In this document: piece by piece, positions 1 through 64,000 of the stretch | Layout of the letters: each line of letters begins with the position of its first letter | Position numbering within the stretch: the stretch's first letter is position 1 | Source: an uncultured Gammaproteobacteria bacterium | GTDB lineage: Bacteria; Patescibacteriota; Microgenomatia; Levybacterales; UBA12049 | Direction: 5' to 3' | DNA length: 64,000 bases | Assembly (NCBI GenBank): GCA_964507055.1 | Contig: CAZDOJ010000001.1 | Coordinates: forward strand, 1,170,050-1,234,049 | Made by a program: the position numbers and the translations under genes | Notes under the pieces: generated by a model | The model's database searches: none | Told to the model about the DNA's origin: nothing | What the model saw: only the letters and a program-made list of their open reading frames with translations

Positions 1-352
1 TTACTCGAGGAAGATGTCCAATTGTGAGGGGTTTTTGTGGTTTGTCATCAGGAATAAAAAGTGGTGAATCCTCTCTAACCTCTTTTTTAGCTGGTGCTTG
101 TACAACTTTAGGAATAAATACCACTGAAATATCGATACCACTTTGCTCAGAGAGTATTCTCTTGATATCTGCAGCGAATCTTTTCTGCAAAAGATCAATA
201 ATCATTGTTGATGGAACAGCAATTGTTGCAATGCTTTCTTCAAGCGATAAGAGGTATGTATTTTTAAAGAGGGTATGAAAATTAGCTTGAGAGACTTTTG
301 TCTTCATCTCATCCAATACAACATTCCATAATTCAGCATTTGTCTTACTCAT
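1..352 (-). CDS. dnaA: Chromosomal replication initiator DnaA, N-terminal part (C-terminus lies beyond window start)
   Basis: Hand translation of the minus strand from ATG at 352: MSKTNAELWNVVLDEMKTKVSQANFHTLFKNTYLLSLEESIATIAVPSTMIIDLLQKRFAADIKRILSEQSGIDISVVFIP... matches DnaA domain I plus linker. The frame continues past position 1 without a stop. This is a different frame from the listed ORF 1..198. It is divergent from rpmH-rnpA, the classic origin-region arrangement. Confidence 0.8.
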   Translation of the reverse strand, partial: MSKTNAELWNVVLDEMKTKVSQANFHTLFKNTYLLSLEESIATIAVPSTMIIDLLQKRFAADIKRILSEQSGIDISVVFIPKVVQAPAKKEVREDSPLFIPDDKPQKPLTIGHLPRV

Positions 353-372
353 TCCTGTTAGCTATTAAATAT

Positions 373-381
373 TGTGGATAA
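373..381. promoter_or_regulatory. Consensus DnaA box (TGTGGATAA = reverse complement of TTATCCACA) in the dnaA/rpmH divergent intergenic region
   Basis: Exact 9-mer tgtggataa read directly, ~20 nt upstream of the dnaA start codon. Consistent with DnaA autoregulation. Only one perfect box is seen in this spacer. Confidence 0.6.
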
Positions 382-506
382 CTTTTTGTCAAGGTCTAGT
401 TTGGTTATTAATACGAAGTAAAATGAAAAGATTTATTTTGGGGAATTTTGAAATAATCTGTAATTGTAATGGTCCATTGCAGTCAATTGTCAACTGATAA
501 GAGTTA

Positions 507-515
507 TGGTATACT
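507..515 (+). promoter_or_regulatory. Extended -10 element TGgTATACT, 7 nt upstream of the rpmH ATG (leaderless-type promoter)
   Basis: Sequence ...ttaTGgTATACTtaggctcATGgaa; no Shine-Dalgarno sequence. Same architecture as many other genes in the window. Confidence 0.5.
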
Positions 516-522
516 TAGGCTC

Positions 523-660
523 ATGGAAAAAATGAATCTCAAAGCAAGTAAGATTAAGCGCCGACGAAAGCACGGCTTTTTGACACGAATGAAGACGAAT
601 GATGGTCAGAAAATGATCAAACGACGAAGAGACCAAGGTCGAAAAACATTAGCAGTTTAA
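523..660 (+). CDS. rpmH: 50S ribosomal protein L34
   Basis: MEKMNLKASKIKRRRKHGFLTRMKTNDGQKMIKRRRDQGRKTLAV has the L34 signature KRRRKHGF...RRR..GRK.L. It lies inside listed ORF 469..660. The start at ATG 523 was chosen because it sits 7 nt after the extended -10; an alternative ATG is at 532. Confidence 0.85.
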   Translation: MEKMNLKASKIKRRRKHGFLTRMKTNDGQKMIKRRRDQGRKTLAV

Positions 661-667
661 TTACTTC

Positions 668-997
668 ATGCTCGCTCAATCTTATCGGTTACCCTCCACA
701 GTTCGGTTCTCACACGCAAAGTTTATAAAAACACCACTTTTTAGTGTGCGGTATGTATCAAATAATTCAGAAGTGAGTAGGTTTGGATTTGTTGTCAGAA
801 AGTCTATAGATAAACGATCTGTAAAGCGAAATAGGATCCGAAGAGTATTTCGATCATGTATTGAACAACAACTTGCAATAATTAAGCCTGGTTATGACAT
901 GCTTTTTTTTCTAGAAAAAGGTATAATGGACAAATCGCAAACAGATTTATGTCAAATACTACTGCAACCATTGGGAGAACGAAAACTTTTGAAGTAA
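668..997 (+). CDS. rnpA: Ribonuclease P protein component
   Basis: Conserved RnpA motif ...FGFVVRKSIDKRSVKRNRIRRVFRS... (the RNR motif). Starts 7 nt after rpmH, in the canonical rpmH-rnpA order. Confidence 0.9.
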   Translation: MLAQSYRLPSTVRFSHAKFIKTPLFSVRYVSNNSEVSRFGFVVRKSIDKRSVKRNRIRRVFRSCIEQQLAIIKPGYDMLFFLEKGIMDKSQTDLCQILLQPLGERKLLK

Positions 998-1203
998 GAA
1001 ACTTAGTAATATCGCTACTTGTTGGTTATCAGAAATTTGTGTCTCCCCTGCTCCATCAATTGCTTGGTTTGAAAACAGCTTGTCGCTCAGTTCCGACATG
1101 CTCAGAATACGCACAAGAATCAATTCGTACCCACGGAACAGTTAAAGGTATGATATTATCTGTACGTCGTCTTATAAACTGTCAACCATTTTTTACTATA
1201 TGA
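949..1203 (+). CDS. yidD: Membrane protein insertion efficiency factor YidD
   Basis: Hallmark YQKFVSP...CRSVPTCSEYA...HG..KG..L...RL..CQP. Overlaps the rnpA 3' end, as usual. True start uncertain; the N-terminal ~15 aa may not be translated. Confidence 0.8.
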   Translation: MSNTTATIGRTKTFEVRNLVISLLVGYQKFVSPLLHQLLGLKTACRSVPTCSEYAQESIRTHGTVKGMILSVRRLINCQPFFTI

Positions 1204-2021
1204 ATATCTTTGATGTAATATTTCTACAACCTCTTTTTAATGTCATTGTTGGTATTTACCAGCTTTTGACTTCAGCAGGCATTCCAAATGCCCTCGGATT
1301 CTCTATTATTATTTTGACTGTTCTTATTCGCTTTGTGCTTTTTCCATTCATGCAACAAAGTCTTAGACAACAGAAGAAGATGCAAGAGCTCATGCCTGAA
1401 ATTAATAAGTTGAAGGAAAAGTACAAAAACGATCCGAAGTCAATGCAGATGGAACAAATGGCTTTATTCCGAGCAAAAGGCGTAAATCCTGCTTCTGGGT
1501 GCTTCCTTCTCCTTTTACAATTACCAGTTTTAATTTCTCTTTATCATGTACTCCTTAAAGTTGTCCAAGTTAAAACACCGGCTGAAATAAACAATCTTTT
1601 GTATGTAGATTCTTTGAAACTTAACCATTTGTGGGATACAAACTTCTTCGGCTTGGCTATGGGTAAAACACCAGCAGAACTTATGACTCAATACGGCCCA
1701 GCTTTATTACTAGTTGCTATAGTTACTGGTTTGCTTCAATTCGTTCAATCGAAGATGATGATGGCTCGAAAAGCTGACCAACCAAAATCTACAAAAAAGA
1801 ATGGCGAACCAGACTTCGCATCTGTTTTTCAGACTCAAACCCTCTATCTTCTTCCAGTCTTTGTAGGGTTCTTTGCACACACGCTTCCATTTGGTCTATC
1901 TCTCTACTGGAATACTTTAACGATTTTTGGTATCATACAGCAGTACATGGTCTCAGGTTGGGGCGGCCTCGCTGATTGGCTTCCAGGACAGAAAAAGGTA
2001 CAAGAAAGCAAATATAAATAA
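1200..2021 (+). CDS. yidC: Membrane protein insertase YidC/Oxa1 (short form)
   Basis: Multi-TM protein with conserved ...ILTVLIRFVLFPF...Q.KMQ.L.PE...LKEKYK.D...MQ.E.M.L....G.NP..GC.L.L.Q.P... Position after rnpA/yidD. Confidence 0.9.
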   Translation: MNIFDVIFLQPLFNVIVGIYQLLTSAGIPNALGFSIIILTVLIRFVLFPFMQQSLRQQKKMQELMPEINKLKEKYKNDPKSMQMEQMALFRAKGVNPASGCFLLLLQLPVLISLYHVLLKVVQVKTPAEINNLLYVDSLKLNHLWDTNFFGLAMGKTPAELMTQYGPALLLVAIVTGLLQFVQSKMMMARKADQPKSTKKNGEPDFASVFQTQTLYLLPVFVGFFAHTLPFGLSLYWNTLTIFGIIQQYMVSGWGGLADWLPGQKKVQESKYK

Positions 2022-2022
2022 T

Positions 2023-2493
2023 ATGGAACCTATTAAACTTACATCTGAAGAAAGAAAAGAAGTTGAAGCTTTAATCGAAAAGCTTTTTGTTCTCCTTGAA
2101 ATCGAAGGCACATTCACTCTTGAAGAACATGAAGATATTCTTGATGTCTTGATGGAAACAAAAGACTCAGGAATGGTAATTGGATATCATGGTGAAGTCC
2201 TTGAATCACTTCAATTGGTTCTTTCATTAGCTGTAGCTAAAAAGTTGGGACGATTTGTTCGAGTTTCAATCGAAGTTGATGGTTACAAGAAGAATAGAAC
2301 CGAATACCTTCACAATCTAGCGATCCAAGTAAAAGAGAAAGCTCTCTCAGAAAATAAAGAACAAGTGCTCTCTTCCCTTAAATCATGGGAACGACGCATT
2401 GTTCATCTTTACCTCCAAAGTGATGAACAAGTCACCTCAGAGTCTGAAGGTGAAGGAAAAGAGCGCGTTCTCATTGTACGACCACGCGACTAA
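2023..2493 (+). CDS. jag: Jag/KhpB-like RNA-binding protein (KH + R3H domains)
   Basis: KH-like IGYHGEVLESLQLVL and R3H-like SWERRIVHLYLQ. Start placed at ATG 2023 directly after the yidC stop; the listed ORF 1927 start overlaps yidC. Canonical yidC-jag order. Confidence 0.8.
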   Translation: MEPIKLTSEERKEVEALIEKLFVLLEIEGTFTLEEHEDILDVLMETKDSGMVIGYHGEVLESLQLVLSLAVAKKLGRFVRVSIEVDGYKKNRTEYLHNLAIQVKEKALSENKEQVLSSLKSWERRIVHLYLQSDEQVTSESEGEGKERVLIVRPRD

Positions 2494-3805
2494 GATTGAA
2501 TCTGTCCTCCTTGCCCTTCTCTTTCTTTTACTTCCCACACAACTCGGAAAACATTTTTGGCCGCAATTCTCATTGGTTGAGGGAATCCGTGTCGATTATC
2601 TTTCCCCTACTCTTTATGTGACAGATCTGCTTAGCGGATTACTTTTTTTCTTTTTTATCCTTCGCTTTGGTCGATCATTGTTTGTCTTCTTCTTGGGAAA
2701 TGCAAAAAGAGTAATTGTTTCGGTCGTAATTATAAGTTTTCTCTTGCTCAATGTTTTGCATGCTGAAAGAGTTAGTGTAAGTCTCTATTATTTGATTAAG
2801 CTTCTTGAGTTCTCATTTATTGGATTGTACATAGCGATCAATATTCAAAGACAAACACAACTATCACTTCTAGCACTTCTCTTTGTTGTTTCTACCTTTT
2901 TCCAGTCTCTCCTTGCGATTCTCCAATATCTTCAACAGGGATCACTGAACGGCTGGCTCTACTTCTTCGGGGAACGGATGTTTACTGGCTCAACACCTGG
3001 AATCGCAAATGCTGCAATCAATGGCGAATTAATACTTCGTCCGTATGGAACATTTCCTCATCCCAATGTCCTTGCTGGATACTTACTTCTCAGTCTTATT
3101 ATTATCTATTTCTTTCTTGTCCGTAGAGCTCGTGGGTTTATTAGAGCTTTTAGTATCTTTGTTCTCTGTTTCAGCAGTCTGGCACTGCTTTTGAGTTTAA
3201 GTCGAGTGGTTATCGGACTGTGGGTTTTGTTCCTAGCCTCCGTCCTTTTCTATCAGGTTTTTGTACGTCTTCGGACAGTGCATACAATTGTTATTGGGCT
3301 AATGTTTCTCATTCTTGGAGTTATTTTTGTAATTTTTTCTCCACTCGGTCAAACTCTAAGTTCTCGCTTTTTTCAAACATCGCTCCTTGAAGAATCGCTT
3401 GTTCAAAGGACTGAGCTTGTGCATCATTCATTAGCTATTATTCAAAATAATTTTGTTCTTGGAGTTGGTATGGGAAATTTCATACCAGCCCTCTCACCTC
3501 TTCAAGATCCACTTTCAATCGGTCTCTATCTCCAACCAGTCCATAATATTTATTTACTCCTTACTGCCGAAACTGGATTAATTGGGCTTATGGGTTTTCT
3601 TCTCTTCCTTTTTGTCACCTATCGTCACTTGGTTTTACAAATTCGTCAGACTCCCCTCTTTCGCACTGAATTTCTGGTGACCACTCTCCTGCTTTCAACT
3701 ATTTTAATGATCGGATTTTTTGACCATTACTTCATCTCGTTGCAGCAAGGGCAACTCCTTTTTGCAGCTATTCTTGGACTTTGCTGGATAAAACTTCGCG
3801 ACTAA
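2399..3805 (+). CDS. O-antigen ligase family (Wzy_C) polytopic membrane protein
   Basis: About 10 predicted TM helices. Conserved ...PTQLGKHFWP...IDYLSPTLY..D... N-terminus and ...GSTPGIANAAINGELILRPYGTFPHPNVLAGYL... loop typical of Wzy_C/RfaL-like proteins. Start uncertain (ATG 2399 or 2423); both overlap the jag 3' end. Confidence 0.7.
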   Translation: MFIFTSKVMNKSPQSLKVKEKSAFSLYDHATKIESVLLALLFLLLPTQLGKHFWPQFSLVEGIRVDYLSPTLYVTDLLSGLLFFFFILRFGRSLFVFFLGNAKRVIVSVVIISFLLLNVLHAERVSVSLYYLIKLLEFSFIGLYIAINIQRQTQLSLLALLFVVSTFFQSLLAILQYLQQGSLNGWLYFFGERMFTGSTPGIANAAINGELILRPYGTFPHPNVLAGYLLLSLIIIYFFLVRRARGFIRAFSIFVLCFSSLALLLSLSRVVIGLWVLFLASVLFYQVFVRLRTVHTIVIGLMFLILGVIFVIFSPLGQTLSSRFFQTSLLEESLVQRTELVHHSLAIIQNNFVLGVGMGNFIPALSPLQDPLSIGLYLQPVHNIYLLLTAETGLIGLMGFLLFLFVTYRHLVLQIRQTPLFRTEFLVTTLLLSTILMIGFFDHYFISLQQGQLLFAAILGLCWIKLRD

Positions 3806-3825
3806 TCCCTTGTTATAATGACTTT

Positions 3826-4350
3826 ATGCAATTGGTCCTTCCGTCAGAAAAATACAAAAATAGCTTTCTCCAAGCGTTGCAAGAATACCATGAGATTGAT
3901 GCCGATGATCGATTGGATATCTATGAATTGTCAGTCAAAGACTTAAAGACCGATTTCAAGTCATACATTAAGCATCTGCTTGCAGAATCCGAAGGCAAAC
4001 ATCTTCCCAAAGGTTATGTCCCACAAACAACATACTGGTTAATTGATGGAGATGTATTTATTGGACGTGTTTCCATAAGGCATCAGTTGACACAACATCT
4101 GTTACGGGAAGGCGGACACATTGGCTATGATATACGTCCTTCAAAGAGGATGATGGGTTATGGGAAAAAAGTTTTGGAATTGTCTTTACCAAAAGTAAAA
4201 GAGTTAGGAATTGATAAAGCTTTAGTTACTTGTAATGAAACCAACATTGGTTCCAAAAAGATCATTGAAGCAAATGGTGGAGTTTTGGAAAACAGTGTTG
4301 CGATGGGAAAAGGAAAACCGAATAAGCTCCGATACTGGATTGCTCTTTAA
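3826..4350 (+). CDS. GNAT family N-acetyltransferase
   Basis: ...GRVSIRHQLTQHLLREGGHIGYDIRPSKRMMGYGKKVLELSL... acetyl-CoA-binding motif. ATG 3826 follows the preceding gene's stop at 3805. The listed ORF start 3781 is a TTG overlapping the upstream gene. Confidence 0.75.
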   Translation: MQLVLPSEKYKNSFLQALQEYHEIDADDRLDIYELSVKDLKTDFKSYIKHLLAESEGKHLPKGYVPQTTYWLIDGDVFIGRVSIRHQLTQHLLREGGHIGYDIRPSKRMMGYGKKVLELSLPKVKELGIDKALVTCNETNIGSKKIIEANGGVLENSVAMGKGKPNKLRYWIAL

Positions 4351-4507
4351 TCGAATTATCAAACCGGATATTGTCTACGATAAAAATGAAATGGATGGTT
4401 ATAAATGGTTTACTTTTGAAGAGCTCCGACGTCTAAACCATCAACTGCAAGATCCTCATATTGTTCGGTTTATCAGAAAACTGCAGACGATACTTTTCCC
4501 TAAATAA
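4351..4507 (+). pseudogene. Possible C-terminal remnant of a NUDIX-like gene (frame differs from the GNAT CDS)
   Basis: Translation ...IIKPDIVYDKNEMDGYKWFTFEELRRLNHQLQDPHIVRFIRKL resembles a Nudix C-terminal helix (E..W....EL). No credible start or N-terminal Nudix box. Only the 3' part of listed ORF 4235..4507 lies beyond the GNAT stop. Confidence 0.25.
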
Positions 4508-4895
4508 CTCTAATTCTCGGAGAAAATAGATTTGACTCATGCAATTGTCTTTAGGAAATTCTTCTATCGATTCTGCAAGAGAAAGCTCATTTGAAACTTC
4601 GGGAATGAACGCTCATAGCATAAAAATTAGTTTTCATAGTCCCCTTTCACAGAGTTCCAGTTGATGCATCTGAAAAATCCGCGAACATCCGAAAACAAGA
4701 ATTATATTCTTATTTTTTTCATTTTCTGGATGTTACAGTAAATACCGCTTTTTTACGAAAAATACACGAGCAGTGAACTCAAAATTATATGAGTTAGACT
4801 TCTCCAATACGCCTGAAAGTTGTTCTCACAGTCAAAAAAGTTGACTAGTAATCACGTTTCTACAGAAGAGTTCTGTGCAATGTCACATGCGTTTT

Positions 4896-4924
4896 TTGCA
4901 AGCTGGGATGCGGTAGTATATTAT
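4896..4924 (+). promoter_or_regulatory. Sigma70-type promoter TTGCAA-17-TATTAT, 8 nt upstream of the DUF4012 gene ATG (leaderless)
   Basis: ttTTGCAAgctgggatgcggtagtaTATTATtaaagaacATG; no SD. Confidence 0.5.
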
Positions 4925-4932
4925 TAAAGAAC

Positions 4933-7620
4933 ATGGATCAGAATCATCCTAGGGTTACAACAGAGAAGCTCATCCAACTCCCCATCCTCATTATTGATAA
5001 GAAAGGGATGATTGGTGACGCTTTACAAAAAAAACTTCGGGAGCAACTACTTACTGTTTTTGTAACCTCCTCTTCTCTTGATTCTCACGATAACCTTATC
5101 GGAGTGTCGTGGAGAAAGCGGTTGCCTACAGTTCCTGACAATATGTATTCTCATATCTTTGTGGTTTATAACGGAGAAAAAGAGATTCTGGATATGCTTC
5201 CAGGGTTCGTTCAGAAAGCTCGTGAATCAAAAGGAAAAGTTATTTTTATCACTTCCCTCCCCGCGAGCTCCATAAAACTTTTTGCATATCTGCAGCATCA
5301 AGGGTTTCAGGATGTCCAAATTGTTCTTTACGGGGAAACCTTCGGTCCACAAAGTACAGATGTGAATGAAATGAATTTTCTTTTGAATCAGGTAAAAACC
5401 TATGGTCGAATAGAATTAACCAATGCAGGACTCGATACGCTCTACCCTATCTTAATCGAAGATGTTATCCGAGTGATTCAAGCAACAGCATTTGCAAACC
5501 AATACAGTCATAGAATAGTTTTTGCATTCCCCCATCATCCTTTCTCACAAATTTCAATTGCACGCATCCTTCAAAAGCTCGATCCACTATTAAAAACTGA
5601 TTATAAAAAGGGAAAACATGTCGCCCGAGAATACTACATTCCACAAGGTGGCGTGTACTATTTCCAGGATTATGATATTGAAGGCAAATTGCGAACCATT
5701 GATCTTACTCGGACTGGCAGTCGAAATCATGTGCCCCAGAAAAAAGCAAAACTTCACCTTCCAGATCCTGAAGCAAGCCGAAAACGGCTAATCCTTGTTG
5801 GTACCTTACTCAGCTCTTTATTTATTGCACCAATTGTTATTACACTCTTTTTTATGGGCTTAGGTGCAGGATTTCTTACGCTCTCTTTCTCTCAAGCGGA
5901 ACAAGGAAAGTTTGATAGGGCAGAGCAGACTGCTTCAATTGCACAATCATCCTTTCATGCTGCAAATGAACTGCTTCCAGGATTAGTCCTTATTTCAGCA
6001 ATTGCTCCAACCCAGCATGCACAGCTCCAAAATACAGTCACAGTGGGGGAGGAAGTTTCAGAAGCTGAAGGTGAGATTCTCCATGCACTCGTCATAATGA
6101 AAAATATATACGAGAAAAAAAGTCTTGATCCAAAGAATGATTTTTATCGTGCACTGGCGACTGTCAAAAATACTTTAATCACAGTGCAGAAGATGGAGGC
6201 AGAGGAGCAGCTGCCGGTACCAGTACTCGATCTGTTAAAGAAATATAATGGCGTTTTGCAGCTTGTTGAAGGAACTATCGATACTTGGCCCTCTCTCTTA
6301 GGTTTTGAAGGGAAGAGAACATACTTGCTCTTGTTCCAAAATAATATGGAGCTTCGTCCCGGTGGGGGATTCATCGGTTCATATGGCATTGTCACTCTGC
6401 AGAATGGGCAAATGGATAAAATACAAATTAATGATGTCTATGATGCAGATGGACAATTGAAACAAAAGATTGAGCCACCGTATGGTTTAAAACGATACCT
6501 CGGTGCGAGCAATTGGTTTTTGCGAGATAGTAACTTTGATGTTGACTATCCAAGGAATGCTGTCCAAGCAGCACAGTTTCTCAAACTAGAGACAGGACAA
6601 AATGTTGATGGCGTTATCGCAATTGATACGACTTTTCTAAAGGATATTATTGGTGCACTTGGCTCTGTTACCGTTCCTGATTACGAAGAGACCGTAACAG
6701 CGGATACCTTTTATTTGATGACACAAAATCATGCTGAAAAAGATTTCTTTCCAGGATCTCGCCAGAAGAAGGATTTCCTCCGAAGCCTTTCAAATGCATT
6801 AATGATTGAGATCTTTGAGAAAAAGAACTTCTCCTATGAAAAAATGCTTTTGACCATAGAATCTTCAATACGCCAAAAACACTTGCTTATGGCATTCTCA
6901 GATGAAGGAACGCAGACAGTGTTCTCAGTTAATGGACTTTCTTCAACGGTTAAAGATGGTCGAGTAGGGGAGAAAAATACATTTCTTGATTTCTTTGGTG
7001 TTGTCGATGCAAATGTCGGGACAAATAAGTCAAATTATTATTTGAAACGCTCAATGATCCAACAAGTTGCTTTCGATGGTGCTGGTGGGCTTCAAGTGAC
7101 TGCAGAAGTGTCATATGTGAATGCCAGTAAGCAAGGAAGTCTTTATGGAGGAAATTACAATAACTTTGTGAGATTCCTTATTCCGCAAGAAGCGGTATTG
7201 CAAGATATCGCTCTTGATAATGTATCAAGAGAAACAATTCCTGCTATAACGGATTCATCCATATATAGAGATGAAGCTTTTATTCAGCCACGTGGACTAG
7301 AGGTTGAACAAACAGAAGTATTGGGCAAGAAATCAATTGGTTTCTTCTTCATCGTACCTCCTGGACAATCAAAGACCGTAAAACTAACCTATACAATTCC
7401 AGATGCAGTTAACCTAAGAGATTCGTCATTTAAATACAATATGCGATTATTCAAGCAACCTGGAGCAGGGGAAGATCCTTATACATTATATATAACCTAT
7501 CCTAGTGGATTTAAACCAATAGCAGGGGAGAATGCTGCAATGGATTTAGGAGGGAAGCTCGTCTACGATATTAAATTTAATAAGGATACAGACTTAAGTA
7601 TAGGTTTCTCAAAGAGGTAA
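4933..7620 (+). CDS. Membrane-anchored DUF4012 domain protein with an N-terminal degenerate Rossmann-like domain
   Basis: Residues ~470-700 carry the DUF4012 signature ...LLLFQNNMELRPGGGFIGSYG...DADGQL.....PPYGL..YLGASNWFLRDSNFDVDYP... A single TM helix lies at ~aa 300 (LILVGTLLSSLFIAPIVITLFFMGLGAGFL). The N-terminal ~290 aa (ILIIDKKGMIGDALQKKL...VIFITSLPAS...YGETFGP) resemble a degenerate NAD-dependent epimerase fold lacking the Gly motif. Confidence 0.75.
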   Translation: MDQNHPRVTTEKLIQLPILIIDKKGMIGDALQKKLREQLLTVFVTSSSLDSHDNLIGVSWRKRLPTVPDNMYSHIFVVYNGEKEILDMLPGFVQKARESKGKVIFITSLPASSIKLFAYLQHQGFQDVQIVLYGETFGPQSTDVNEMNFLLNQVKTYGRIELTNAGLDTLYPILIEDVIRVIQATAFANQYSHRIVFAFPHHPFSQISIARILQKLDPLLKTDYKKGKHVAREYYIPQGGVYYFQDYDIEGKLRTIDLTRTGSRNHVPQKKAKLHLPDPEASRKRLILVGTLLSSLFIAPIVITLFFMGLGAGFLTLSFSQAEQGKFDRAEQTASIAQSSFHAANELLPGLVLISAIAPTQHAQLQNTVTVGEEVSEAEGEILHALVIMKNIYEKKSLDPKNDFYRALATVKNTLITVQKMEAEEQLPVPVLDLLKKYNGVLQLVEGTIDTWPSLLGFEGKRTYLLLFQNNMELRPGGGFIGSYGIVTLQNGQMDKIQINDVYDADGQLKQKIEPPYGLKRYLGASNWFLRDSNFDVDYPRNAVQAAQFLKLETGQNVDGVIAIDTTFLKDIIGALGSVTVPDYEETVTADTFYLMTQNHAEKDFFPGSRQKKDFLRSLSNALMIEIFEKKNFSYEKMLLTIESSIRQKHLLMAFSDEGTQTVFSVNGLSSTVKDGRVGEKNTFLDFFGVVDANVGTNKSNYYLKRSMIQQVAFDGAGGLQVTAEVSYVNASKQGSLYGGNYNNFVRFLIPQEAVLQDIALDNVSRETIPAITDSSIYRDEAFIQPRGLEVEQTEVLGKKSIGFFFIVPPGQSKTVKLTYTIPDAVNLRDSSFKYNMRLFKQPGAGEDPYTLYITYPSGFKPIAGENAAMDLGGKLVYDIKFNKDTDLSIGFSKR

Positions 7621-7621
7621 A

Positions 7622-8788
7622 CTACTTCAATGCTTCAATTCCTGGAAGACTTCCGTTTTCGATAAATTCAAGCATGGCACCCCCGCCTGTAGAAATATGA
7701 GTAATCTTTTCAAGATATTCTTTTTTTGCAAGTGCTGCTAAAGTATCTCCTCCACCAACGACAGAGATAGCATCGTCATTTTGTGTAATTGCGTAATAGA
7801 GAAAATCTGTACCTCTTTTAAATTCTTGATTCTCGATATATCCGACAGGACCGTTCCAGATAATTGTTTTTGCTTCATTAATAATAGCTCCAAAGTCTGC
7901 TTGCGTCTCCGGACCGATATCCAGTGCTAAATCCTTTGCTGCGAGACTTTCAACTTTCTTCACTTCACTTTCTTCGCTATCAAGGTCATCTCCAACGACA
8001 ACATCCTGTGGGATAAGTAATTGTGTTTGTTCTTTCTTAGCATGAGCAAGTAATTTTTTCGCGAGTGCTACATCTTCTGACGAAACAAGACTCTTTCCCG
8101 TTTTTAAGCCATCTGCAGCGAGGAAGGTATTTGCTAAGCCTCCACCAAGGATTACGTAATCAGCAACGCTTGTGAGTTTTTTGATAACTTTGATCTTTGT
8201 TGCAATCTTCTTTCCACCAATAATTGCGACAAATGGCTTTTTGGGATGCTTCATTACTTTATCAAGAATACTCACTTCTTTTTTCATAAGAAGCCCACCA
8301 TAAGAAGGGAGAACTGTTGGCAATCCCACGACAGAAATAGATTTTCTGTGGGATACTCCAAATCCATCATTTACATATGCATCTCCATAAGAAGCTAGTT
8401 GTTTGAGGAATTCAGGATCATTAGCTTTTTCTCCTGGATAGAATCGAATGTTTTCAAGCAGGATGACTTCATGCTCTTTTTGATTCTTTAACTGAGAATC
8501 ATCTTTCTGGAAATCATCTACTAATACTACTTTATAATCTGGGATATATTCACGGAGACGTTTTGCAACCGGAGCAAGTGAGTCTGCTGCATTTCGTTTC
8601 TCTGGATCTCCCAAATGTGCCATGAGGATAAGTTTATTTTTCTTTTTTAGGAGATGTTCAATTGTAGGAATGGATTGTTTAATTCGGACGTCATCGGCAA
8701 TTGATTGATTGGGGTTAAGCGTGACGTTAAAGTCTACTCGGAGAAGAATTGTCTTATTAGTTAAATCGACTTCGTCAATATACTTCAT
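7622..8788 (-). CDS. pgk: Phosphoglycerate kinase
   Basis: Full-length PGK: ...ILLRVDFNV...; ...YVNDGFGVSHR...; ...GGGAMLEF... Convergent with the DUF4012 gene, 1-nt gap. Confidence 0.95.
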   Translation of the reverse strand: MKYIDEVDLTNKTILLRVDFNVTLNPNQSIADDVRIKQSIPTIEHLLKKKNKLILMAHLGDPEKRNAADSLAPVAKRLREYIPDYKVVLVDDFQKDDSQLKNQKEHEVILLENIRFYPGEKANDPEFLKQLASYGDAYVNDGFGVSHRKSISVVGLPTVLPSYGGLLMKKEVSILDKVMKHPKKPFVAIIGGKKIATKIKVIKKLTSVADYVILGGGLANTFLAADGLKTGKSLVSSEDVALAKKLLAHAKKEQTQLLIPQDVVVGDDLDSEESEVKKVESLAAKDLALDIGPETQADFGAIINEAKTIIWNGPVGYIENQEFKRGTDFLYYAITQNDDAISVVGGGDTLAALAKKEYLEKITHISTGGGAMLEFIENGSLPGIEALK

Positions 8789-8839
8789 AGAATCTCATCT
8801 ACAGTATAACACTATTTGATAGTTTGCAAGTCCTTGGAT

Positions 8840-8868
8840 TTGCTAAATTAAGATAAAATCTATACAAT
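8840..8868 (+). promoter_or_regulatory. Promoter TTGCTA-17-TACAAT, 6 nt upstream of the ATG at 8875 (leaderless)
   Basis: tTTGCTAaattaagataaaatctaTACAATacacccATG. pgk on the opposite strand has TGtTATACT 14 nt from its ATG. This is a back-to-back divergent promoter region. Confidence 0.5.
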
Positions 8869-8874
8869 ACACCC

Positions 8875-10182
8875 ATGAACGCATCAGTTCTTGAAGCTTC
8901 ATATCCAATTGCATTTCAGCAAAAGGAAGCCGAAAAGCTAGGTGAATACCTACGGCAGCGTCAGTCTGTCAATTTTATCGGTATGAAACGCGTAGGAATA
9001 AGTAATTTCCTTCGTTTTTTCCTCAATCACACTGATATTATTCCAACCTACATTAGTAAAAAAGAACAACATCTTTTTATCCCAGTTGATTTAAATGATC
9101 TTGTGGAGCAAGAGATTTATCCTTTCTGGACATTAACACTTAAGCGTATCGTTGATGTCTCTGGGCAATCAGATCTTTCACCGGAAGTGAAAGAGAAAAT
9201 TAATGAGCTTTTTTTGAAAAGTATTCAATTCCAAGACTTATTTCTCGTCATTGAAAATATTCGTCACGCGTTGGTGCTCATAGGTGAAAGTGGCATGTAT
9301 CCAACGATCTTCTTTCTCAGATTTGATCGACTTAAGGATAAATTTAATTCATCATTTTTTGATAACTTGCAAGGACTTCGAGATGCGACAAATGATAATT
9401 TGACATATGTTTTTACAAGTTATCGAAGTTTGGTAAGTATTTTCCCAGGAGCAAGGGCAAACCTCTCAGTATTTGCTCAAACGATGTTTGCAAAACCCGC
9501 AAGTGATAGCGATATGCGGATTGTTTATGATGCATATAAACAGCGTTATAAGCTTGCACTTCAGCCTCCAGTAGAACAAGCTTTTTTTGAAGCAATTGGT
9601 GGTTATATGCAATACCTGCAACTAGGATTAATTCACCTTAATGAGGTGCAAAGAAAGAAGCTTCAAACCAAAGAAGATATCATGCATACACTTCTTTCGG
9701 ATGAACGGATTATGTTGCAGTCTGAAGAATTATGGGAAAGTCTGTTCCTTGAAGAACAAAAAGTCCTAACGCAAATTGTGAAAAAGCAATCAATTAGTGA
9801 AGACGATCGTGAGAAGGGCAAATATCTTTGGGAGACAGGATTTGTTTTTGAAGAAAGGGGAGGGCTTCGTGCTTTTAGTCCATTGTTTGAAGCATTTATC
9901 TCCCAGCTCGAAGAAGAAGAAAGTAAAAAGAAGAAGACAGCCCACCTCACAAAGAAAGAGCATTTACTCTTTACTTTACTGAAAGAGCAAATGGGGGAGA
10001 TCGTGGAACGAGAAAGTATTGTTGAAGTCGTTTGGCCAGAATCACAAGAATTCGGTGTCTCAGACTGGGCAATTGATCGGTTAGTTGCTCGAGTTCGTCT
10101 AAAGCTTCGAGATCAAGATACTCGCTATGAAATCCAAACAATCCGTACAAGAGGATATAAATTGACTCCACTTAAAGATTAA
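8875..10182 (+). CDS. Transcriptional regulator: N-terminal degenerate P-loop NTPase-like domain + C-terminal OmpR/PhoB-type winged helix
   Basis: C-terminus ...LTKKEHLLFTLLKEQMGEIVERESIVEVVWPES...VSDWAIDRLVARVRLKLRD...IQTIRTRGYKL is a trans_reg_C winged helix. The N-terminus ...SVNFIGMKRVGISNFLRFF... sits where a Walker A would be, but the Lys is replaced (GxxxxGIS). Confidence 0.7.
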   Translation: MNASVLEASYPIAFQQKEAEKLGEYLRQRQSVNFIGMKRVGISNFLRFFLNHTDIIPTYISKKEQHLFIPVDLNDLVEQEIYPFWTLTLKRIVDVSGQSDLSPEVKEKINELFLKSIQFQDLFLVIENIRHALVLIGESGMYPTIFFLRFDRLKDKFNSSFFDNLQGLRDATNDNLTYVFTSYRSLVSIFPGARANLSVFAQTMFAKPASDSDMRIVYDAYKQRYKLALQPPVEQAFFEAIGGYMQYLQLGLIHLNEVQRKKLQTKEDIMHTLLSDERIMLQSEELWESLFLEEQKVLTQIVKKQSISEDDREKGKYLWETGFVFEERGGLRAFSPLFEAFISQLEEEESKKKKTAHLTKKEHLLFTLLKEQMGEIVERESIVEVVWPESQEFGVSDWAIDRLVARVRLKLRDQDTRYEIQTIRTRGYKLTPLKD

Positions 10183-10206
10183 GCTGTTTCTTGCTACTCC
10201 GAACCG

Positions 10207-10215
10207 TGTTATAAT
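10207..10215 (+). promoter_or_regulatory. Extended -10 TGtTATAAT, 7 nt upstream of the valS ATG (leaderless)
   Basis: ccgTGtTATAATtagcctcATGgac. Confidence 0.5.
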
Positions 10216-10222
10216 TAGCCTC

Positions 10223-12382
10223 ATGGACAAGGCATACAATCATAAAGATAACGAAGAAAAGCTCTACGAACATTGGGAGAAAAAAGGGTACTTTCAGCCT
10301 GATATCAATCCTAAAGGTGAGCCCTATTCAATAGTTCTTCCTCCACCAAATGTAACAGGAACACTGCACAATGGACATGCTCTTATGCTTGTTATTCAGG
10401 ATATTCTGATCAGATACCATCGTATGAAAGGTTTCCAAACATTATGGCTTCCCGGAACTGATCATGCTGCAATAGCTACTCAATCAAAGGTTGAAAGTAT
10501 CATGTATAAAAAAGAAGGTAAAACTCGTCATGATCTTGGTCGGGAAGCTTTCTTGAAGAAAGTTGAAGCATTTGCTCAAGATAGTCACGATACAATCGTT
10601 AATCAGATAAAGCGAATGGGTGCATCCATCGATTGGACTCGTGAAGCGTACACCTTGGATAAAGATCGTAATCTTGCGGTTCGGACTGCATTTAAACAAA
10701 TGTATGATGACGACATCATCTATCGAGGCGAAACAATTGTTAACTGGGATCCGTATCTTCAGACGACAGTTTCAGATGATGAAATCGAATGGAAAGATCA
10801 ACAAACACCTTTTTACTATTTCCAATATGGACCTTTTGTTATTGCTACGGCTCGTCCTGAAACAAAGTTTGGGGACAAATATGTTGTTATGCATCCGGAT
10901 GACAAGCGGTATAAGCAATACGAGCATGGTCAAAAGATTGAAGTGGAATGGATTAATGGCAAGATTATTGCCACGATCTTAAAAGATAAAGCAATCGATA
11001 TGAAATTTGGAACAGGTGTCATGACTATTACTCCTTGGCATGATAAGACTGATTATGAGATTGCACAACGTCATAATCTTGATATTGAGCAAGTAATCGA
11101 CTTCAAAGGACTACTCCTTCCAATAGCCGGCGAGTTTGCTGGCATGCACATTAAGAAAGCTCGTCCTCAGTTGGTTAAGAAGCTAAAAGAGAAAGGCTTA
11201 GTAGTGAAGATTGAAGAGAATTACACCAACAGAATTGCTACAAACTATCGAGGTGGGGGAGTAATCGAGCCGCAAATTAAGAAGCAATGGATGGTTAATG
11301 TTAATAAGGAGTTTATCTTGAAGCATTCAGAAATTGAGGGCATAAAATCAGGCTCAAATGTTACTCTAAAGAAGTTAATGAAGCATGCTGTCGAAAGTGG
11401 TCAAACGACAATTACACCGTCACATTTTAAAAAGATTTATTATCATTGGATTGATAATCTTCGTGATTGGTGTATCTCTCGACAAATTTGGTACGGACAT
11501 CGAATTCCTGTTTGGTATAAGGGAGAAGAACTTTATTGTGGTATTGAGGCTCCAGAAGGTGATGGTTGGGAACAAGATTCAGATACGTTGGATACTTGGT
11601 TCTCAAGCGGTTTATGGACCTTCTCAACACTTGGTTGGCCTAACAAAACAGAAGATCTGAAAAAGTTTCATCCCACAAATGTTCTGGAAACCGGTTATGA
11701 TATTCTGTTTTTCTGGGTTGCAAGAATGATTTTAATGAGCACATATCTGACAGGGCAGATACCGTTTAAACAAGTTTTGCTTCATGGCCTAGTTCGGGAT
11801 GCCGATAAACAGAAAATGAGTAAGTCTAAAGGGAATGTCATCGATCCTCTCGATTGGTCTGACAAATATGGTACAGATGCCCTTCGTATAGCCCTTATTT
11901 ACTCTACAGCCGCTGGGAATGATATCCCTATGGCAGAAGAGAGAGTTCGAGGTATGAAGTTCTTTGCAAACAAACTTTGGAATATGGGGAGATTTATCGA
12001 GATGAACAAACCAGAAGGATACAATGGAAAATTAGAGGATTCTTTTGCAACACTGGAGCGACTTGCAAAGGATGGTACTGACAAGTCGTGGGTAAAAAAA
12101 GTGGAAAAGCTTTCGAATGAAACGGCAAAGAATATTGAAGCATTCAGGCTACACGAGGCAGCTCAAGAACTATACCAATTTACATGGCATGAATTTGCAG
12201 ATAAGTATATTGAGGATGTTAAAACAAGAGTGGATGATAACTCCTATACTACTCTTATTTCTCTCTATGCTATTCAGCTTCGATTGCTTCATCCGTTCAT
12301 GCCATTTGTTACTGAAGCAATCTATCAGCAAATGCCTGGACATGGCGAATCGATAATGATTGAGCCTTATCCAACTGCGTAA
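10223..12382 (+). CDS. valS: Valine--tRNA ligase (short form, 719 aa)
   Basis: HIGH-region PPPNVTGTLHNGHAL, KMSKS motif KMSKSKGNVIDP, editing-domain and anticodon-binding regions. Lacks the long C-terminal coiled-coil extension of typical ~880-950 aa ValRS. Confidence 0.9.
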   Translation: MDKAYNHKDNEEKLYEHWEKKGYFQPDINPKGEPYSIVLPPPNVTGTLHNGHALMLVIQDILIRYHRMKGFQTLWLPGTDHAAIATQSKVESIMYKKEGKTRHDLGREAFLKKVEAFAQDSHDTIVNQIKRMGASIDWTREAYTLDKDRNLAVRTAFKQMYDDDIIYRGETIVNWDPYLQTTVSDDEIEWKDQQTPFYYFQYGPFVIATARPETKFGDKYVVMHPDDKRYKQYEHGQKIEVEWINGKIIATILKDKAIDMKFGTGVMTITPWHDKTDYEIAQRHNLDIEQVIDFKGLLLPIAGEFAGMHIKKARPQLVKKLKEKGLVVKIEENYTNRIATNYRGGGVIEPQIKKQWMVNVNKEFILKHSEIEGIKSGSNVTLKKLMKHAVESGQTTITPSHFKKIYYHWIDNLRDWCISRQIWYGHRIPVWYKGEELYCGIEAPEGDGWEQDSDTLDTWFSSGLWTFSTLGWPNKTEDLKKFHPTNVLETGYDILFFWVARMILMSTYLTGQIPFKQVLLHGLVRDADKQKMSKSKGNVIDPLDWSDKYGTDALRIALIYSTAAGNDIPMAEERVRGMKFFANKLWNMGRFIEMNKPEGYNGKLEDSFATLERLAKDGTDKSWVKKVEKLSNETAKNIEAFRLHEAAQELYQFTWHEFADKYIEDVKTRVDDNSYTTLISLYAIQLRLLHPFMPFVTEAIYQQMPGHGESIMIEPYPTA

Positions 12383-12434
12383 TCCCTCGAAACTAGACAG
12401 AAAATGGTTATTGTGATAGAGTCAAAATCGGTCT

Positions 12435-12857
12435 ATGAAACGTAAAATACCTGAATCAGCCACAAAAGCTATCGCTTTATTCCCGAGTAATATCCGATCT
12501 ATTACCGATTTCCATTTCTCCAAAGCACATAGTCAACATATAAAAGTAGGAATTGTGAGTTCATTATCGTTATTTCTTCTTGGGTTGATATTTCTTCAAG
12601 GTGTTACATTATGGTACAACTTCCAGCAAAGAGAAGTGTATATGGAAGAACGTGCACATGTAGAAAAAGAAATTGTTTATTGGCAGGGAATTGCTGACAA
12701 ATATCAAGGATATAGGGATGTTTATTATAGAATAGCATCGCTTCAGTACAAGCTTGGGAATGTTGCAGCATCACAAGAATACGTTAAAAAAGCTTTAGAT
12801 TTGGATCCTAATTTCCCTGAGGGACACGTGTTGGGGACAAAAGTTGGGTTAGAATAA
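12435..12857 (+). CDS. Membrane-anchored TPR-like repeat protein (hypothetical)
   Basis: One TM helix (IVSSLSLFLLGLIFLQGV) then a TPR-like helical repeat ...YYRIASLQYKLGNVAASQEYVKKALDLDPNF... Confidence 0.45.
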   Translation: MKRKIPESATKAIALFPSNIRSITDFHFSKAHSQHIKVGIVSSLSLFLLGLIFLQGVTLWYNFQQREVYMEERAHVEKEIVYWQGIADKYQGYRDVYYRIASLQYKLGNVAASQEYVKKALDLDPNFPEGHVLGTKVGLE

Positions 12858-13565
12858 TTATTCTTTCTTCTCTTCAGCATCTGCTGCACCTTCTTCAGAT
12901 GCTTTTTCTTCATTTGATTCGCCTTCTTTAGTTTCTCCTTCTTCACCTTCAGCTGTTTCTCCCTCAGCACCTTCTTCTCCTTCTGCAGGCTCTTCAGGTT
13001 CTGGCTCTTCTACAACCAATTCATTAACTCTTGCAATTGTTTGTGTAGAGTCGGTGAGAATTGTAATTTCATCTGAAACTTTAAGATCAGCCACAGTTAC
13101 TTGATCTCCGATTGCTGCAAGATGTTCTACACTAACTTCAACATTCTCTGGAAGCTTGTCTGGAAGTGCTTCGACTTCAACTTCATTAAGATTTTGGAGA
13201 AGAAGACCAACCTTATCAGTAACAGCTTGTGCTTCTCCAATTAATAGAACAGGAACGACAGCCTTAACTTTAACTTTCAAATTAACTTGGTAGAAATCTA
13301 CATGAAGAGGCTCATTTATTGCATAATTCTTATGCATACTTTTTACTAAAACTGGCTTTGTTTTTCCATCAAAAGTAAGATCAATAAGTCCTGTATCACC
13401 AGCTTCTTTATATACCTTTTGGAAATCAGAGAGGGCTACTTGGATGGATTTTGATTCGAGACCTTTGCCGTAAACATTTGCAGGAAGAATCCCTTCTCGG
13501 CGGAGCTTTTTAACCTTTTTTCCTAATACTGTTCTTGATTCAGCACTAAGCTGTGGGTGTTTCAT
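12858..13565 (-). CDS. rplY: 50S ribosomal protein L25 / general stress protein Ctc, with an acidic Glu/Ala/Gly-rich C-terminal tail
   Basis: N-terminus ...RTVLGKKVKKLRREGILPANVYGKG...; the C-terminal ~50 aa are EPEPEEPAEGEEGAEGETAEGEEGETKEGESNEEKASEEGAADAEEKKE. Confidence 0.9.
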   Translation of the reverse strand: MKHPQLSAESRTVLGKKVKKLRREGILPANVYGKGLESKSIQVALSDFQKVYKEAGDTGLIDLTFDGKTKPVLVKSMHKNYAINEPLHVDFYQVNLKVKVKAVVPVLLIGEAQAVTDKVGLLLQNLNEVEVEALPDKLPENVEVSVEHLAAIGDQVTVADLKVSDEITILTDSTQTIARVNELVVEEPEPEEPAEGEEGAEGETAEGEEGETKEGESNEEKASEEGAADAEEKKE

Positions 13566-13678
13566 ATTAGTTATTCTATACTAACTTGTATGGATATACA
13601 AGAGCAGAAAGAGTGTATCAAATATCATCAGCACTGTCAAACTATGGGGTCGTTTGGGTACTGTATAATAGAGTAAAT

Positions 13679-14164
13679 ATGCGCGTTTTAGGTATAGATC
13701 CAGGAATTGGCAGAATGGGATGGGGAATTGTTGAAATACAAAGTGGTAAGGTGAAAGCAATTGATTATGGATGCATTGAAACTCCTAAAGAACATGCATT
13801 AGAACAAAGAATTGAAACCCTTTACAGTACACTTATAAAGATAATTCAAGCACATCAACCTGAAGCTTTGGCGATAGAATCATTATTTTTTAATAAAAAT
13901 GTTACAACAGCAATTGCTGTAGGGCAAGCAAGAGGAATTGTGCTCCTTGCGGCTGCACAAAATAAAATGAGTGTAACTTCATACACGCCTCAGCAAGTGA
14001 AATCCGGAATTACAGGGTATGGAAAGGCTGACAAGCTTCAAGTCGGGAATATGATTAAGATGGTCTTACATTTACAGAGCATACCCAAACCTGATGATAC
14101 AGCTGACGCATTGGCTATAGCTGTGACGCATGCTTTCTCTTATAAGTTGAAGGTTCGAGATTAG
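13679..14164 (+). CDS. ruvC: Crossover junction endodeoxyribonuclease RuvC
   Basis: MRVLGIDPGIGRMGWGIVE... with catalytic acidic residues. ATG 13679 lies 9 nt after TGTATAAT (13662-13669). The listed ORF 13586 start is an upstream extension. Confidence 0.9.
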   Translation: MRVLGIDPGIGRMGWGIVEIQSGKVKAIDYGCIETPKEHALEQRIETLYSTLIKIIQAHQPEALAIESLFFNKNVTTAIAVGQARGIVLLAAAQNKMSVTSYTPQQVKSGITGYGKADKLQVGNMIKMVLHLQSIPKPDDTADALAIAVTHAFSYKLKVRD

Positions 14165-15063
14165 TTAAAAAGCGAAGCGAAGAACTCCATTAATAATCGA
14201 AAAAAGCTTAACAATAATTCTATAAATCCGCCTTGATCACCGCCACCACCTGGATTCTCACTATCATCTATTGGGGAAGGTTCTCTAGATGGATTTGTTC
14301 CAATATCATCGATCGGCGTAATTTCAGGTGCATTAGTAACTGAGATTGAACCGGTTGGTATTGCTGAAACGGTAGGAATAGCTGTTGGGCATGACCCAAG
14401 ACATTCAGGGCTTGGTACTGGTTGTGTCGGATTTACGGTTGGTGAAACTTCTTGACTAATAGTAGGTTGAGGTTGAGCCCCATTATCATCTTCTGCAAAA
14501 TCCTGAACCCAATAGTTCCCTGTCCGTGCGATTCCTGTATAGAGATATTTAGGATCAAGCAGATTCACATTATGACTTGGGGAGGCTTTCCATTGATTAA
14601 ATATAGTGGTGGCATCACTAACTGTATTTGTTGCAATATTTTCTGCACCATAAGGTGCCCCACATTCTGCGGCTCTTTGATTTGGTGTTCTGTCTCGAGA
14701 ATCTTTATGATCAAGGTAATTTTTTGTGGACATGTCTTTACTCATCCATGCTGCCATTCTGTTGAGGTTCTCTGAAGATGAAAGTGCTGGGACATTATTT
14801 TCCTGCCTGTATGCATTAATAAGATCCAGCATCATGCGTTCTTCGTTATCAACTAATTGATCTGAGGCTGCAACTTCACAATTTGTAACTTGTGCTCGTG
14901 TTCTATGATCTTGATTTTTTTGCGTTTCATTAATAGCCACAAAGAGGATAAGCAAAAGGAGGATTAATGTTGAAAATACAATAACTGGATATTTCCTATA
15001 CCACGGTATTTTCTTTTCAGCGTGTTTCTTAACAAGTTTCTTTTTCGTTTTTGTAGTAGCCAT
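14161..15063 (-). CDS. CAP (SCP/PR-1-like) domain protein, membrane-anchored, with a Pro/Thr-rich linker
   Basis: N-terminal TM helix; CAP domain ...LINAYRQENNVPALSSSENLNRMAAWMSKDM...WKASPSHNVNLLDPKYLYTGIA...; then PTISQEVSPTVNPTQPVPSP... Inserted between ruvC and ruvAB on the opposite strand. Confidence 0.75.
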   Translation of the reverse strand: MATTKTKKKLVKKHAEKKIPWYRKYPVIVFSTLILLLLILFVAINETQKNQDHRTRAQVTNCEVAASDQLVDNEERMMLDLINAYRQENNVPALSSSENLNRMAAWMSKDMSTKNYLDHKDSRDRTPNQRAAECGAPYGAENIATNTVSDATTIFNQWKASPSHNVNLLDPKYLYTGIARTGNYWVQDFAEDDNGAQPQPTISQEVSPTVNPTQPVPSPECLGSCPTAIPTVSAIPTGSISVTNAPEITPIDDIGTNPSREPSPIDDSENPGGGGDQGGFIELLLSFFRLLMEFFASLFN

Positions 15064-15138
15064 AGTTCTATTATGTAGAGATTCTCTACACGTTGTAAAC
15101 AGGTAATTGTCTGTTATAATCTGGGTACTTTACTGCCT

Positions 15139-15717
15139 ATGATAGGAACACTGAAAGGAACTATTGATTACCGCGAAGATCCCGCACTTATTGTCGATGT
15201 ACATGGTGTAGGGTATCGAGTGTTTGTCCCAGCCTCTGTTCTCTCCAAAATTAATGGTACGGGTGATGAAATAAAACTTTTTACCCATACGCATGTTCGA
15301 GAAGATCTTTTAGAATTATATGGATTTACTGATCCTTCAGATTTAAAGCTATTTGAGTATCTTATCGGTGTTTCTGGCGTTGGTTGTCGAACTGCTCTTG
15401 GCATCTTTGCCGTTGGTTCGAAGAGTGCAATCGTTCAGGCGATCAGTAAGGGAGATGTTTCGTTTTTTACTTCTGTTCCTCGACTTGGGAAAAAGAATGG
15501 TCAAAAGATCATTATTGAGTTAAAGAATAAGATTGGTGCAAGCGGGGATCTTGATTTATCAGAATCTGGTGGAGGAGAACAATCTGAGTTACTATCAGCA
15601 TTAAAGGCATTCGGATTTTCAGTTGCAGAATCGCAAGAAGCAATACAAGCATTGCAAGGAAAAGGGGAGACCGTTGAAGAAAAAGTCCGTTTGGCATTGA
15701 AGTACCTAGGCAAATAA
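15139..15717 (+). CDS. ruvA: Holliday junction branch migration complex subunit RuvA
   Basis: MIGTLKGTI...; ...LIGVSGVG...; C-terminal domain. Confidence 0.9.
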
Positions 15718-15718
15718 T

Positions 15719-16747
15719 ATGGTAGACCCAACAATTATCAAAGAAGAAACAGCAACCCCTGAAGAAGAAGTGATGTTTACATCCCTCCGTGCTGGTTCCT
15801 GGACAGAATTTCATGGACAAACTGGGGTAAAGCAATCTTTACAAATCGCAATCGAAGCTGCAACAAAGCGTGATGAAGCTATAGAACATATTCTTTTATA
15901 TGGACCTCCAGGGCTTGGTAAAACTTCACTTGCTCATATCGTTGCAAAAGAAATGAATGCAAATATTCGAGTGACGACTGGCCCTGCGTTAGAGCGTGCG
16001 GGAGATTTGGCTTCTATTCTTACCAATCTCGAAAAAGGAGACATACTTTTTATCGATGAAATTCATCGCTTGAATAAAGCTGTCGAAGAAACAATGTATC
16101 CTGCAATGGAAGACTATGCTTTGGATATTGTACTCGGTAAAGGGCCATCTGCAAGAACGATGCGTTTAGATTTACCGCAGTTCACAATAATCGGAGCTAC
16201 TACTCGAGCTGGAATGCTTTCGGCACCTCTTCGAGATCGTTTCGGTGTGGTGCATCGATTGAATTTTTATGAACCTGAAGAACTTGGGAAGATTATTGTT
16301 GGTGCTGCGAAAAAGTTAAACATCTTGATCGACCCAGATAGTATTAAAGAAATAGCGAGACGTGCACGTGGAACTCCTCGTATTGCATTAAAGCTTCTTA
16401 AGCGAGTTCGTGACTATGCTCAAGTAAAAGGGAAAGGAGAAATTGATAGAAATGCAACAGATCAAGCATTGGCAATGCTTGAGGTGGATGAAAAAGGACT
16501 TGACCATTTGGACATAAAATTCCTCAAAGCCATCATAGAGAAGCACTCAGGCGGTCCTGTAGGTATTGAAACAATAGGTGCAACAATATCAGAAGACAGT
16601 GGAACTTTAGAGGATTTAGTTGAGCCTTATCTTTTGCAATTAGGTTTTCTAAAAAGGACTTCTCGCGGAAGAGTTGCAACACCTGCCGCTTATACACATA
16701 TTGGATTAGTTCATCCAGACCACGGCGAACAGAAGAAACTTTTGTGA
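15719..16747 (+). CDS. ruvB: Holliday junction branch migration DNA helicase RuvB
   Basis: Walker [18 protein letters not shown], ...[10 protein letters not shown]..., sensor motifs; 1-nt gap after ruvA. Confidence 0.95.
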
Positions 16748-16760
16748 TAAAATCTGCTTA

Positions 16761-18527
16761 ATGAAACATTTGGTTTTCCTCATTGTTTTTCTCTTTTCCC
16801 TCTTTTTTACTCCGTTAGTTCATGCTGATGAAGGATGGGTAATTACGGATTATCAATCCGATATAGCAATTCAAGAATCAGGCGAAGTTAGGGTTGTTGA
16901 AACGATTGATGTCGATTTCAAAGAGCTAGACAAACATGGAATCTATCGAGATATTCCTTATGCATATGAATCAAATGGTGAGCGGACATATACGGATATT
17001 TCTGTTTTAGGTGTGCTTCAAGACGATAAGAAAGCACAATACAGTAAATCTGTTAATGACGGATATATACGCATAAAAATAGGCGACCCCGATGAAACCA
17101 TTTCAGGAAGGCATTTGTATGTTATTACCTATACTGCGAAAGGAGTCTTAAAAGGATTTGCAGATCATGATGAATTATATTGGAACATTACCGGCAATCA
17201 ATGGGCAGTTCCAATCGCTCGAGTCGAAGCTACTGTGACCCTTCCAAAAGAAGGTATAACAAAAATTACCTGTTTTGAAGGATATGCAGGATCAACTGCA
17301 ATTTGTGATGCAAAGACAGAGTCACCTCAGCTTGCTCGATTTACAACCTATGGTGAGCTTGGGGCTGCACAAGGCTTAACTGTCGTTGTGGGCTATACAA
17401 AGGGAATAGTTCCATTATTGACAGTCGAGCGTCCTAAAACCTTTTTTGAGAAATTTATTGAATGGCCATCTTTGGCGACATTGGTTTTTGTTTTATTTGC
17501 CGGCATCGTAACTGTTCTGTATCGCTGGTTCATCCATGGACGTGATTATTGGTTTGCACAGAATATCTTTGGTAACAAAACAGAGCAAGGAACTCGTAAA
17601 CCAATCGGTGCACACGAAACAATTACTGTAGAATTCACTCCGCCAGAAAAACTCCGACCTGCCGAAATGGGCGTACTCATGGACGAGAAAGCAGACACCC
17701 ATGATATTGTAGCTACAATCATCGATCTTGCAACTCGAGGCTATCTCACAATTACGGAGATACCAAAGAAATGGATGTTTGGGAAAGTCGATTATTCACT
17801 CACAAAAAAAGAAAAAGATGAGCAAGGTCTACTTAATTATGAGAAGAAGCTTTTGCATAATCTCTTCAAATCAGGTAGCGAGATCAAGATGTCTGATTTG
17901 AAGACTACATTCTATGACGAACTACAAGAGGTTAAAAAAGAATTATATAAAGATGTTGTTGAAAAGGGATTATTCCCAACTGATCCTGAAAAAGTTCGAG
18001 GAAATTATTTAGGCATTGGTATCGTTCTAACAATTGCCAGTTTTTTTGGAATATTCATAAGTATAGGTTCAGAGTTTGTTTTTGGAGCTGACCTTGCTCT
18101 GGGAGGTGTTGTTATCGGAATACTGCTTATGCTTATGTCTGTACATATGCCACGCAGAACAGCTTATGGTCGAGAATTGTATCGTCGAGTTCGTGGATAC
18201 CATTTGTTTATAAACACTGCTGAGAAACATCGCCAAGTGTTCTTTGAGAAGAAAAATATGTTTAACGAAGTGCTTCCGTATGCAATTGCTTTTAGCCTTA
18301 CAGAGAAGTTCGCAAAGCAAATGAAAAATATTGGAATTGAACCCAAAACAACAGGTTGGTATAGTGGTGTTCATCCAATGCATGCCGCAGCATTTGGAGC
18401 AAGTATGAATGATTTCTCCAACTCGATGTCATCCGCAATTGCTTCAACTCCCTCAAGCAGCGGTGGATTCTCTGGTGGAGGATCTTCCGGTGGAGGTTTT
18501 GGTGGTGGTGGCGGTGGAAGCTGGTAA
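16761..18527 (+). CDS. DUF2207 domain membrane protein with a Gly-rich C-terminal tail
   Basis: Signal peptide MKHLVFLIVFLFSLFFTPLVHA; DUF2207-like extracellular domain; TM helices; C-terminus ...SSGGFSGGGSSGGGFGGGGGGSW typical of this family. Confidence 0.75.
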   Translation: MKHLVFLIVFLFSLFFTPLVHADEGWVITDYQSDIAIQESGEVRVVETIDVDFKELDKHGIYRDIPYAYESNGERTYTDISVLGVLQDDKKAQYSKSVNDGYIRIKIGDPDETISGRHLYVITYTAKGVLKGFADHDELYWNITGNQWAVPIARVEATVTLPKEGITKITCFEGYAGSTAICDAKTESPQLARFTTYGELGAAQGLTVVVGYTKGIVPLLTVERPKTFFEKFIEWPSLATLVFVLFAGIVTVLYRWFIHGRDYWFAQNIFGNKTEQGTRKPIGAHETITVEFTPPEKLRPAEMGVLMDEKADTHDIVATIIDLATRGYLTITEIPKKWMFGKVDYSLTKKEKDEQGLLNYEKKLLHNLFKSGSEIKMSDLKTTFYDELQEVKKELYKDVVEKGLFPTDPEKVRGNYLGIGIVLTIASFFGIFISIGSEFVFGADLALGGVVIGILLMLMSVHMPRRTAYGRELYRRVRGYHLFINTAEKHRQVFFEKKNMFNEVLPYAIAFSLTEKFAKQMKNIGIEPKTTGWYSGVHPMHAAAFGASMNDFSNSMSSAIASTPSSSGGFSGGGSSGGGFGGGGGGSW

Positions 18528-18958
18528 TGATGAAACAAGGAGTAGATTACCCAGGTATAACAATTGTGTATTTTTGCCATGATGGCAAAGGTAATTTCAT
18601 TTTTGGTAAACGTACCGAGCAAGCTCGAGATGAACAAGGAAAATGGGATATTGGAGGTGGGGGACTGGATTTGGGATTTACTGTTGAAGAGACATTGATA
18701 AAAGAGATTAAGGAAGAATATTGTACTGATGTTCTTGAGTACGAATTTTTAGGATATCGTGATGTTCATCGCAAACACAATGGTGGCAAAACACATTGGA
18801 TAGCCTTAGACTTTAAGGTCCTTATTGATCCTTCAAAAGTCGCAATAGGGGAGCCACATAAATTTTCTGATGTCAGAATGTTCCGTTTAGATAATTTGCC
18901 GGATCCTATTCACTCCCAGTTCCCGCATGCGTTAAAAAAATATAAAGATAAGCTTTAA
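18527..18958 (+). CDS. NUDIX hydrolase
   Basis: Nudix box GGGGLDLGFTVEETLIKEIKEE (Gx5Ex7REUxEExGU pattern). The start overlaps the DUF2207 stop (taATGatg). Confidence 0.8.
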   Translation: MMKQGVDYPGITIVYFCHDGKGNFIFGKRTEQARDEQGKWDIGGGGLDLGFTVEETLIKEIKEEYCTDVLEYEFLGYRDVHRKHNGGKTHWIALDFKVLIDPSKVAIGEPHKFSDVRMFRLDNLPDPIHSQFPHALKKYKDKL

Positions 18959-21309
18959 AGTGCTAAATGAAGTATTTGTTGAAAGAATGGATTGTATGTC
19001 ACAAACACTTGCAGCAATATAATAAAGATTATTGTACTGATAAGGAAGATATTCCCTTTTTTGATTGAGTGCCATCCAAAAGCGATAACGATAAGTAAGT
19101 GTGAATAGATAATACTGTTAAAGATAATAGTTCTTGCTTGCTCTACAGAGTGTGAACCTAGCAAGTAATTGTAGAAGAAGAACATGAACTCTGCTAATGC
19201 TAGTCCGATAAATCCAATGATATATAATCGATCAAAACTCAGAAGTTGTGAATTTGGATCTCTCGGTTTCATCGACAATACACTCCCATCTCTACTTCCT
19301 GTGGCTAAAGCCAGTGCAGGAATACTATCCGTGATGAGGTTTATCCATAAGATTTGCGTGGGGAGCAAAGGCAAAGGTAGATTAAAAAGAGTCGCAAAGA
19401 ATACAAGGAGGATTTTTGCAAGATTACCCGAGATAAGATAGAGAATCGCATTGACAATATTTTTATAGATAATGCGACCCTCCTCAATTGCTTTCACTAA
19501 TGTCGCGAAGTTATCATCAGCTAAAATAATGTCTGAAGCCTCTTTTGCTACGTCAGTGCCGGTTTTACCCATTGAAACACCAACATCAGCCTTCTTGAGT
19601 GCTAGAGCGTCATTAACGCCGTCTCCGGTAACGCCTACAACCATTCCTTGTTTCTGCAGTAGTGTTGCAATACGAAGCTTTTGTTCAGGTTTCGTACGTG
19701 CGAAGATCCTTGTTTTCAAAAGAATTGATGAGAGCTCTTCATCAGAAAGCTTTTCTAAATCTTCTCCAGTTACAACATCTTCATCTTTATCAATAAGGCT
19801 TACTTCTTTAGCAAGGGTCAAAGCTGTGAATTCATTGTCGCCTGTAACCATACTGACACGGATCCCTGCTGCGTGTGCTTTTTCAATTGCATCCTTTGTT
19901 TCAAGACGTGGAGGATCATACATAGCCATAAGACCGAGAAAAGTTAATTCAGTTTCAAGGCTTTCTCTTTTTTTATTTTCTATGTGTGTCGCACGTTTAT
20001 ACGCGAATCCAATCGTTCGTAATCCAGCCTTAGCAAACTCTTCAAATTGTTTTGTTACTTTCGCACGTTCTTCATCTGATATTTTGCATTTCGCAAGCAC
20101 GAATTCTGGAGCGCCTCGCACAAATGCATATTCATGCTCCCCATGGTGCCAAAGAGTTGTAATTGTCTTGGTATGGGAATCAAAAACATATTCATCAAGA
20201 ACTTTTCCACCTTCTGTTTTTGCTAGAGCTTCATGATTTTTTGCCCAAGCAAGCATAGCCCCATCCGTTTGATCTCCGATGATCTCAAATTCATTATTTG
20301 CTTTTTCGACAAGAGAAGCAGTATTGCCAAGAAGACATGAGCGTACAAAAAAATGTAAAGAATCTTTGTTAAGCAGCCATGTATCTTTTACTTTCATTTT
20401 ATTTTGTGTGATAGTACCTGTTTTGTCGACCAAAACAATTTGAATTGCTCCAAGAGTTTCAATTGCTGCCATCTTACGCACGATTGCATGCCGCTTTGCC
20501 ATGCGACTTGTGCCAACTGCAAATGCAATGGTGATAACTGCTGGCAAACCCTCTGGTATTGCGGCAACGCCAATCGTTCCTGCCACCAGTAATAATGGGA
20601 TAAGGTCTGCTTGATGATACAAACCTGCTGGAATAATGCTTAGTCCTGCTAACAATGCAAAGAGTGCTAGTAGCTTTGCCATGTGGTCAAAGCTTTTTTG
20701 CAGTGGGGTTTTTTCTTCATGGATTGATGTGAGTGTTTTTGCTATCTGTCCAAATTTGGTTTTCATCCCAATACCTTCGATCCTAGCCAATCCTTTTCCT
20801 TTGGTTATGAGCGTGCCCCAAAATACCTCGTCAGTAGTATTCTTTACAACTGAAAGTGATTCGCCTGTAAGAATTGACTCATCGACCTCAAGATTATCAG
20901 CGTCAATAAGCCTTCCGTCTGCGGGGATTCTATCACCTTCAGAAAGCACAATAATATCTCCCGGAACAATGTCTTCAGCAAGTATCTGTGCTTCCTTTCC
21001 ATCTCTTTTGACACGAGCAAGGGGGGCAGCATATTGTTTCAGCTTCTCCAACGATTTTTCTGCACGATATTCCTGGATGAATCCAAAACATGCATTTATG
21101 AGGATAACTGCCAGAATAAATCCTCCATCAATTCGATCTCCAATTGCAAAGAAGAAGACACCAGCAATTGCTAAAATTATATTAATAAGAGTCGGGAACT
21201 GTGCGAGAAAAATCTTTAAGGCTGAAGAAGTTGCATGAGCTGAAATAACATTCTTTCCTAGTTTAACTTGTATATTTTGTGCCTCATTTGAAGAAAGTCC
21301 TTTATCCAT
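18955..21309 (-). CDS. Cation-transporting P-type ATPase (Ca2+/Mg2+-ATPase-like, P2-type)
   Basis: TGES (LTGESLSV); phosphorylation site DKTGTIT; hinge VTGDGVNDALALKKADVGVSMG; 8-10 TM helices. Confidence 0.9.
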   Translation of the reverse strand: MDKGLSSNEAQNIQVKLGKNVISAHATSSALKIFLAQFPTLINIILAIAGVFFFAIGDRIDGGFILAVILINACFGFIQEYRAEKSLEKLKQYAAPLARVKRDGKEAQILAEDIVPGDIIVLSEGDRIPADGRLIDADNLEVDESILTGESLSVVKNTTDEVFWGTLITKGKGLARIEGIGMKTKFGQIAKTLTSIHEEKTPLQKSFDHMAKLLALFALLAGLSIIPAGLYHQADLIPLLLVAGTIGVAAIPEGLPAVITIAFAVGTSRMAKRHAIVRKMAAIETLGAIQIVLVDKTGTITQNKMKVKDTWLLNKDSLHFFVRSCLLGNTASLVEKANNEFEIIGDQTDGAMLAWAKNHEALAKTEGGKVLDEYVFDSHTKTITTLWHHGEHEYAFVRGAPEFVLAKCKISDEERAKVTKQFEEFAKAGLRTIGFAYKRATHIENKKRESLETELTFLGLMAMYDPPRLETKDAIEKAHAAGIRVSMVTGDNEFTALTLAKEVSLIDKDEDVVTGEDLEKLSDEELSSILLKTRIFARTKPEQKLRIATLLQKQGMVVGVTGDGVNDALALKKADVGVSMGKTGTDVAKEASDIILADDNFATLVKAIEEGRIIYKNIVNAILYLISGNLAKILLVFFATLFNLPLPLLPTQILWINLITDSIPALALATGSRDGSVLSMKPRDPNSQLLSFDRLYIIGFIGLALAEFMFFFYNYLLGSHSVEQARTIIFNSIIYSHLLIVIAFGWHSIKKGNIFLISTIIFIILLQVFVTYNPFFQQILHLAL

Positions 21310-21351
21310 CCTATCTTAGTTTACAGAACCTAGAAGGAAATGCAAAATTAA

Positions 21352-22917
21352 TTAGCCTTCTGCATTTCGGGGACGATATTGCAATGCTTCAGCTATATGG
21401 TTTGGATGAATCGCTTCGGAATCTTCAAGGTCTGCAATCGTTCTTGCAAGTTTAATGACGCGGTAATATGCACGTCCAGACAATCCCAAGCTATGCACTG
21501 CCTTTTTCAATAGTTCAATACAGTCTTGCGAAAGGGGACAGAATTCTTTTATAGCCTTATTGTTGAGATCTGCATTTGATGTAATATTTGTTCCTTTATA
21601 CCGTGCATGCTGTTTGTCTCGAGCCTTTTGAACGCGTTCTCGAACAGTTTGTGAGTTTTCCACATTTCCACTTTCTATTTCAGTCAACTTTTCCACATTG
21701 ACTGCGGGGATATCTAAATGAATATCAATTCTATCTAAAAGCGGTCCAGAAACACGCTTCTTATACCGAGATATCTGTGAAGGAGAACAGGCACAAGTAT
21801 GTGTCTTATCCCCAAGATATCCACATGGGCAAGGATTCTGACTTGCAATGAGCATGCACTTGGCAGGAAATGTCGTTTTTCCTTTTGAACGTGAGATAGA
21901 AACCATCGCATCTTCGATCGGTTGACGAAGGCTTTCGAGAATTATTCGGGGAAACTCCGGGAATTCGTCGAGAAAAAGTACTCCACGATGGGCAAGAGTT
22001 ATTTCTCCTGGACGAGGATTTGTGCCTCCACCAATAAGTCCAACAAGTGAAATTGTATGGTGGGGACTCCGAAATGGTCTTTTATAAATCATTGCTTCTT
22101 TTCCTAGTAAACCAGCAATACTGTATATCTTTGTAACTTCGAGCATTTCTTCGAAAGATAGTCTGGGCAGAATTGACGCAAGTGTCCTCGCAAGGAGGGT
22201 TTTTCCTGCTCCTGGAGGGCCTTTGAAGAGCATATTATGGGAACCTGCTGCTGCAATCTCGAGCGTTCTTTTTGCCTGCTGTTGTCCTCGAACATCTTTC
22301 AGATCATGATCATATGTATGATCGAGGATTACTTCGGCAAAGTTTACTTGAAGGATTTTTTCCAAAGGTTGTTGGCCCGAAAGATGAAAGAATAGTTCTT
22401 TTAAGGAAGGTACTGAAAATATTTCTACATCGTCTACAATCGCTGCCTCAGACGCATTTTGAGAGGGGAGAAAGAAGTTTTTTAATTGTAACTGGCTCGC
22501 CATAATTGCCTGAGTCAATGCTCCATTGATTGCTCGGACCCTTCCATCTAAGGAAAGTTCACCACTGAAGAGTGATTTGGAAGTATCCGCTTGTAATTGT
22601 CCAGATGCGATAAGTATTCCAAGTGCAATAGGAAGATCATATGAAGGTCCTTCTTTGGGAAGATCTGCGGGAGCCAAATTAATTGTGATTTTCCTTGCAG
22701 GGAAGTCTGCACCTGAATTTCTTATTGCGGCTCGTACTCGTTCTTTTGCTTCTTCAACAGCCTTGTCTGGCAGCCCAACAATGGTAAAAGAGGGTAGTCC
22801 TTGTGCTGCGATATCCACCTCAACTTCCACAGGAACCGCATCGAGACCAACCACTGCACCGGAAAATATTTTCGCTATCACACTATTTATAATATACTTT
22901 TTGGTGAAACTTGACAA
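21352..22917 (-). CDS. comM: YifB/ComM family Mg-chelatase-like AAA+ ATPase
   Basis: N-terminal Lon-protease-like domain ...VVGLDAVPVEVEVD...; AAA+ core ...MLFKGPPGAGKTLLAR...; C-terminal Mg_chelatase domain. A possible alternative GTG start at 22881 (MIAKIFSGAVVG...) lies 7 nt after a TATTAT box. Confidence 0.9.
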   Translation of the reverse strand: MSSFTKKYIINSVIAKIFSGAVVGLDAVPVEVEVDIAAQGLPSFTIVGLPDKAVEEAKERVRAAIRNSGADFPARKITINLAPADLPKEGPSYDLPIALGILIASGQLQADTSKSLFSGELSLDGRVRAINGALTQAIMASQLQLKNFFLPSQNASEAAIVDDVEIFSVPSLKELFFHLSGQQPLEKILQVNFAEVILDHTYDHDLKDVRGQQQAKRTLEIAAAGSHNMLFKGPPGAGKTLLARTLASILPRLSFEEMLEVTKIYSIAGLLGKEAMIYKRPFRSPHHTISLVGLIGGGTNPRPGEITLAHRGVLFLDEFPEFPRIILESLRQPIEDAMVSISRSKGKTTFPAKCMLIASQNPCPCGYLGDKTHTCACSPSQISRYKKRVSGPLLDRIDIHLDIPAVNVEKLTEIESGNVENSQTVRERVQKARDKQHARYKGTNITSNADLNNKAIKEFCPLSQDCIELLKKAVHSLGLSGRAYYRVIKLARTIADLEDSEAIHPNHIAEALQYRPRNAEG

Positions 22918-23113
22918 ACATTATTAAATAGTATTATTCTATAGGTGTTGATCGAATGCATAGATCTAACTAGCCAAAAAAGTTATATTCTAGATATTAA
23001 TAACTTTTAAGGGACAAAGAAAACCGTTTATCCTTAAAAAAGATAAACAAAATATGGAAGGTATAGAACGATAGAGTTTACAAAGTTTTATTGCTTTATA
23101 TCATTTCAGGAAA

Positions 23114-23149
23114 AAAAGATCTGCCTAAAAAACAGATCTTTTTTTTTGA
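23114..23149. terminator. Palindromic hairpin flanked by an A-run and a T-run (bidirectional intrinsic-terminator-like structure) in the comM/dnaG divergent intergenic region
   Basis: aaaaaaAGATCTGcctaaaaaaCAGATCTttttttttt: a 7-bp GC-containing stem plus A/T extensions, loop cctaaaaaa. There is no co-directional upstream CDS on either strand. Confidence 0.45.
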
Positions 23150-23194
23150 AAAGTTATCTTGAAAATTTCCATTTGAGACAACTCTATTCTTCCA

Positions 23195-23203
23195 TGTTAC
23201 AAT
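23195..23203 (+). promoter_or_regulatory. Extended -10 TGtTACAAT, 8 nt upstream of the dnaG ATG (leaderless)
   Basis: ccaTGtTACAATagcctcgtATGgac. Confidence 0.5.
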
Positions 23204-23211
23204 AGCCTCGT

Positions 23212-24972
23212 ATGGACGAAGTCGCTCAAATAAGAGAAAAAATAGATCTTGCTGCATTAATTTCTGAATATGTTCCATTAAAAAAGGCTGGTCGTAATTT
23301 CAAATCTCCATGTCCATTTCATACTGAAAAAAGTCCTTCGTTTGTTGTCTCTCCTGAACGGCAGATCTGGCATTGCTTTGGTTGCGGAAAAGGAGGAGAT
23401 TGTTACACATTCTTAATGGAGTATGAACGATTAGAATTTCCTGAAGCATTACGTTTGCTTGCAAAGCGGGCGGGTGTAGAGCTCACAAATAGGGGAAAAC
23501 GATCGGAGACAACTTCACAAAAAGAGCGATTATATCAAGCAAACAGTTTGGCAAAAGAGTTTTATCATTATGTGCTTACAAAGCATAAAGTAGGGGAGAG
23601 GGCACGAGAATATCTAAAGAATAGGGGAATCACAGAAGCCGTGGTTAAGACGTTTATGCTTGGCTTCTCTCCAAGTAATGGACACGCACTCACGGAGTAT
23701 TTAGTAGGGAAGAAAGGGTTCTCCAATGAAGAGGTTGTTTCAGCAGGCTTGGCATATCAGCGTGGATCGAATCCTCAAGATTTCTTCTGGGGAAGATTAA
23801 TGTTTCCCTTGATTGATCATAGAGATAATGTGGTTGGTTTCTCAGGAAGGATTTTAGATAATAATGATAAGACTTCGAAGTACATTAATACTCGAGAAAC
23901 CTTAATTTACCATAAAGGAGAACATTTCTATGGTTTATCTGTAACAAAAGACGCTATTCGAAGAACAGATCAGGCGATAATTGTGGAAGGAGAATTTGAT
24001 GTCATTTCATGCTTTGAGAATGGTATCGCCAATGTTGTGGGTGTTAAAGGAACTGCCTTGACAGAGAATCAAGTAAATTTACTTGCAAGATTCGCACAAA
24101 AAATTACTTTCTGTTTTGATGGAGACAAGGCTGGACAAGAAGCAATTAAACGAAGCTTATCTATTGTAGAAAAGAAAAATATTACGCCTACAGTAATAGA
24201 GATTCCTGGAGGAAAAGATCCTGACGAAGCACTCAAAAACGAGCCTGGCCTGTTCAAAAAGGCCGTGAAAGAAGAGAGTGGTGTGTACGACTTCTTATTT
24301 AAGAAGGCATTTGCTGCATATGACTTGGACTCTGCTGAAGGAAAAAAGCAAATTTCAGATGCCCTTTTGCCTTTTCTTGTTGAGATAAAGAATGAAATTA
24401 TTAAAGAGCATTTCCTTAGAAAGTTGAGCTCAGATTTAGGAACTTCGTATGAAAGTATTATTAAAGAACTTAATCGTTTACGTAGAAAAGAATTACCGAA
24501 AGTCGAGACAGTCGAAGAACCAAAAGTGAAAAAAGCAAAGGAAGAAGTGCTCGAAGAATATCTTTTTGCTTTAATTATCCAGCATTCTACGCCAATTCAT
24601 ATGGCTCAGCATGCTGTAAACACAATTGGATCAGTATTTGAACCTGAGCGAGCATATCAAAAATTGTTAAAAGTACTTAGCGATTCTACTTTGGATAGAT
24701 CTTTTACCACAAAATCATTTGGTGATACTTTACCGAAAGAACTTGTTTCAAATTACGATATAAGTTTACTGTATTCTTTACCAGCATTTATAGAGGAGAA
24801 ACAGCATACTGAAGAAATACAAGAAGTGACAAAAAAATTAAAACAATTATACGTGCAGAAAAGTCTTAAAGAACTCGCTTCAACCATTCAACAAAAGGAA
24901 GAAGCAGGAGAAGACGCAGATGATCTTAAAAAGATATATACAGAATTGTCTTCACAGTTGGATATTACATAA
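23212..24972 (+). CDS. dnaG: DNA primase
   Basis: Zn-ribbon CPFHTEKSPSFVVSPERQIWHCFGCGKGGD; RNA-polymerase domain; TOPRIM ...IIVEGEFDVIS... Confidence 0.95.
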   Translation: MDEVAQIREKIDLAALISEYVPLKKAGRNFKSPCPFHTEKSPSFVVSPERQIWHCFGCGKGGDCYTFLMEYERLEFPEALRLLAKRAGVELTNRGKRSETTSQKERLYQANSLAKEFYHYVLTKHKVGERAREYLKNRGITEAVVKTFMLGFSPSNGHALTEYLVGKKGFSNEEVVSAGLAYQRGSNPQDFFWGRLMFPLIDHRDNVVGFSGRILDNNDKTSKYINTRETLIYHKGEHFYGLSVTKDAIRRTDQAIIVEGEFDVISCFENGIANVVGVKGTALTENQVNLLARFAQKITFCFDGDKAGQEAIKRSLSIVEKKNITPTVIEIPGGKDPDEALKNEPGLFKKAVKEESGVYDFLFKKAFAAYDLDSAEGKKQISDALLPFLVEIKNEIIKEHFLRKLSSDLGTSYESIIKELNRLRRKELPKVETVEEPKVKKAKEEVLEEYLFALIIQHSTPIHMAQHAVNTIGSVFEPERAYQKLLKVLSDSTLDRSFTTKSFGDTLPKELVSNYDISLLYSLPAFIEEKQHTEEIQEVTKKLKQLYVQKSLKELASTIQQKEEAGEDADDLKKIYTELSSQLDIT

Positions 24973-25096
24973 CCCTTTAGAGGATTGGAACAAGAGCTTG
25001 TAAATAGATTTAAAAAGGAGTATTCTAATGGTGCGTCTCAAGGAAAATTGAGAGCTAAAAGCCTCTAACCAAACCAGACGGGTCGATAGGCCTAGT

Positions 25097-25124
25097 TTGC
25101 ATGCTTGCGTGAATGTGCTACAAT
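25097..25124 (+). promoter_or_regulatory. Promoter TTGCAT-16-TGcTACAAT, 7 nt upstream of the rpoD ATG (leaderless)
   Basis: gtTTGCATgcttgcgtgaatgTGcTACAATatacactATGtcc. Confidence 0.55.
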
Positions 25125-25131
25125 ATACACT

Positions 25132-26214
25132 ATGTCCCTGAAATTGTCACCACTACTAACTGATGTTGTTACTTCTGCAAAGAAGCGCGGTTATATCACC
25201 CAAGACGAAATCTTAGGTATTTACTCCAAACCAGAAGATCATATTGAAGACCTTGATGCACTATATGACAAACTCATGCGATCAAATATTGACGTATTTG
25301 AGTCAGTTGCACAACAGCAAGATAATCAAAAACCAATTGAGGATCTTGAAAAAGAGCTTGAAGCTTTGACTGTTCTAACAGAAGGTTCAGTCAGTGATCC
25401 TGTCAGAATGTACCTCAAAGAAATTGGTAGAATTCCACTTCTTAATTTTGATGAAGAAATTGAACTCGCAAAAAGAGTTGAAAATGGTGATGGTCGTGCA
25501 AAACAAAAACTTATTAATTCCAACCTTCGTTTGGTAGTTTCTATCGCAAAAAAGTATATTGGTCGAGGTTTGTCTCTTTTGGATCTTATTCAAGAAGGTA
25601 ACCAAGGACTTATTCGTGCAGTTGAAAAGTACGATTGGAGACGTGGATTTAAGTTTTCAACATATGCGACATGGTGGATTCGCCAATCTGTAACTCGTGC
25701 TATTGCTGATCAAGCTCGTACAATCCGTATTCCTGTACATATGGTTGAAAATATTAACCGTTTCTTGCGTTCCCAAAGAAGACTTATGCAGGAATTAGGT
25801 CGTGAACCTACTCCTGAAGAAGTTGCAGCGGTACTTGGTATTGAACCAGATAAAGCACTTGAAATCATCAAAATCTCACAGAATCCAGCATCTTTGGAAG
25901 CTCCAGTTGGAGATGAAGAAGATTCCCGACTTGGAGACTTTATTCATGACGTATCAGCTCCAACACTTTTTGATAGTGCATCTCGCGAACTTTTGAAAGA
26001 GCAAGTCGATCAAGTACTTGGCACACTTTCAGATCGTGAAAGAAGAGTATTAAAGGAACGATTTGGCTTGGATGATGGTCGACCAAAGACACTTGAAGAA
26101 GTTGGTCGTATGTTCCAAGTGACACGTGAGCGTATCCGTCAAATTGAAGCAAAAGCACTTCGAAAGCTTCGACACCCATCACGAGGGAATAAGCTTCGAG
26201 ATTACCTCGTTTAA
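25132..26214 (+). CDS. rpoD: RNA polymerase sigma factor, group 1 (RpoD/SigA-like), short form lacking region 1.1
   Basis: Regions 1.2-4.2: ...[16 protein letters not shown]...; ...[43 protein letters not shown]...; ...[30 protein letters not shown]... The listed ORF start 25105 is a TTG extension. Confidence 0.9.
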
Positions 26215-26215
26215 T

Positions 26216-26446
26216 CTATCTACTAATTTGTGGGCCACGATTTGGCCTAGTATCTCCTCGAGTTAATGTTACCGGTATCATATTTACTCTGTCATTCACT
26301 CTGCGAGGAGCAGCATTTGTTTGTAATCCTTTTAATGCACGCAAAACTGCTAGCTGCTGCATAGCTTCTATATACGATAAATTCTGATCCAGATATTGTA
26401 ATCTTTTTACTTCAGGGGGTATGCCCCAAATAATTCTTTCAGCCAT
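26216..26446 (-). CDS. Hypothetical small protein
   Basis: The ORF fills an otherwise 355-nt gap. Its ATG (26446..26444) lies 6 nt after a TATTAT box on the minus strand, matching the local leaderless pattern. No recognisable domain. Confidence 0.3.
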   Translation of the reverse strand: MAERIIWGIPPEVKRLQYLDQNLSYIEAMQQLAVLRALKGLQTNAAPRRVNDRVNMIPVTLTRGDTRPNRGPQISR

Positions 26447-26569
26447 ACACACATAATACTATAGGTTTATATTCTTGTCAAGTTTTCAGAATGTTTACTC
26501 TGTAAATATCTCGTTTAATTTTCTCATTGAAATTGTACGGTGAGTATGGTTATATAGAGCTGACAGACA

Positions 26570-28117
26570 ATGCTCAATGCAATAAAATCCTTTATTAACA
26601 ATGTTTTTTTACTATTCATAATTTTCATTACAGGTGCCGCAATATTGGTTTTAGAAGTTACTGCTACACGGATGCTTTCAGTTTATTTTGGGAATACCAT
26701 ATATACTTTTTCAAGTATTATTAGTGTTATTCTTCTTGCGTTAAGTTTGGGTTACTTTATGGGCGGAAGACTTGCAGATAAAAAGGGGAGTGAGTTCCTT
26801 TTTTATCAACTTATAGCCTTAAGTGGATTAAGTGTCTTTGTTCTTCACTTAGTCCACATATATCTTATTCCTCAATTGAGTACGCAATTAACATTACGCG
26901 ATGGTCCGTTAGTTTCTTCACTATTACTTTTCTTGCTTCCGGGATTACTTCTTGGCATGCTTTCTCCCTTAGTCGCCCAACTTCAAAAGGCACGGTTAAA
27001 AAAGCAGGGGATCGGCCATATAACGGGTGATGTCTTTTTCTGGTCAACACTCGGCAGTATTTTTGGTAGCATTGGTGCTGGATTTTATCTTATTCCTACC
27101 TATGGTATTCGAGAAATAATTATCGGAGTAGCTATTATTCTTTTTTGTATTGGGTTATTAGGTATGTTTATTCCTCGCCATAAAAATTCATCCATTGGAA
27201 AGGTTGTTGTACTATTCTTAACCCTTCCTATTGTCCATTTGACTTTGATTTCATTTAACTTGCTACGTGAGAATCCTGCTGTTGTTTATAGGGATGAAGG
27301 TCTGTATGACAATATCGTTATTTACGATGGAGAGTTCTTTGATACGCCTGCAAGATTTTTACAGCAAGCAACAGATGCTTCTAGTGCTATGTATCTTTCA
27401 TCAGATGAGCTTGTCTATGACTATACAAAATATTATGAAGTTTACAAGCTCGTAACGAATCGTCCTCAACATGCTTTGGTGATAGGTGGAGGAGCATATT
27501 CTGTCCCGAAGGCTTTATTGCAAGATGATCCCAAGGTTATTGTTGATGTTGCTGAGATTGAACCAGAACTTTTATCAATAGGGCAGAAATACTTTCGTGT
27601 ACCCAAAGATTCGCGACTTAAGAACCATGTAGAGGATGGAAGACGATTTATGATGGATTCGAATTCTAAATACGATATTATTTTTAGCGACGCGTATCAT
27701 TTCTCAATTCCGGCCCATTTAACAACGAAGGAGTTTTTTGAGCTGAGCAAGAGTAGACTTTCCCAAGATGGGGTATTCGTAGCAAATATTATTGGTAACC
27801 TTGGAGAGCAGTCTCCTTCGTTCCTCTTTTCTGAGATGAAAACTTTTAAGAGTGTCTATCCCAACAGTTACTTCTTTGCGGTTGATACGTTTGAGCCTAA
27901 TGTCCCACAAAATATCGTAATGGTTGGTTACAATGGTGAAACGGGAGTTAATTTGCTATCTGTTGATACGACTGAGCCTTTTTTAACACAGCTTCCGTCA
28001 CATCGTATTGATCTCGATAAATATGATCTTGCTCCACATGCTATCTTTACAGACAATTATGCACCGGTAGAATACTTTATTAGTAAGCGATTAACGGAGA
28101 AAGCTCAAGAGAATTGA
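26570..28117 (+). CDS. Fused polytopic membrane domain + spermidine synthase-like (PABS) methyltransferase-fold protein
   Basis: N-terminal ~200 aa contain 6-7 TM helices; the C-terminal domain ...HALVIGGGAYSVPKALL...VDVAEIEPELLSIGQKYF...DGRRFM....KYDIIFSDAY... is spermidine/spermine synthase-like. Confidence 0.75.
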   Translation: MLNAIKSFINNVFLLFIIFITGAAILVLEVTATRMLSVYFGNTIYTFSSIISVILLALSLGYFMGGRLADKKGSEFLFYQLIALSGLSVFVLHLVHIYLIPQLSTQLTLRDGPLVSSLLLFLLPGLLLGMLSPLVAQLQKARLKKQGIGHITGDVFFWSTLGSIFGSIGAGFYLIPTYGIREIIIGVAIILFCIGLLGMFIPRHKNSSIGKVVVLFLTLPIVHLTLISFNLLRENPAVVYRDEGLYDNIVIYDGEFFDTPARFLQQATDASSAMYLSSDELVYDYTKYYEVYKLVTNRPQHALVIGGGAYSVPKALLQDDPKVIVDVAEIEPELLSIGQKYFRVPKDSRLKNHVEDGRRFMMDSNSKYDIIFSDAYHFSIPAHLTTKEFFELSKSRLSQDGVFVANIIGNLGEQSPSFLFSEMKTFKSVYPNSYFFAVDTFEPNVPQNIVMVGYNGETGVNLLSVDTTEPFLTQLPSHRIDLDKYDLAPHAIFTDNYAPVEYFISKRLTEKAQEN

Positions 28118-28155
28118 TACGCTCTTTTTACAAAATTTACTTTATAATATAGTAA

Positions 28156-28686
28156 ATGGATAAAAAAAGTGCTGCACAGGTTGTTAAGTCACCTGTATTT
28201 AAACTTATAGCCTCAGTGTTCGGTATAATCTTTTTGATTCTGACATTCTTCATTACTCTCGCTCCGGATACGTTTAGTGGCTATGGTTATTTAGGAATAT
28301 TTCTTTTTAATATTTTTAATACAAGTATTCTTATCATGCCGATTCTTCTCGAACGCTTTGATCTTTGGGGAATTGTATTCTTTTCGGCATTGGGCAACAT
28401 TCCCAATACGAGTGTTAACTATTTAGTAGGGGATACCAGTAAAAGACTGTTTCCTCATAACTCAGTCATAACATTGCTTAAAAAATGGATGCACAAAAAA
28501 TATGGTTTAATTGTTGTCTACCTCATTGCAATTATTCCATTACCTATTGATATTAATGGTTTGCTTGCTGGGTATGTAGGAATTCCTTTTAAATGGTATA
28601 TTTTGGTCAACTTTTTGGGTAGAGCTACTTCATTTTTGTTAGCGGGTTTGGGCGTCTGGACCTTTGCTCAAGCAATGGGTTGGTAA
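28156..28686 (+). CDS. VTT-domain (DedA/YqaA-like) small membrane protein
   Basis: 4-5 TM helices; ...IIPLPIDINGLLAGYVGIPFKWYILVNFLGRAT... resembles the VTT/SNARE-associated domain. ATG 7 nt after TATAAT (tttTATAATatagtaaATG). Confidence 0.5.
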   Translation: MDKKSAAQVVKSPVFKLIASVFGIIFLILTFFITLAPDTFSGYGYLGIFLFNIFNTSILIMPILLERFDLWGIVFFSALGNIPNTSVNYLVGDTSKRLFPHNSVITLLKKWMHKKYGLIVVYLIAIIPLPIDINGLLAGYVGIPFKWYILVNFLGRATSFLLAGLGVWTFAQAMGW

Positions 28687-28742
28687 AAGTAAAGGCTGGA
28701 TTTCTCCTTCGGTAGATGTTAAAATAACCCTTACCGTTATAT

Positions 28743-28817
28743 TCCGCGATAGCTCAGCGGTAGAGCAGGAAGCTGTTAACTTCAAGGTCCAAGGTTCGAA
28801 TCCTTGTCGCGGAGCCA
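28743..28817 (+). tRNA. tRNA-Asn (anticodon GTT), CCA encoded
   Basis: Manual fold: acceptor tccgcga/tcgcgga; D-arm gctc-agcggta-gagc; anticodon loop cuGUUaa; T-arm caagg-ttcgaat-ccttg; discriminator g plus CCA. Confidence 0.85.
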
Positions 28818-28864
28818 AATAAAAGCTCTCAATAAAAATTACTTTAATTTGATATCACATAAAT

Positions 28865-29293
28865 ATGGCAACAATACATCCTTGGATTAACTTCAACGGT
28901 AATGCAGAAGAAGCATTTACTTTTTATAAATCAGTATTCGGCGGAGAGTTTGCGAAAGTAGTACGTTTCAAAGACATTGCGAGTGATGAATTCCCAATAC
29001 CAGAAAAAGAAGAAAATAAAATAATGCACATTGCCTTATCTATCGGTACAGGTACTATGTTGATAGCAAATGATGTTCCAGAAGTCTTGGGACGAGTAAA
29101 TGAGAATGAAAATAGAAGCAAGATTTTAGTAAATACGGAAAGTAAAGAAGAGGCGGACAGATTATTTACTGGCCTTTCGGCTGGCGGAGAAGTAGAAGGA
29201 CCTATGGGTGATGGCCCTTACGGGTCATATATGGGTATGTTTCGCGATAAATACGGCATTGAGTGGATAATAGAATTTTCTCGTGATAAATAA
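28865..29293 (+). CDS. VOC family protein (PhnB/glyoxalase-like)
   Basis: ...WINFNGNAEEAFTFYKSVFGGE... plus C-terminal ...GPYGSYMGMFRDKYGIEW typical of PhnB-like VOC proteins. Confidence 0.7.
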   Translation: MATIHPWINFNGNAEEAFTFYKSVFGGEFAKVVRFKDIASDEFPIPEKEENKIMHIALSIGTGTMLIANDVPEVLGRVNENENRSKILVNTESKEEADRLFTGLSAGGEVEGPMGDGPYGSYMGMFRDKYGIEWIIEFSRDK

Positions 29294-29395
29294 ATACGTT
29301 ATCCAATGTTGTAACTAGGCTTGAATATATTTCCTATAAAGGAATGGATAATAAAGGCTGACTAGATTGATTAATTGTAGTAACATAGGTTCTAT

Positions 29396-29420
29396 GAGGT
29401 GAAGCACCTCTTTCTTTTTA
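29396..29420 (+). terminator. Rho-independent terminator (6-bp GC-rich stem, 3-nt loop, T-tract)
   Basis: GAGGTGaagCACCTCtttctttttacc, ~100 nt after the VOC gene stop. Confidence 0.5.
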
Positions 29421-29426
29421 CCGATT

Positions 29427-29714
29427 ATGGTTAAGACATGCCTCAAAGGACATACTTTTGAAAAAACCAGTGATTGTCCCACATGTCCAATTTGTATCTC
29501 AAAAGAAATGACCGAGCAATATGGACAGGAATTTCCTAAGATCGGTAATCCTGCATTAAGTGCTCTCGATCATTCAGGTATACATCATTTTACAGACCTT
29601 ACAAAATACTCAGAGAAAGAATTGCTGGCTTTGCATGGGTTTGGTCCCAAAGCATTGGGTATATTGAGAAATTCTCTTAGCGAAAGAGGATTATCATTTA
29701 AGAAAAATGAATAG
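29427..29714 (+). CDS. Small Zn-ribbon + helix-hairpin-helix-like protein (hypothetical)
   Basis: CxxC...CPxC cluster (CLKGH...CPTCPIC), then ...KELLALHGFGPKALGILRNSL resembling an HhH / RNAP alpha-CTD-like motif. Confidence 0.45.
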   Translation: MVKTCLKGHTFEKTSDCPTCPICISKEMTEQYGQEFPKIGNPALSALDHSGIHHFTDLTKYSEKELLALHGFGPKALGILRNSLSERGLSFKKNE

Positions 29715-29876
29715 AGACTGGCACAAAGAACATCAAAAGCAGTGTTATTGCCGTCCCTTACCTGCTAATCTCCAACAAAAATAGCTTCAGAATAATATAG
29801 TAGGACTCTTCCTCAAAATTTACATTTATACGGTAATCTCGAACTATAATAAAGTATGTATCTTATTAAGGATTGA

Positions 29877-29886
29877 CTTAATTAAG
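29877..29886. promoter_or_regulatory. Perfect 10-bp palindrome CTTAATTAAG ~25 nt upstream of arsR (candidate ArsR operator)
   Basis: Read directly; self-complementary; overlaps the predicted arsR promoter region. Confidence 0.3.
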
Positions 29887-29910
29887 TAAAAGCTTTAAAA
29901 TAGATTTGTT

Positions 29911-30231
29911 ATGGATATGTATGCAGCCTTAGCTGAACCAACACGAAGAAACATTTTGGAGCTGTTAGCAAATAGTGGACAAATGACAGCAACTGAAATT
30001 AGTAATAAATTTGATGTGAGTGCACCTGCAATTTCTCAACATCTTAAAGTTCTCAAAGAAGCAAAACTTGTAGATATGGAGAAGCGTGCACAACAACGTA
30101 TTTACACCATAAATCCTGAGCCAATGCTTGAAATGGGAGGTTGGTTGGAGAAGCTCGCGAAAGTTTGGGAAGAACGATACAACAGACTAGAAACTTTATT
30201 AGCACGAGAAAAAAGGAAGGAGGTGAAATAG
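29911..30231 (+). CDS. ArsR/SmtB family transcriptional regulator
   Basis: ...LAEPTRRNILELLANSGQMTATEISNKFDVSAPAISQHLKVLKEAKLV... wHTH of ArsR family. Confidence 0.85.
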   Translation: MDMYAALAEPTRRNILELLANSGQMTATEISNKFDVSAPAISQHLKVLKEAKLVDMEKRAQQRIYTINPEPMLEMGGWLEKLAKVWEERYNRLETLLAREKRKEVK

Positions 30232-30232
30232 T

Positions 30233-30751
30233 ATGGCACAAAAAATTCAATTAGCTTTGTGGTTTGATAAGGAATGTGAAGAGGCTATAAACTTATACGT
30301 CGACACATTCAATAATCGTCCACATGCAACAGGTAAAACATCCAGAATTGTCAGTATCAAGAGATATCCTGAAGGCATGGATGAGGAGCACATGAAAGGT
30401 ATGGACGGAAAGGTCCTGACTGCGTTCTTTGAACTCGAGGGACAGACTTTTCAAGCTCTTGATGGTGGACCGTTATTTAAATTTAACGAATCACTTTCAC
30501 TTTCAGTAGATTGTGAAGATCAGGAGGAAGTTGATTACTTCTGGAATAAGCTTACAGCCGATGGTGGTGAAGAATCGCAATGTGGTTGGTTGAAAGATAA
30601 ATTCGGTCTTTCATGGCAGATTGTCCCAAGACGATTGGGCGAGTTGCTCGAAGATCCAGATCGAGAAAAGTCAGATCGAGCTTTGAAAGCAATGCTGCAG
30701 ATGCAGAAGATTGATGTTCAAAAGCTTGAAGATGCTTTTAACGGTAAATAG
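30233..30751 (+). CDS. VOC family protein (PhnB-like)
   Basis: ...LWFDKECEEAINLYVDTF...DGGP.FKFNES.S....C.......W..L.....ESQCGWLKDKFGLSWQIVP... Strong SD GGAGGTG 7 nt upstream. Confidence 0.7.
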   Translation: MAQKIQLALWFDKECEEAINLYVDTFNNRPHATGKTSRIVSIKRYPEGMDEEHMKGMDGKVLTAFFELEGQTFQALDGGPLFKFNESLSLSVDCEDQEEVDYFWNKLTADGGEESQCGWLKDKFGLSWQIVPRRLGELLEDPDREKSDRALKAMLQMQKIDVQKLEDAFNGK

Positions 30752-30796
30752 TCCTCATTGTAGGATTAAATATAAAAAGAAAGGAGGTGGAAATTT

Positions 30797-31285
30797 ATGT
30801 CAAGAAATAACTTACAAGTAGATAAAGAAAATAAAATAACAATAATGGAACGCGTATTCAGTGCTTCTCGAGACCTTATTTGGAAGGCACATACTGATCC
30901 TGAGCTGATGAGGCAATGGTGGGGGGCAAATGAATACGAAGTTATCATTGAAAAAATGGATATTCGAGAAGGCGGAGAGTGGAGAATGGTTCATAAAGGG
31001 AAAGATGAACAAGGTAATCCAGTTGAGTATGCTTTCTATGGTGAATATAAAGAAATTAAAGAACCAGAATCTATCACATGGACATTCAATTTCGAACCAA
31101 TGGGCCCTGGCCATGAAATAACTGAAACATTCTATCTCGAAGAAGTTGAAGATGGGAAAACAAAGATTCGAACAGTTTCTCATTACAAATCTGATGAAGA
31201 TCTCGAAGGAATGATTCAATCCGGTATGGAGGATGGAGCAGTTGAGACTTGGGATCGACTTGAAGAACTTACAGCAAAGATGTAA
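30797..31285 (+). CDS. SRPBCC family protein (AHSA1 / activator-of-Hsp90-ATPase-like domain)
   Basis: ...ITIMERVFSASRDLIWKAHTDPELMRQWWG...; typical of ArsR-linked SRPBCC proteins. Strong SD AAGGAGGTGG 6 nt upstream. Confidence 0.7.
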   Translation: MSRNNLQVDKENKITIMERVFSASRDLIWKAHTDPELMRQWWGANEYEVIIEKMDIREGGEWRMVHKGKDEQGNPVEYAFYGEYKEIKEPESITWTFNFEPMGPGHEITETFYLEEVEDGKTKIRTVSHYKSDEDLEGMIQSGMEDGAVETWDRLEELTAKM

Positions 31286-31345
31286 TATATCTGTCCCTCT
31301 TCCTCAATGGAGGAGGGACATCTTTGTTTGAGAAAGGAGGTATAT

Positions 31346-31621
31346 ATGTGTCGCAATATTAAAACACTTTTTAATTTTGATCCACCAGCAACAAAAGAAG
31401 AAATAGATGCAGCTTCATTACAGTTTGTTCGCAAGCTTTCAGGATTCAATCATCCTTCAAAAGTAAATGAGGAAGCATTTAATATTGCAGTTGATGAAGT
31501 TTCGGTTATTGCAAGTAAACTATTGAAAGCTCTTGTAACAAATGCAGAACCAAAAGATAGGGAAGTTGAAGCCGAAAAAGCTCATGAAAGAGCTGTTAAA
31601 CGATTTGGTTTGCAGGAATAA
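31346..31621 (+). CDS. DUF2277 family protein
   Basis: MCRNIKTLFNFDPPATKEEIDAASLQFVRKLSGF... matches the DUF2277 N-terminal signature. ATG 31346 is preceded by SD AAGGAGG; the listed ORF start 31307 is upstream of this SD. Confidence 0.7.
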   Translation: MCRNIKTLFNFDPPATKEEIDAASLQFVRKLSGFNHPSKVNEEAFNIAVDEVSVIASKLLKALVTNAEPKDREVEAEKAHERAVKRFGLQE

Positions 31622-32239
31622 TCACTTCTTTCTTTTGTGCCAGAAAAACCAGACAACAAAAATTGCGAGTAAGATGAATACGCCGTATTCAAATAACTTC
31701 GTATATCGTTGTACTTCCTGCCATTTCTCTCCCAATGTCCAACCGATACTAATTAATAATCCGTTCCATACAGCACTACCAATACCTGTATAAAGAATAA
31801 ACTTTCTTAGGGGCATTTTGGTAATTCCTGCGGGGATGGATACAACGCTGCGAAGCGTTGGGATAACGCGTCCAAATAAAACAAGCTTTGCACCATGTTT
31901 ATCAAACCATGATATTCCCTTTACAACATCATCTTTACCAATACCCAGCCATTTCCCATACTTCGTTGCAGCAGATAAAACTCGTTTCTCTCCTAATTTA
32001 CAGCTAAGATAGTAAAGGAAAAGTGCTCCAAGAATAGAACCAAGTGTTGCAGCTAAAAGAGTAGCAGGGAACCAAAGCTTGCCTTGGTTAACCAGAAACC
32101 CCGTCAGTGGAAGTATGACTTCAGAAGGAATAGGTGCAAATATGCTTTCAAGAGCAATTAAAAGTATGATTCCAATGTAACCAGTTGTTTCGATAAATGA
32201 TGTCACAAAACCAATTACATCGGTGAATATAAAGTTCAT
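31622..32239 (-). CDS. DedA family membrane protein
   Basis: ...YIGIILLIALESIFAPIPSEVILPLTGFLVNQGKL...; ...LVLFGRVIPTLRSVVSIPAGITKMPLRKF... ATG 6 nt after TATAAT on the minus strand. Confidence 0.85.
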   Translation of the reverse strand: MNFIFTDVIGFVTSFIETTGYIGIILLIALESIFAPIPSEVILPLTGFLVNQGKLWFPATLLAATLGSILGALFLYYLSCKLGEKRVLSAATKYGKWLGIGKDDVVKGISWFDKHGAKLVLFGRVIPTLRSVVSIPAGITKMPLRKFILYTGIGSAVWNGLLISIGWTLGEKWQEVQRYTKLFEYGVFILLAIFVVWFFWHKRKK

Positions 32240-32321
32240 TTTGTCATTATATAGTATCTAACCATGAGCTTTGTAGGAATGGTGTAATGTCATATTATTT
32301 GCTGTACACTATAGATAGTCT

Positions 32322-33782
32322 ATGGAAGTTGTACGTTCTGCGATTCTCTTTTTCGGTTGGCCTGTTCTCATTGCTGGAAGCATTTTTCTTTATGTGCAAA
32401 CGTACAGATTTTATAATGACGTGCAAAAAAATGTTTGGGGTAAACTAGTCCTCGCAATGGTTGCTGGATGGCTTTTGACTATGTACAGTCTTGGCATCGT
32501 TTCAACAGCGTTTATGATGGTTAACCTTCGTGAAGGTGTGATGTTTGTATTACCGATATTTGGATTATGGTTTGTGACGATGATCATGGTTGTCAGAACA
32601 GTTCTTATCTGGAATAAAGAAGCAGTCAATCTTAATAAGTTTAATTCTCAATTAAAAACGCTTGTCGAGGAACGAACGCAAGAGTTAGAGGATGAAAAGA
32701 ATATTTTGGAAGGGGAGCGGAAAAAACTACGATTGGTTATCGCAGGAATTAAAGATGGTGTGTTGGCAATTGATTTGAATAAAAATATTGTCATGGGTAA
32801 CGATGCTATTGCTCAGATGTCTGGATATTATATTGATGAACTTGTGGGTAAACCACTTTTTGAAGTCTTTAAGTTATTTGAAAAGAATGATCCAATAAAT
32901 CAGGAAGAGGTTCTCCCACCATTCAAAAAAGGCTATGAAGGCGTTCTGTCTCATAAAACCCAAGTTGCTCTTTTAGGTAACAATACAGAGCGTTTTGTCG
33001 AAATTACCGTGAGCCAAATACGCGAAGGTATGCTATTAAATGTTGGTTATATCATTCTATTCCACGACATTACTGAGCAGGTAAATCTGGATAAAATGAA
33101 ATTGGATTTCGTATCTATGGCCGCACATGAACTTCGTACACCTTTGACATCAATCAACTCATATTTGTCTGTATTAAATGATAAGAAGATCCCTTTGACA
33201 CCAGATGAACAAGCGACATACTTACAGCGAATCAGTGCTGCAAGTAATAATTTACGTGATCACGTAGAAAACCTCCTTAACATTACAAAGATTGAGCGGA
33301 AGACTATGCGATTAAGTCCTAAATCTCTTAATTGGGTTGAATCTGTCAAAGGTTTTATAACGCCTTTGTTGGATGCAGCAAAGCAAAAAGATATCACGGT
33401 CACTGTCCAAGAACCGCAAGCATTTATTCCCAATGTCTATGCTGACCCGTTACTTACGGAAGAAATTATTAGTAATTTGGTACAAAATGCAATCAACTTT
33501 TCTCCAGCTGGTGCAACCGTCGATATAACCTTCGAGGTAAAGGATGGCTATGTTGTAACGCATATTACTGACACTGGTGAAGGAATCCCTCTTGATGCAA
33601 TTCCACATCTTTTTACAAAGTTCTTTAGAGTTGAAGGAACACTTGAGCAGGGAAGTAAAGGAACAGGTTTGGGGTTGTATATTTCAAAGGCAATTACTGA
33701 AATGCACAAAGGACAAATATGGGTTGAGTCACAGGAAAAGAAAGGTTCAACATTTTCATTTACTTTACCAATATTTAAATAA
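32322..33782 (+). CDS. Sensor histidine kinase (2 TM + PAS-like + HisKA + HATPase_c)
   Basis: H-box MAAHELRTPLTSINSYLSVL; N/G boxes ...NLVQNAINFSP...; ...GTGLGLYISKAITEMHKGQIWVESQ... No response regulator adjacent. Confidence 0.9.
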   Translation: MEVVRSAILFFGWPVLIAGSIFLYVQTYRFYNDVQKNVWGKLVLAMVAGWLLTMYSLGIVSTAFMMVNLREGVMFVLPIFGLWFVTMIMVVRTVLIWNKEAVNLNKFNSQLKTLVEERTQELEDEKNILEGERKKLRLVIAGIKDGVLAIDLNKNIVMGNDAIAQMSGYYIDELVGKPLFEVFKLFEKNDPINQEEVLPPFKKGYEGVLSHKTQVALLGNNTERFVEITVSQIREGMLLNVGYIILFHDITEQVNLDKMKLDFVSMAAHELRTPLTSINSYLSVLNDKKIPLTPDEQATYLQRISAASNNLRDHVENLLNITKIERKTMRLSPKSLNWVESVKGFITPLLDAAKQKDITVTVQEPQAFIPNVYADPLLTEEIISNLVQNAINFSPAGATVDITFEVKDGYVVTHITDTGEGIPLDAIPHLFTKFFRVEGTLEQGSKGTGLGLYISKAITEMHKGQIWVESQEKKGSTFSFTLPIFK

Positions 33783-33824
33783 GGCGTTTGCTATAATATC
33801 TAAGTCAGCAACGAATCGTTGTTT

Positions 33825-35351
33825 ATGAAAAGCTCACCAGCATCATCGACGAAACTTGAGCAGTACTTTCAAAAGTACCGAGATAATATTGTTGGTGTTG
33901 ATCACTCCTTTCAAAGCCCCTACGGCGAACAAAAACTTCAATACTTCGATTGGACTGCGAGTGGTAGGTTGTATGCACCAATTGAGGACAAGATGAAAAA
34001 TACCTTCGGTCCATTTGTAGCGAATACACATACAGAAACAACAGAAACAGGAACTGCAATGACATTGGCTTACCACAATGCTCAAGAAGTTATTAAAAAC
34101 CATGTTAATGCTCATGCTGATGATATCCTCATTATGGCTGGGACTGGTATGACAGGGGCGATTAGCAAACTACAAAGAATTCTTGGGTTAAAGTATACAG
34201 ATCAATTAAAACGGCATGCTGCTTTAGTCCAGAATTATCCAATGCAAATTTTTCTAGCAGAGGAGGACATACCAGTAGTCTTTATTACACATATGGAACA
34301 TCATTCAAATCAAACATCTTGGGTTGAATCTGATGCAGAAGTTGTCATCGTTCCTACTGGAAAAGACGGTGAAATTGATCCTGTAAAGCTTAAGGAATTA
34401 TTAGAGAAATATAAAAATAGAAAGGTGAAGATAGGATCGTTTACGGCGTGTTCCAATGTTACCGGGATACTTACTCCATATCATGCATTAGCAAAGATAA
34501 TGCATGATTACGATGGACTTTGTTTTGTTGATTTTGCAGCATGTGCTCCATATATTGACATTGATATGCATCCTAAAAATAAGGTCGAAGAATTGGATGC
34601 TATTTTCTTTTCTCCCCACAAATTTCTCGGCGGACCAGGAACTTCAGGGGTTCTAATCTTTAATGCGAAATTGTATCCATCACAAATGCCTCCAGATCAT
34701 CCGGGTGGTGGTACTGTTGCATGGACAAATCCATGGGGGGAACAGCACTATCATGAAAATCCTGAGATTCGTGAAGATGGAGGGACACCAGGTTTTCTCC
34801 AAACAATTCGTACTGCATTAGCAATCCAATTAAAAGAACAAATGGGAGTAAAGAATATCTTGGATAGGGAAGATGAGATGATTCCAATGCTTTTAAAAGG
34901 ATTACGTAATATCGATAGTATTCATGTCTTAGACGATAAAGGGAGAAATCGGTTAGGTGTGATTTCATTTTATAGCGAATCGATTCATTATAATTTAATT
35001 GTAAAACTCTTAAATGATCGCTTTGGTATCCAGACAAGAGGCGGGTGTTCTTGTGCCGGGACATATGGACATTGTCTGTTTAATATTGGACCTGAACAAT
35101 CAAAAAAAATTACAGATACGATAGACAAAGGGGACCAGTCTACAAAGCCAGGATGGGTGAGAGTGTCGCTTCATCCTACTATCCAAACTTCAGAAGTAGA
35201 AGGTTTCATTGCTGCAGTAAAAGAAATACAACTTCATATAAAGGAATGGGGAAAAGATTATTCTTATGACAAGCAATCAAATGAATTCATTCATAAAAAT
35301 GAAAGTCAAAAAGAAAATAAGAAGCGAATTAAAAAGTGGTTTGAACTCTAA
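33825..35351 (+). CDS. Aminotransferase class V-fold PLP-dependent enzyme (cysteine desulfurase/selenocysteine-lyase-like)
   Basis: ...DWTASGRLYAPIEDKM...; PLP lysine region ...FFSPHKFLGGPGTSGVLIF...; the listed ORF start 33819 is TTG, ATG at 33825. Confidence 0.8.
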   Translation: MKSSPASSTKLEQYFQKYRDNIVGVDHSFQSPYGEQKLQYFDWTASGRLYAPIEDKMKNTFGPFVANTHTETTETGTAMTLAYHNAQEVIKNHVNAHADDILIMAGTGMTGAISKLQRILGLKYTDQLKRHAALVQNYPMQIFLAEEDIPVVFITHMEHHSNQTSWVESDAEVVIVPTGKDGEIDPVKLKELLEKYKNRKVKIGSFTACSNVTGILTPYHALAKIMHDYDGLCFVDFAACAPYIDIDMHPKNKVEELDAIFFSPHKFLGGPGTSGVLIFNAKLYPSQMPPDHPGGGTVAWTNPWGEQHYHENPEIREDGGTPGFLQTIRTALAIQLKEQMGVKNILDREDEMIPMLLKGLRNIDSIHVLDDKGRNRLGVISFYSESIHYNLIVKLLNDRFGIQTRGGCSCAGTYGHCLFNIGPEQSKKITDTIDKGDQSTKPGWVRVSLHPTIQTSEVEGFIAAVKEIQLHIKEWGKDYSYDKQSNEFIHKNESQKENKKRIKKWFEL

Positions 35352-35921
35352 TTATTTCTCAAACATAACAGGGATAACAAGTGGGCCAAGTTCTCCATCA
35401 TTAAACTCTGTATTGGTTCGTTCAATGACTAATTTGCCTGCAGAGGTTGTTGCTTCTGCTTTTGTGAATACGACGGCACCTGTAAATGGCACGAAACTGT
35501 CAGTCTTTGTGCTTTCAAGTGCTTTAAATGGCTTTAGAAAAAGAATTTTACCTTTATCATCTTCTAATCGCACCATTAACTGATCGGCATAGTACCATCC
35601 TCCCACCGCTTCTCCCGTGACTCGAAACGGACTTGTAACAAGTGTATTTGGTTTTGGTTCAGTCGTTTTTATAACGTCTTTAAGTAGTACACCATTGTAA
35701 ACTTCTACAAATACTTGTTTACCTTTCGTGTAACACTCCCGTGGTTTTGAATTGACTACAAGGTTGCCCGCTTCGGCACATTCTTCAAATGTTTTTATTT
35801 CTGTTGCAGCTTTCGGTTTGAGATTACCAAGTAGATTTGGAAAGAAAAAGAAGACGCCTACGGCAGCGAGGACGAGTGTGACGACAAGGGCAATAATTGC
35901 GTATTTCATGGCAGTATACAA
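35352..35921 (-). CDS. Gmad2 immunoglobulin-like domain protein, membrane-anchored
   Basis: N-terminal TM helix, then a beta-rich domain ...TSPFRVTGEAVGGWYYADQLMVRLEDDKGKIL... resembling Gmad2/GerMN-type Ig-like domains. Confidence 0.5.
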   Translation of the reverse strand: MYTAMKYAIIALVVTLVLAAVGVFFFFPNLLGNLKPKAATEIKTFEECAEAGNLVVNSKPRECYTKGKQVFVEVYNGVLLKDVIKTTEPKPNTLVTSPFRVTGEAVGGWYYADQLMVRLEDDKGKILFLKPFKALESTKTDSFVPFTGAVVFTKAEATTSAGKLVIERTNTEFNDGELGPLVIPVMFEK

Positions 35922-35965
35922 TTATTATAATACAGAATCCAAAAAATCAATATAGGTGAAGTGGT

Positions 35966-36775
35966 TTATACTCGTTCAGACACGATTCTATTCTCTTTAA
36001 CTCCTACGATATGTAATCCTAATGCTGGTAGTAGTAGTGTTCTTCCAGTCGTTCTTATCTTTTCTCGTGTGGTTTGAGCAGTAGGGACTTTTTTCCCAGG
36101 AAGTATTGTTGGATGATTCCTATTTCCAAACAATGTATAAACAGAATTATCTTCGATCATCTTTGGATAGTCATTGAGCTTTACTAGCAATTTGCCGTAT
36201 CGGATCCTTGCACGTTTTGTTTTCTTCGATTCCTTTTCATGAAACGTATTCCATACATCAAATTGTTTTTGTGTCAGATGCATAGAACCAGTGCATGTTG
36301 GTGTATGACATATACAAATATGTGAGCAGGGCTTACAGTATTTATCTGGACTGAGTTGATATGAAATTGTTAACTCTTCTCCTGGAAGTATTTTTCTTAG
36401 TGCAAAAAATAAAGTATGTCCTTTATAGGTATATATCCAACAATTTGGTTCGCAGGAATGATTGAGCATATGTGCTCCCGTTTGCTGTAAATCTTCTGGA
36501 TAGATTGCAGCATAGTCGTGATAATAAAGAAGATATAATCCATCTTTTTCACTTGTATCTTCTTCTGCAATTTTGATTACCTTACCTATATAATCGCTTA
36601 TCACAATTCCAGCGGAAATTTCTTTTCTTGCAAAAATTCCACGGCCTTTTTCCTCAGTTTGTTTTATTTCCCAAAATGAATTATCCAAAAGAATCATGAA
36701 GGCGATTGTATCGTATGTGTTGCAGTGCTGGCAAGAGAAACGTATACTACTATCTATGAAGAAGCGATTAACCAT
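35966..36775 (-). CDS. SET-domain protein (putative lysine methyltransferase) with post-SET Cys cluster
   Basis: ...KGRGIFARKEISAGIVISDYIG...; ...GAHMLNHSCEPNCWIY...; ...GEELTISY...; Cys cluster CKPCSHICICHTPTCTG. True start may be the internal Met at 36697. Confidence 0.75.
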   Translation of the reverse strand: MVNRFFIDSSIRFSCQHCNTYDTIAFMILLDNSFWEIKQTEEKGRGIFARKEISAGIVISDYIGKVIKIAEEDTSEKDGLYLLYYHDYAAIYPEDLQQTGAHMLNHSCEPNCWIYTYKGHTLFFALRKILPGEELTISYQLSPDKYCKPCSHICICHTPTCTGSMHLTQKQFDVWNTFHEKESKKTKRARIRYGKLLVKLNDYPKMIEDNSVYTLFGNRNHPTILPGKKVPTAQTTREKIRTTGRTLLLPALGLHIVGVKENRIVSERV

Positions 36776-36898
36776 TAAAGATAAAAAATTACGAGAAAAA
36801 GTTCGCGAGGGTAGGGAAGGATCAAAAAAGGATTTTATTGAGTTATTAAAGCGTGCTGTAAAGAGCTAGAAGGCATCTGAAATAATTAAGACGGTATA

Positions 36899-37375
36899 TT
36901 ATTCATCTTTTTGTTCATCATATTCAATCTTATAAAAGAACTTCCACATACTGATGCCTGTTTTCTTTTGTTCTTTTCCTTCTGTAGATAATAAATCTCC
37001 GTTATTCATTTCCATAAGCTCGTAAATACTTCGGTACATTCTCCACGCAGTTTTATAGGTAACTCCTAGTTCTCGTTGTAGCTGCTTAATAGTTATTTCG
37101 CCTCGGGTTTGTGTCATAAGAAAGCATGTATAAAACCATAAGCGAAGTGGAGTAGAGGATTTTTCAAAGATTGTCCCACTTAACGGGTATATATGGTTGC
37201 GACAATCCTTGCATGCGTAGGCGGTTCTATTTTTTATCTTGTAGTGTTTTGTAGTAGATTTACACAGTTCGCAATAGACGCCTTTCGGGTACTGTAGTTT
37301 TTTTATTTCCTCCAAACACATATCGTCATCTGGGAATCTTTGGAGGAAGTCGTGAAAAGAAAATTCTCCTTGCAT
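36899..37375 (-). mobile_element. IS1595-family transposase N-terminal fragment (Zn-ribbon + HTH only; DDE domain absent)
   Basis: MQGEFSFHDFLQRFPDDDMCLEEIKKLQYPKGVYCELCKSTTKHYKIKNRTAYACKDCRNHIYPLSGTIFEKSSTPLRLWFYTCFLMTQTRGEITIKQLQRELGVTYKTAWRMYRSI parallels the IS1595/ISXO2 transposase N-terminus. The ORF is 158 aa versus ~320 aa for intact enzymes. Confidence 0.65.
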
Positions 37376-37539
37376 AAAAACATATTAATGAACCTAATAG
37401 CGTGTTGTCAAGGGATAGGGGATAATATTGCCTATTGACGACTGGATGGGCAATTGTCTATGATGGATTTAATCTTAATAAACCATTAAACGAAATGAGT
37501 TTTTAAATTATAACTCCTTTCGCTATAGTGATATTAATT

Positions 37540-39855
37540 ATGAAACATAAACTTACTGCCACTCTCGATCATGTGATAACATTTCTACTCTTAGTAGTAG
37601 CTGGTATTACACCTCTTCTTTTCTTCAATCAAACAACTGAATTTTATGAAATGCCAAAACTTATTTTCCTAGTTGTCTCTGTTCTTGTTCTTATGGGTAT
37701 GTGGATCTTCTCTTGGATATTAAAAGGGAAGGTAATGATCACAAGAACTCCTCTTGATATTCCTTTATTAGTACTTCTCGTCGTTGTCGTTGCCTCAGCA
37801 TACTTCAGTGAATCACGATTCTCAGCAATTTACGGTAATTTCCCACGTGTTCACGGCTCTGCTGTGGCTTGGGTTACTTATATATTGTTGTACTTCGTGA
37901 CCGTTTCACACTTGCGTAACCTCACACAGATCAAGACCTTCATGTATACATTATATGGTAGTGGATTGGTCGTAGCTTTAATAAGTGTGCTCTCATACTT
38001 TGGATTATTCCTCCCATTGGATTTCGCAAAAGCGGTTAACTTTACTCCAACTGGTTCATCATTCTCAACAGTAGCATTCTTGCTTTTGCTCTTACCGTTC
38101 CCAGTATTATCTTTGATAAACCCTAACAAGTATCTTCCAACTGTTCCAGCTGTAGTCTTGGCATCAGTATTTGGTGTAACAATAGCACTCCTCGGGGGAG
38201 TAGCAACTTATATCGCAATGCTTTTGGTATTCGCACTTGCAGTCTTCGTTTCAAAACCTGCACAACTGCAAAAGACTGTAGCAATGTTCTTGATCCCTGT
38301 AGCGTTAACAGCTTTGACATTAGTACTGTCATACGTTCCACTGCCAGGCGGTATGAGTCAAATGCAGGCTAATTTCCCTAAAGAAATCCAACTTCCTTTC
38401 GCAACATCATGGAAAGTATCAGCATCAGCATTCCGAGATGCACCATTCATCGGAACAGGTCCTGCAACATATCTTTTCAACTTCACAAGTTACAAGCCAT
38501 TGGAATTCAACCAATTTGACTTCTGGAACTTCTCATTCGATACAGCGTACAATGAATTCTTGCAAGTACTTGGAACCTTGGGAATACTCGGACTCGTATC
38601 TCTCTTCCTCCTTTGCTTGATCGTTCTTAACTCAGCACGAAAGAATATGTCTCTCGACAATGCTGAAGCAACTCAAGAAGGTCATGATGGCTCAAGTGAA
38701 AGTGCACATGTATTACTTCCAGCATTAGCAATCAGTGGATTACTCAGTATCGTCTTACTCGCAATCCATGCAACAACTTTGGTCTCAATCGTTACAACTT
38801 TGTTCATCCTCGCAGCGTTCATGGTTTCACAGAAATCAGTAAGGGGTAGAGTAATGAAACTCTCAATGGGTATCAAAGCATCAACTTCAGAGAACAAGCA
38901 ATTCGATTTGTTCCCAGTACTCTTGTTCGTAGCTTTCTTAGTCGCAGCAGTTCCAGTCTTGGTTCAAACATTCAATACTGCAATGGCTGACTACTATCAC
39001 CGCCAAGCATTAACTCAAGCAAACCAAAATGGTACAAAGACATATGAGTTCTTGCAAAAAGCTGAATCAGCAAACCCATACATCGACCTTTACAGAGTTG
39101 ATATGGCACAAACTAACTTCGCTCTCGCAAATGCACTTGCAGCTCAAAAAGGCCCATCTGCACAGAACGAAAAAGGATCTTTGACAGACGCTGATAAGAA
39201 GACTATCCAAACACTTCTTTCACAATCAATCAACGAAAGTCGAGCAAGTGTAGCTTTGAGTCCACGATCATCACGAAACTGGGAAGTGCTTGCATCAATT
39301 TACCGAAACATCTCAGGGGTAGCACAGAATGCACTTGTATACTCACTTGATAGTTATGGCCGAGCAATCCAAAGAGATCCATTGAACCCAGCACTCAGAG
39401 TTAATGTAGGCGGTATCTATTACTCAATCAAGAACTATGATCTCGCTATTCGATTCTTCTCAGACGCAGCGAACTTGAAGCCAGACTATGCAAATGCATA
39501 CTTCAACTTAGCAATCGCTCTTCGAGATAAAGGCGACTTACAAAATGCGAAAGCAGTTGCAGAACAAGCAGTTAAGCTCTTATCAGAAAATAAAGAAACA
39601 CCTGACTACAAGACAGCATCAACTCTCTTGACTGAACTTAACAAAAAGATCGCTGACTCAGCAGATGAAACACCAACTCAGGCTTCATCATCAGCTCAGC
39701 AACAGCCAACAGCTCTTGAAAACGAAAACCTTGAAGATGTAAACGTAGACGGATTGGACAATGCACCATCAGTAACACCAGCACCAACTGTCCGACCAAA
39801 TCCAGCAGCTAACTTACCACAGGGCATCAACCCAACAGCTGCTCCAAGAAGATAA
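37540..39855 (+). CDS. O-antigen ligase-like (Wzy_C) polytopic membrane protein with C-terminal TPR repeats and a Pro/Thr-rich tail
   Basis: About 12 TM helices; TPR-like ...NAYFNLAIALRDKGDLQNAKAVAEQAVKL...; tail ...SVTPAPTVRPNPAANLPQGINPTAAPRR. The listed ORF start 37528 is GTG; ATG at 37540. Confidence 0.7.
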   Translation: MKHKLTATLDHVITFLLLVVAGITPLLFFNQTTEFYEMPKLIFLVVSVLVLMGMWIFSWILKGKVMITRTPLDIPLLVLLVVVVASAYFSESRFSAIYGNFPRVHGSAVAWVTYILLYFVTVSHLRNLTQIKTFMYTLYGSGLVVALISVLSYFGLFLPLDFAKAVNFTPTGSSFSTVAFLLLLLPFPVLSLINPNKYLPTVPAVVLASVFGVTIALLGGVATYIAMLLVFALAVFVSKPAQLQKTVAMFLIPVALTALTLVLSYVPLPGGMSQMQANFPKEIQLPFATSWKVSASAFRDAPFIGTGPATYLFNFTSYKPLEFNQFDFWNFSFDTAYNEFLQVLGTLGILGLVSLFLLCLIVLNSARKNMSLDNAEATQEGHDGSSESAHVLLPALAISGLLSIVLLAIHATTLVSIVTTLFILAAFMVSQKSVRGRVMKLSMGIKASTSENKQFDLFPVLLFVAFLVAAVPVLVQTFNTAMADYYHRQALTQANQNGTKTYEFLQKAESANPYIDLYRVDMAQTNFALANALAAQKGPSAQNEKGSLTDADKKTIQTLLSQSINESRASVALSPRSSRNWEVLASIYRNISGVAQNALVYSLDSYGRAIQRDPLNPALRVNVGGIYYSIKNYDLAIRFFSDAANLKPDYANAYFNLAIALRDKGDLQNAKAVAEQAVKLLSENKETPDYKTASTLLTELNKKIADSADETPTQASSSAQQQPTALENENLEDVNVDGLDNAPSVTPAPTVRPNPAANLPQGINPTAAPRR

Positions 39856-39959
39856 ACTTCACTACCAAGTGGAGTTTCTTCTTTTATAAGTCCCTTTTAG
39901 TATTTATTCCCTGAGCCGAGCCGAAGGGTACTAATCTTGTATTATGCCTTCGACGTTGC

Positions 39960-40601
39960 TCAGGCAAAAAGGGTTTCGTGGTCTCCGCGGATAATGAGTA
40001 CTTCTCCATCACGAAGTGTTTTGTGAGGTATACGACTATCAATCATAAACTGTACTGTCTTACCAATCTCTGCTGATTCAGGATGATTTGATTGATAATG
40101 AGGTACGATAGAGTAGGGTAAAACATCAAGTCCGTTCCAAATAATTTCTGTTTGATAACCTTCAGGAATTACATTTGGATCATCAACTATCTCAATGCCT
40201 CGAAGTGAAGGAGCAAGGACACAAACACCGGCACTGTAACCTCCGTAGACAAGTTTATCCTCTTCCAATAACTGTTTTATAATCTCATCAGCTCCACTGC
40301 ATTTAAAAGCCCTTCTGAGGACAAATGCGTTACCACCTCGTACCCAAATTAATTCATATTTTTCAAGTTCGACACGAAGTTCTTCTTTCTGCCCAAAATA
40401 CTTTTTAAGGTCAATCTCCGTTACATCCAATCCTAAAGCTGTGAGCTCTTCTTTATCTTTAATATTTCGTTCCTGAATCTCTTCTGGACTTCTGAAGTCG
40501 ACAGCATTGGCAATAAGAGCTACTTTTGTACCACCTTTAAGCAGTTTGAGAAGTTCATCGGAATGATTTCCTAAACGATATGATGAAATATAGAGTCGCA
40601 T
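39960..40601 (-). CDS. Peptidase S51 family (peptidase E-like) protein
   Basis: ...ELIWVRGGNAFVLRRAF...; ...LVYGGYSAGVCVLAPSL...; ...IVPHYQS... Start at internal Met 40601; the listed ORF's upstream 72 aa overlap the neighbouring gene and are not credible. Confidence 0.75.
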   Translation of the reverse strand: MRLYISSYRLGNHSDELLKLLKGGTKVALIANAVDFRSPEEIQERNIKDKEELTALGLDVTEIDLKKYFGQKEELRVELEKYELIWVRGGNAFVLRRAFKCSGADEIIKQLLEEDKLVYGGYSAGVCVLAPSLRGIEIVDDPNVIPEGYQTEIIWNGLDVLPYSIVPHYQSNHPESAEIGKTVQFMIDSRIPHKTLRDGEVLIIRGDHETLFA

Positions 40602-40623
40602 AGAAACAGTATACCAGGAGCAA

Positions 40624-43600
40624 TTATTGGAGAAGAGAGCCACCTTGAATGAGTGAGCCTCCTTGGATAAGCACGTCACTGATTGCTGCGGTATTAATCT
40701 GCGGGTACCTATCAATTTGGAGTACAAGGTCATTACTTCGTGCCACTCTGAAACAGAAAGTTTGTGGATTACGATCATATGTTGTGTTATCGATAAGCGA
40801 GAAATCCCACATACCAACTTGATCTCCTGTCATTGCCGAAACAGAATTAGTGAAGTTATTTGCCTCTTCGTAATCTTGGTTTACCTTGGTATATGGAGGA
40901 TATGTTGGATCAGATCCGTTGGCTGTCAAATTATCCCCATCCGCAGGTGTAGCATTATTGTTAAATGAGATGGCTGTACCACTTCCCGGTATGCCTACAT
41001 CAGTCCATGTGCTCGGTGTTCCTCCTGTCGGTGCGATGCAGGAACCTGTCCCCGGATCCACAAATTGCAATTTATATTGTCGTCCATTTATTGCAAGCGA
41101 ATCAGGATAGTAGAGGAGGAGACGAAGTCTGAATTGTTCATTGGCTGTCGTGAGTGTATATGGAGTATCTTGTACTTGAAGCGGGGTAACCACACTAACA
41201 GCATTATTATTTGCAAACCATCTATATGAAGTAAGTGTTTCCAAATTACGATCAAAACCAAACCCATACGGTTCTGTGCTGTCGTCAGCGGCTGCACAAA
41301 TTTCTGTATATGTAGCCGTTGCTACGGTTGTCCATGTTTGACCAACTCCATCCCACTGCGACGACCACAGATCACATGTTGCAGCATTATCATGGTAAAT
41401 AAGCATCATAGTATTGGTAAGAAGATCGCTGTAAAGCTGTACACCTTCGATAACATCTGGATTTGCGGTCTTCGTAATATTTGCTGTAGTCGTAAAACCT
41501 CCGCCACTCGTCCATGTAATGTAAGCGATATCGTCATCTGTTGCAGTATTAGGTACATATGTCCACATCGCTTTGCCAGTATTATTTTCGAAGGCTGTAT
41601 CAACTACATTATTCGTTGTGGCAGATGGACAGGAAGCTGTGGTCCCGTTCATTGTTGCAGCTGCTCCGGTCCATACACCAAATCTAATAAGACATGTCGT
41701 ACCTTCTTGTAAACCAAGAGAAATATTATTACTTGTTGAAACAGGGTCACCCGCAGCCATAACCCATTGTAAATCGTTGGTAAAACCTGATGCTACAGTT
41801 GATTCTGCTTGCCATGTACCACTGGTAAATTCTCTCATGACTAAGTTATTTCCAGTCGTACCCCAGAAAATCATAGGTGTGCCACTGCTTGTCTCCCAGG
41901 CAATATCAAAGGCTTGTTCATTACTTGTGGCTGTAACTGTTGAAGTTGATTCATCAAACTGATTTACAAATGAATTTGTAGCCCCATCCCAAATCATCGC
42001 TCCCACACGTGCATTGTTGGTGAGATATCCGACGAGAATCGAATCGGAATTCAATAGGGGTTCCAAACGCACCCATTTTTTATAAACATCAAATGCAGTC
42101 CCGGCCGTGGACATCGAGGCAAAAGTTGTACCTGCATCCCACACACCATTAACTCGTTTAAAGTAGCGGAGTTGATTTGAACTATAATTACTAACAACAA
42201 GCAATGCGTCTCCAGAAATATCCTCATAGGCAATATCAAACGGCCTTGTCACATCAGCACTTCCACTTCCTAAAGGTAAATTCTTATCAAGGGACCATGA
42301 TGAACCATTCCAAGTCAAAACCATCACAGGATCATTGGTCGTATTATCAATAAGTGCCACGATCTTTTCACCGGTTTTTGGACTACTTACTTCACGAAAC
42401 CATCGACTATCAGTAGGTGTTGCAGACATGTTTGTGGCTGTATTAAAGGCTGTACCTGTCCAAATACGCGAGAAGGTATTACTTCCGCCGTTATCCTCAT
42501 ATGTCAGAACACCGGAGGTAGAATTAAGTGCATCTGAGGCAATTTGCCATTGTCTAGCTTCTTTGAAATCGCCAACTGTGATTGGTCCAAGTAAATAGAA
42601 TTCAGGCGAAACTTGAGGGAAGAGGATTGTATACCGAAATTCTTGCGTTTTACCTTTCTTCAGATTCACATCCCATGTGATCTTTTTAAAATCACCGACT
42701 GTTTCTTCTTTACCTCCGTTACTAATTTTCTCTGTTTTAAAGTCCGAAGGCATGAATTCTTCAACCTTTCCACTGTAATCTTCTTGAGGGGTTACCGTGA
42801 ATAAAACAGTATACGAAGCACGTGGGTAAATACGGGTAGGGAAGCTCTTTCTGTCGATATCAAATTTTGGTGCGTCTTCGACTTTGAAATAATCTTCAAT
42901 CTGTCTTTTCTCTCCATCTACTTCAGCAACCATTTTCATTTGATAGATTCCTGGTCCACTGATAAGGTAAATTGACGTAAAATCAGCCTCATTTGTTACA
43001 GTAATTGGACCACATTTGCCACTGTCTAAGACATTGCCTTCATCAGTAGAATATTCTTTTACAGTGCCTTTGGGGTCGGTGACTGTTAGCCATACTTTTG
43101 CTGTATCTTCGCCTGTGGCACATTGTGTTTCTCCTCGGTCATTTAATACACCCATGCCGATTGTTGCTACATCGCCAGGCTTATAAATGGATTTATTGGT
43201 ATTTACCGCAAGAACACCCCATGTAAAGTCTTGGCTTATATCAACATTTCCTTCAAGTGTACGCATTTGAAGACTTAATACATATTTACCTGGTTTGAAA
43301 TTGGGCATGTCTTTTGGATGGACGATGAGCTTGTGTTTTTCATCATTCAGATCTACTTCTGTTTCGACAGAAGAGCCTTTATCGCGACCTTGATAGGTGA
43401 TATGTGCTGAAACAAGTTCTTTGAGGCCATCTTTGGAGCTTTGGGCAATCTTTTGGAATTTCGCATCAGTCACATCAAAGGCGAATTCTGGGAGCTTTGC
43501 TGCTGGAACATTAAAAGAATCTTTGGGTTCTGCAGTAAGTTGCATTTCAACTATTTCGCGATTTACAAGTGGAGGAGGAGAAGCGTTATCATTTCGATAC

Positions 43601-43671
43601 AACCAGAAAACAGCACCAACAATAAGAAGTACACAGCCTATCCAACCAATAATTTCAAGCGTCTTTTTCAT
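40624..43671 (-). CDS. Large (1,015 aa) membrane-anchored extracellular protein, beta-rich, Thr/Asn/Trp-rich (hypothetical)
   Basis: N-terminal signal-anchor IIGWIGCVLLIVGAVFWL, then ~980 aa with no recognisable catalytic motif. Many NxT/S sequons and conserved Trp spacing suggest repeated beta modules. C-terminus ...IQGGSLIQGGSLLQ. TGtTATAAT lies 17 nt upstream. Confidence 0.6.
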   Translation of the reverse strand: MKKTLEIIGWIGCVLLIVGAVFWLYRNDNASPPPLVNREIVEMQLTAEPKDSFNVPAAKLPEFAFDVTDAKFQKIAQSSKDGLKELVSAHITYQGRDKGSSVETEVDLNDEKHKLIVHPKDMPNFKPGKYVLSLQMRTLEGNVDISQDFTWGVLAVNTNKSIYKPGDVATIGMGVLNDRGETQCATGEDTAKVWLTVTDPKGTVKEYSTDEGNVLDSGKCGPITVTNEADFTSIYLISGPGIYQMKMVAEVDGEKRQIEDYFKVEDAPKFDIDRKSFPTRIYPRASYTVLFTVTPQEDYSGKVEEFMPSDFKTEKISNGGKEETVGDFKKITWDVNLKKGKTQEFRYTILFPQVSPEFYLLGPITVGDFKEARQWQIASDALNSTSGVLTYEDNGGSNTFSRIWTGTAFNTATNMSATPTDSRWFREVSSPKTGEKIVALIDNTTNDPVMVLTWNGSSWSLDKNLPLGSGSADVTRPFDIAYEDISGDALLVVSNYSSNQLRYFKRVNGVWDAGTTFASMSTAGTAFDVYKKWVRLEPLLNSDSILVGYLTNNARVGAMIWDGATNSFVNQFDESTSTVTATSNEQAFDIAWETSSGTPMIFWGTTGNNLVMREFTSGTWQAESTVASGFTNDLQWVMAAGDPVSTSNNISLGLQEGTTCLIRFGVWTGAAATMNGTTASCPSATTNNVVDTAFENNTGKAMWTYVPNTATDDDIAYITWTSGGGFTTTANITKTANPDVIEGVQLYSDLLTNTMMLIYHDNAATCDLWSSQWDGVGQTWTTVATATYTEICAAADDSTEPYGFGFDRNLETLTSYRWFANNNAVSVVTPLQVQDTPYTLTTANEQFRLRLLLYYPDSLAINGRQYKLQFVDPGTGSCIAPTGGTPSTWTDVGIPGSGTAISFNNNATPADGDNLTANGSDPTYPPYTKVNQDYEEANNFTNSVSAMTGDQVGMWDFSLIDNTTYDRNPQTFCFRVARSNDLVLQIDRYPQINTAAISDVLIQGGSLIQGGSLLQ

Positions 43672-43801
43672 GGGACAGAGGTAGTACTATTATAACAAAG
43701 CTATGTAAGATCTCGGCCTAGATTTAAATGAGAATTAGTACTATTTGATATAGATTGTGTGATTGAATTTAGATGGGAATATGAAATAATCAAATCAATT
43801 G

Positions 43802-46534
43802 ATGAAAAGGCTAGGCTTATCTTTTTTACTTCTTCCGTTTCTTTTTCTTTCTTTAACTCAATCAGCATTCGCTGCTACATATAATCTTTCTGGAATAGTT
43901 ACAAACGCTGGTGGGGCGGGTATATCTGGTGCGTCAGTTGAAGTATTGGAAGTAAATACTAATAATGTTGTTGCTAATACAACTACTTCTTCCTCTGGAA
44001 ACTATAACGTAAGTGTGGAAGATGGAATATATGATATTCGAATTACACCACCTTCCGGTAGCGGGTTTAATCCTTCATTGATAGTAGATTATAATATCTC
44101 AAATAACTCAACTTTGAATATCACCCTTGGAGGAACTTCAATTGTTGTAAGCGGTAAAGTTACTGATTATCAGAATAATGATCTTAAAAATTCAAATATC
44201 ACACTTAAAAATCTCACGAGTAATATATATTTTTATGGACAAACTGATATAAATGGAAATTATTCAGTGGCTGCTCCTACTGGAGATTATCAATTGCTAA
44301 TCGAAGGCTCTGCTCAGGGAAATGAGTCAGAGCATGTCCCTGAGAAATGGCAAGCCATTGCAGAGAATATTACGCTATCTCAAAATAAGGTAATTAATTA
44401 TTCTGTTCAGGTTAAAAAAGTCGAAGTGTATATCAAAAATCCTTCTAACGAACCCGTCGAAAGTGCATTGATCAACGGAGTATTTGCCAGGAATGATCAA
44501 TCAACATTAGGTGGTGCTTCAGCATTTACAACCAACGCATATGATATTGGACTTCATACTGATGCAGATGGAAAAGCTGTATTTTTTCTTTTTCCAACTG
44601 ACTCTAATAATGGGGGATATAACTTTGTTGTTACGCCACCATCAGGGAGTCCTTACACCATGGCTGTAGCAAACAATATAAGTGTCTCTGATGATAGAAC
44701 AGTGGATATTCAAGTATCACCACCAGTTACAGTTAATGGGACAATTAAGGATCATCTGGGAAATCCACTTAACAATACAGGTATTTCTCTACAAAATAAT
44801 GCAACAGGAACATACTTTAATGGACAGACAGATGGAAATGGAAATTATTCTATTGAAATCCCTACGGGCGGCTACAGATTAATGTTTGAAGGATCAGCTC
44901 AAGCAAATGGATCCTCGAATATTCCTGAAAAGTGGCAAACAATTGCCGAAAATATTACAATAACGCAGAATGCTACAATTGATTACTCTTTGCAGGTAAA
45001 AAGAGTGGAAGTAACCGTTGTGGATGCTTCTAATAATCCTGTTGAAAATGCACATATTAATGGTGTTTTTGCTAGAAATGATCAAATAACGATAGGTGGA
45101 GTGTCTGCCTTTACTACAAATGCATATGACGATGGACTTAACACGGATGCTGATGGTAAGGCAGTTTTTTGGCTTTTCCCGACAGATACGAATAATGGAG
45201 GTTATCGATTTGTAGTTACTCCGCCGGCAGGGAATCCTAACACTATTGCCGTTGCAGATAATATTGAAGTAACTACAGATAGAACTGTAGATATATCAGT
45301 TTCTCCGCCAGTTACGGTGAGTGGTACTATTACTGGTTATCAAAATGCTCCGCTTAAAAATACGAACCTATCATTCCGTAATAGTTTATTTTCTTCTGAT
45401 TTTTATGCTCAAACGAATGAGAATGGTGAATACACTGTAGATATACCAAAGGGTACATATCAGATCCTTATTGAGGGTTCCACACAAGGGAATGAAACAA
45501 ATATGGTTCCTCAATTTTGGCAGGTAGGGGTTAATGATTTAGCAATAACAGCAAATAAGACGGTTGACTATCAGTTGGCACTAAAGAAATTGGAATTGCA
45601 TGTCCAAAATTCAAGTGGTGTTTCACTTGCAAATGCAAAAGTTCAGTTTGATGGTTTCATAACGCAACAACTTGAAATTGCAAATACTCAAGCATTTGGA
45701 AGCTCATCTTATAGAGATGGAGTAGTAACAGACTCTTCAGGAAATGTTACCTTGTGGTTATTCCCAACAAATACACAAGATGGTTCATATAATATTGTTA
45801 TTTATCCTCCAGAGGAGAGTGACTATACCATGGGTATCTTGGATAACTTTGAAATTGAGTCAGATACTTCAAGAACAGTTGTACTTCAAAGTCCTCAGGT
45901 AGAAACAACCTTGCAATCAGTGGCGGACACTTATATAAAAGAAGGGACAAAAAATCAAAATGAAGGTGCATCTACTTTTATCAGGTTACAATCAGCAGGC
46001 AATAATCGGGGAATTGTTCGGTTTAGTCAATCTGAAATTGAGTCTGCAATTAATGGTTCTCAGAATTATACTGCAAAGCTTCGATTTACAATAACAGATA
46101 ATGGAAATAATTGGGGTACGAATGGTAGAACAGTCGGTGCTCATAGAATAATGTATGATTGGGTAGAAGGCAATGGCTTCAATGATGGTAATATTCCTGA
46201 GAGCAGGGGAACAGGAAACGGTACAACGTGGAATTGTGCTATCGATTCTAATATTGCAAATGCTATGGCCAATTGCAATGGTGCTTCAGCGTGGAATATG
46301 AATTCTGTAAACTCTGTCTTTTCTTCAACTGCTAGTGCTTCCACTATCATCACGAATAATCAAAGTGGCATTGTTGAATTTGATGTAACAGCAGATGTTC
46401 AATTTTTCTTAAATAACGTAAACCAGAATTATGGATGGTTGCTTAAGAAAGAAAATGAAGGACAGCCTGGTAAGGTACAGTTTGGCTCAAAAGAGTCAGC
46501 TCAAGCTCCACAATTAATTATAGTTGCTCATTAG
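43802..46534 (+). CDS. Secreted repeat protein: signal peptide, 3 x ~195-aa CarboxypepD_reg-like repeat units, C-terminal DNRLRE-like domain (assignment tentative)
   Basis: Signal peptide MKRLGLSFLLLPFLFLSLTQSAFA. The repeat SGKVTDYQNNDLKNSNITL...YGQTDINGNYSV..PTGDYQLLIEGSAQGNE...EKWQ.IAENIT... recurs three times. C-terminus ...VADTYIKEGTKNQNEGASTFIRLQSAGNNRGIVRFSQSEI....SQNYTAKLRFTI... Confidence 0.6.
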   Translation: MKRLGLSFLLLPFLFLSLTQSAFAATYNLSGIVTNAGGAGISGASVEVLEVNTNNVVANTTTSSSGNYNVSVEDGIYDIRITPPSGSGFNPSLIVDYNISNNSTLNITLGGTSIVVSGKVTDYQNNDLKNSNITLKNLTSNIYFYGQTDINGNYSVAAPTGDYQLLIEGSAQGNESEHVPEKWQAIAENITLSQNKVINYSVQVKKVEVYIKNPSNEPVESALINGVFARNDQSTLGGASAFTTNAYDIGLHTDADGKAVFFLFPTDSNNGGYNFVVTPPSGSPYTMAVANNISVSDDRTVDIQVSPPVTVNGTIKDHLGNPLNNTGISLQNNATGTYFNGQTDGNGNYSIEIPTGGYRLMFEGSAQANGSSNIPEKWQTIAENITITQNATIDYSLQVKRVEVTVVDASNNPVENAHINGVFARNDQITIGGVSAFTTNAYDDGLNTDADGKAVFWLFPTDTNNGGYRFVVTPPAGNPNTIAVADNIEVTTDRTVDISVSPPVTVSGTITGYQNAPLKNTNLSFRNSLFSSDFYAQTNENGEYTVDIPKGTYQILIEGSTQGNETNMVPQFWQVGVNDLAITANKTVDYQLALKKLELHVQNSSGVSLANAKVQFDGFITQQLEIANTQAFGSSSYRDGVVTDSSGNVTLWLFPTNTQDGSYNIVIYPPEESDYTMGILDNFEIESDTSRTVVLQSPQVETTLQSVADTYIKEGTKNQNEGASTFIRLQSAGNNRGIVRFSQSEIESAINGSQNYTAKLRFTITDNGNNWGTNGRTVGAHRIMYDWVEGNGFNDGNIPESRGTGNGTTWNCAIDSNIANAMANCNGASAWNMNSVNSVFSSTASASTIITNNQSGIVEFDVTADVQFFLNNVNQNYGWLLKKENEGQPGKVQFGSKESAQAPQLIIVAH
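44150..45900 (+). repeat. Intragenic tandem repeats, 3 copies of ~590 bp, inside the secreted repeat protein gene
   Basis: Protein-level repeats start near aa 118, 306 and 506 with ~50-60% identity. Confidence 0.6.
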
Positions 46535-46598
46535 CTCTACGAGTAAATTATTAGTTCTCTAATTTCTTTTAATAAAATTATTGTATAATTATTTATGT

Positions 46599-47579
46599 AT
46601 GAAATGGTGGGCGTATGGATTACTTATTATAACAATTCCTCTTTCTGTTCTTTATCTCTATCAACTCTATGATCAGCAGACATATGTAGGGAATCCACTT
46701 ACTCGGACAACAAAATGTCCTTATACATATATCAATCAACAACGGTGTGAGCCAGATACTGCTCCCAAAAAGAGAGAATATGTTGAATTACGAAATGACC
46801 TTATGGACTTAATTGAAGGTCAGAAGAATGAAGGTCGACTCACAGATGCTGCTGTCTATTTCCGTGATCTACAAAATGGACCGGTTCTTGGTATAAATTC
46901 TCAGGATTTTTTCATACCAGCAAGTTTATTGAAGCTTCCTTTGATGGTAACATACCTTAAGAAGGCAGAATCAGATCCTGACCTTCTACAAAAAAAGATT
47001 ACAATAACAAGTGATATGCAATCACTCGACCAAAATGTCGTCCCTCGTGATGGTGCTCAAGTTGGTAAAACCTATACTCGTGAAGAACTTCTTAACTTAC
47101 TTATTTCGCAATCAGATAACATTTCATGGAAAGCATTACTCACAGATCTACGTGCTAATTATTCTGAGGAAGATTTTGTCGGAACATTGAGTGATCTTGG
47201 TATCGTTGACCCTCGAAAGCAAGATGATCAGCAATATATTACGACACAAAATTATGCTTCTGTATATCGAATTCTTTACAACTCTTCCTACCTTAATATG
47301 GAAATGTCTGATAAAGCATTGGAGATTTTGTCCAAATCAGAATTTAAAGATGGAATTGTTGCTGGTGTCCCTGCCAATGTCCAAATAGCTCATAAGTTTG
47401 GTGAGCAAAAAAATGGTGAGGAGCAGCAACTTCATGATTGTGGTATTGTTTATTATCCTCAAAATCCATATATTATTTGTGTTATGACTAAGGGAGCAGA
47501 TATCTCAGACCTAGAATCAGTTATCCAAAAGGTTTCGAAAGACGTCTACACTGAAGTAGAAGTAAGGAATGCGGACTAA
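46599..47579 (+). CDS. Class A beta-lactamase-related serine hydrolase (PF13354-like), membrane-anchored, paralog 1
   Basis: TM anchor; SxxK FIPASLLKLP; SDN loop SQSDNISWKAL; KTG-equivalent HKFGEQ; C-terminal ...LHDCGIVYYPQNPYIICVMTKG... ATG 46599 is 9 nt after TGTATAAT; the listed ORF start 46581 is TTG. Confidence 0.7.
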   Translation: MKWWAYGLLIITIPLSVLYLYQLYDQQTYVGNPLTRTTKCPYTYINQQRCEPDTAPKKREYVELRNDLMDLIEGQKNEGRLTDAAVYFRDLQNGPVLGINSQDFFIPASLLKLPLMVTYLKKAESDPDLLQKKITITSDMQSLDQNVVPRDGAQVGKTYTREELLNLLISQSDNISWKALLTDLRANYSEEDFVGTLSDLGIVDPRKQDDQQYITTQNYASVYRILYNSSYLNMEMSDKALEILSKSEFKDGIVAGVPANVQIAHKFGEQKNGEEQQLHDCGIVYYPQNPYIICVMTKGADISDLESVIQKVSKDVYTEVEVRNAD

Positions 47580-47583
47580 GCTT

Positions 47584-48564
47584 ATGAAAATGTTCTCATT
47601 TATTATCTTAGCTCTGATTATTGGATTTGTAGGTGGGTATTTTATAAATAAATTATCTTCACAAAGTCTACCTATTCAAAGAGAAGACTGTGAATCTAAA
47701 TATGAGTTTATTAATAGTAGGATTGGTTGCCAACAGAATATTATAGATAAAAGAGAGTATACAGAATTTACTTCGGATTTGGAAACTTATATAGCTCAAG
47801 AAAAGGATAAAGGACATGTTTTCCACGTATCCGTTTACTTTCGTGATCTTATAGCTGGGCCAACATTTGGTATTAATTCAGGCGAAAAATTTGTACCTGC
47901 AAGTCTTTTGAAACTACCAATGATTATGACATATCTAAGTCTGTCTGAACAAACACCTGATATTCTAACTCAGAAAATAGTTTATAACAATATAAGATTA
48001 AATGCTGAACAATCGACAAGTAACATTCCTCAACTAGAAAAAAATAAGGAATATTCTATAGATGATTTGATTTCTAGAACAATTATATATTCTGACAATA
48101 AGTCCGAAGCTCTATTACGAAATTATCTGTCGACTACATATCCTAAAGATAATTTGTTAATTCAAACAATGACGGATCTTGGCTTAGTCGATCCAAGAGA
48201 TCCAATTGAAAATACTCTTACAGTCAAAGCATATGGAACTTTGTTCAGGCAATTATATAACAGTAGTTATCTTTCTCCAGCGATGTCTGAGAAGGCTTTA
48301 AAATTATTGGCGAAAAGTAAGTTCAAAAATGGAATATCTGGTGGGTTACCGAAAGATATAAAAGCAGCACACAAATTTGGTGAACGTGAGGAAGTAAATC
48401 AAAATGAAAAACAGCTTCATGATTGTGGAATTGTCTACTATCCTAATAATCCATACCTTCTTTGTGTAATGACACGTGGTGATGATATGCAAGAGCTCGA
48501 ATCTGTAATCAAAACGATATCAGAAAAAGTATATAAAGAAGTTGACTCCAGAAGAATACAATAA
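47584..48564 (+). CDS. Class A beta-lactamase-related serine hydrolase, membrane-anchored, paralog 2 (tandem duplicate)
   Basis: Same motifs (FVPASLLKLP, YSDNKSEALL, HKFGERE, LHDCGIVYYPNNPYLLCVMTRG). About 45% identity to the upstream paralog. Start could be 47569 (11-nt overlap), 47584 or 47590. Confidence 0.7.
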   Translation: MKMFSFIILALIIGFVGGYFINKLSSQSLPIQREDCESKYEFINSRIGCQQNIIDKREYTEFTSDLETYIAQEKDKGHVFHVSVYFRDLIAGPTFGINSGEKFVPASLLKLPMIMTYLSLSEQTPDILTQKIVYNNIRLNAEQSTSNIPQLEKNKEYSIDDLISRTIIYSDNKSEALLRNYLSTTYPKDNLLIQTMTDLGLVDPRDPIENTLTVKAYGTLFRQLYNSSYLSPAMSEKALKLLAKSKFKNGISGGLPKDIKAAHKFGEREEVNQNEKQLHDCGIVYYPNNPYLLCVMTRGDDMQELESVIKTISEKVYKEVDSRRIQ

Positions 48565-48682
48565 TTTCTGTACTTTGTGTTGCAAGTACCAGAGCTTTTT
48601 CGGTTAATCAGTACTCACCAATTTTCTTTTATTCTTGAACCGTAAAGAACCAAGCTCTTTACGAATGAAAGTCGTAGTGATT

Positions 48683-51600
48683 TTATTCTAATGGTGTTGC
48701 TGCGGATAATTCTTGTGGTTTTTCTGTACCGATCTGCATAATCATTTCAGTTGTTGAGAATGCTACTCCAACTGGAACCTCTTTGACCGCATCAACTGGT
48801 GCTACATCTGTTAGGGCTCCTGCAACTCCTAAGAAGTATTGCTTACCAGCTTCTAAGTTATTCAATACATTTGCTTTCCCACCGATGATGATGGTAACTT
48901 TCTCACCAGCCAATGCATCACCAGCAGCGATACCCACTACTGTTGTCTTTGCTTCATCTGTCGCATCTGCGATCATGACTTCTTCTGTATCTGAGATGTA
49001 AAGTGCATCTCCCTTTGTGATGTCTTCACCAGCTGTTGCTGATATAGTGATCGCTCCAGCGAGATCGATATTGCCGCCAACTTTGATGTTTTCTTTGGTT
49101 TCAACATTCTTTGCGACGATATTGCCTTTGGTAATCATTGTTCCGTTCTTGTCGATAACCATTGCTCCGTTGAAGATGTCGAGTAAGTTAGCAAGTGGTG
49201 ACTTCTGCAAGAACAAGATACCATCAGTTGGTTCTTCACCATTTTCGATTGGTGTACCGAAGACACTGATTTCATTTTCTGTGACAGAGAGTGTGCCGCC
49301 GACATTGATTCTGTCATCAACTGTGAGGACGCCAGCAACATTCGTATCTTCAAGTGTTGTCTTACCAGTTACCATTACATCACCTGAGATTGTTGTGTCA
49401 CCGAGGTATGATTTTCCAAATGACTTGAATGTATCCTGGATTGTTGCAGTGTATGCAGTGAATTCACCACTAACAGTTGCAGTTGAGAAGAATCCATGAT
49501 CAGTAGGGGATGCAGAATCCGATGCAATCAAGAGATCAGGTGATGTGAGATCTTCAGCTGATGGAGTAGGTTCTGCACTTTCACTTGCAGTTGGCGTAGC
49601 AGATGGTGAACCGACGCCACTTGTTGGAGTAGGGGTCGCTGATACATTGAGACTTGCGATGAGGTCATCAATTCTCTGACTCAAACTTGCAAGATCAGCT
49701 GAATTTGAAGCATTGTTGATTGCTTCAAGTTGTGCATTTAAGTTAGCGAGAACTGCATCTGTTGAAGCAACTCTGTCTCCAAGTGTTGCAGCATCGCTTG
49801 CTGCTTTTTCTGCGAGATCTTGTGCTGCTGCAAGTGCTGCTGCCTTTGCTGCTTCTTGTGACTCAAGGTTAGTGAGCCGTGTATCAAGTTGATTTGTCTT
49901 CTCTTCAAGACTGATTGCACTTGCTTGGAGTGATCCGATCGCAGTTGTCTTATTTGTGAGACTGTTGTTAACTGCGAGGAATGCATCAGCCAATGAACCG
50001 TTAACAACCTGACCGTCGATTTGCATATTTGATGGGAGGACAACTTCACCTGTTGTGATTTGTGTATCTTCATCAGTAAGGATAGCCAATTGGTTACTTG
50101 GATCAGCAAAGGTGACGTTAACAAATGTCATGACCTTGCCAACACCTGTGCCAGTGAAGTCTTCAAGTGCTTTACCGATAACTTGTCCTGGCTTGGTTGC
50201 TTTCATCGCGATACCAGCAACTGATGAAGAAGTGAGGTAATCGCCCTTTTTAATCTGTCCATTTTCTGTACTCACCTTGACTGGGACACGTCCAGCGAGA
50301 GCAACTGGAACTGCCTTGCCACCACTGATCATTTGTTCATTTTGTGATAGTCTAAAGCCTGGTTTTTCGCTGTAAACACCAATTATTGTAGTATCATATG
50401 TACCCTCTGATTTCTTGACGTTTTCAGCAACATCTTTGTCGATAGAGAGGATGTCACCAGCTTGCAGTGAATTGTCTTGTGTACCATAGTCTTCAGCCAA
50501 ATCATAGTTGCCGCCATTTGTTGTAAGTGTTCCGGACAATGTCGCGTTTCCAGTACTGTCGATAGAGAAGAGTTCTTGATTCGCAGCATTCTTCCACATG
50601 AATTTATTTGCATCCATACCTGTGTAGTCAGCAGCTAATTTACTAACCACATTACCTGTAATTCCTTCGATTGTTCCTGAGAGCAAGTCGAGGAGAGGAG
50701 TCCGAATTGTACCTGATGTTGTTAATGTTCCATTACCATCAATTGTTAATTCACTATTGTTACCGAATGCAGCTGCACTTGCAGTTAGATCTCCAAGGAT
50801 ATCGAAGTTCGCGTTGTGAGTCCAATCAGACAATCCATCATATGCTGCTTCCCCTGCATTTGGATTAGCATATCCAACATTCGCAAATGCCATAATCTTA
50901 CCCACAGACGGGTTCCAATTATTTGGATTAGAATGGTATTCCGCTAATTCTCCTGCATGGATTGAAGTTCTTTCGTTTTCTTCAAATAGAACATTTTCAG
51001 AAACTCGTACAGATCCATCATAATCTTCTAGAGCTTTACCGATAACTCGACCCCCTTTAGTTGCTTTCATAGCAACACCAGGAATTGAAGAACTGGTAAG
51101 GTAATCACCAATCTGAATAGGACCATTTTCTGTCGAGACTTTAAGCGGTACACGTCCTGCCAATCCTACCGGTTGTCTATTTGGAGATTTTACATTGTAA
51201 CCAATGATACCGTCAGCAATTGGGTTTGTTGAAACGATACCAATCATGTTGTCATCGTAAGTTCCATTAGATGCTGAAACCATGTAGTTTCCACCAGTTG
51301 ATGAGACGATGTCACCAGGTTCTACTGTACCATCAGTGTCATAGAATTCAGCTAAGTCAGCTTGGCCAGAAGTAGAACAGTCTCCAATTACAGCTTCGTT
51401 AAGTGCAACTCCGTTACCTGTACCGCCACCAGTTTGACATAGACGCTGTGTTTTAGCTCCTGATGCTGCATCAATTCTTACTTGTCCCTCAAAGTCATGT
51501 GTGCCAGTTCCGGTGACTTCAAGGTTTTCAGCAATTTCAATAACAGTATCAGTAGGGGAACTTATAACAGGTCTTGTCCCATCAAGATCAAAAGCAAGAT

Positions 51601-54600
51601 CAGTATTATCAGTTCCACCAGCACCTTGGAATTCAATACTACCGTTGGTGTTGTTATCAATTGTTTCACCATTCTGAAGTACAATATCGTTTGTAATATC
51701 TGTTGTTGCAATGTTAATACCATTGGTTATTGATCCTGCGAACCCGCCTGATACACCCAAGATTCTGATTGCACTTGTAACAGCTGCCGACTGGTTCTCA
51801 GAGTTTACGAGACAGAGGAGACATTCAACACCATCTGCATTTGTTGTACCAGTTGCAGCATTGACGATTTCAAATCCTCGAAGATTTGAATCACCATCAT
51901 TTTGTGTGAGTACCAATCGTGAACCATACAATGTGTCACTTGAAGAACCACCCTGTGCAGTGTAATCGAGTGAAAGACCGATATTGTTACCAGTAGATGA
52001 ATCAACATCAAGATCAAAGACACCAGTTGAAAGTGAATTGAGTGTACTGTCATTTGATGCAGCATCGATGAAGATTCTTTGTCCTGCTGCTTGGGTAAAT
52101 GTTGTTCCACCAGCTTCAGTTAGTGTTAAGAATGAAGTACCATTTCTGTTAACGATGAAGTCTCCAGTAGCTCCACTGACACCAAGGTTAACATTGATGT
52201 TGGAAGCACTTGATGGTTGGAGTGTGATATTACCAGTCCCACTACCAACGATTGTTGTACCAATTTCAGACTTCAACCAGAGATCACCATTGGATAGGGC
52301 AGAGAGTGATGATTGAGATCCACCGCCAGTTGATCCGAAGAGTATCTGACCATTTGTTGTGCCATTCAATCCAATTGTCAGTATGGATGAAGTAGCTGAT
52401 GCATCTGCAAATGAGAAGAGGGTATTTGTCCCGTCTGTTAATCCGAGTGTTCCACCATTTGCGAATGAGATCAATGGGTTACTGAAATTAAAGTTGATGT
52501 TACCAGTTGATTGAACTTGGAATAAGTCACCATTTCCAACAGTCAATGGAGCAGCTGGTGTCGCATCTCCGAATCCTACGTTTCCTTGGAAGTATGCAGT
52601 GCCATTTGAGTTCAACTTAACGCCGTATGAAGTATTAAGTGTTGGAACTGCTGCACCAGTCAATGCTGTACCAGTATCAATGATTGAGTTGGTTGTTGTT
52701 GTTAAGTATCCAGTTTGGTTATTTGATGATGTTCCTCGATATACTCGGTATGATGTCGCACCTGCAACTGCTGTCCAGTTGATTGTAACTCTCTGGCCAA
52801 GAGTAACTGCTTGTGCATTTTCAGGACTTGTAGTTGTTTCACCACCAGCTGCATCAAGTGCTGTAACTTTGTAGTAATAGGTGCCCGTTGCGAGTGTTCC
52901 ACCACCAGCTGCAGTACCCATAGATAATGCTCCAGGAGCTGACATGTTAAGACCCATGTTATTCCCAGCTCCAAGAACGAATTTCTCTTGTGGAGTTGCT
53001 GTACCAAATCCTACATTTCCACCAGCAACGATCAAGCCGTAGTTCGTAGCACTTGCTCCACTTGCATCGAAGTATCCTGCGATGTTTGTCGCACTATTTG
53101 TTGTTGTATTAACGATCGATCGGACACCATATGATGTGTGGTTAGCATTTACATTGGTTCCAGATCGTGCGATATCAAGCATGTATGTTGTACCACTTGC
53201 TCCACCATTGGTTGCTGAATTTGTGATAGCAACTGCTGGAGTAGAAACATTTGTTGTACTGATTTGAAGAACATCACTTGCTGTTGCATTGGAGATAACA
53301 CCAGTTGAGAAGTTCTTGTTGAAGTAACCGAATTGGACCGTACCAGAGTTAGCTGTTGATGTGAATCCACCTGCACAAGCCAAGTTACCATTACTGTTGG
53401 TAACTGTACAACCTGTTGATGCTGAAGTTCCAGCGATGTTAACATCTCCAGTTTGTGTATTACTTTGGAGGTTAAGTGCTCCTGAACCATTTGCATTTAC
53501 ACTGACTGCTGCGTTTGTTGTGGTAGCAGCGATCACTGGTGCTGATCCGGAAAGATTAATTGTATTTGTACCCATTGTGAGGACGCCACTACCAAATGTT
53601 ACTGGTCGGTTCGTTGTGGTATTGATTCCAAGTGTTGCTGATCCACCAGTTGCATCGATGATTGGAGCAGTACCAGTTAGGTTGATTGCGTTGGATGCGA
53701 GTGCTGTTGTCGCACCTGATACTGTCAAACCACCAGCTACTGTTGTCGTACTTCCTGATGCACCGATTGCGAGTGATGAAGCACCGCCACCGATATTCAA
53801 AGTTGATGTCTGAACTGTGTTAAACAAGTTAACAGTTGATCCTGATGTTGCTGAGATATCGCCTCCGTTAACGATCAAATCACCAGTCATTGTTGTCGCA
53901 TTTGTTCCGAGGAATGAATATGTTGGGTTCGTTGAGCCGTTACCAAATGAGATATTTTCTGAGCTGTTTGTGGTGTTGATGTTAATGTAATTATTTGCAC
54001 CTTCTTGAACATCAAGAGCATCAGTATTGTTATCAACTAAGTTTGCAGTAATATCACTTCCTGCACCATTTGCTGTAAGTGAAACTGTTGTTCCGGAAAG
54101 AGCAATTGCATCGCCGCCATCACCGATGTTTGCTGCACCATTTGCAGTGAGTGTACCAGCAACTGTTAATCCATTATTAACTGTTGTTGTTCCAGTAGCA
54201 GCTCCGAGTGAAACAGTTGTTGCAGCACCACCGATGTTCAATGTTGTTGCGACTGTGTTGAAGACATTTGCAGTTGATTTCGCAGCGATCAATGTTGATT
54301 GCGTAGAACCATCAATTGTCAAACCATTTGATGCTGTAACTGCACCGGTCAATGTAGAGATGCCATCAACTGTTAATGTACCATTTGTTGAGATGTTTCC
54401 AGTGTTTGCGATTGTAGCACCAGTTGATCCGTAACCGCCGCCGACATTTACTGTATCGAATCCTGCGGTTGCATTTGTTGCAGCGATTGATGTTGCGTTA
54501 GGGAAGTTAATTGTTGTTCCTCGGATGTTGCCTGTTGCATTGGTTGCACCCAAAGTGTATGTCGTTGCAGCTCCACCAATATTGAGTGTTGTTGCTCCAG

Positions 54601-57600
54601 TATTGAAGAGGGAAGCTGTGCCAGCAGTTGTTGTAAGATCTCCACCATTCAATGCTGCATCTCCAGCACTAGTGATATCTCCACTTGCACCAGCAACTGA
54701 GAAGTTAGTACCTGATATATCATTTGCTCCGAATGAAAGTGCTGTTCCGATATCTGCATTACTAACATCAAGAGCTGTTGTGACATTGCCACTTGGAGTT
54801 CCAGCAATTCTCAATGCGATTGGTAATGCTCGATTAGTGTCTTTGTTGTCTATCAAAACGAGTTGTGTAGGATCTGCAGTTCCAGCACCATCAGCTCGTG
54901 AGATTTCGACGCCACCTGTTGAACCTGTTGCTGTTGTAACAGTGAATTTAGAATCAGCTGTTGTGTCAGCAAGTGTGAATGCGATGTCTCTGTTGTTTGT
55001 TGTAGTGATTGCATTGCCATTGTCATATGCACTTTGGAGACTTTGTGATGCACCGTCACATTTAACAACTTGATTTGAGCCATTGACACAAACACCAGTT
55101 CCAGCAGCAGTTGTCAAACCATTCAATGTTATGAATGAATCAGCGTCTGATGTAATTGTTACGCCATTTGTTCCATTTGGTGAGAAGTTAGATTGACCAT
55201 TTGCTGTAAATGTCTGACCTGATGCAACTGTCAAACCACTGTTCACAGTTGTTGTTCCACCATTTGCTCCGAGTGCGATTGTTGTAGCAGCACCACCGAT
55301 GTTGAGTGTAGTAGCTCCGGAATTAACCAAGTTGAATGTACCAGCAGTTGTTGTAAGATCTCCACCATTAACAGCAACGTCACCAGTTGCAGTAACATTA
55401 CCAGTTAATGTTGAAGCACCATCAACTGTTAATGTACCGTTTGCTTGGATATTTCCAGCGTTACTGACTGAAACGCCAGTTGACCCGTAACCACCGCCGA
55501 TTGAGAGGGAATCAGCATTGAATGCAGCGGTCAACGCAGAGATTGTTGTTGCATTGTTGAAGTTGATTGTTGTTCCTCGGAGGTTACCAGTCGCATTAGT
55601 TGCACCGATTGTGTATGCGGTTGCAGCACCACCCATGTTAAGTGTTAATGCATTTGTATTGAATACTGTTGCTGTTCCTGTACCTGATGTAGTGATGTCA
55701 CTTCCATTGACAGCTAAGTCACCTGATGTAGTGATGTTACCAGTTGATCCAACGATCCCGAAGTTGGTTGCAGATACGTTACTTGCTCCAAGTGCGATAC
55801 CTGTTGTGATACTTGCATCACTGACGTCGATACCTGTTGTTACGCCGCCGCCACCTGAGGATGTTACTTTCAAACCAGCTGGAATTGCTCTATTTGTGTC
55901 AGCATTGTCGATCAAGATAAGTTGTGCAGGATCGTTTGTACCAGCTCCATTTGCTCTTGAGAATGTAGAGAATCCAGTTGATCCATCAGCTGTTGTTACT
56001 GCAAAGTTAGAATCAGTTGCAGTATCAGCAAGTGTGAATCCGATATTTCGAGCATCAGTTGTTGTTATGGTATTTCCATTGTTGTATGCAGTTTGCAGGT
56101 TAAGAGATGCTGCATTACATGTACCAACATTGTTTGATCCATCGAGACAGAGTGTAGTACCAGCAACTGACTGAAGTCCTGTTAATACCAAAGTTGAATC
56201 AGCATCTGTTGCAAATGTAATGTCGTTTGTACTATTTGGTGAGAATGAAACTGCACCAGCTGTTGTGAGTGTACTGTTGTTACCGACAGTCAAAGCATTT
56301 CGTACAGTTGTTGTACCAGTTGTTGCACCGAGAGCAACTGTTGTTGCAGCACCACCAATGTTAAGTGTGGTAGCGGTTGTATTGAATAAGTTACCTGTTG
56401 TCTTTGATGAAACCAAGTCTGATGTTGATGCACCATTAATTGTTACACCATTCGATGCTGTAACTGCACCAGTCAATGTTGATGCTCCATCAACTGTGAG
56501 TGCACCATTTGCTTGAACATCTCCAGCACTACTTACTGAAACGCCAGTTGATCCGTAACCGCCACCGATAGCTGTTGAACTGATGTTAAGAGCAGCTGAA
56601 TTTGCTGTGATAGTTGTCGCGTTAGGGAAGTTGATTGTTGTACCTCGGATATTCTGTGTTGCAGTTGTTGCACCTGTTGTCAGTGTTGTTGCTGCACTTC
56701 CCATTGTTACTGTTGTTGCATTTGTATCGAAGATTGAACCGGTTGTTGCAGTTGTTGAAAGTGTTCCACCATTGACTGCGACATTGCCAGCTGTTGTGAC
56801 ATTACCGTTTGCACCAGAGATAGAGAAGTTACTTGCAGATACATCGTTTGCTCCGAGTGAAAGTGCAGTGACGATACTTGCGTCTGAAAGATCAAGTGCA
56901 GTTGTAATTCCGCCACCACCTGTTGATGTAATAGCCAATCCAGTTGGAAGTGGTCGGTTAGCATCTGCATTATCGATAAGAACTAATTGATTTGGATCAG
57001 ATGTTCCAGCACCATTTGCTCGTGAGAAGACTGTTCCACCAGTTGATCCATCAGCTGTTGTGATAGTGAAGTTAGAATCAGTAGCAGTGTCAGCAAGTGT
57101 GAATCCAATGTTTCTATTGTTTGTTGATGTGATGGTATTTCCATTATCATATGCAGCTTGCAAACTTGCGTTTGCTGTCAAATCACATTTAACAACTTGG
57201 TTGGAACCATTTACACAAAGTGTTGGTTGTGCACCTGATGCTGTTGTCAAACCACTGACAGTCAAGAATGAATCAGAATCAGTTGCGATTGTGACACCAT
57301 TTGTACTGTTAGGTGAGAATGAAACTGCACCACTTGTTGTCAAAGCACTGTTGTTTGCAACAGTCAAAGCATTTCGGATCGTTGTTGTACCAGTTGTTGC
57401 ACCGAGTGAAACAGTTGTAGCAGCGTTACCGATGTTAAGTGTCGTAGCACCAGTATTGAAGATATTTCCAGTTGCAAATGTTGTTGTAATATCTCCACCA
57501 TTTACTGCGATATCACCTGATGATGTGATGTTTCCAGTTAAGTTAGAAGTACCATCAACTGTTAAGTTACCATTTGCTTGGATGGTGCCAGCATTACTGA

Positions 57601-60600
57601 CTGAAACTCCTGTTGAACCATAACCGCCACCGATTGTAGCAGCATCGATTGTTACTGTCGCACCACTTGCATTCAATGCTGTTGCATTTGGAAGTGCGAT
57701 TGTTTGGTTATTGATTGTTGCTGTACCACTTGCACCGCCGATGTTCAATGTTGTTGCTGCTCCAGCGAAGTTCACTGTTGTTGCAGTTGCATCAACTAAG
57801 TTGAATGTTGTTTCATCAGTTGAGATTGTTCCACCATTTGCAGCGATTGATCCGTTAGCTGAAAGATTACCATTTGAACCAGTGAGTGAGAAGTTGGTTG
57901 CAGTGATGTCATTTGCACCAAGTGAAAGTGCATTACCGATTTCAGCATCTGAGAGATCAAGTGCTGTAGTGATACCACCAGCTGCTGCTTGTACTTTAAT
58001 ACCTGCAGCAACTGCTCTGTTTGTATCCAAGTTATCAACCAAGATCAATTGGTTTGGATCAGCTGTTCCACTACCATTTGCTCGAGTGAACGATGAGAAT
58101 CCAGTTGATCCATCAGCTGTAGTGATAGTGAAGTTAGCATCAGTTGTTGTATCAGCGAGTGTGAATCCGATATCTCGAGCATCTGTTGTAGCGATTGTGT
58201 TGCCAGCATTGTATGCAGCTTGCAAACTGAATGACGCCGCTGAACATGTACCGACATTACTTGATCCATCAACACAAAGTGTTGTTCCAGTAACTGATTG
58301 CAAACCAGTTAATACCAAAGTTGAGTCAGCATCAGTGTTGATTGTAATATCACTTGTGCTTGCAGGTGTAAGTGAAACTGCACCAGTTGTAGTGAGTGAA
58401 CTGTTGTTAGCAATTGAAAGATTATTGTTCACAGTTGTTGTGCCAGTTGCTGCACCGAGTGAAAGAGTTGTAGCAGCACCACCGACATTCAATGTTGTTG
58501 CAGTTGTATTAAAGAGGGAAGCTGTTGTTTGATTTGTAGTAACGTCGCCGCCGTTAACAGCAACGTCTGCTGCAGCTGTTACATTTCCAGTCAAAGTTGA
58601 AACACCATCAACTGTTAATGTACCGTTTGCTTGGATATTACCAGCGTTAGAGATAGTAGCACCAGTTGAACCGTAACCGCCACCGATTGCTACTGAATCA
58701 AATGTCGCTGCTGCACCAGCTGCTGCAAATGTTGTAGCGTTAGGGAAGTTGATTGTTGTACCTCGGATATTTCCTGTTGCTGCTGTTCCACCAATTGTGT
58801 ATGTTGTCGCAGCACCACCGATATTCAATGTCGTAGCAGTTGTGTTAAAGAGGGAAGCAGTTGTCGCTGATGTCGTAACATCGCCACCATTCACAGCAAC
58901 ATCACCAGTTGTTGTGATGTTTCCAGTGCTACCTGCGATAGAGAAGTTGCTTGCAGTGACATCATTTGCTCCGAGTGAAAGTGCGTTACCGATTGTTGCA
59001 TCTGAAAGATCAAGTGCAGTTGTTACTCCAGCTCCACCAGCGGAACCGATCTTCAATCCAACTGGGAGGATTCGGTCTGCATCCAAGTTGTCGATCAAGA
59101 CTAATTGTGTTGGATCATTTGTACCAGCACCGTTTGCTCGTGCGAATACTGAGTAACTGGTTGAGTCATCAGCAGTTGTTACTGAGAAGTTCGAATCAGT
59201 TGCAGTATTTGCAAGTGTGAAGTCGATATTTCTGTTGTTTGTTGTTGTGATAGTGTTGCCATTGGTATATGCAGCTTGCAAACCTTGTGACGCAGAGTTA
59301 CATGTCCCAACATTATTGCTACCATCGATACAAAGTGCAGTACCTGTAAGTGATTGCAAACCAGTCAAGATCAATGTTGAATCGGCATCAGTTGCGAAAG
59401 TAATGTCATTTGTACTGTTTGGTGAGAATGAAACAGCACCCGCACTTGTTAATGTTCTGTTATTTCCGATTGTTAAATTGTTGTTCACAGTTGTTGTACC
59501 GGTTGTTGCACCAAGAGAGAGGGTAGTAGCAGCGCCGCCAACATTCAATGTAGTGACACCAGAGTTAAGAAGATTAAATGTTGTTGCACTTGATGTTAGG
59601 TCCCCACCATTGATAGCGACATCAGCTGTCGCAGTAACATTACCAGTCAAAGCAGAAGTACCATCAATTGTTAAGTTACCATTCGCTTGGATATCTCCAG
59701 CATTTGAAAGTGTTGTTCCAGTCGTTCCATAACCGCCACCGATAGCAATAGTATCAAATGTCGCAGCAGCTTGTGGAGCAGTGAAGGATGTAGCGTTAGC
59801 GAAGTTGATAGTCGCATTTCGGATGTTTGCTACACCAGTTGTTGCACCTAAGTTAACAGTTGTTGCAGCGCTACCGATATTCAATGTTGTTGCATTGGTA
59901 TTGAACAAATTACCGGTTGTTTGTGATGTAGCAATAGTACCTGAATTAGCATTGATATTTCCTGAGAATGTACTTGCACCAGTTCCTAAGAATGAATATG
60001 TTGGGTTAGTGGTTACATTACCGAATGAAAGATTCTCAGAACCATTTGTTGTGTTCAAGTTAATGTAGTTATTTGAACCTTCCTGGATATCAAGAGCGTT
60101 TGCATTGTTATCAACTACAGTTGCAGTTAAGTTATTGTTAAGTGTTGTTGTCCCAGTTCCTGCACCGAGAGCAACAGTTGTAGCAACTCCACCGATATTT
60201 AGTGTTGTAGCATTGGTATTAAGAAGATTGAATGTTGTTTGTGATGTTGTAAGATCTCCGCCATTTACAGCAACATCACTTGCAGCGGTAACATTTCCAG
60301 TTAATATTGATGTGCTATCAACTGTCAAAGTTCCATTGGTTGAAACATTCCCGGCATTACTTACTGTCAAACCAGTAGAGCCATAACCTCCGCCGACGTT
60401 TAATGTATCGATATTTGCAGTTGCTCCTGCTGCGTTAATTGCAGTTGCATTTGGAAGAGAGAGGGTAGCGTTGTTGATCGTTGCTGTTCCACTATTTGCA
60501 CCGATGGTAACATTGGTAGCAGTGCCGCCAGCATTCAATGTTGTGACTCCAGAGTTAAGAAGATTGAATGTTGTTGCAGAAGATGTAAGATCTCCACCAT

Positions 60601-63600
60601 TGATAGCGACATCAGCTGTCGCAGTAACATTACCAGTCAAAGCAGAAGTACCATCAATTGTTAAGTTACCATTTGCTTGAACATTTCCTGTACTGCCAAG
60701 TGTTACACCAGTTGAACCGTATCCACCGCCAGCATTTACGACATCGAATCCTGCAGTTGCTGAATTTCCGTCGATTGTTGTTGCGTTCGGGAAGTTGATT
60801 GTCGTACCTCGGATATTTCCAGTCGCATTGGTTGCACCCAAAGTGTATGTCGTAGCCGCACCACCAACATTCAATGTTGTAACGCCGGTGTTAAGAAGAT
60901 TGAATGTACCAGCACTTGATGTTAAGTCTCCACCATTTACAGCTACATCAGCTGAAGTTGTGATGTTGCCAGTTGCGGTGATTGTTCCTGAAGTGTTGAT
61001 GTTGCCGTTAGAACCAGTGATAGAGAAGTTGGTAGCGGTAACATCATTCGCACCAAGTGAGAGAGCATTGACTATCTCAGCATCTGAAAGATCAAGAGCA
61101 TTTGTAATTCCACCAGCTGCAGCTTGGATCTTAATACCAGCTGGTAATGCTTCGTTTGTATCCAAGTTCTCGATCAATTGTAATTGTGCTGGTGGAGTAG
61201 TATTTGTACCGTTAGCCAAACCGAAGTATGAATAGCCAGTTGAACCAGCAGCAGTTGTCACTGTGAAGTTGGAATCAGTTGAAGTATTAGCTAAGTTGAA
61301 TGCGATGTCTCGTGCATCTGATGTCGTGATTGTGTTACCACCAGCATATGCATTTTGGAGACTGAGTGTTGCATTTGCACACTGAACAACATTGTTTCCA
61401 CCGTCGAGACAGAGTGGGGTACCAGTTGTTGTACCCAAACCATTCAAGATGATTGTTGAATCTGTATCAGTTGTAAATGTGATGTCATTGGTACTGTCTG
61501 GAGCAAATGTAGAAGCACCATTTGCGTCGAATGATTGACCAGTTGCGACTGTTGCACCGCCATTGAATGTTGCGAGTCCTGTTGCAGTTGTTACTCCATC
61601 AATAAGAAGGTCATTGTTGATATTTGTTGTGCCAGTTGCTGCACCCAAGTTAAGTGCAGTTGCTGCACCACCGATATTGATTGTAGTTGCTGTTGTATTG
61701 AGTAAGTTAAATGTACTTGCACCAGTTGTTAAGTCACCACCATTGATAGCGACATCACCAGTTGCTGTTACGTTACCAGTCAATGCGGAAGTGCCATCGA
61801 TAGTCACATTACCGTTTGCTTGGATGTTGCCAGCGTTAGAGATTGAAACGCCAGTTGAGCCGTAACCGCCGCCAACATTTAATGTATCAAATCCAGCAGT
61901 TGCTGAAGTTCCATCGATAGTTGTTGCATTGTTAAAGTTGATTGTCGTACCTCGGATATTTCCAGTCGCATTGGTTGCACCCAAAGTGTATGTCGTAGCC
62001 GCACCGCCAACATTCAATGTCGTAGCATTGCTGTTGAACAAGTTAGCTGTTGTTTGGTTGGTAGCGAGTGTACCTGAATTAGCATTTATGTTCCCAGTTG
62101 CAGTGATAGTTCCACTTGTTGTGATGTTGCCGTTAGAACCAGTGATCGAGAAGTTGGTGGCAGCTACATCATTAGCACCAAGTGAGAGTGCATTAACGAT
62201 TTCAGCATCTGAAAGATCCAATGCATTAGTGATACCACCAGCAGCTGATTGAACTTTTATGCCAGCAGCAACTGCTCGATCAGTGTCTTGATTGTCAACC
62301 AAGATCAGTTGTGCTGGGTCTGAAGTGCCTGCACCATTTGCTCGAGCGAAGATACTTGTACCAGTTGAACCATCAGCTGTTGTTACTGTGAAGTTAGAAT
62401 CAGTTGTAGTGTTCGTCAATGTGAAGGCGATGTCTTTTGCGTCTGTTGTGTCGATTGTATTTCCACCAACATATGCATTTTGGAGACTGAGTGTTGCATT
62501 TGCACATTGGACAACATTGTTACTGCCATCGAGACAAAGTGAAGTGCCAGCTGCTGTACCAAGCCCAGTCAAGACAAATGTTGAGTCAGCATCAGTTGCA
62601 AAAGTAATGTCATTTGTACCATTTGGTGTAAATGTACTTGTACCATTTGCAGTCAATGTTTGACCTGATGGGATAGTTGCACCACCATTGAATGTTGCTA
62701 CGCCAGTTGCTGTCAACGCATTATTAACTGTAGTTGTTCCAGATGATGCACCAAGTGAAAGGGTAGTAGCAGCATTGCCAATATTCAATGTTGTAACTCC
62801 AGAGTTAAGAAGATTGAATGTTGTTGCAGAAGATGTAAGATCTCCACCGTTGACTGCAACGTCGGCAGCAGCAGTTACATTACCAGTCAATGTTGAGATG
62901 CCATCAACTGTCAAAGTTCCATTTGCTTGGATATTTCCAGAGTTACTGATCGTTGCACCAGTAGAACCATAACCACCGCCGATAGCAACTGAGTCAAAAG
63001 TAGCAGCAGCTTGTGGAGCAGTGAATGATGTAGCGTTAGCGAAGTTGATAGTCGCATTTCGGATGTTAGCAATACCAGTTGTTGCACCCAAGTTAACAGT
63101 AGTGGCAGCACTACCAACATTGAGTGTCGTAGCAGTTGTATTGAATAAGTTACCAGTAGTTTGTGATGTAGCAATTGTTCCAGAGTTAGCATTGATGTTC
63201 CCACTGAATGTACTTGCACCGGTTCCGAGGAATGAATATGTCGGATTTGTTGTCGTGTTACCAAATGTGATGTTTTCTGCACCGTCAGTTGTGTTTACAT
63301 TGATGTAGTTGTTACTGCCTTGCTGAATATCAAGAGCATTTGCATTGTTGTCGACCATATTAACAGTCAAGTTATTGTGTAATGTTGTTGTTCCGGTTCC
63401 GGCACCAAGTTCAATTGTTGTAGCATCGCCACCGATATTTAATGTTGTAGCATTGGTATCAAGTAAGTTAAATGTAGAAGCAGATGTCGTCAAGTCACCA
63501 CCATTGATAGCGACATCTCCAGTTGCAGTGACATCACCAGTAAGTGTTGAAGTTCCATCAATTGTGAGTGAACCATTCGCTGAGATATCACCAGCACTAC

Positions 63601-64000
63601 TGATAGTAGTACCAGTTGATCCATAGCCATTACCAACATTCAAAGCGTCGATGTTTGCAGTTGCTCCTGCTGCATTGATTGCAGTAGCATTTGGAAGTGA
63701 TAGGGTAGCGTTATTGATTGTTGTTGTGCCTGTACTCGCACCAAGAACGAGTGAAGTAGCAGCACCGCCTAGATTCACTGTCGTAGCATTCGCATTAAAT
63801 ACATTTGCAGTACCAGCAGTAGTTGTAAGTGATCCACCGTTCACTGCTACGTTTCCAGCAGTAGTAATGTTTCCATTAGAACCAGTGATAGAGAAGTTTG
63901 TTGCAGCAACATCATTAGCACCGAGAGATAATGCATTGACGATCTCTGCATCGGAAAGATCAAGAGCGTTAGTGATACCACCAGCAGCAGCTTGAATCTT
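48683..64000 (-). CDS. Giant (>5,100 aa) repeat-rich surface/fibre-like protein, partial (N-terminus beyond window end)
   Basis: Continuous minus-strand ORF from the window edge to a stop at 48683, with no in-frame stop in the last 156 nt. About 3,600 aa of Thr/Ala/Gly/Asn-rich nested tandem repeats; motifs GGGYGSTG, NGGDLT, TTLN[IV]GGAATT, C.DGSNNV..C. These are followed by an FN3-like module (...INWTAVAGATSYRVYR...), two ~120-aa related modules (...ALAGRVP[LV]KVSTENG.I..GDYLTSSS..G[VI]AMKATK.G.VIGKALED...), a coiled coil (~49700-49900), a P/T/S linker and a C-terminal ~300-aa domain. Confidence 0.85.
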   Translation of the reverse strand, partial: KIQAAAGGITNALDLSDAEIVNALSLGANDVAATNFSITGSNGNITTAGNVAVNGGSLTTTAGTANVFNANATTVNLGGAATSLVLGASTGTTTINNATLSLPNATAINAAGATANIDALNVGNGYGSTGTTISSAGDISANGSLTIDGTSTLTGDVTATGDVAINGGDLTTSASTFNLLDTNATTLNIGGDATTIELGAGTGTTTLHNNLTVNMVDNNANALDIQQGSNNYINVNTTDGAENITFGNTTTNPTYSFLGTGASTFSGNINANSGTIATSQTTGNLFNTTATTLNVGSAATTVNLGATTGIANIRNATINFANATSFTAPQAAATFDSVAIGGGYGSTGATISNSGNIQANGTLTVDGISTLTGNVTAAADVAVNGGDLTSSATTFNLLNSGVTTLNIGNAATTLSLGASSGTTTVNNALTATGVATFNGGATIPSGQTLTANGTSTFTPNGTNDITFATDADSTFVLTGLGTAAGTSLCLDGSNNVVQCANATLSLQNAYVGGNTIDTTDAKDIAFTLTNTTTDSNFTVTTADGSTGTSIFARANGAGTSDPAQLILVDNQDTDRAVAAGIKVQSAAGGITNALDLSDAEIVNALSLGANDVAATNFSITGSNGNITTSGTITATGNINANSGTLATNQTTANLFNSNATTLNVGGAATTYTLGATNATGNIRGTTINFNNATTIDGTSATAGFDTLNVGGGYGSTGVSISNAGNIQANGNVTIDGTSALTGNVTATGDVAINGGDLTTGASTFNLLNTTATTINIGGAATALNLGAATGTTNINNDLLIDGVTTATGLATFNGGATVATGQSFDANGASTFAPDSTNDITFTTDTDSTIILNGLGTTTGTPLCLDGGNNVVQCANATLSLQNAYAGGNTITTSDARDIAFNLANTSTDSNFTVTTAAGSTGYSYFGLANGTNTTPPAQLQLIENLDTNEALPAGIKIQAAAGGITNALDLSDAEIVNALSLGANDVTATNFSITGSNGNINTSGTITATGNITTSADVAVNGGDLTSSAGTFNLLNTGVTTLNVGGAATTYTLGATNATGNIRGTTINFPNATTIDGNSATAGFDVVNAGGGYGSTGVTLGSTGNVQANGNLTIDGTSALTGNVTATADVAINGGDLTSSATTFNLLNSGVTTLNAGGTATNVTIGANSGTATINNATLSLPNATAINAAGATANIDTLNVGGGYGSTGLTVSNAGNVSTNGTLTVDSTSILTGNVTAASDVAVNGGDLTTSQTTFNLLNTNATTLNIGGVATTVALGAGTGTTTLNNNLTATVVDNNANALDIQEGSNNYINLNTTNGSENLSFGNVTTNPTYSFLGTGASTFSGNINANSGTIATSQTTGNLFNTNATTLNIGSAATTVNLGATTGVANIRNATINFANATSFTAPQAAATFDTIAIGGGYGTTGTTLSNAGDIQANGNLTIDGTSALTGNVTATADVAINGGDLTSSATTFNLLNSGVTTLNVGGAATTLSLGATTGTTTVNNNLTIGNNRTLTSAGAVSFSPNSTNDITFATDADSTLILTGLQSLTGTALCIDGSNNVGTCNSASQGLQAAYTNGNTITTTNNRNIDFTLANTATDSNFSVTTADDSTSYSVFARANGAGTNDPTQLVLIDNLDADRILPVGLKIGSAGGAGVTTALDLSDATIGNALSLGANDVTASNFSIAGSTGNITTTGDVAVNGGDVTTSATTASLFNTTATTLNIGGAATTYTIGGTAATGNIRGTTINFPNATTFAAAGAAATFDSVAIGGGYGSTGATISNAGNIQANGTLTVDGVSTLTGNVTAAADVAVNGGDVTTNQTTASLFNTTATTLNVGGAATTLSLGAATGTTTVNNNLSIANNSSLTTTGAVSLTPASTSDITINTDADSTLVLTGLQSVTGTTLCVDGSSNVGTCSAASFSLQAAYNAGNTIATTDARDIGFTLADTTTDANFTITTADGSTGFSSFTRANGSGTADPNQLILVDNLDTNRAVAAGIKVQAAAGGITTALDLSDAEIGNALSLGANDITATNFSLTGSNGNLSANGSIAANGGTISTDETTFNLVDATATTVNFAGAATTLNIGGASGTATINNQTIALPNATALNASGATVTIDAATIGGGYGSTGVSVSNAGTIQANGNLTVDGTSNLTGNITSSGDIAVNGGDITTTFATGNIFNTGATTLNIGNAATTVSLGATTGTTTIRNALTVANNSALTTSGAVSFSPNSTNGVTIATDSDSFLTVSGLTTASGAQPTLCVNGSNQVVKCDLTANASLQAAYDNGNTITSTNNRNIGFTLADTATDSNFTITTADGSTGGTVFSRANGAGTSDPNQLVLIDNADANRPLPTGLAITSTGGGGITTALDLSDASIVTALSLGANDVSASNFSISGANGNVTTAGNVAVNGGTLSTTATTGSIFDTNATTVTMGSAATTLTTGATTATQNIRGTTINFPNATTITANSAALNISSTAIGGGYGSTGVSVSSAGDVQANGALTVDGASTLTGAVTASNGVTINGASTSDLVSSKTTGNLFNTTATTLNIGGAATTVALGATTGTTTVRNALTVGNNSTLTTAGAVSFSPNSTNDITFATDADSTLVLTGLQSVAGTTLCLDGSNNVGTCNAASLNLQTAYNNGNTITTTDARNIGFTLADTATDSNFAVTTADGSTGFSTFSRANGAGTNDPAQLILIDNADTNRAIPAGLKVTSSGGGGVTTGIDVSDASITTGIALGASNVSATNFGIVGSTGNITTSGDLAVNGSDITTSGTGTATVFNTNALTLNMGGAATAYTIGATNATGNLRGTTINFNNATTISALTAAFNADSLSIGGGYGSTGVSVSNAGNIQANGTLTVDGASTLTGNVTATGDVAVNGGDLTTTAGTFNLVNSGATTLNIGGAATTIALGANGGTTTVNSGLTVASGQTFTANGQSNFSPNGTNGVTITSDADSFITLNGLTTAAGTGVCVNGSNQVVKCDGASQSLQSAYDNGNAITTTNNRDIAFTLADTTADSKFTVTTATGSTGGVEISRADGAGTADPTQLVLIDNKDTNRALPIALRIAGTPSGNVTTALDVSNADIGTALSFGANDISGTNFSVAGASGDITSAGDAALNGGDLTTTAGTASLFNTGATTLNIGGAATTYTLGATNATGNIRGTTINFPNATSIAATNATAGFDTVNVGGGYGSTGATIANTGNISTNGTLTVDGISTLTGAVTASNGLTIDGSTQSTLIAAKSTANVFNTVATTLNIGGAATTVSLGAATGTTTVNNGLTVAGTLTANGAANIGDGGDAIALSGTTVSLTANGAGSDITANLVDNNTDALDVQEGANNYININTTNSSENISFGNGSTNPTYSFLGTNATTMTGDLIVNGGDISATSGSTVNLFNTVQTSTLNIGGGASSLAIGASGSTTTVAGGLTVSGATTALASNAINLTGTAPIIDATGGSATLGINTTTNRPVTFGSGVLTMGTNTINLSGSAPVIAATTTNAAVSVNANGSGALNLQSNTQTGDVNIAGTSASTGCTVTNSNGNLACAGGFTSTANSGTVQFGYFNKNFSTGVISNATASDVLQISTTNVSTPAVAITNSATNGGASGTTYMLDIARSGTNVNANHTSYGVRSIVNTTTNSATNIAGYFDASGASATNYGLIVAGGNVGFGTATPQEKFVLGAGNNMGLNMSAPGALSMGTAAGGGTLATGTYYYKVTALDAAGGETTTSPENAQAVTLGQRVTINWTAVAGATSYRVYRGTSSNNQTGYLTTTTNSIIDTGTALTGAAVPTLNTSYGVKLNSNGTAYFQGNVGFGDATPAAPLTVGNGDLFQVQSTGNINFNFSNPLISFANGGTLGLTDGTNTLFSFADASATSSILTIGLNGTTNGQILFGSTGGGSQSSLSALSNGDLWLKSEIGTTIVGSGTGNITLQPSSASNINVNLGVSGATGDFIVNRNGTSFLTLTEAGGTTFTQAAGQRIFIDAASNDSTLNSLSTGVFDLDVDSSTGNNIGLSLDYTAQGGSSSDTLYGSRLVLTQNDGDSNLRGFEIVNAATGTTNADGVECLLCLVNSENQSAAVTSAIRILGVSGGFAGSITNGINIATTDITNDIVLQNGETIDNNTNGSIEFQGAGGTDNTDLAFDLDGTRPVISSPTDTVIEIAENLEVTGTGTHDFEGQVRIDAASGAKTQRLCQTGGGTGNGVALNEAVIGDCSTSGQADLAEFYDTDGTVEPGDIVSSTGGNYMVSASNGTYDDNMIGIVSTNPIADGIIGYNVKSPNRQPVGLAGRVPLKVSTENGPIQIGDYLTSSSIPGVAMKATKGGRVIGKALEDYDGSVRVSENVLFEENERTSIHAGELAEYHSNPNNWNPSVGKIMAFANVGYANPNAGEAAYDGLSDWTHNANFDILGDLTASAAAFGNNSELTIDGNGTLTTSGTIRTPLLDLLSGTIEGITGNVVSKLAADYTGMDANKFMWKNAANQELFSIDSTGNATLSGTLTTNGGNYDLAEDYGTQDNSLQAGDILSIDKDVAENVKKSEGTYDTTIIGVYSEKPGFRLSQNEQMISGGKAVPVALAGRVPVKVSTENGQIKKGDYLTSSSVAGIAMKATKPGQVIGKALEDFTGTGVGKVMTFVNVTFADPSNQLAILTDEDTQITTGEVVLPSNMQIDGQVVNGSLADAFLAVNNSLTNKTTAIGSLQASAISLEEKTNQLDTRLTNLESQEAAKAAALAAAQDLAEKAASDAATLGDRVASTDAVLANLNAQLEAINNASNSADLASLSQRIDDLIASLNVSATPTPTSGVGSPSATPTASESAEPTPSAEDLTSPDLLIASDSASPTDHGFFSTATVSGEFTAYTATIQDTFKSFGKSYLGDTTISGDVMVTGKTTLEDTNVAGVLTVDDRINVGGTLSVTENEISVFGTPIENGEEPTDGILFLQKSPLANLLDIFNGAMVIDKNGTMITKGNIVAKNVETKENIKVGGNIDLAGAITISATAGEDITKGDALYISDTEEVMIADATDEAKTTVVGIAAGDALAGEKVTIIIGGKANVLNNLEAGKQYFLGVAGALTDVAPVDAVKEVPVGVAFSTTEMIMQIGTEKPQELSAATPLE
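52750..64000 (-). repeat. Nested coding tandem repeats inside the giant gene: basic unit ~1.3 kb (~430 aa), plus near-identical higher-order copies 3,240 bp apart
   Basis: Antisense ORF peptides at 59781/63021 and at 60105/63345 are ~80-85% identical with an exactly 3,240-bp offset. The GGGYGSTG motif recurs about every 430 aa. Confidence 0.8.

Follow-up and report, generated by a model that had tools for sequence, protein, structure and literature searches.

A 64-kb stretch of DNA (64,000 nucleotides, hereafter the window) contains many genes whose start codon closely follows a TANNNT hexamer, which raises the question of whether the transcripts of these genes begin at the start codon itself. 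The window is a part of the chromosome of Candidatus Levybacteria (CPR/Patescibacteria), an ultrasmall uncultured bacterium; the label Gammaproteobacteria in the record is wrong. A preliminary description had reported, for 12 starts, a -10 box at a short spacing from the start codon and no Shine-Dalgarno (SD) sequence. At all 12 sites the box and its spacing were read back literally, no SD 4-mer was found 3-12 nt upstream, and the gene names were confirmed by Pfam. The histidine kinase stands in part: its hexamer is present but weak, being devoid of the conserved last T, and an alternative hexamer, TACACT, lies 11 nt upstream. About nine additional cases were found in the window (Table 1).

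Table 1. Start-proximal elements in the window. Class: cited, putative leaderless starts of the preliminary description; added, further leaderless candidates; short, candidate short leaders; SD, Shine-Dalgarno sites. Numbers within elements are spacers in nt.
Feature	Coordinates	Strand	Class	Elements	Remarks
rpmH	487..525	+	cited	TTGTCA-17-TGgTATACT-7-ATG	ATG 523; Pfam L34 profile from residue 3
GNAT gene	3811..3828	+	added	TGtTATAAT-6-ATG	ATG 3826; promoter within 3' end of preceding gene
DUF4012 gene	4896..4935	+	cited	TTGCAA-17-TATTAT-8-ATG	ATG 4933
pgk	8786..8811	-	short	TGtTATACT-14-ATG	leader ~7 nt, no SD; Pfam PGK from residue 4
wHTH (Trans_reg_C) regulator	8840..8877	+	cited	TTGCTA-17-TACAAT-6-ATG	ATG 8875; same box in L081 and L084
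valS	10207..10225	+	cited	TGtTATAAT-7-ATG	ATG 10223; kept in L081 (GTG start) and L084
rplY (L25)	13563..13581	-	added	TAGAAT-7-ATG	ATG 13565
ruvC	13661..13681	+	cited	TATAAT-9-ATG	ATG 13679 rather than TTG 13586
CAP-domain protein	15061..15099	-	added	TTTACA-18-CATAAT-6-ATG	ATG 15063
ruvA	15093..15141	+	short	TTGTAA-16-TGtTATAAT-18-ATG	leader ~11 nt, no SD
DUF2207 protein	16745..16763	+	added	TGaTAAAAT-7-ATG	ATG 16761; internal promoter 13 nt past ruvB; TGaTAGAAT-7-ATG in L084 counterpart
P-type ATPase	21307..21326	-	added	TAAACT-8-ATG	ATG 21309
comM	22879..22917	-	cited	TTGTCA-17-TATTAT-7-GTG	GTG 22881 rather than TTG 22917
dnaG	23195..23214	+	cited	TGtTACAAT-8-ATG	ATG 23212
rpoD	25096..25134	+	cited	TTTGCA-17-TGcTACAAT-7-ATG	start 25132 rather than TTG 25105
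76-aa ORF	26444..26481	-	added	TTGACA-17-TATTAT-6-ATG	ATG 26446; top promoter match of window (11/12)
VTT-domain protein	28140..28158	+	cited	TATAAT-7-ATG	ATG 28156
arsR-type regulator	29873..29913	+	added	TTGACT-17-TAAAAT-9-ATG	ATG 29911; first gene of operon
operon-internal gene	30210..30235	+	SD	AGGAGGTG	6-9 nt before ATG 30233
operon-internal gene	30775..30799	+	SD	AGGAGGTG	before ATG 30797
DUF2277	31330..31348	+	SD	AAGGAGGT	before ATG 31346, the true start; Pfam profile onset at same Met
dedA	32237..32254	-	cited	TATAAT-6-ATG	ATG 32239
histidine kinase	32307..32324	+	cited	TATAGA-6-ATG	ATG 32322; weak case
aminotransferase class V	33789..33827	+	short	TGcTATAAT-27-ATG	leader ~20 nt, no SD
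SET-domain protein	36695..36734	-	added	TTGCCA-18-TACAAT-7-ATG	putative alternative start 36697
IS1595-type Zn-ribbon protein	37373..37411	-	added	TTGACA-18-TAATAT-6-ATG	ATG 37375
1015-aa protein	43669..43697	-	short	TGtTATAAT-17-ATG	short leader without SD
beta-lactamase-family serine hydrolase 1	46581..46601	+	cited	TATAAT-9-ATG	start 46599 rather than TTG 46581

In the window, TANNNT was found at spacer 6-9 before 17 of the 32 first-in-operon starts, versus 5.2±2.1 in composition-preserving shuffles, none of which (0/5000) reached 17 matches. Other spacer windows in the same 32 sequences gave 2-11 matches. The stricter pattern TANAAT-N6-9-ATG has 25 occurrences on both strands of the window, and in 12 of them its ATG is the first one of a long ORF, of which there are 45 (odds ratio as a marker of such ATGs, 65; p = 2e-15). 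The comparison of motif and SD frequencies proposed in the preliminary description was extended from the window to 79 relatives, and it agreed with the proposal: TANNNT peaks near starts and SD sequences are rare. Among 592 first-in-operon ORFs of these relatives, TANNNT was found at spacer 5-10 in 48%, versus ~18% in control windows, and the strict motif in 31% versus 3%. The spacer distribution in relatives has its mode at 6, a shoulder at 8-9, and a tail to 13, with 77 strict matches at spacer 6 versus 19-36 at spacers 7-9. The signal is equal among close, middle, and distant relatives; in E. coli, TANNNT at spacer 6-9 precedes only 3% of starts. A loose two-hexamer promoter scan of the window yielded no more sites in total than shuffled sequences (58 vs 55-58); the evidence is therefore positional and not abundance-based.

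A chance origin, with AT-rich intergenic DNA supplying the hexamers and starts picked to suit the motif, was tested and not supported; we consider it extremely improbable. The GC content of 38-40% and the 2-4% frequency of TANNNT per position in intergenic DNA would favor such matches, and a few starts (SET 36697, comM 22881) were indeed picked with the motif in view. Nevertheless, the shuffles and same-sequence control windows exclude this origin, the peak persists with first-ATG starts or those of an independent gene caller, the starts are backed by Pfam and orthologue N-termini, and the box is kept in relatives with RpoD identity down to 74%.

The box had also been proposed as a rule for correcting start codons. 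Pfam N-terminal alignments and orthologue N-termini back this rule for ruvC, rpoD, and comM; for the last gene, whose GTG had been given as a possible start only, orthologues have ATG at the aligned position. The Pfam RuvC profile (1-148) aligned to residues 3-151, homologues being mostly 158-161 aa long, and RuvA_N (1-61) aligned to residues 1-62 of RuvA. Profile onset falls at residues 1-6 in RuvC, RuvA, PGK, L34, L25, and DnaG. For ruvC, rplY, comM, dnaG, rpoD, and the ATPase gene, the box at spacer 5-10 was found in 55-93% of orthologues, and the flanks diverge. It is retained in 12/15 orthologues of ruvC, 13/14 of rplY, 26/35 of comM, 8/11 of the ATPase gene, and 45/71 of dnaG (TGn in 35).

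SD sequences are scarce in this lineage. An SD 4-mer precedes 9% of the window starts versus 70% in E. coli K-12 (same regular expression). In relatives, SD 5-mers were found before 3.9% of the starts that open an operon and 6.3% of those within one; with any candidate start allowed, still only 6% of internal genes had one. The three strong AGGAGGTG sites of the window all belong to downstream genes of one operon, and the start of DUF2277 at 31346 is supported by both SD and Pfam. Start-adjacent GGAGG has the preferred flanks A-GGAGG-TG, which can base-pair with the canonical CACCUCCU tail. Because AGGAGGTG is properly spaced on three operon-internal genes and these flanks are preferred, the anti-SD is apparently retained, and the SD, though scarce, would be functional.

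The hexamer itself has the consensus TAtaaT with invariant-type A2 and T6. A TG extension was found in 42% of start-proximal hexamers versus 6.2% of all TANNNT, and a -35 TTG 17 nt upstream in 31% versus 7.2%. In hexamer-aligned relatives, T at -3 occurs in 60%, G at -2 in 50%, and TTG at -23 to -21 in 53/47/37%. An independent two-hexamer scan placed its best matches 6-9 nt before rpmH, comM, rpoD, dnaG, arsR, the 76-aa ORF, and the CAP, IS1595, SET, wHTH, and DUF4012 genes. The TGn extension, the -35 TTG at 17 nt, and the conservation before orthologous starts identify the hexamer as a predicted sigma-70 promoter element and not a ribosome-binding site.

The opposite assignment, a Bacteroidetes-like non-SD ribosome-binding or enhancer element (GeneMarkS-2 group B) on leadered mRNAs with promoters further upstream, appears quite improbable. 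SD is nearly absent from both first and internal genes, so SD-independent recognition must exist; internal genes also have A-rich positions -4 to -2 and a smaller TANNNT peak at spacer 6 (12%). However, a ribosome-binding site would have no need for the TG and TTG context described above, the consensus is TAtaaT with invariant-type A2 and T6, and the hexamer is about twofold more frequent before first genes (48%) than before internal genes of relatives (26%). In addition, no second promoter-like peak was found further upstream, at spacers 20-50. The internal-gene peak is attributed to internal extended -10 promoters, since TG is present and -35 absent; this peak blurs the contrast between first and internal genes.

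Across 49 bacteria, the distance from the -10 element down to the transcription start is centred on 7 bp (PMC12641261). Given the spacer mode of 6, +1 would therefore fall on the A of ATG. Against this placement, the pyrimidine at -1 expected for start-site selection is only mildly enriched (75% vs 63%). It is unlikely, though less so than the ribosome-binding alternative, that transcription mostly begins a few nucleotides upstream, giving SD-less leaders of 1-8 nt instead of strictly leaderless mRNAs. Spacers are continuous from 6 to ~14 nt (in the window, 9 for ruvC, arsR, and the hydrolase, 10 for Wzy-TPR, 12 for TPR, and 14 for pgk), and those of 9-14 nt in these and other genes are compatible with leaders of 1-7 nt; spacers reach 17-27 nt in ruvA, the 1015-aa protein, and the aminotransferase. 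The mode at 6 argues against this arrangement as the general one. Moreover, published work counts 5'UTRs of ≤5 nt as leaderless (PMC6028130, PMC3160421), and short leaders are therefore a sub-case for most genes and not a different mechanism.

It is likely, then, that housekeeping promoters are set so that transcription starts at or near the start codon. Promoters of the RpoD/sigma-70 type, mostly extended -10 (TGnTAnAAT) and often with a TTGnnn -35 at 17 nt, would direct RNA polymerase to start on the first base of the start codon (A or G) or within a few nucleotides of it; with the promoter so placed, most transcription units would express their first gene from a leaderless mRNA. The ribosome, together with initiator tRNA, would bind the 5'-terminal AUG of this mRNA directly, with no SD pairing. 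We infer the exact start position and the ribosomal mechanism from mycobacteria, Deinococcus, and lambda cI. Downstream genes of operons cannot be leaderless. The canonical AGGAGGTG is present on a few; the majority lack an SD and frequently overlap the preceding stop codon (ATGA), a pattern suggestive of translational coupling or reinitiation. The leaderless reading of the preliminary description is supported at the level of sequence by motif, position, promoter architecture, conservation, and SD scarcity. Its claim that this mode is dominant holds for first cistrons, with ~17-20 of the 32-34 window transcription units (~55-60%), but not for all genes (~42%). The remaining window genes are mostly internal without SD or have very short SD-less leaders.

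Leaderless initiation is well known in mycobacteria and Deinococcus. No report of leaderless starts in the Levybacteria group was found in the literature. From the window and ~1.3 Mb of the 79 related genomes, on which the extrapolation to whole genomes is based, leaderless first genes are a predicted common trait of the Candidatus Levybacteria lineage, a new lineage for the known phenomenon of GeneMarkS-2 group C or TA-led genes (Zheng et al., 2011). These genes, together with the leaderless transcriptomes of Actinobacteria and Deinococcus-Thermus (M. tuberculosis, M. smegmatis, Streptomyces, Deinococcus deserti), are the closest systems. There, as here, a Pribnow-type TANNNT lies 6-8 nt before operon-first starts without SD, orthologues alternate between leaderless and SD-led, and the 5'-end codon is ATG or GTG (PMC6028130, PMC3160421). 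The leaderless shares given above, deduced here from sequence, are near the highest bacterial values (Deinococcus-Thermus, 36-46% of genes; D. deserti, 167/262 genes). High-GC phyla have a bare TAnnnT; in contrast, Levybacteria are low in GC, and the box is therefore a full TGnTAtaaT with -35. Ribosome-binding sites are described for internal genes in group C, whereas those of Levybacteria seldom have an SD (~6-15%).

The promoters resemble extended -10 sigma-70 promoters of E. coli, Gram-positives, and other Terrabacteria in having TGnTATAAT with an optional TTGACA at 17 nt, and those embedded in upstream coding sequence likewise depend on TGn without -35. Unlike in E. coli, the promoter is placed such that +1 would be the start codon. 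Very low SD use is shared with non-SD initiation in Bacteroidetes and Cyanobacteria (group B) and with the anti-SD loss of some Parcubacteria (PMC9297842), as is the CPR context of reduced ribosomes; unlike in those groups, the Levybacteria motif is a predicted promoter and not an A-rich ribosome-binding site, and the anti-SD has apparently been kept. Leaderless mRNAs of archaea (Haloferax, Sulfolobus; group D) and that of lambda cI similarly have a 5'-terminal AUG without SD, in first cistrons only. However, archaea use a TATA/BRE box ~26 nt upstream, whereas Levybacteria have bacterial -10 and -35 elements.

The RpoD protein encoded in the window, in which Pfam recognizes regions 1.1-4, is 100% identical to that of the OZ246394.1 locus (L001 among the related loci). 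The 79 next-best RpoD loci have 74-96% identity and are overwhelmingly labeled Candidatus Levybacteria/Levyibacteriota or Patescibacteria; thus, the window belongs to a CPR genome (Microgenomates, Levybacteria). The title of OZ246394.1 reads "uncultured Gammaproteobacteria" against closest relatives from Candidatus Levybacteria (CPR), and the same apparent mislabel occurs in many related MAG records. The window has a GC content of 38-40% and starts with the dnaA/rpmH origin region. The only Rfam match in the window is one tRNA (tRNA-Asn); the search yielded no other family, neither a leader RNA nor a riboswitch. Divergent gene pairs share an intergenic region of only 75-130 nt. Separately, about 580 nt (4351-4932) contain short ORFs only, an unusual length of non-coding DNA for such a compact genome; a 90-aa ORF overlapping the GNAT gene has no significant Pfam match. 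A giant repetitive ORF at the end of the window has no Pfam family above the threshold and probably encodes a surface or adhesin-like protein.

In the preliminary description, 12 starts were cited as having a -10 box (TGnTAnAAT) 6-9 nt before the start codon (this distance is herein referred to as the spacer) and no Shine-Dalgarno (SD) sequence. When the sequence was read back, all 12 arrangements of hexamer, spacer, and start were exactly as written. No SD-like 4-mer was found 3-12 nt upstream of any of them, or of any of the approximately 20 leaderless-type starts finally recognized in the window. The gene names also agree with Pfam, which assigns L34, DUF4012, Trans_reg_C, class-I tRNA synthetase, RuvC, DnaG, sigma-70, VTT/DedA, histidine kinase, beta-lactamase family, and ComM-type Mg-chelatase. 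The weak example is the histidine kinase gene: its hexamer, TATAGA, does not end in the near-invariant T and was rejected as an unconvincing -10 box. About nine cases can be added to the original list (Table). The proposed use of the box for correcting start codons holds wherever testable, at ruvC, rpoD, and comM; DUF2277 is a complementary case. Pfam profiles start at residues 1-6 of RuvC, RuvA (1-61 to 1-62), PGK, L34, L25, and DnaG. Homologues of RuvC, all matching with at least 58% identity, are mostly 158-161 aa long, and about one fifth of them are called longer in the database; the two examined are both located in regions syntenic with the window.

Table. Start codons, promoters, and other features of the window
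Feature	Position	Strand	Remarks
ruvC start	ATG 13679, not TTG 13586	+	Pfam RuvC 1-148 aligns to residues 3-151
rpoD start	ATG 25132, not TTG 25105	+	coding region 25132-26214
comM start	GTG 22881, not TTG 22917	-	ATG at that place in orthologues
DUF2277 start	ATG 31346, not 31307		indicated by both Pfam profile and strong SD
Histidine kinase start	ATG 32322		TATAGA
GNAT	3826		additional leaderless-type
rplY	13565	-	additional leaderless-type
CAP	15063	-	additional leaderless-type
DUF2207	16761		additional leaderless-type
P-type ATPase	21309	-	additional leaderless-type
76-aa ORF	26446	-	additional leaderless-type
arsR	29911		additional leaderless-type
IS1595-like	37375	-	additional leaderless-type
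SET	36697	-	additional leaderless-type, possible
SD-bearing operon	29911-31621	+	arsR, 3-dmu-9_3-mt family, AHSA1, DUF2277
Strong SD sites	30233, 30797, 31346		AGGAGGTG
Hairpin	31292-31320	+	12 bp, 7 GC, then T-tract; GGAGGAGGG within 3' arm; between AHSA1 (end 31285) and DUF2277 (31346)
Second rplY promoter-like site	13612-13640	-	TTGACA-17-TACACT, 46 nt upstream of ATG, besides TAGAAT-7 box
dnaA promoter	352-392	-	perfect DnaA box TTATCCACA (plus-strand 373-381) between TTGACA (387-392) and -10 region, the latter ~11 nt upstream of ATG (352)
SET and IS1595-type ORFs	35966-37375	-	SET-domain protein adjoins zinc-ribbon (transposase N-terminal) ORF
Giant ORF	48683-64000	-	>5,100 aa, past window end; rich in G/T/A/N; start outside window
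Non-coding stretch	4351-4932		no convincing ORF

The motif stands before starts more often than by chance. The two strands of the window contain 25 instances of TANAAT separated from an ATG by 6-9 nt; in 12 instances, this ATG is the first of a long ORF (45 such ORFs; odds ratio 65, p = 2e-15). Of 32 first-in-operon starts, chosen by gene layout alone, 17 are preceded by TANNNT at spacer 6-9. Shuffling of each upstream region lowers this number to 5.2±2.1, and 0 of 5000 shuffles reached 17; the strict motif was found at 13 of the starts versus 1.5 in shuffled sequences. When the 4-nt spacer window was placed elsewhere in these 32 upstream sequences, 2-11 matches were obtained. With identical regular expressions, TANNNT at spacer 6-9 was found at 42% of 45 curated window starts versus 3% of 70 annotated Escherichia coli K-12 genes, and SD 4-mers at 4 of 45 (9%) versus 49 of 70 (70%). 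The relatives (79 loci, ~1.3 Mb) were analyzed with mechanically called ORFs of at least 100 aa starting at the first ATG, a procedure that dilutes the signal and does not create it. In 592 such ORFs whose upstream neighbor is divergent or distant, TANNNT at spacer 5-10 is present in 48% versus ~18% farther upstream, and TANAMT in 31% versus ~3%. Strict-motif spacers in these loci peak at 6, with a shoulder at 8-9 and a tail to ~13.

A start-proximal motif of this kind could also be a non-SD ribosome-binding site, as in Bacteroidetes (GeneMarkS-2 group B), where one short-distance motif stands before first and internal genes equally and lacks promoter features. A minor peak is indeed present before internal genes of the relatives; TANNNT nevertheless precedes 48% of first genes versus 26% of internal ones, and this enrichment, together with the promoter context of the hexamer, makes the group B type improbable. 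In hexamer-aligned flanks of the relatives, T at -3 (60%) and G at -2 (50%) form a TGn extended -10, and T-T-G at -23 to -21 (53, 47, and 37%) corresponds to a -35 element at a 17-nt spacer. The TG is found at 42% of start-proximal hexamers versus 6.2% of all 53,975 TANNNT in the loci, and the -35 TTG at 31% versus 7.2%. The sites have the features of sigma-70 extended -10 promoters, in which the hexamer resembles TATAAT and keeps A2/T6, a TG precedes it by one base, and TTGACA may be present at 16-18 nt. Given the TGn, the -35 element, and the position, the motif is a sigma-70 promoter. In an independent two-hexamer scan, the best matches in the window lie 6-9 nt before rpmH, CAP, the 76-aa ORF (11 of 12 matches), IS1595, SET, arsR, comM, rpoD, dnaG, wHTH, and DUF4012. 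The total number of matches in this loose sigma-70 scan of the window was not above shuffles, so that only the top matches and their positions are informative. The IS1595-type ORF, which adjoins the SET gene, has the consensus leaderless-type promoter TTGACA-18-TAATAT-6-ATG. A second promoter-like site upstream of rplY (10 of 12 in the scan, TG before the hexamer) may give an additional leadered transcript.

In a survey of 49 bacteria, the distance from the -10 element to the transcription start site (TSS) downstream centered on 7 bp (PMC12641261); with a 6-nt spacer, +1 would thus coincide with the A of ATG. Pyrimidine at -1, a TSS signature, is weakly enriched (75% versus 63%, p = 0.005) and was not relied on.

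The boxes are conserved in the relatives. With orthologues anchored at the aligned first residue and only distinct sequences counted, TANNNT at spacer 5-10 is kept in 93% of orthologues for rplY, 80% for ruvC, 74% for comM, 73% for the ATPase, 63% for dnaG, and 55% for rpoD (~17% expected). Around the box, the intergenic sequence has diverged, and hardly any SD 4-mers occur in these upstream regions. The signal does not fade with distance: it amounts to 40% in close, 40% in intermediate, and 47% in distant relatives, versus 8-13% in controls. In two syntenic contigs, the same boxes precede gene starts that were taken from the database pipeline and are thus independent of the present calls. The gene at 30233, second in the arsR operon, has homologues with a leaderless-type start (TGtTAGAAT-7-ATG) in some relatives and an SD-led homologue in another, and rpoD is SD-led in some relatives (locus L015). 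Both genes exemplify the interchange between leaderless and SD-led modes described by Zheng et al. (PMC3160421).

Canonical SD-led initiation as the main mode (GeneMarkS-2 group A), with an SD complementary to the 16S tail at most starts, 5-10 nt ahead of the codon, is contradicted by the 4 of 45 window starts and by an SD frequency of 4-6% in the relatives. A strong SD was found at three window genes only, all of them downstream members of one operon whose first gene, arsR, has a leaderless-type start. Either recent acquisition or operon position by itself could account for this restriction. The strong hairpin before DUF2277, within the only operon that uses SDs, may act as a terminator or attenuator. 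An SD of any kind is present in only 6-15% of internal genes, and in the relatives an SD 5-mer precedes any candidate start in only 6% of same-strand adjacent genes. Where GGAGG does precede starts in the relatives, its preferential flanks are A-GGAGG-TG, complementary to the canonical CACCUCCU tail; the anti-SD is therefore probably intact. This is consistent with the report of reduced anti-SD detection in a Parcubacteria subgroup only (PMC9297842). No 16S rRNA 3' end was found in the window and 80 loci.

The leaderless mode had been described as dominant. This stands for first cistrons, as 17-20 of 32-34 transcription units in the window (~55-60%) have leaderless-type starts with spacer 6-9, and does not stand for all genes, where the curated table gives ~20 of 45-46 (~42%). 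Across all genes, leaderless initiation is a plurality beside SD-independent internal initiation. In about seven more genes, including those for dnaA, the histidine kinase, Wzy-TPR, a carboxypeptidase-regulatory-domain protein, TPR, pgk, and Gmad2, the spacer is 10-14 nt, so that the leader would be a few nucleotides long. The DnaA box in the dnaA promoter looks like classical autoregulation at a short-leader promoter. SD-less leaders of 11-20 nt were found in three or four genes (ruvA, the 1015-aa protein, and the aminotransferase). The remaining internal genes (rnpA, yidD, yidC, jag, ruvB, NUDIX, and hydrolase 2) have no SD, and their starts adjoin or overlap the stop codon of the preceding gene. 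The commonest same-strand junction in the Levybacteria loci is a 4-nt ATGA overlap (48 of 386 pairs), which suggests that downstream cistrons in Levybacteria are translated mainly through termination-reinitiation.

The data show the architecture, position, and conservation of the promoters, the scarcity of SDs, and the correctness of the start codons; the mechanism proposed for them is as follows. RNA polymerase with RpoD would initiate at the purine of the start codon, and the 5'-terminal AUG would be bound directly by ribosomes with initiator tRNA (cf. mycobacteria, Deinococcus, lambda cI). Downstream cistrons would be translated by coupling or reinitiation, and occasionally with an SD. The agreement of Pfam profiles and orthologue N-termini with these start codons lends indirect support to translation from a 5'-terminal AUG/GUG.

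A wider generalization can be offered only tentatively and is rather doubtful: Levybacteria, and possibly Microgenomates/CPR, would use almost SD-free initiation despite a canonical anti-SD, with more than half of the units leaderless and downstream genes translated by SD-independent coupling or reinitiation. If true, the leaderless share of a lineage with reduced ribosomes would equal or exceed the highest value known for bacteria, and CPR metagenome annotations from SD-based gene callers would contain systematic start-codon errors. Independently of this generalization, gene callers that favor SD motifs or maximal ORF length will place starts too far upstream in these genomes, as exemplified by the TTG alternatives of ruvC, rpoD, and comM; the -10-box rule or GeneMarkS-2-type modeling would mend this. 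Genetic systems for Patescibacteria are currently under construction and would need leaderless-type expression cassettes instead of SD-based ones.

The leading full-text literature matches contain no link between leaderless initiation and CPR lineages, and in the CPR papers examined "leaderless" occurs incidentally. The same architecture was defined as "TA-led genes" (PMC3160421) and as GeneMarkS-2 "group C" (PMC6028130), comprising ~19% of genes in Actinobacteria and 36-46% in Deinococcus-Thermus. To these leaderless-rich Terrabacteria, the present data add a CPR lineage with reduced ribosomes, which bears on arguments over the ancestral initiation mode and genome streamlining. As in group C / TA-led genomes, a Pribnow-like TANNNT is located ~6-8 nt upstream of first-gene starts, and leaderless genes have no SD. 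Group C genomes confine the motif to first genes and rely on a ribosome-binding site at internal ones; here the motif is twice as frequent before first genes as before internal genes, and the strong SDs all belong to internal genes, but an internal SD is found in only the small fraction of genes noted and the minor internal peak is present. Unlike the known leaderless-rich groups, the lineage described here belongs to CPR, has the full low-GC TGnTAtaaT/-35 consensus, and is nearly devoid of SD sequences even on internal genes.

Follow-up and report, generated by a model that had tools for sequence, protein, structure and literature searches.

Exapted genes for transposon proteins are represented in eukaryotes by factors of the THAP, BED and CENP-B type, which originate from DNA-binding domains of transposases, and in bacteria by the TldR repressors derived from TnpB. 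Clear cases of domestication of a bacterial DDE transposase are, to our knowledge, rare. In the insertion sequence IS1 the promoter overlaps IRL, and the InsA protein, which shares the DNA-binding domain of the transposase, represses this promoter (PMC12428005) and competes with the transposase at both IRL and IRR (PMC12428005). Known prokaryotic SET proteins methylate histone-like or nucleoid proteins, or host histones (PMC3980110).

In this study we describe a locus from a window of 64,000 nucleotides (the window being the whole stretch of DNA that was analysed), in which a short gene for a Zn-ribbon and HTH protein, further called ZnR, neighbours a gene for a SET-domain protein. The likeness of ZnR to InsA is twofold: each short protein corresponds only to the N-terminal Zn-finger and HTH region of a transposase, and just as the IS1 promoter overlaps the left inverted repeat, a putatively repeat-derived box overlaps the -35 hexamer of ZnR. 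InsA, however, is the product of an active multi-copy IS, formed when frameshifting does not occur, whereas ZnR stands alone as a chromosomal gene at a single locus, has lost the catalytic part, is conserved over a span that saturates synonymous sites and is tied to a host gene; its source is IS1595, not IS1, and its binding is predicted. With IS1595 (ISXO2-like) elements the locus shares the N-terminal 125 aa, the Zn-ribbon, the GVTYKTAW helix, the upstream box and a small convergent ORF, but it differs from them in having neither a DDE domain nor a right repeat, in being single in the window and in its fixed position. As in the THAP/BED/CENP-B factors and TldR, a nucleic-acid-binding module was kept and catalysis lost, with apparent vertical inheritance under selection and a proposed regulatory role; here, in contrast, the source is the DDE transposase of a bacterial IS, and what we read as the repeat with promoter and the accessory ORF of the element were kept as well. 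In our literature search, no account of a domesticated IS1595 in prokaryotes came up.

A short gene with the IS1595 DNA-binding region

Both open reading frames named in the preliminary description are present on the minus strand: ZnR (158 aa) at 36899..37375 and the SET gene at 35966..36697. Residues 15-60 of ZnR match PF12760 (Zn_ribbon_IS1595; E 1.9e-8, above the cut-off) and residues 72-125 match positions 1-55 only, out of 215, of the IS1595 transposase model NF033547, which bears out the earlier assignment of the IS1595 N-terminal DNA-binding region. No match to PF12762 (DDE_Tnp_IS1595) was found in ZnR, and a tblastn search of the 64-kb window in all frames with the DDE halves of five full-length relatives returned nothing below E 0.1, thus there is no frameshifted DDE domain. 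The absence of the catalytic domain, as first described, was in this way confirmed, and the check for an intact IS hidden by a frameshift revealed no such domain. By tblastn, ZnR is present in one copy in the window, and no composition break was seen at the locus.

The N-terminal 125 aa of ZnR are 45-60% identical to the N-termini of DDE-bearing transposases of ~300 aa, which contain PF12762 and bear the annotation IS1595 family; the CxxC..CxxC Zn-ribbon and the GVTYKTAW helix are common to both. Alignment with these full-length relatives places the end of the short family after beta1-beta2 of the DDE fold, and some of its members still carry G.VEIDE. In the AlphaFold model, residues 1-125 are confidently predicted as two helices, a 4-strand Zn ribbon and a 3-helix HTH, with a disordered tail (129-158). 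Foldseek with this model gave only weak partial HTH or Zn-ribbon matches (FtsK-gamma, Lrp, NudC), and the short-family profile, searched against the sequences of the PDB, had no hit.

We collected 927 homologues of ZnR; the best 120 of the 927 are all 152-196 aa long at 82-100% coverage, and in more than 100 clusters, with identities as low as 53%, frame and length stay constant. By the Nei-Gojobori method dN was 0.10-0.38 with dS saturated, and dN/dS was 0.035-0.23 where computable; since saturation made most pairs not computable, four-fold sites were compared instead. Over 45 pairs, identity amounted to 34% at four-fold sites, 58% for amino acids and 80% in the 65-nt block upstream of the gene.

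The divergent neighbour, at 37540..39855 on the plus strand, encodes by Pfam match a membrane protein of 771 aa with Wzy_C (O-antigen-ligase-like) and TPR parts. This Wzy_C-TPR gene adjoins ZnR divergently in 10 of 10 independent lineages (53-100% aa identity), three of which (L102-L104) were examined as predictions and held the adjacency, and the same neighbours are found in all contigs carrying the identical ZnR protein. The lists of ZnR and Wzy_C-TPR homologues have at least 29 contigs in common, the pairing of contigs resting on equal size and being confirmed directly only for some of them. The Wzy_C-TPR gene is a likely regulatory target of ZnR.

A profile search of genome contigs with the family alignment gave, among the matches listed, nearly all full-length transposases and a single short-family locus (L017); the full-length loci from this search served as the comparison set that exposed the common box described below. 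A metagenome search with the single ZnR protein gave three loci. The assignment to Patescibacteria follows the names that the sources give for a few relatives, which point to Saccharimonadales or Microgenomates-like bacteria; one syntenic MAG is labelled Gammaproteobacteria.

Promoters, the upstream box and the 37-aa ORF

A consensus scan located the ZnR promoter, TTGACA-18-TAATAT (10/12 matches), at 37382..37411 on the minus strand; it is conserved in all relatives and only 6 nt separate its -10 hexamer from the ATG, so that a leaderless mRNA is predicted. The -35 hexamer TTGACA (37406-37411) lies inside the box TATCCCTTGACAACACG (37401..37417, minus strand), which is invariant in the 10 syntenic loci. 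Beside it, at 37427..37464 on the plus strand, a second box, ATTGCCTATTGAC (minus-strand GTCAATAGGCAAT), is found together with a divergent promoter TTGACG-18-TATGAT (promoter scan, 10/12) directed toward Wzy_C-TPR. The exact 13-mer of the ATTGCCTATTGAC box occurs in all 17 short-family loci first fetched and in none of 84 other loci, while L102-L104, fetched later, have 1-3 substitutions in it. In our reading of the alignments, the -35/-10 pair toward Wzy_C-TPR occupies the same place in every relative.

The promoter block TATCCCTTGACA, including the -35 box, matches a box upstream of full-length IS1595-type transposase genes of many phyla. In the loci compared for recognition helix and DNA box, all of which were chosen via the GVTYKTAW peptide, the recognition-helix region ELGVTYKTAWRM is identical between the short family and full-length elements of many phyla; the exact 11-mer TATCCCTTGAC lies upstream of 66 of 83 IS1595-type genes that encode the GVTYKTAW helix. 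Nearly all of these are full-length, and their phyla include Acidobacteriota, Chloroflexota and CPR. In 17 loci, mainly of Acidobacteriota, an inverted partner of the box was found 1.96-4.4 kb downstream, left and right copies having 25-35 nt in common, locus-specific bases included. As the box recurs inverted downstream of full-length genes, it is read as the inverted repeat of the element, and its best reading at our locus is the left terminal inverted repeat of the ancestral IS; we use this term as a reading and not as a demonstration, and inspection by eye next to the left/right pair at locus L071 revealed no target-site duplication. The CPR full-length loci L018, L019, L048, L066 and L078 have the left box and no recognisable right copy. 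A repeat search around the CPR full-length copies gave no clear pair of ends either, and the left/right pairs emerged only when the motif itself was sought.

In the 64-kb window no second exact copy of the box exists, and matches with two mismatches number 13 against 14.6 expected, so no regulon is visible beyond the divergent pair. Terminal repeats sought at 35.3-38.0 kb yielded only short AT-rich pairs at chance level. The putative operator role of the box is derived from its homology with the IS repeat and from its conservation, for part of which promoter strength alone could account.

The preliminary description gave 123 bp as the distance between ZnR and the next gene. This stretch is not empty; its opposite strand carries a conserved lysine/arginine-rich ORF of 37 aa, MKKRLTIKDKKLREKVREGREGSKKDFIELLKRAVKS (36756..36869, plus strand), convergent with ZnR and present in all 10 lineages, with dN/dS of 0.08-0.23 where computable. 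It has no match in Pfam or NCBIfam. An HMM built from it detected convergent small ORFs directly after the full-length IS1595 transposase genes in L026, L048 and L018 and another one ~1.8 kb downstream of the transposase gene in L066 (E-values for these four from 4e-12 to 9e-9), as well as weak matches in acidobacterial loci. We take the 37-aa ORF to be the small accessory gene that the ancestral IS left behind at the locus.

Probable domestication of the element and rival explanations

Given that both the box and the 37-aa ORF have counterparts at full-length elements, the locus is explained here as an immobilised two-gene IS1595 which lost its DDE domain and was exapted, with ZnR as an InsA-like regulator and the SET gene independent of it; we consider this explanation rather probable. 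The sequences indicate that the DDE domain was lost in the ancestor of a clade of Patescibacteria (CPR), followed by vertical inheritance at one position under purifying selection. Between the two possibilities offered in the preliminary description, that of a domesticated DNA-binding protein is strongly supported by the constant length, the synteny in 10 of 10 lineages, the low dN with saturated dS, and the 80% identity of the upstream block compared with 34% at four-fold sites. The other one, an IS remnant marking a past insertion, stands in so far as the insertion is very old, fixed and selected, and fails as a randomly decaying remnant.

As regards the mechanism, ZnR would, like InsA of IS1, bind the repeat-derived box TATCCCTTGACA. 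Because this box overlaps the -35 hexamer of ZnR, we propose that the protein represses its own gene, and because it stands back-to-back with the second -35 box (TTGACG) driving Wzy_C-TPR, ZnR probably co-regulates this divergent envelope gene. By analogy, the most likely function of ZnR is thus that of an InsA-like repressor of its own and the divergent Wzy_C-TPR promoter. A possible secondary role would be competition in trans with full-length IS1595 transposases at the same repeat. We also put forward, as a tentative and rather doubtful extension, that a complete two-gene IS1595 was exapted a single time, in the ancestor of a large Patescibacteria clade, that its left repeat with promoter, its DNA-binding module and its basic accessory protein were kept, and that the module now regulates Wzy_C-TPR, a conserved gene of envelope glycosylation, with the old inverted repeat as the operator. 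If true, bacteria would here offer a clear example of a DDE insertion sequence that gave rise both to a transcription factor and to the site it binds.

Transposon immunity could alternatively be the main selected function, with ZnR occupying the TATCCCTTGAC repeats of full-length IS1595 elements and thereby blocking their transposition and transcription, and with the adjacency to Wzy_C-TPR being accidental. Such a role is suggested by the ELGVTYKTAWRM helix region and the DNA box, which do not differ between the short family and full-length elements of many phyla, by the full-length copies in related CPR genomes (L018, L019, L026, L048, L066 and L078), and by the finding that InsA abolishes IS1 transposition in trans (PMC12428005). 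However, it leaves unexplained why the locus-specific GTCAATAGGCAAT box was kept, even in L102-L104 with their few substitutions, why Wzy_C-TPR is adjacent in every one of the 10 lineages, and why the small accessory ORF was retained, and we regard it as unlikely. Far less probable still, and nearly to be dismissed, is that the short ORF is a decaying IS1595 pseudogene, an insertion marker without current function: the missing DDE domain, the single repeat-like end and the name 'transposase' given to homologues by the sources would fit it, but the frame and length maintained in more than 100 clusters, the saturated dS with low dN, a promoter block more conserved than the protein and the same position in all 10 lineages all argue against decay, and the homologues, with identities of 53-100% and from many samples, are not assembly duplicates of one population. 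An intact or frameshifted IS1595 is ruled out by the missing DDE domain, the missing second repeat, the one copy in 64 kb and the fixed neighbours.

PF12760 stands on standard lists flagging mobile DNA (PMC13639185). Genes like ZnR are routinely called 'transposase' and counted as mobile elements; for a host gene that is conserved and probably regulatory, as in these reduced CPR genomes, this label is wrong. The locus has an unusually complete fossil record, in that the box, the small ORF and the recognition helix all recur in living full-length relatives. Since these relatives carry the same box, the site to which ZnR is proposed to bind is already specified, which makes the hypothesis directly testable.

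The neighbouring SET gene

From the neighbourhood of the two genes it had been suggested that SET came in together with a mobile element or beside one. A position just past the small ORF, with 58 bp between the divergent starts of SET and the 37-aa ORF, agrees with SET being cargo of, or brought by, an IS1595-type element, and convergent passenger genes between two repeats do occur in full-length elements, e.g. in L072 (6273-6845 on the minus strand, repeats at 4921 and 6869). Against this, the flanks of SET show neither a right-end repeat nor an integrase or any other hallmark of mobility, and a right-end repeat is likewise missing elsewhere in the window, given the chance-level count of box matches. 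SET keeps its window position throughout one subclade and is adjacent to ZnR in that subclade only; in more distant relatives it lies 1.6 kb or ~17 kb away, beside an MFS gene, and L011, L013, L015, L017 and L102-L104 have the identical IS-derived module without adjacent SET. SET and ZnR co-diverge, their distances among relatives being correlated (Mantel r 0.73, p 1e-4, contigs paired by equal size and only some pairings confirmed directly). With adjacency confined to one subclade and no mobile-element hallmarks, the arrival of SET with the IS is not supported, and the conservation at this position, seen within the clade of SET, also counts against it; we hold the cargo explanation to be highly improbable. 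The same applies to its variant, in which ZnR is a dedicated regulator of SET, as the SET promoter contains no repeat-derived box. SET looks inherited, a separate, vertically transmitted gene of the lineage and not mobile-element cargo, which a local rearrangement probably put beside the module in one subclade. The tempting inference of SET as mobile cargo is hereby removed.

In relatives the SET gene is called with a length of 243-245 aa, and 7 nt before the ATG at 36697 a -10-like hexamer comes to its end, so the start is almost certainly there and not at 36775. This shorter start is supported by the promoter-like site TTGCCA-18-TACAAT (consensus scan, 10/12), which spans 36705..36734 on the minus strand. 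The resulting protein of 243 aa matches PF00856 with E 2.5e-19 (70.1 bits, cut-off 22.4), and 24 homologues show no variation in the motifs NHSCxPN and GEELTxSY or in the post-SET Cys cluster (N79, H80, C82, P84, N85, E107, E108, T110, Y113; C121, C124, C128, C130, C135), so that a SET-domain neighbour with a Cys-rich post-SET region had been correctly recognised. The SET profile matches the SET domains of KMT2A/MLL1 (E 4e-21), the alignment covering SET and post-SET through aa 138, and Foldseek with the model (pLDDT 90) matched MLL1 over 143 residues (E 2e-10). These matches point to a KMT2-like SET/post-SET methyltransferase with predicted activity.

The SET and post-SET fold and all catalytic motifs are shared with cpnSET/NUE, LegAS4/RomA, Go1-SET and KMT2/MLL, of which KMT2A/MLL1 give the best matches. 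Unlike these, the window protein has an extra conserved alpha/beta domain of ~100 aa at the C-terminus (aa ~143-243), for which the PDB search gave no match; the bacteria that carry it are free-living or episymbiotic CPR rather than intracellular pathogens, and the protein looks lineage-inherited and not recently transferred. No description of CPR SET proteins was found in the literature search. The most plausible guess for the substrate is a basic protein of bacterial origin, own or of the host cell; more speculatively, in the SET-adjacent subclade it might be the lysine-rich 37-aa protein. The family counts 384 members of ~245 aa, distributed across the lineage that also carries ZnR; it is hereby defined as a CPR SET family that is well conserved and has an additional domain at the C-terminus, and it constitutes a target for biochemistry.

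A short zinc-ribbon/HTH gene at a fixed chromosomal site

Both ORFs of the preliminary description are present on the minus strand, the short gene at 36899-37375 (158 aa) and the SET gene at 35966-36697. In the short protein, aa 15-60 match PF12760 (Zn_ribbon_IS1595) and aa 72-125 match NCBIfam NF033547 (IS1595 transposase) over the first 55 of its 215 positions only, which bears out the earlier claim that the DDE catalytic domain is missing. To look for a frameshifted DDE domain, the catalytic halves from five full-length relatives were compared by tblastn with the 64-kb window in all frames, and no match was obtained; the domain is therefore truly missing and not frameshifted. In the AlphaFold model, made from 24 homologues, confidence is high over aa 1-125, which fold into a pair of helices, a zinc ribbon of four strands and an HTH of three helices, and the tail (aa 129-158) is disordered. 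PDB searches gave nothing stronger than weak, partial matches, which were to winged-helix DNA binders and a zinc ribbon.

In an exhaustive search of cluster representatives, aa 1-125 were 40-60% identical to a far larger set of proteins, including ones of ~300 aa which carry the DDE domain PF12762 and whose annotation is plasmid-borne IS1595-family transposase. Aligned with these, the short proteins stop just past the first two strands of the DDE fold; G.VEIDE, on the strand bearing the first catalytic Asp, is retained in several members of the short family and lost in the window copy, and the recognition-helix sequence ELGVTYKTAWRM is invariant across the family. One homologous protein of 509 aa (P0287) joins the same module (41% identity over aa 7-136) to HTH_11, WYL and WCX domains; here the N-terminal part of IS1595 transposases has been recruited a second time, independently, into an architecture of the regulator type.

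A search covering 5.8 billion proteins yielded 927 homologues of the short protein. The best 120 of these are all 152-196 aa long (all but one 152-175 aa), with identity of 53-100%, query coverage of 82-100% (94-100% in all but two) and PF12760 as the sole domain. Comparison of the short gene with its relatives gives a dN of 0.10-0.38 with saturated dS, and dN/dS, where computable, is 0.035-0.23. For synteny we used contigs of ten different short-family members, from 100% down to 53% identical to the window protein. Each of these ten lineages encodes a Wzy_C + TPR membrane protein of ~760-780 aa (in the window 37540-39855, plus strand) divergently, 105-165 bp from the short gene; this adjacency also held as a prediction in loci L102-L104, checked after the others. 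At least 29 further contigs, paired by identical size, are common to the homologue lists of both genes. The wider neighbourhood is ordinary chromosome, with genes for DnaG, a sigma-70 factor, spermidine synthase-like proteins and a tRNA synthetase, and GC content has no break at the locus.

The locus does not have the make-up of an intact insertion sequence, as it contains no DDE domain, one repeat only, and occupies one fixed site. The short gene belongs to a conserved family and is not debris; constant length, fixed site, low dN with saturated dS and a conserved upstream block support the domesticated DNA-binding protein offered as one alternative in the preliminary description. We rate the locus as an exaptation of a transposase DNA-binding domain, a known kind of event; no account of IS1595 domestication in prokaryotes was found in the literature.

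The source names of homologues ('Patescibacteria group', 'Candidatus Saccharimonadales', as for L104 from GCA_035479535.1, and 'Candidatus Levyibacteriota') point to Patescibacteria (CPR), and a protein identical to the window short protein lies on a 1.32-Mb contig. One locus, L017 (CAZLSZ010000005.1), comes from a MAG named 'uncultured Gammaproteobacteria' and bears the Wzy_C-TPR, short gene, small ORF and Gmad2 block as in Patescibacteria; its label or binning is probably wrong.

Promoter boxes and the ancestral element

Over 45 locus pairs the ~65 nt upstream of the short gene have a mean identity of 80%, compared with 34% at four-fold degenerate coding sites and 58% for the protein. This block reads GTCAATAGGCAAT-N9-TATCCCTTGACA(A/G)CACG, followed by a -10 hexamer-N6-ATG. 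It includes a sigma-70-type site on the minus strand (TTGACA 37406-37411, TAATAT 37382-37387; 10/12), whose -10 hexamer ends 6 nt from the ATG, and a leaderless mRNA is therefore predicted. A second 10/12 site, TTGACG (37435-37440)-18-TATGAT, faces the Wzy_C-TPR gene on the plus strand, and by our reading of the alignments an equivalent pair is found in every relative. Promoter-like sites in the scan were not above chance (8 found, 7.2 expected); the promoter case rests on conservation and not on the consensus scan. At the start codons of the short gene (37375), the SET gene (36697) and the small ORF (36756) a -10-like hexamer ends 6-7 nt 5' of the ATG, where a Shine-Dalgarno sequence would not fit in between, and the same spacing precedes the small ORF in most relatives, which suggests that this organism commonly uses leaderless mRNAs.

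The 13-mer GTCAATAGGCAAT was present in 17 of the 17 short-family loci fetched by then and, among the matches listed, in 0 of 84 other loci; L102-L104, fetched later, have 1-3 substitutions in it. This box belongs to the domesticated locus. No second copy of either box exists in the window, exact matches being unique and 2-mismatch matches at chance level. In the domesticated promoter (window region 37417-37427) a spacer of exactly 9 nt stands between GGCAAT and TATCCC in 10/10 lineages, and in full-length elements the two abut (GGCAaTTATCCC); in the window and close relatives this inserted spacer is similar to a second copy of the TATCCCC core.

In the genome scan TATCCCTTGAC was located 40-100 nt upstream of IS1595-type transposase genes, and among the matches listed the exact 11-mer lies within 400 nt upstream in 66 of 83 loci (Acidobacteriota, Chloroflexota, Saccharibacteria, Curtissbacteria, Blackburnbacteria, Levyibacteriota and others). 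Likeness to the domesticated promoter extends further, through GTAAATAGCTT to the -10 hexamer, in the copy from Curtissbacteria (L018). An exact reverse complement of the box occurs 1.96-4.4 kb downstream in 17 loci (among the matches listed), where left and right copies have 25-35 nt in common, including bases that vary between loci and agree within a locus; in L072 they enclose a convergent passenger gene. We read these pairs as the putative inverted repeats of the element, each with an inward-facing promoter. A widespread subgroup in Acidobacteriota (L021, L036, L038, L071, L072, L077, L080, L084, L085, L094 and others) has putative 25-35-nt inverted repeats (..GGTAATTATCCCTTGACA..) holding inward-facing -35 boxes; its elements span 2-4.4 kb and have convergent passenger ORFs, e.g. 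L072 6273-6845 (minus strand, 190 aa).

The 123-bp gap noted between the short gene and the SET gene is not empty: a conserved, Lys/Arg-rich ORF of 37 aa is located on the plus strand at 36756-36869. Its family (37-43 aa, M.KKRL.IKDKKL....GGRKGAKKDFFELLKRA..) has no match in Pfam or NCBIfam, lies convergent with and directly 3' of the short gene in 10/10 lineages, and has dN/dS of 0.08-0.23 where computable; the composition suggests nucleic-acid binding. An HMM of the family matched (E 4e-12 to 9e-9) convergent small ORFs right after full-length transposase genes in L026, L048 and L018 and ~1.8 kb downstream of one in L066, with weaker matches after acidobacterial copies, ending R.DF..LL(K/R)RA..P. 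Since small-ORF homologues trail full-length transposases, the ancestral element would have consisted of a left repeat with promoter, the transposase, and next an oppositely oriented small ORF. The domesticated locus would then be this element minus ~130 C-terminal transposase codons and minus any right repeat.

A proposed InsA-like repressor

Besides the observed anatomy, homology, selection and synteny of the locus, we propose a function. In the parent element, recognition of the repeats would fall to the Zn-ribbon/HTH module, and the domesticated gene keeps both the recognition helix ELGVTYKTAWRM and what would be a repeat-derived box over its own -35 hexamer. In IS1 the InsA protein is the Zn-finger + HTH part of the transposase; the IS1 promoter overlaps IRL, and InsA both represses that promoter and competes with the transposase at the two IS1 ends (PMC12428005). 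The short gene likewise would combine a DNA-binding module with a repeat-derived box over its own -35 hexamer, and because of this matching arrangement we propose the short protein as an autorepressor; at the sequence level the locus has the features of an InsA-like repressor. The putative operator is back-to-back with the invariant Wzy_C-TPR promoter, the two divergent -35 hexamers being about 24 bp apart, and the protein would also set expression of this envelope gene. As a second or alternative role, trans-inhibition of related IS1595 elements is plausible, for full-length copies with the same box occur in related CPR genomes. The autorepressor hypothesis is directly testable, since one can identify a predicted binding site, an accessory gene and extant mobile relatives.

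The SET gene and its neighbourhood

The neighbouring gene was correctly recognised as encoding a SET domain with a Cys-rich post-SET region: the protein matches PF00856 (E 2.5e-19), and 24/24 homologues share NHSCxPN, GEELTxSY and the post-SET cysteines unchanged. The family profile matches the SET + post-SET region of KMT2A/MLL1 (E 4e-21), and 143 residues of the modelled structure (pLDDT 90) can be superposed on MLL1. The start is most likely the ATG at 36697, giving 243 aa and correcting the preliminary description, because relatives are called at 243-245 aa and TTGCCA-18-TACAAT ends 7 nt upstream of this ATG. A conserved, confidently modelled C-terminal alpha/beta domain of ~100 residues (35966-36268, minus strand; residues ~143-243) has no PDB match; W149, Y177-P178, D183, Y187, P205, R211, I214-R215, G218 and G232 are invariant in it. 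It may serve in substrate recognition. The 384 family members detected are nearly all ~245 aa, have the same three-part architecture and come under CPR source names; no account of CPR SET proteins was found in the literature.

The SET gene had been suggested to have arrived with, or next to, a mobile element. It follows the small ORF in the close relatives L001-L010 (short gene 76-100% identical), so that conservation at this position holds within this group, and the adjacency reaches relatives at least 68% identical (contigs paired by equal size), including a 2.6-kb contig with both genes. Distant lineages have the IS-derived module unchanged and no SET gene at the spot: Gmad2 is directly 3' of the small ORF in L011 and L017, and other genes are there in L013, L015 and L102-L104. 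In one relative SET lies 1.6 kb downstream and in another ~17 kb off, both times beside an MFS gene. SET and short-gene identities correlate across 12 contig-paired genomes (Mantel r 0.73, p 1e-4), SET dN/dS is 0.12-0.16, and none of the contexts examined has an integrase, transposase or repeat beside SET. Joint arrival is thus not supported; SET is an inherited lineage gene, and its adjacency to the module here is due to local rearrangement in one subclade.

A Gmad2-type Ig-like protein (PF10648) with an N-terminal membrane helix, encoded at 35352-35909 (minus strand), is found 3' of the module in the window, L001, L009, L011 and L017, and may be part of the same envelope-related neighbourhood as Wzy_C-TPR. 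At the window end one ORF of 5053 aa (48683-63844, minus strand) occupies 15 kb; CPR genomes typically encode giant surface proteins.

Follow-up and report, generated by a model that had tools for sequence, protein, structure and literature searches.

Several described systems bear on the locus studied here. PBP-A of Thermosynechococcus elongatus (Tll2115; PDB 2j7v/2j9o) is a low-molecular-weight DD-carboxy/endopeptidase of the class A beta-lactamase fold, with measured DD-carboxypeptidase and DD-endopeptidase activity (PMC11189452). Class A beta-lactamases, of the PF13354 fold family, carry SxxK and SDN motifs. The pre-neck appendage (tailspike) of phage phi29, gp12 (854 aa; PDB 3gqh, 3suc), has a C-terminal auto-chaperone/Peptidase_G2 intramolecular-chaperone (IMC) domain preceded by a beta-helix-like region, and its autocleavage is reported to need ATP. 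Flagella and secretion systems use dedicated wall hydrolases; the peptidoglycan remodellers FlgJ, VirB1 and EtgA of trans-envelope assemblies are encoded beside the wall-crossing structure, frequently within its operon.

Relatives of PBP-A and of gp12 are encoded side by side in a 64,000-nt stretch of DNA (the window) from an uncultured ultra-small CPR/Patescibacteria bacterium, Levyibacteria-like. The locus is read here, with a probability of about 0.55, as a loose and variable mosaic of accessory genes around a secreted, tailspike-like giant fibre gene, in which wall remodelling and binding proteins would come together; the functional links between these genes are all drawn from gene position.

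Layout of the locus

The five consecutive genes that a sequence-only reading had placed at 39960-48564 are borne out, with their domains as stated (Table 1). Export or anchoring, which had been claimed for all five products, holds for four, each with a single N-terminal hydrophobic segment, but not for the S51 peptidase, which has no export signal; none of the five has a lipobox. The impression of little recognisable enzymology fails for three of the five genes: the catalytic Ser and His of S51 align to PepE-like structures, and BlaA and BlaB have intact SxxK, SDN and KxG motifs. As had been noted, no secretion machinery is encoded, judged on the ten largest of the window's other ORFs. The locus shows no phage or defence signatures, and promoter or terminator signals in the neighbourhood do not rise above chance.

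Table 1 Features of the locus, in window coordinates.
Feature	Position	Strand	Evidence or remark
158-aa protein, Zn_ribbon_IS1595 only, no DDE domain	36899..37375	-	Pfam 34.5 bits
Wzy_C (O-antigen-ligase-like) polytopic membrane protein, C-terminal TPR	37528..39855	+	Wzy_C and TPR families; outside the span of the sequence-only reading
Peptidase S51 (PepE-like), 213 aa, cytoplasmic	39960..40601	-	Pfam, PDB matches
5,961-bp two-gene indel (1,015-aa and 911-aa genes)	40618..46578		blastn colinearity and junction alignment with L083
1,015-aa type-II anchored surface protein	40624..43671	-	TM helix and all-beta domains
911-aa secreted protein	43799..46534	+	signal peptide, CarboxypepD_reg x4, C-terminal DNRLRE
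BlaA, TM-anchored PBP-A-like, class A beta-lactamase fold	46581..47579	+	PF13354 118.9 bits
BlaB, second TM-anchored PBP-A-like paralog	47569..48564	+	PF13354 122.2 bits
Giant secreted fibre protein, >5,104 aa	48683..64000	-	runs off window end
IMC (Peptidase_G2-like) module 2 of giant protein	50108..50503	-	DLAE from residue 4448
IMC (Peptidase_G2-like) module 1 of giant protein	50981..51358	-	DLAE from residue 4163

The S51 domain is recognised by Pfam (73.8 bits, cutoff 23.9). The gene caller places the true start at 40601; an alternative 285-aa ORF overlaps the upstream gene, and neither version contains a hydrophobic segment. The closest PDB matches are Lmo0363, DR_1070 and dipeptidase E (PepE), with which the protein shares a length of about 210 aa, the aligned nucleophile Ser and His, and a cytoplasmic location. 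It differs in its score against the PepE equivalog model (44.8, cutoff 156), so the specificity of PepE is not assigned to it. From its sequence it looks like a cytoplasmic PepE-type peptidase and a bystander to the surface genes, to which no evidence was found to tie it, and it probably shares a transcript with the 1,015-aa gene (gap 22 nt). The S51 gene occurs in one of 20 Levyibacteria-like loci and in the sister genome L083 (69% identity) and is missing from the other 19 loci; it is not a conserved member of the neighbourhood.

PBP-A-like proteins and the giant fibre gene

BlaA and BlaB are, as first described, two membrane-anchored paralogs of the class A beta-lactamase fold (Beta-lactamase2, hereafter Bla2, 119 and 122 bits), with 41% mutual identity and one N-terminal TM segment each. 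The BlaA start given by the gene caller is 46599 (326 aa), and BlaB overlaps BlaA by 11 nt. The 118-bp gap reported between the BlaB stop (48564) and that of the giant gene (48683) is confirmed, the genes being convergent. The top PDB match of BlaA is Tll2115 (E 7e-11). BlaA has the motifs SLLK, SDN and KFG, and an Arg at the Glu166-equivalent position. In the family alignment S112, K115, S175, D176, N177, K269 and G271 are invariant and F270 is found in at least 90% of rows, while the column that pairs with PBP-A residue L158 (E in the 2j9o variant), the site corresponding to Glu166, is variable. The family also has an invariant QLHDCGIVYYP motif and two conserved Cys pairs. BlaB has 3,349 matches, every annotated one from CPR; identity to the L083 orthologs is 83% for BlaA and only 58% for BlaB.

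By sequence, BlaA and BlaB are thus members of a membrane-anchored, outward-facing, CPR-wide subfamily closest to cyanobacterial PBP-A. With PBP-A they share SxxK and SDN, the lack of Glu at the Glu166-equivalent position and one catalytic domain of about 270 aa outside the membrane. They differ from it in K-F-G for K-T-G, the QLHDCGIVYYP motif, the Cys pairs, the N-terminal anchor, their CPR rather than cyanobacterial distribution and their recurrence beside giant genes, and their activity is a predicted one. Since SxxK and SDN are kept together with K-F-G, and Glu166 is missing, they are not expected to be true beta-lactamases. The Thr of K-T-G normally contacts the substrate carboxylate, so a protein with K-F-G may act on something other than a classical D-Ala-D-Ala stem, a point against the preferred reading.

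Within the window no stop interrupts the giant ORF upstream of 63844, and its orthologs reach 16,528 aa in L083 and 16,046 aa in the related locus L006. The protein (17% Thr, 9% Ser, 11% Asn) has beta-helix-like repeats rich in Thr, Ala, Gly and Asn, two IMC modules and a coiled coil, and at its C-terminus a domain resembling cement proteins; two complete relatives that also bear IMC, L135 and L140, begin with Sec signal peptides. Module 1 matches the module HMM with E 4.6e-41 and phrog_6427 with E 1.3e-10. The profile of the IMC family matches the gp12 C-terminal fragment 3gqh (E 1.9e-4), and in that alignment the first residue of the fragment pairs with the D of DLAE. PF11962 is matched by 9 of 31 family members and is not reached in Pfam by the giant protein's own two modules. 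An AF2 model of module 2 (pLDDT 89) has gp12 as its top Foldseek match (3suc, TMq 0.61). By these matches and the model, the giant protein is tailspike-like, with beta-helix-type repeats followed by two modules homologous, in both sequence and fold, to the IMC (autocleavage) domain of gp12. Whereas gp12 is a phage protein, this would be a cellular protein exported by Sec, 5,000 to 16,500 aa long, with two tandem modules and then about 470 residues (coiled coil, Ser/Thr/Pro linker, cement-like domain); its cleavage and trimerisation are predicted.

The surroundings of Bla2 genes were surveyed in CPR metagenome loci of at least 10 kb, with control genes from the same loci. A gene of at least 1,500 aa lies directly beside Bla2 in 9 of 32 loci against 10 of 384 control genes (28% vs 2.6%, about 11-fold; Fisher odds ratio 14.6, p = 1.6e-6). 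The link was found in all three independent look-ups (L083, L084, L085), with a start/stop overlap in L085, and in six co-directional upstream cases the gap from Bla2 to the giant or IMC-bearing gene is -20 to 76 nt. An IMC module lies within 5 kb of Bla2 in 13 of 48 loci, and BlaA and BlaB fall in a clade in which 9 of 11 members are IMC-associated. The adjacency, with operon-like spacing, recurs in relatives just 37-48% identical to BlaB. Across CPR, genes of the PBP-A-like subfamily therefore show strong enrichment immediately next to giant or IMC-bearing genes, often co-directionally. A giant gene is found anywhere in the locus in 15 of the 32 cases and in none of the other 17, and 14 of the 20 Levyibacteria-like loci have a giant or 1,015-aa gene and no Bla2 nearby. 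With about half of Bla2 loci lacking a giant gene within 10 kb, the coupling is at most facultative or paralog-specific.

Surface proteins and their synteny

The 1,015-aa protein is anchored and beta-rich, as the sequence-only reading had it: one N-terminal TM helix is followed by three Ig/MG-like domains, a beta-propeller (about residues 385-800) and a C-terminal beta-sandwich, and its tail is conserved (DVLIQGGSxIQGGTxLQ). It is an anchored Ig-domain stalk bearing a propeller and beta-sandwich head. The propeller matches include the Photorhabdus PLL/PHL lectins and WD40-like and BamB-like propellers, a fold-level likeness at 6-13% identity; the stalk and the beta-sandwich set the protein apart from these.

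For the 911-aa protein the predicted signal peptide (Sec type, …SLTQSAFA/ATY) and DNRLRE-like C-terminus (residues 709-908, 48.3 bits, cutoff 34) were upheld, but the three CarboxypepD_reg-like repeats were miscounted. Pfam finds four stretches (119 bits), one at the N-terminus and the others in three tandem 195-aa (585-nt) repeats, each of which carries one. Its first domain matches a tail-fibre PHROG (E 5e-8). Equivalents in five related loci (L006, L007, L016, L020, L022) are conserved only over the C-terminal 206-275 aa (49-62%) and differ in their N-terminal parts (PKD, CBM96); in L006, CBM96-annotated tails replace the DNRLRE-type tail. The 911-aa protein is secreted, and the DNRLRE end is its only conserved part. 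Neither it nor the 1,015-aa protein has a clear housekeeping homolog.

Both genes, transcribed divergently from a 127-bp spacer (43672-43798), make up an indel with clean edges in the intergenic region between S51 and BlaA. Window positions 33682-40617 correspond to 1-6951 of L083 and 46579-47579 to 6998-7998, and no direct repeats flank the indel. L083 has S51, the giant gene and the two Bla2 genes and entirely lacks the 1,015-aa and 911-aa genes, so the latter pair is dispensable.

The Wzy_C/TPR protein (Wzy_C 33.1 bits, cutoff 31.7; about 12 TM-like windows) is present in 19 of the 20 loci (56-71% identity) and 96% identical in L083; no other neighbour of the 1,015-aa gene is as constant. 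A second Wzy_C paralog lies elsewhere in the window. The gene for the 158-aa protein, which matches phrog_25593 (E 4e-20), adjoins the Wzy_C/TPR gene in 10 of the 20 loci (53-63% identity; 84% in L083).

Across these loci the core consists of the 1,015-aa protein, Wzy_C/TPR and, in 16 of 20, the giant gene; the DNRLRE-tailed protein (7/20), Bla2 (6/20) and S51 vary. Two arrangements of the genes occur, with differing outer flanks, and in both the 1,015-aa gene adjoins the giant gene. The earlier proposal that the five genes are one functional module travelling together thus survives as an envelope or surface neighbourhood tied to the giant gene, in which the 1,015-aa and giant genes stay together, and not as a fixed set of five, which synteny splits. 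In 8 of 20 loci Wzy_C/TPR shows synteny with PheRS genes as well, so part of the Levyibacteria synteny is plain vertical inheritance.

Readings of the neighbourhood

In the preferred reading the fibre would be exported by Sec, its C-terminal IMC modules would assist its trimerisation on the far side of the membrane, and it may be cleaved just ahead of D-L-A-E. The PBP-A-like enzymes would trim or open peptidoglycan cross-links locally, allowing the very long fibre to cross or seat in the wall. The propeller-headed and DNRLRE proteins would be interchangeable binders of wall, fibre or host-surface ligands, and the Wzy_C/TPR protein would provide a glycan ligation or polymerisation step. The requirement of gp12-type autocleavage for ATP, absent outside the cell, counts against this reading. 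A wall-active enzyme encoded beside a wall-crossing structure would resemble the arrangement of FlgJ, VirB1 and EtgA; these, however, are lytic transglycosylases or muramidases serving multi-protein machines, whereas BlaA and BlaB are PBP-fold peptidases beside a single fibre protein, and the likeness is one of gene position only.

That BlaA and BlaB are genuine class A beta-lactamases giving protection against beta-lactams, unrelated to the giant gene, is very improbable. Their top Pfam and NCBIfam families are beta-lactamase ones, SxxK and SDN are present, and some other CPR class-A-like proteins, with K-T-G, hydrolyse beta-lactams in vitro (PMC9145738). Against this stand NCBIfam bla_class_A scores far below the cutoff (71 and 69.8 bits, cutoff 200), the missing Glu, the predominant K-F-G, the membrane anchor and a nearest structure that is a DD-peptidase. 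There is equally little to recommend the idea that the block is what remains of a degraded prophage or tailocin, in which the giant gene would encode a tail fibre and its neighbours would be phage cargo: the gp12-like modules, the cement-like domain and the tail-fibre PHROG match would fit, but the neighbours give no capsid, portal, terminase, integrase or other phage structural matches, complete relatives of the giant protein carry Sec signal peptides, and the chromosomal place beside Wzy_C/TPR is stable in 19 of 20 loci. Phage fibres, moreover, are not known to come anywhere near 5,000 to 16,500 aa.

A glycosylation or glycan-display unit is somewhat easier to entertain, although still improbable. 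In it a PglL-like Wzy_C/TPR O-oligosaccharyltransferase would glycosylate the Thr/Ser/Asn-rich fibre, the propeller and DNRLRE proteins would bind glycans, and Bla2 would be incidental. The constancy of Wzy_C/TPR, the composition of the giant protein, the PLL/PHL lectins among the propeller matches and the CBM96-annotated tails of L006 speak for it. Yet the Wzy_C score barely exceeds its cutoff, no PglL- or WaaL-specific model or structure is matched, the block has no glycosyltransferase or flippase genes, Wzy_C has another paralog in the window, and the lectin likeness is confined to the fold. The strongest competitor, though unlikely, is the absence of any functional coupling, the giant gene being flanked by independent envelope and housekeeping genes through shared ancestry and a general clustering of surface genes. 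The cytoplasmic S51, the size of the Bla2 family with its 17 loci lacking a giant gene, the absence of two genes from L083, the PheRS synteny and the chance-level promoter and terminator signals are all consistent with it. It is opposed by the roughly 11-fold excess of Bla2 beside giant genes over same-locus controls, by the recurrence of that adjacency at operon-like spacing in distant relatives, and by the Wzy_C/TPR, 1,015-aa and giant genes, which remain together in two orders despite differing outer flanks.

Gene content of the locus

The sequence-only reading of five consecutive genes at 39960-48564 was borne out by the ORF listing and family scans. It took the products to be exported or anchored, which holds for four of them, each with a single N-terminal hydrophobic segment, but not for the peptidase S51, which has no such segment. 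A lipobox scan found no lipobox in any of the proteins, and a hydrophobicity scan placed a cleavable-looking signal site in the 911-aa protein between …SAFA and A. The three CarboxypepD_reg repeats described for this protein proved to be four stretches, three of which lie within tandem 585-nt repeats; its DNRLRE-like C-terminus was confirmed (NF033679 over residues 709-908, 48.3 bits with the cutoff at 34). The 118 bp separating BlaB from the giant gene, which is on the opposite strand, are also correct. No secretion machinery had been seen, and none is present among the ten largest remaining ORFs of the window, which encode housekeeping proteins (LeuRS, primase, PGK and a P-type ATPase), a second Wzy_C protein and a DUF4012 protein. 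With the corrections given here, the earlier observation is largely correct.

Peptidase S51 matches Pfam PF03575 (73.8 bits, cutoff 23.9) and retains the catalytic Ser and His; its GGYSAGV and PHY motifs align with GESAGA and PHY of Lmo0363. Assignment as dipeptidase E (PepE equivalog) was rejected, as NF003642 scored 44.8 bits against the 156 required. The polytopic Wzy_C/TPR protein encoded before the five genes (PF04932, 33.1 bits, cutoff 31.7; about 12 TM-like windows) is placed by its sequence at the level of the Wzy_C superfamily (O-antigen ligase / polymerase / O-OTase), within which it may be a WaaL, Wzy or PglL protein. The neighbouring Zn-ribbon protein matches phrog_25593 (E 4e-20) and may be a domesticated regulator. 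The SET-domain protein occurs here in a bacterium of the Patescibacteria (CPR). An Rfam scan of the window found one tRNA and nothing else. In a scan of 39700-48800, promoter and terminator sites were no more frequent than in shuffled sequence, so the transcription units are proposed from gene spacing.

Positions of features in and around the locus (window coordinates)
Feature	Position	Strand	Remarks
Second Wzy_C paralogue	2399-3805	+	468 aa, no TPR
DUF4012 protein	4933-7620	+	895 aa
SET-domain protein	35966-36775	-	Lysine methyltransferase-like; also in related locus L019 and sister genome L083
Zn-ribbon protein	36899-37375	-	158 aa; IS1595-type transposase zinc ribbon only, no DDE domain
Wzy_C/TPR protein	37528-39855	+	
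S51	start 40601		213 aa (gene call); a longer ORF (285 aa, listed from 40817) runs into the upstream gene
5,961-bp block	40618-46578		1,015-aa and 911-aa genes; corresponds to L083 6952-6997; clean, within the intergenic spacer between S51 and BlaA
Tail of 1,015-aa protein	40624-40680		DVLIQGGSxIQGGTxLQ; conserved in 38 orthologues, disordered, low pLDDT
BlaA	46581-47579		
BlaB	47569-48564		
Giant gene	48683-64000	-	>5,104 aa; no stop before listed start, repeat reaches window edge
IMC module	50108-50503	-	From residue 4448 of giant protein
IMC module	50981-51358	-	From residue 4163 of giant protein

Full-length relatives of the 1,015-aa protein number 57 (42-63% identity), all from metagenomes or Patescibacteria MAGs. 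The AlphaFold2 model of this protein, built with 38 orthologues as input (mean pLDDT 81), begins with a TM helix at the N-terminus, continues with three Ig-like domains (about residues 40-370) and then a beta-propeller (about residues 385-800), and has a C-terminal beta-sandwich. The tail is faintly similar to the (I/V)NGGD turns in the repeats of the giant protein. Several loci encode instead an anchored protein of ~820 aa, sometimes duplicated, whose similarity is confined to the first ~380 residues (TM helix and Ig-like stalk), which indicates that the stalk is the conserved part and the head is variable. The stalk domain at the N-terminus occurs widely in CPR, and in DPANN archaea as well. 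The safe conclusion from the model is that the protein is an anchored stalk bearing a predicted binding head, at most a possible lectin. Its sole family match is a sub-threshold one to MG2 (21 bits against a Pfam cutoff of 32.8). An alpha-2-macroglobulin reading was rejected, as there is no thioester region and the remainder is propeller and beta-sandwich. Foldseek matches span just the Ig-like MG domain chains (TMq about 0.1), and the family profile had no match among PDB sequences at E up to 1. The 1,015-aa family is unannotated; every other part of the locus belongs to a known family or is a variant of one.

The Bla2 paralogues and the giant protein

BlaA and BlaB, members of the Beta-lactamase2 family (Bla2, PF13354), are 41% identical to each other and their genes overlap by 11 nt. 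Both score below the cutoff of 200 bits for NCBIfam bla_class_A (71.3 and 69.8, respectively). In an alignment of 26 family members the SxxK (PASLLK) and SDN motifs are invariant, in agreement with Ser70-x-x-Lys73 and Ser130-Asp-Asn. The third motif is K-F-G and not K-T/S-G, with K269 and G271 invariant and F270 in at least 90% of rows. The Arg of VDPR occupies the column that holds L158 in PBP-A and E158 in its 2j9o variant, a column that is variable in the family; this PBP-A site corresponds to Glu166, the omega-loop general base of the class A enzymes. Also conserved in the family alignment are QLHDCGIVYYP and two Cys pairs. The top PDB match of BlaA is Tll2115 (PBP-A; E 7e-11, residues 59-325), which is its closest solved relative and has the class-A fold without Glu166. 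A class A beta-lactamase assignment was rejected given the low score, K-F-G in place of K-T-G and no Glu166 equivalent, with only SxxK and SDN fitting. Based on these comparisons, BlaA and BlaB are predicted to be outward-facing, membrane-anchored PBP-A-like serine enzymes and not resistance enzymes. Both DD-carboxypeptidase and DD-endopeptidase activity have been measured for cyanobacterial PBP-A (PMC11189452). The Bla2 family has >3,300 members, and every source-named one is from CPR.

The giant protein is rich in Thr (17%), Ala (13%), Gly (13%) and Asn (11%) and contains long beta-helix-like repeats. Neither half had a Pfam match above threshold, and leads came from isolated modules only. 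One module of ~130 aa, starting D-L-A-E, is common to the giant protein, which has two copies, and to Bla2-adjacent proteins. The profile of this intramolecular chaperone (IMC) family, A3, matches the C-terminal fragment of phi29 gp12 (3gqh) with an E of 1.9e-4, and D-L-A-E falls on D-F-A-E at fragment residue 1, the new N-terminus produced by gp12 autocleavage. A model of the module (AF2, pLDDT 89) has phi29 gp12 as the top Foldseek match (3suc, TMq 0.61), with 3gqh fourth and phage cement or decoration proteins as the remaining matches. The likeness to gp12 consists of auto-chaperone sequence homology, including the D-x-x-E motif, and the same fold. Peptidase_G2 (PF11962) is present in some homologues of the module and is matched by 9/31 aligned family members, and the two modules in the window do not reach its threshold. 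The modules are followed by a coiled coil, then a linker rich in Ser, Thr and Pro, and a domain resembling phage cement proteins (PF09956, sub-threshold).

Complete IMC-bearing relatives of the giant protein begin with signal peptides; the export reading is drawn from these relatives, the N-terminus of this giant gene falling outside the window. The most plausible reading of the giant protein is a tailspike-like fibre exported by Sec, with C-terminal modules predicted to assist trimer assembly. Autocleavage at the IMC modules is predicted as a possibility. In two complete IMC-bearing giant proteins (L135 1936-9249 and L140 10969-18906) the signal peptide precedes a motif common to both, I(N/Q)FQGK(L/V)VN…G.Y.F.F..YD, which may represent a conserved N-terminal domain of CPR fibres.

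Conservation and exchange of the neighbouring genes

Look-ups of the genomic context of distant Bla2 members found an adjoining giant gene in 3/3 cases (L083, L084 and L085), one of which, L085, has a gene of >6,091 aa that overlaps the Bla2 start. A metagenome scan with the Bla2 family alignment yielded 80 loci. Among the 32 of at least 10 kb, an ORF of at least 1,500 aa is directly adjacent to Bla2 in nine and present anywhere in the locus in 15. Other genes of the same loci adjoin such an ORF in 10 of 384 cases (Fisher p = 1.6e-6), a conservative control because these loci are already enriched in giant genes. An IMC module lies within 5 kb of Bla2 in 13/48 loci, and in six cases the giant gene is upstream of and co-directional with Bla2 (gaps of -20 to 76 nt). 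In a rough NJ tree, which has no support values, BlaA and BlaB fall in a clade where 9 of the 11 members are next to IMC-bearing proteins.

The sister genome L083, a 1.61-Mb chromosome (OZ246394.1) reached via a BlaB relative, lines up colinearly with the window, with about 80% nucleotide identity. In order, its genes encode PAS kinase, aminotransferase, Gmad2, SET, Zn-ribbon, Wzy_C/TPR, S51, two Bla2 proteins and a giant protein (16,528 aa); neither the 1,015-aa nor the 911-aa gene is present, which indicates that this pair is dispensable and exchangeable. The two genes make up the 5,961-bp block that distinguishes the window. No direct or inverted repeats were found at its borders, and a transposon-like cassette is for this reason unsupported. 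Amino-acid identities between window proteins and their counterparts in the sister genome (region 33800-57300) are 96% for Wzy_C/TPR and for Gmad2, 84% for the Zn-ribbon protein, 83% for the aminotransferase and for BlaA, 69% for S51, 65% for SET, 58% for BlaB and, depending on the segment, 59-87% for the giant protein. By this comparison, the genes closest to the 3′ end of the giant gene are those that evolve fast, and the very uneven divergence suggests recombination or diversifying selection near that end.

Relatives of the 1,015-aa protein served as anchors for a further 19 related loci, and all ORFs of these were compared with the window genes and then clustered (n = 20 including the window). 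The closest named records in the genome collection are Candidatus Levyibacteriota. Wzy_C/TPR is present in 19/20 loci, the single exception having no flank on that side, and the giant gene in 16/20, the four exceptions being truncated contigs. The Zn-ribbon gene, beside Wzy_C/TPR, is found in 10 loci, the DNRLRE-tailed protein in seven, Bla2 in six and S51 in the window alone. The position of S51 is held in six other loci by a ~545-aa protein with no Pfam match that is missing from the window (L004 13080-14720, L006 13023-14687, L007 9085-10719, and also L008, L012 and L018). Wzy_C/TPR, a 1,015-aa-type protein and the giant gene form a trio that is found in two arrangements, with variable outer flanks (GAPDH/PPDK, PheRS, Mg-chelatase/ATPase or SET/Gmad2). 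The proposal that the five genes are a single functional module is therefore upheld only in part, as the synteny test splits the set and it does not behave as one fixed module.

The contig of the window is also present in Logan assemblies of SRR14271332, SRR14271336 and SRR14271340. Many of the related contigs (L008-L024 and others) are titled "uncultured Gammaproteobacteria bacterium", evidently in error, and are clearly Patescibacteria by gene content and closest relatives.

A working model and its rivals

Attachment to other cells is the presumed lifestyle of CPR bacteria, whose genomes are well known for giant genes lacking an assigned function. The locus bears on this long-standing question; the mechanism set out here is a proposal, with nothing mechanistically proven. 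The working model starts from the observed domain identities, topology, indel and synteny counts and from the excess of Bla2 genes next to giant or IMC-bearing ones, and regards the locus as an accessory neighbourhood of the fibre that provides wall remodelling and binding proteins. We put its probability, taken as a whole, at about 0.55. Local trimming or opening of peptidoglycan for the fibre would fall to the PBP-A-like enzymes, the anchored propeller protein and the DNRLRE protein would be exchangeable binding parts, and Wzy_C/TPR would contribute a glycan step; S51 would be a bystander.

Several observations count against this model: half of the Bla2 loci lack a neighbouring giant gene, Bla2 is absent from the vicinity of the giant gene in most Levyibacteria-like loci, the sister genome manages without the two large genes, and K-F-G implies that the Bla2 substrate may be non-classical. 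The main rival, that the genes of the locus are not coupled at all, is unlikely though far from negligible. Vertical inheritance does contribute, since PheRS is syntenic too in eight loci; the retention of the trio in two arrangements with differing flanks argues for more than inherited order. The remaining probability is shared jointly by glycosylation-centred, beta-lactamase and prophage readings. With regard to the first of these, the second Wzy_C paralogue in the window means that Wzy_C/TPR is not the sole ligase-like gene. A phage or defence origin was rejected on the PHROGs and PADLOC results: for the five genes and their neighbours PADLOC gave zero matches, and the only PHROG structural match was that of the CarboxypepD_reg-like first domain to a tail-fibre family.

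A bolder form of the working model, which we consider improbable, is that the K-F-G PBP-A-like enzymes are dedicated partners of IMC-bearing giant fibres CPR-wide, that their acyl-enzyme chemistry could process the fibre or attach it covalently to peptidoglycan after IMC-mediated cleavage, and that the propeller and DNRLRE proteins would tune host-cell binding. Such processing or attachment, if true, would constitute a sortase-independent route of wall anchoring or maturation.

The locus outlines CPR giant genes in three testable parts, namely fibre, wall enzymes and swappable binding proteins. The Bla2 enzymes beside fibres are now mis-annotated as class A beta-lactamases, and >1,600 CPR "class A beta-lactamases" figure in a published resistome count (PMC9145738). 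If the pairing is functional, part of this "resistome" would be relabelled as cell-surface biogenesis enzymes, and the locus would name proteins to express for studying the assembly of CPR attachment structures. If it is not, what remains is a commonplace neighbourhood of fast-evolving surface genes.

Two features appear to be new: the Levyibacteria-wide trio of Wzy_C/TPR, stalked binding protein and giant fibre, and the CPR-wide tendency of K-F-G PBP-A-like enzymes to lie beside IMC-bearing giant genes. Neither was described in the searchable literature, where nothing relevant was found that links CPR giant proteins to O-antigen ligase or to IMC domains. On an unrelated CPR contig (L101), a distant relative of Wzy_C/TPR (10647-12569, 28% identity over 774 aa) adjoins a pair of giant and Bla2 genes, which hints at the trio recurring outside the Levyibacteria.
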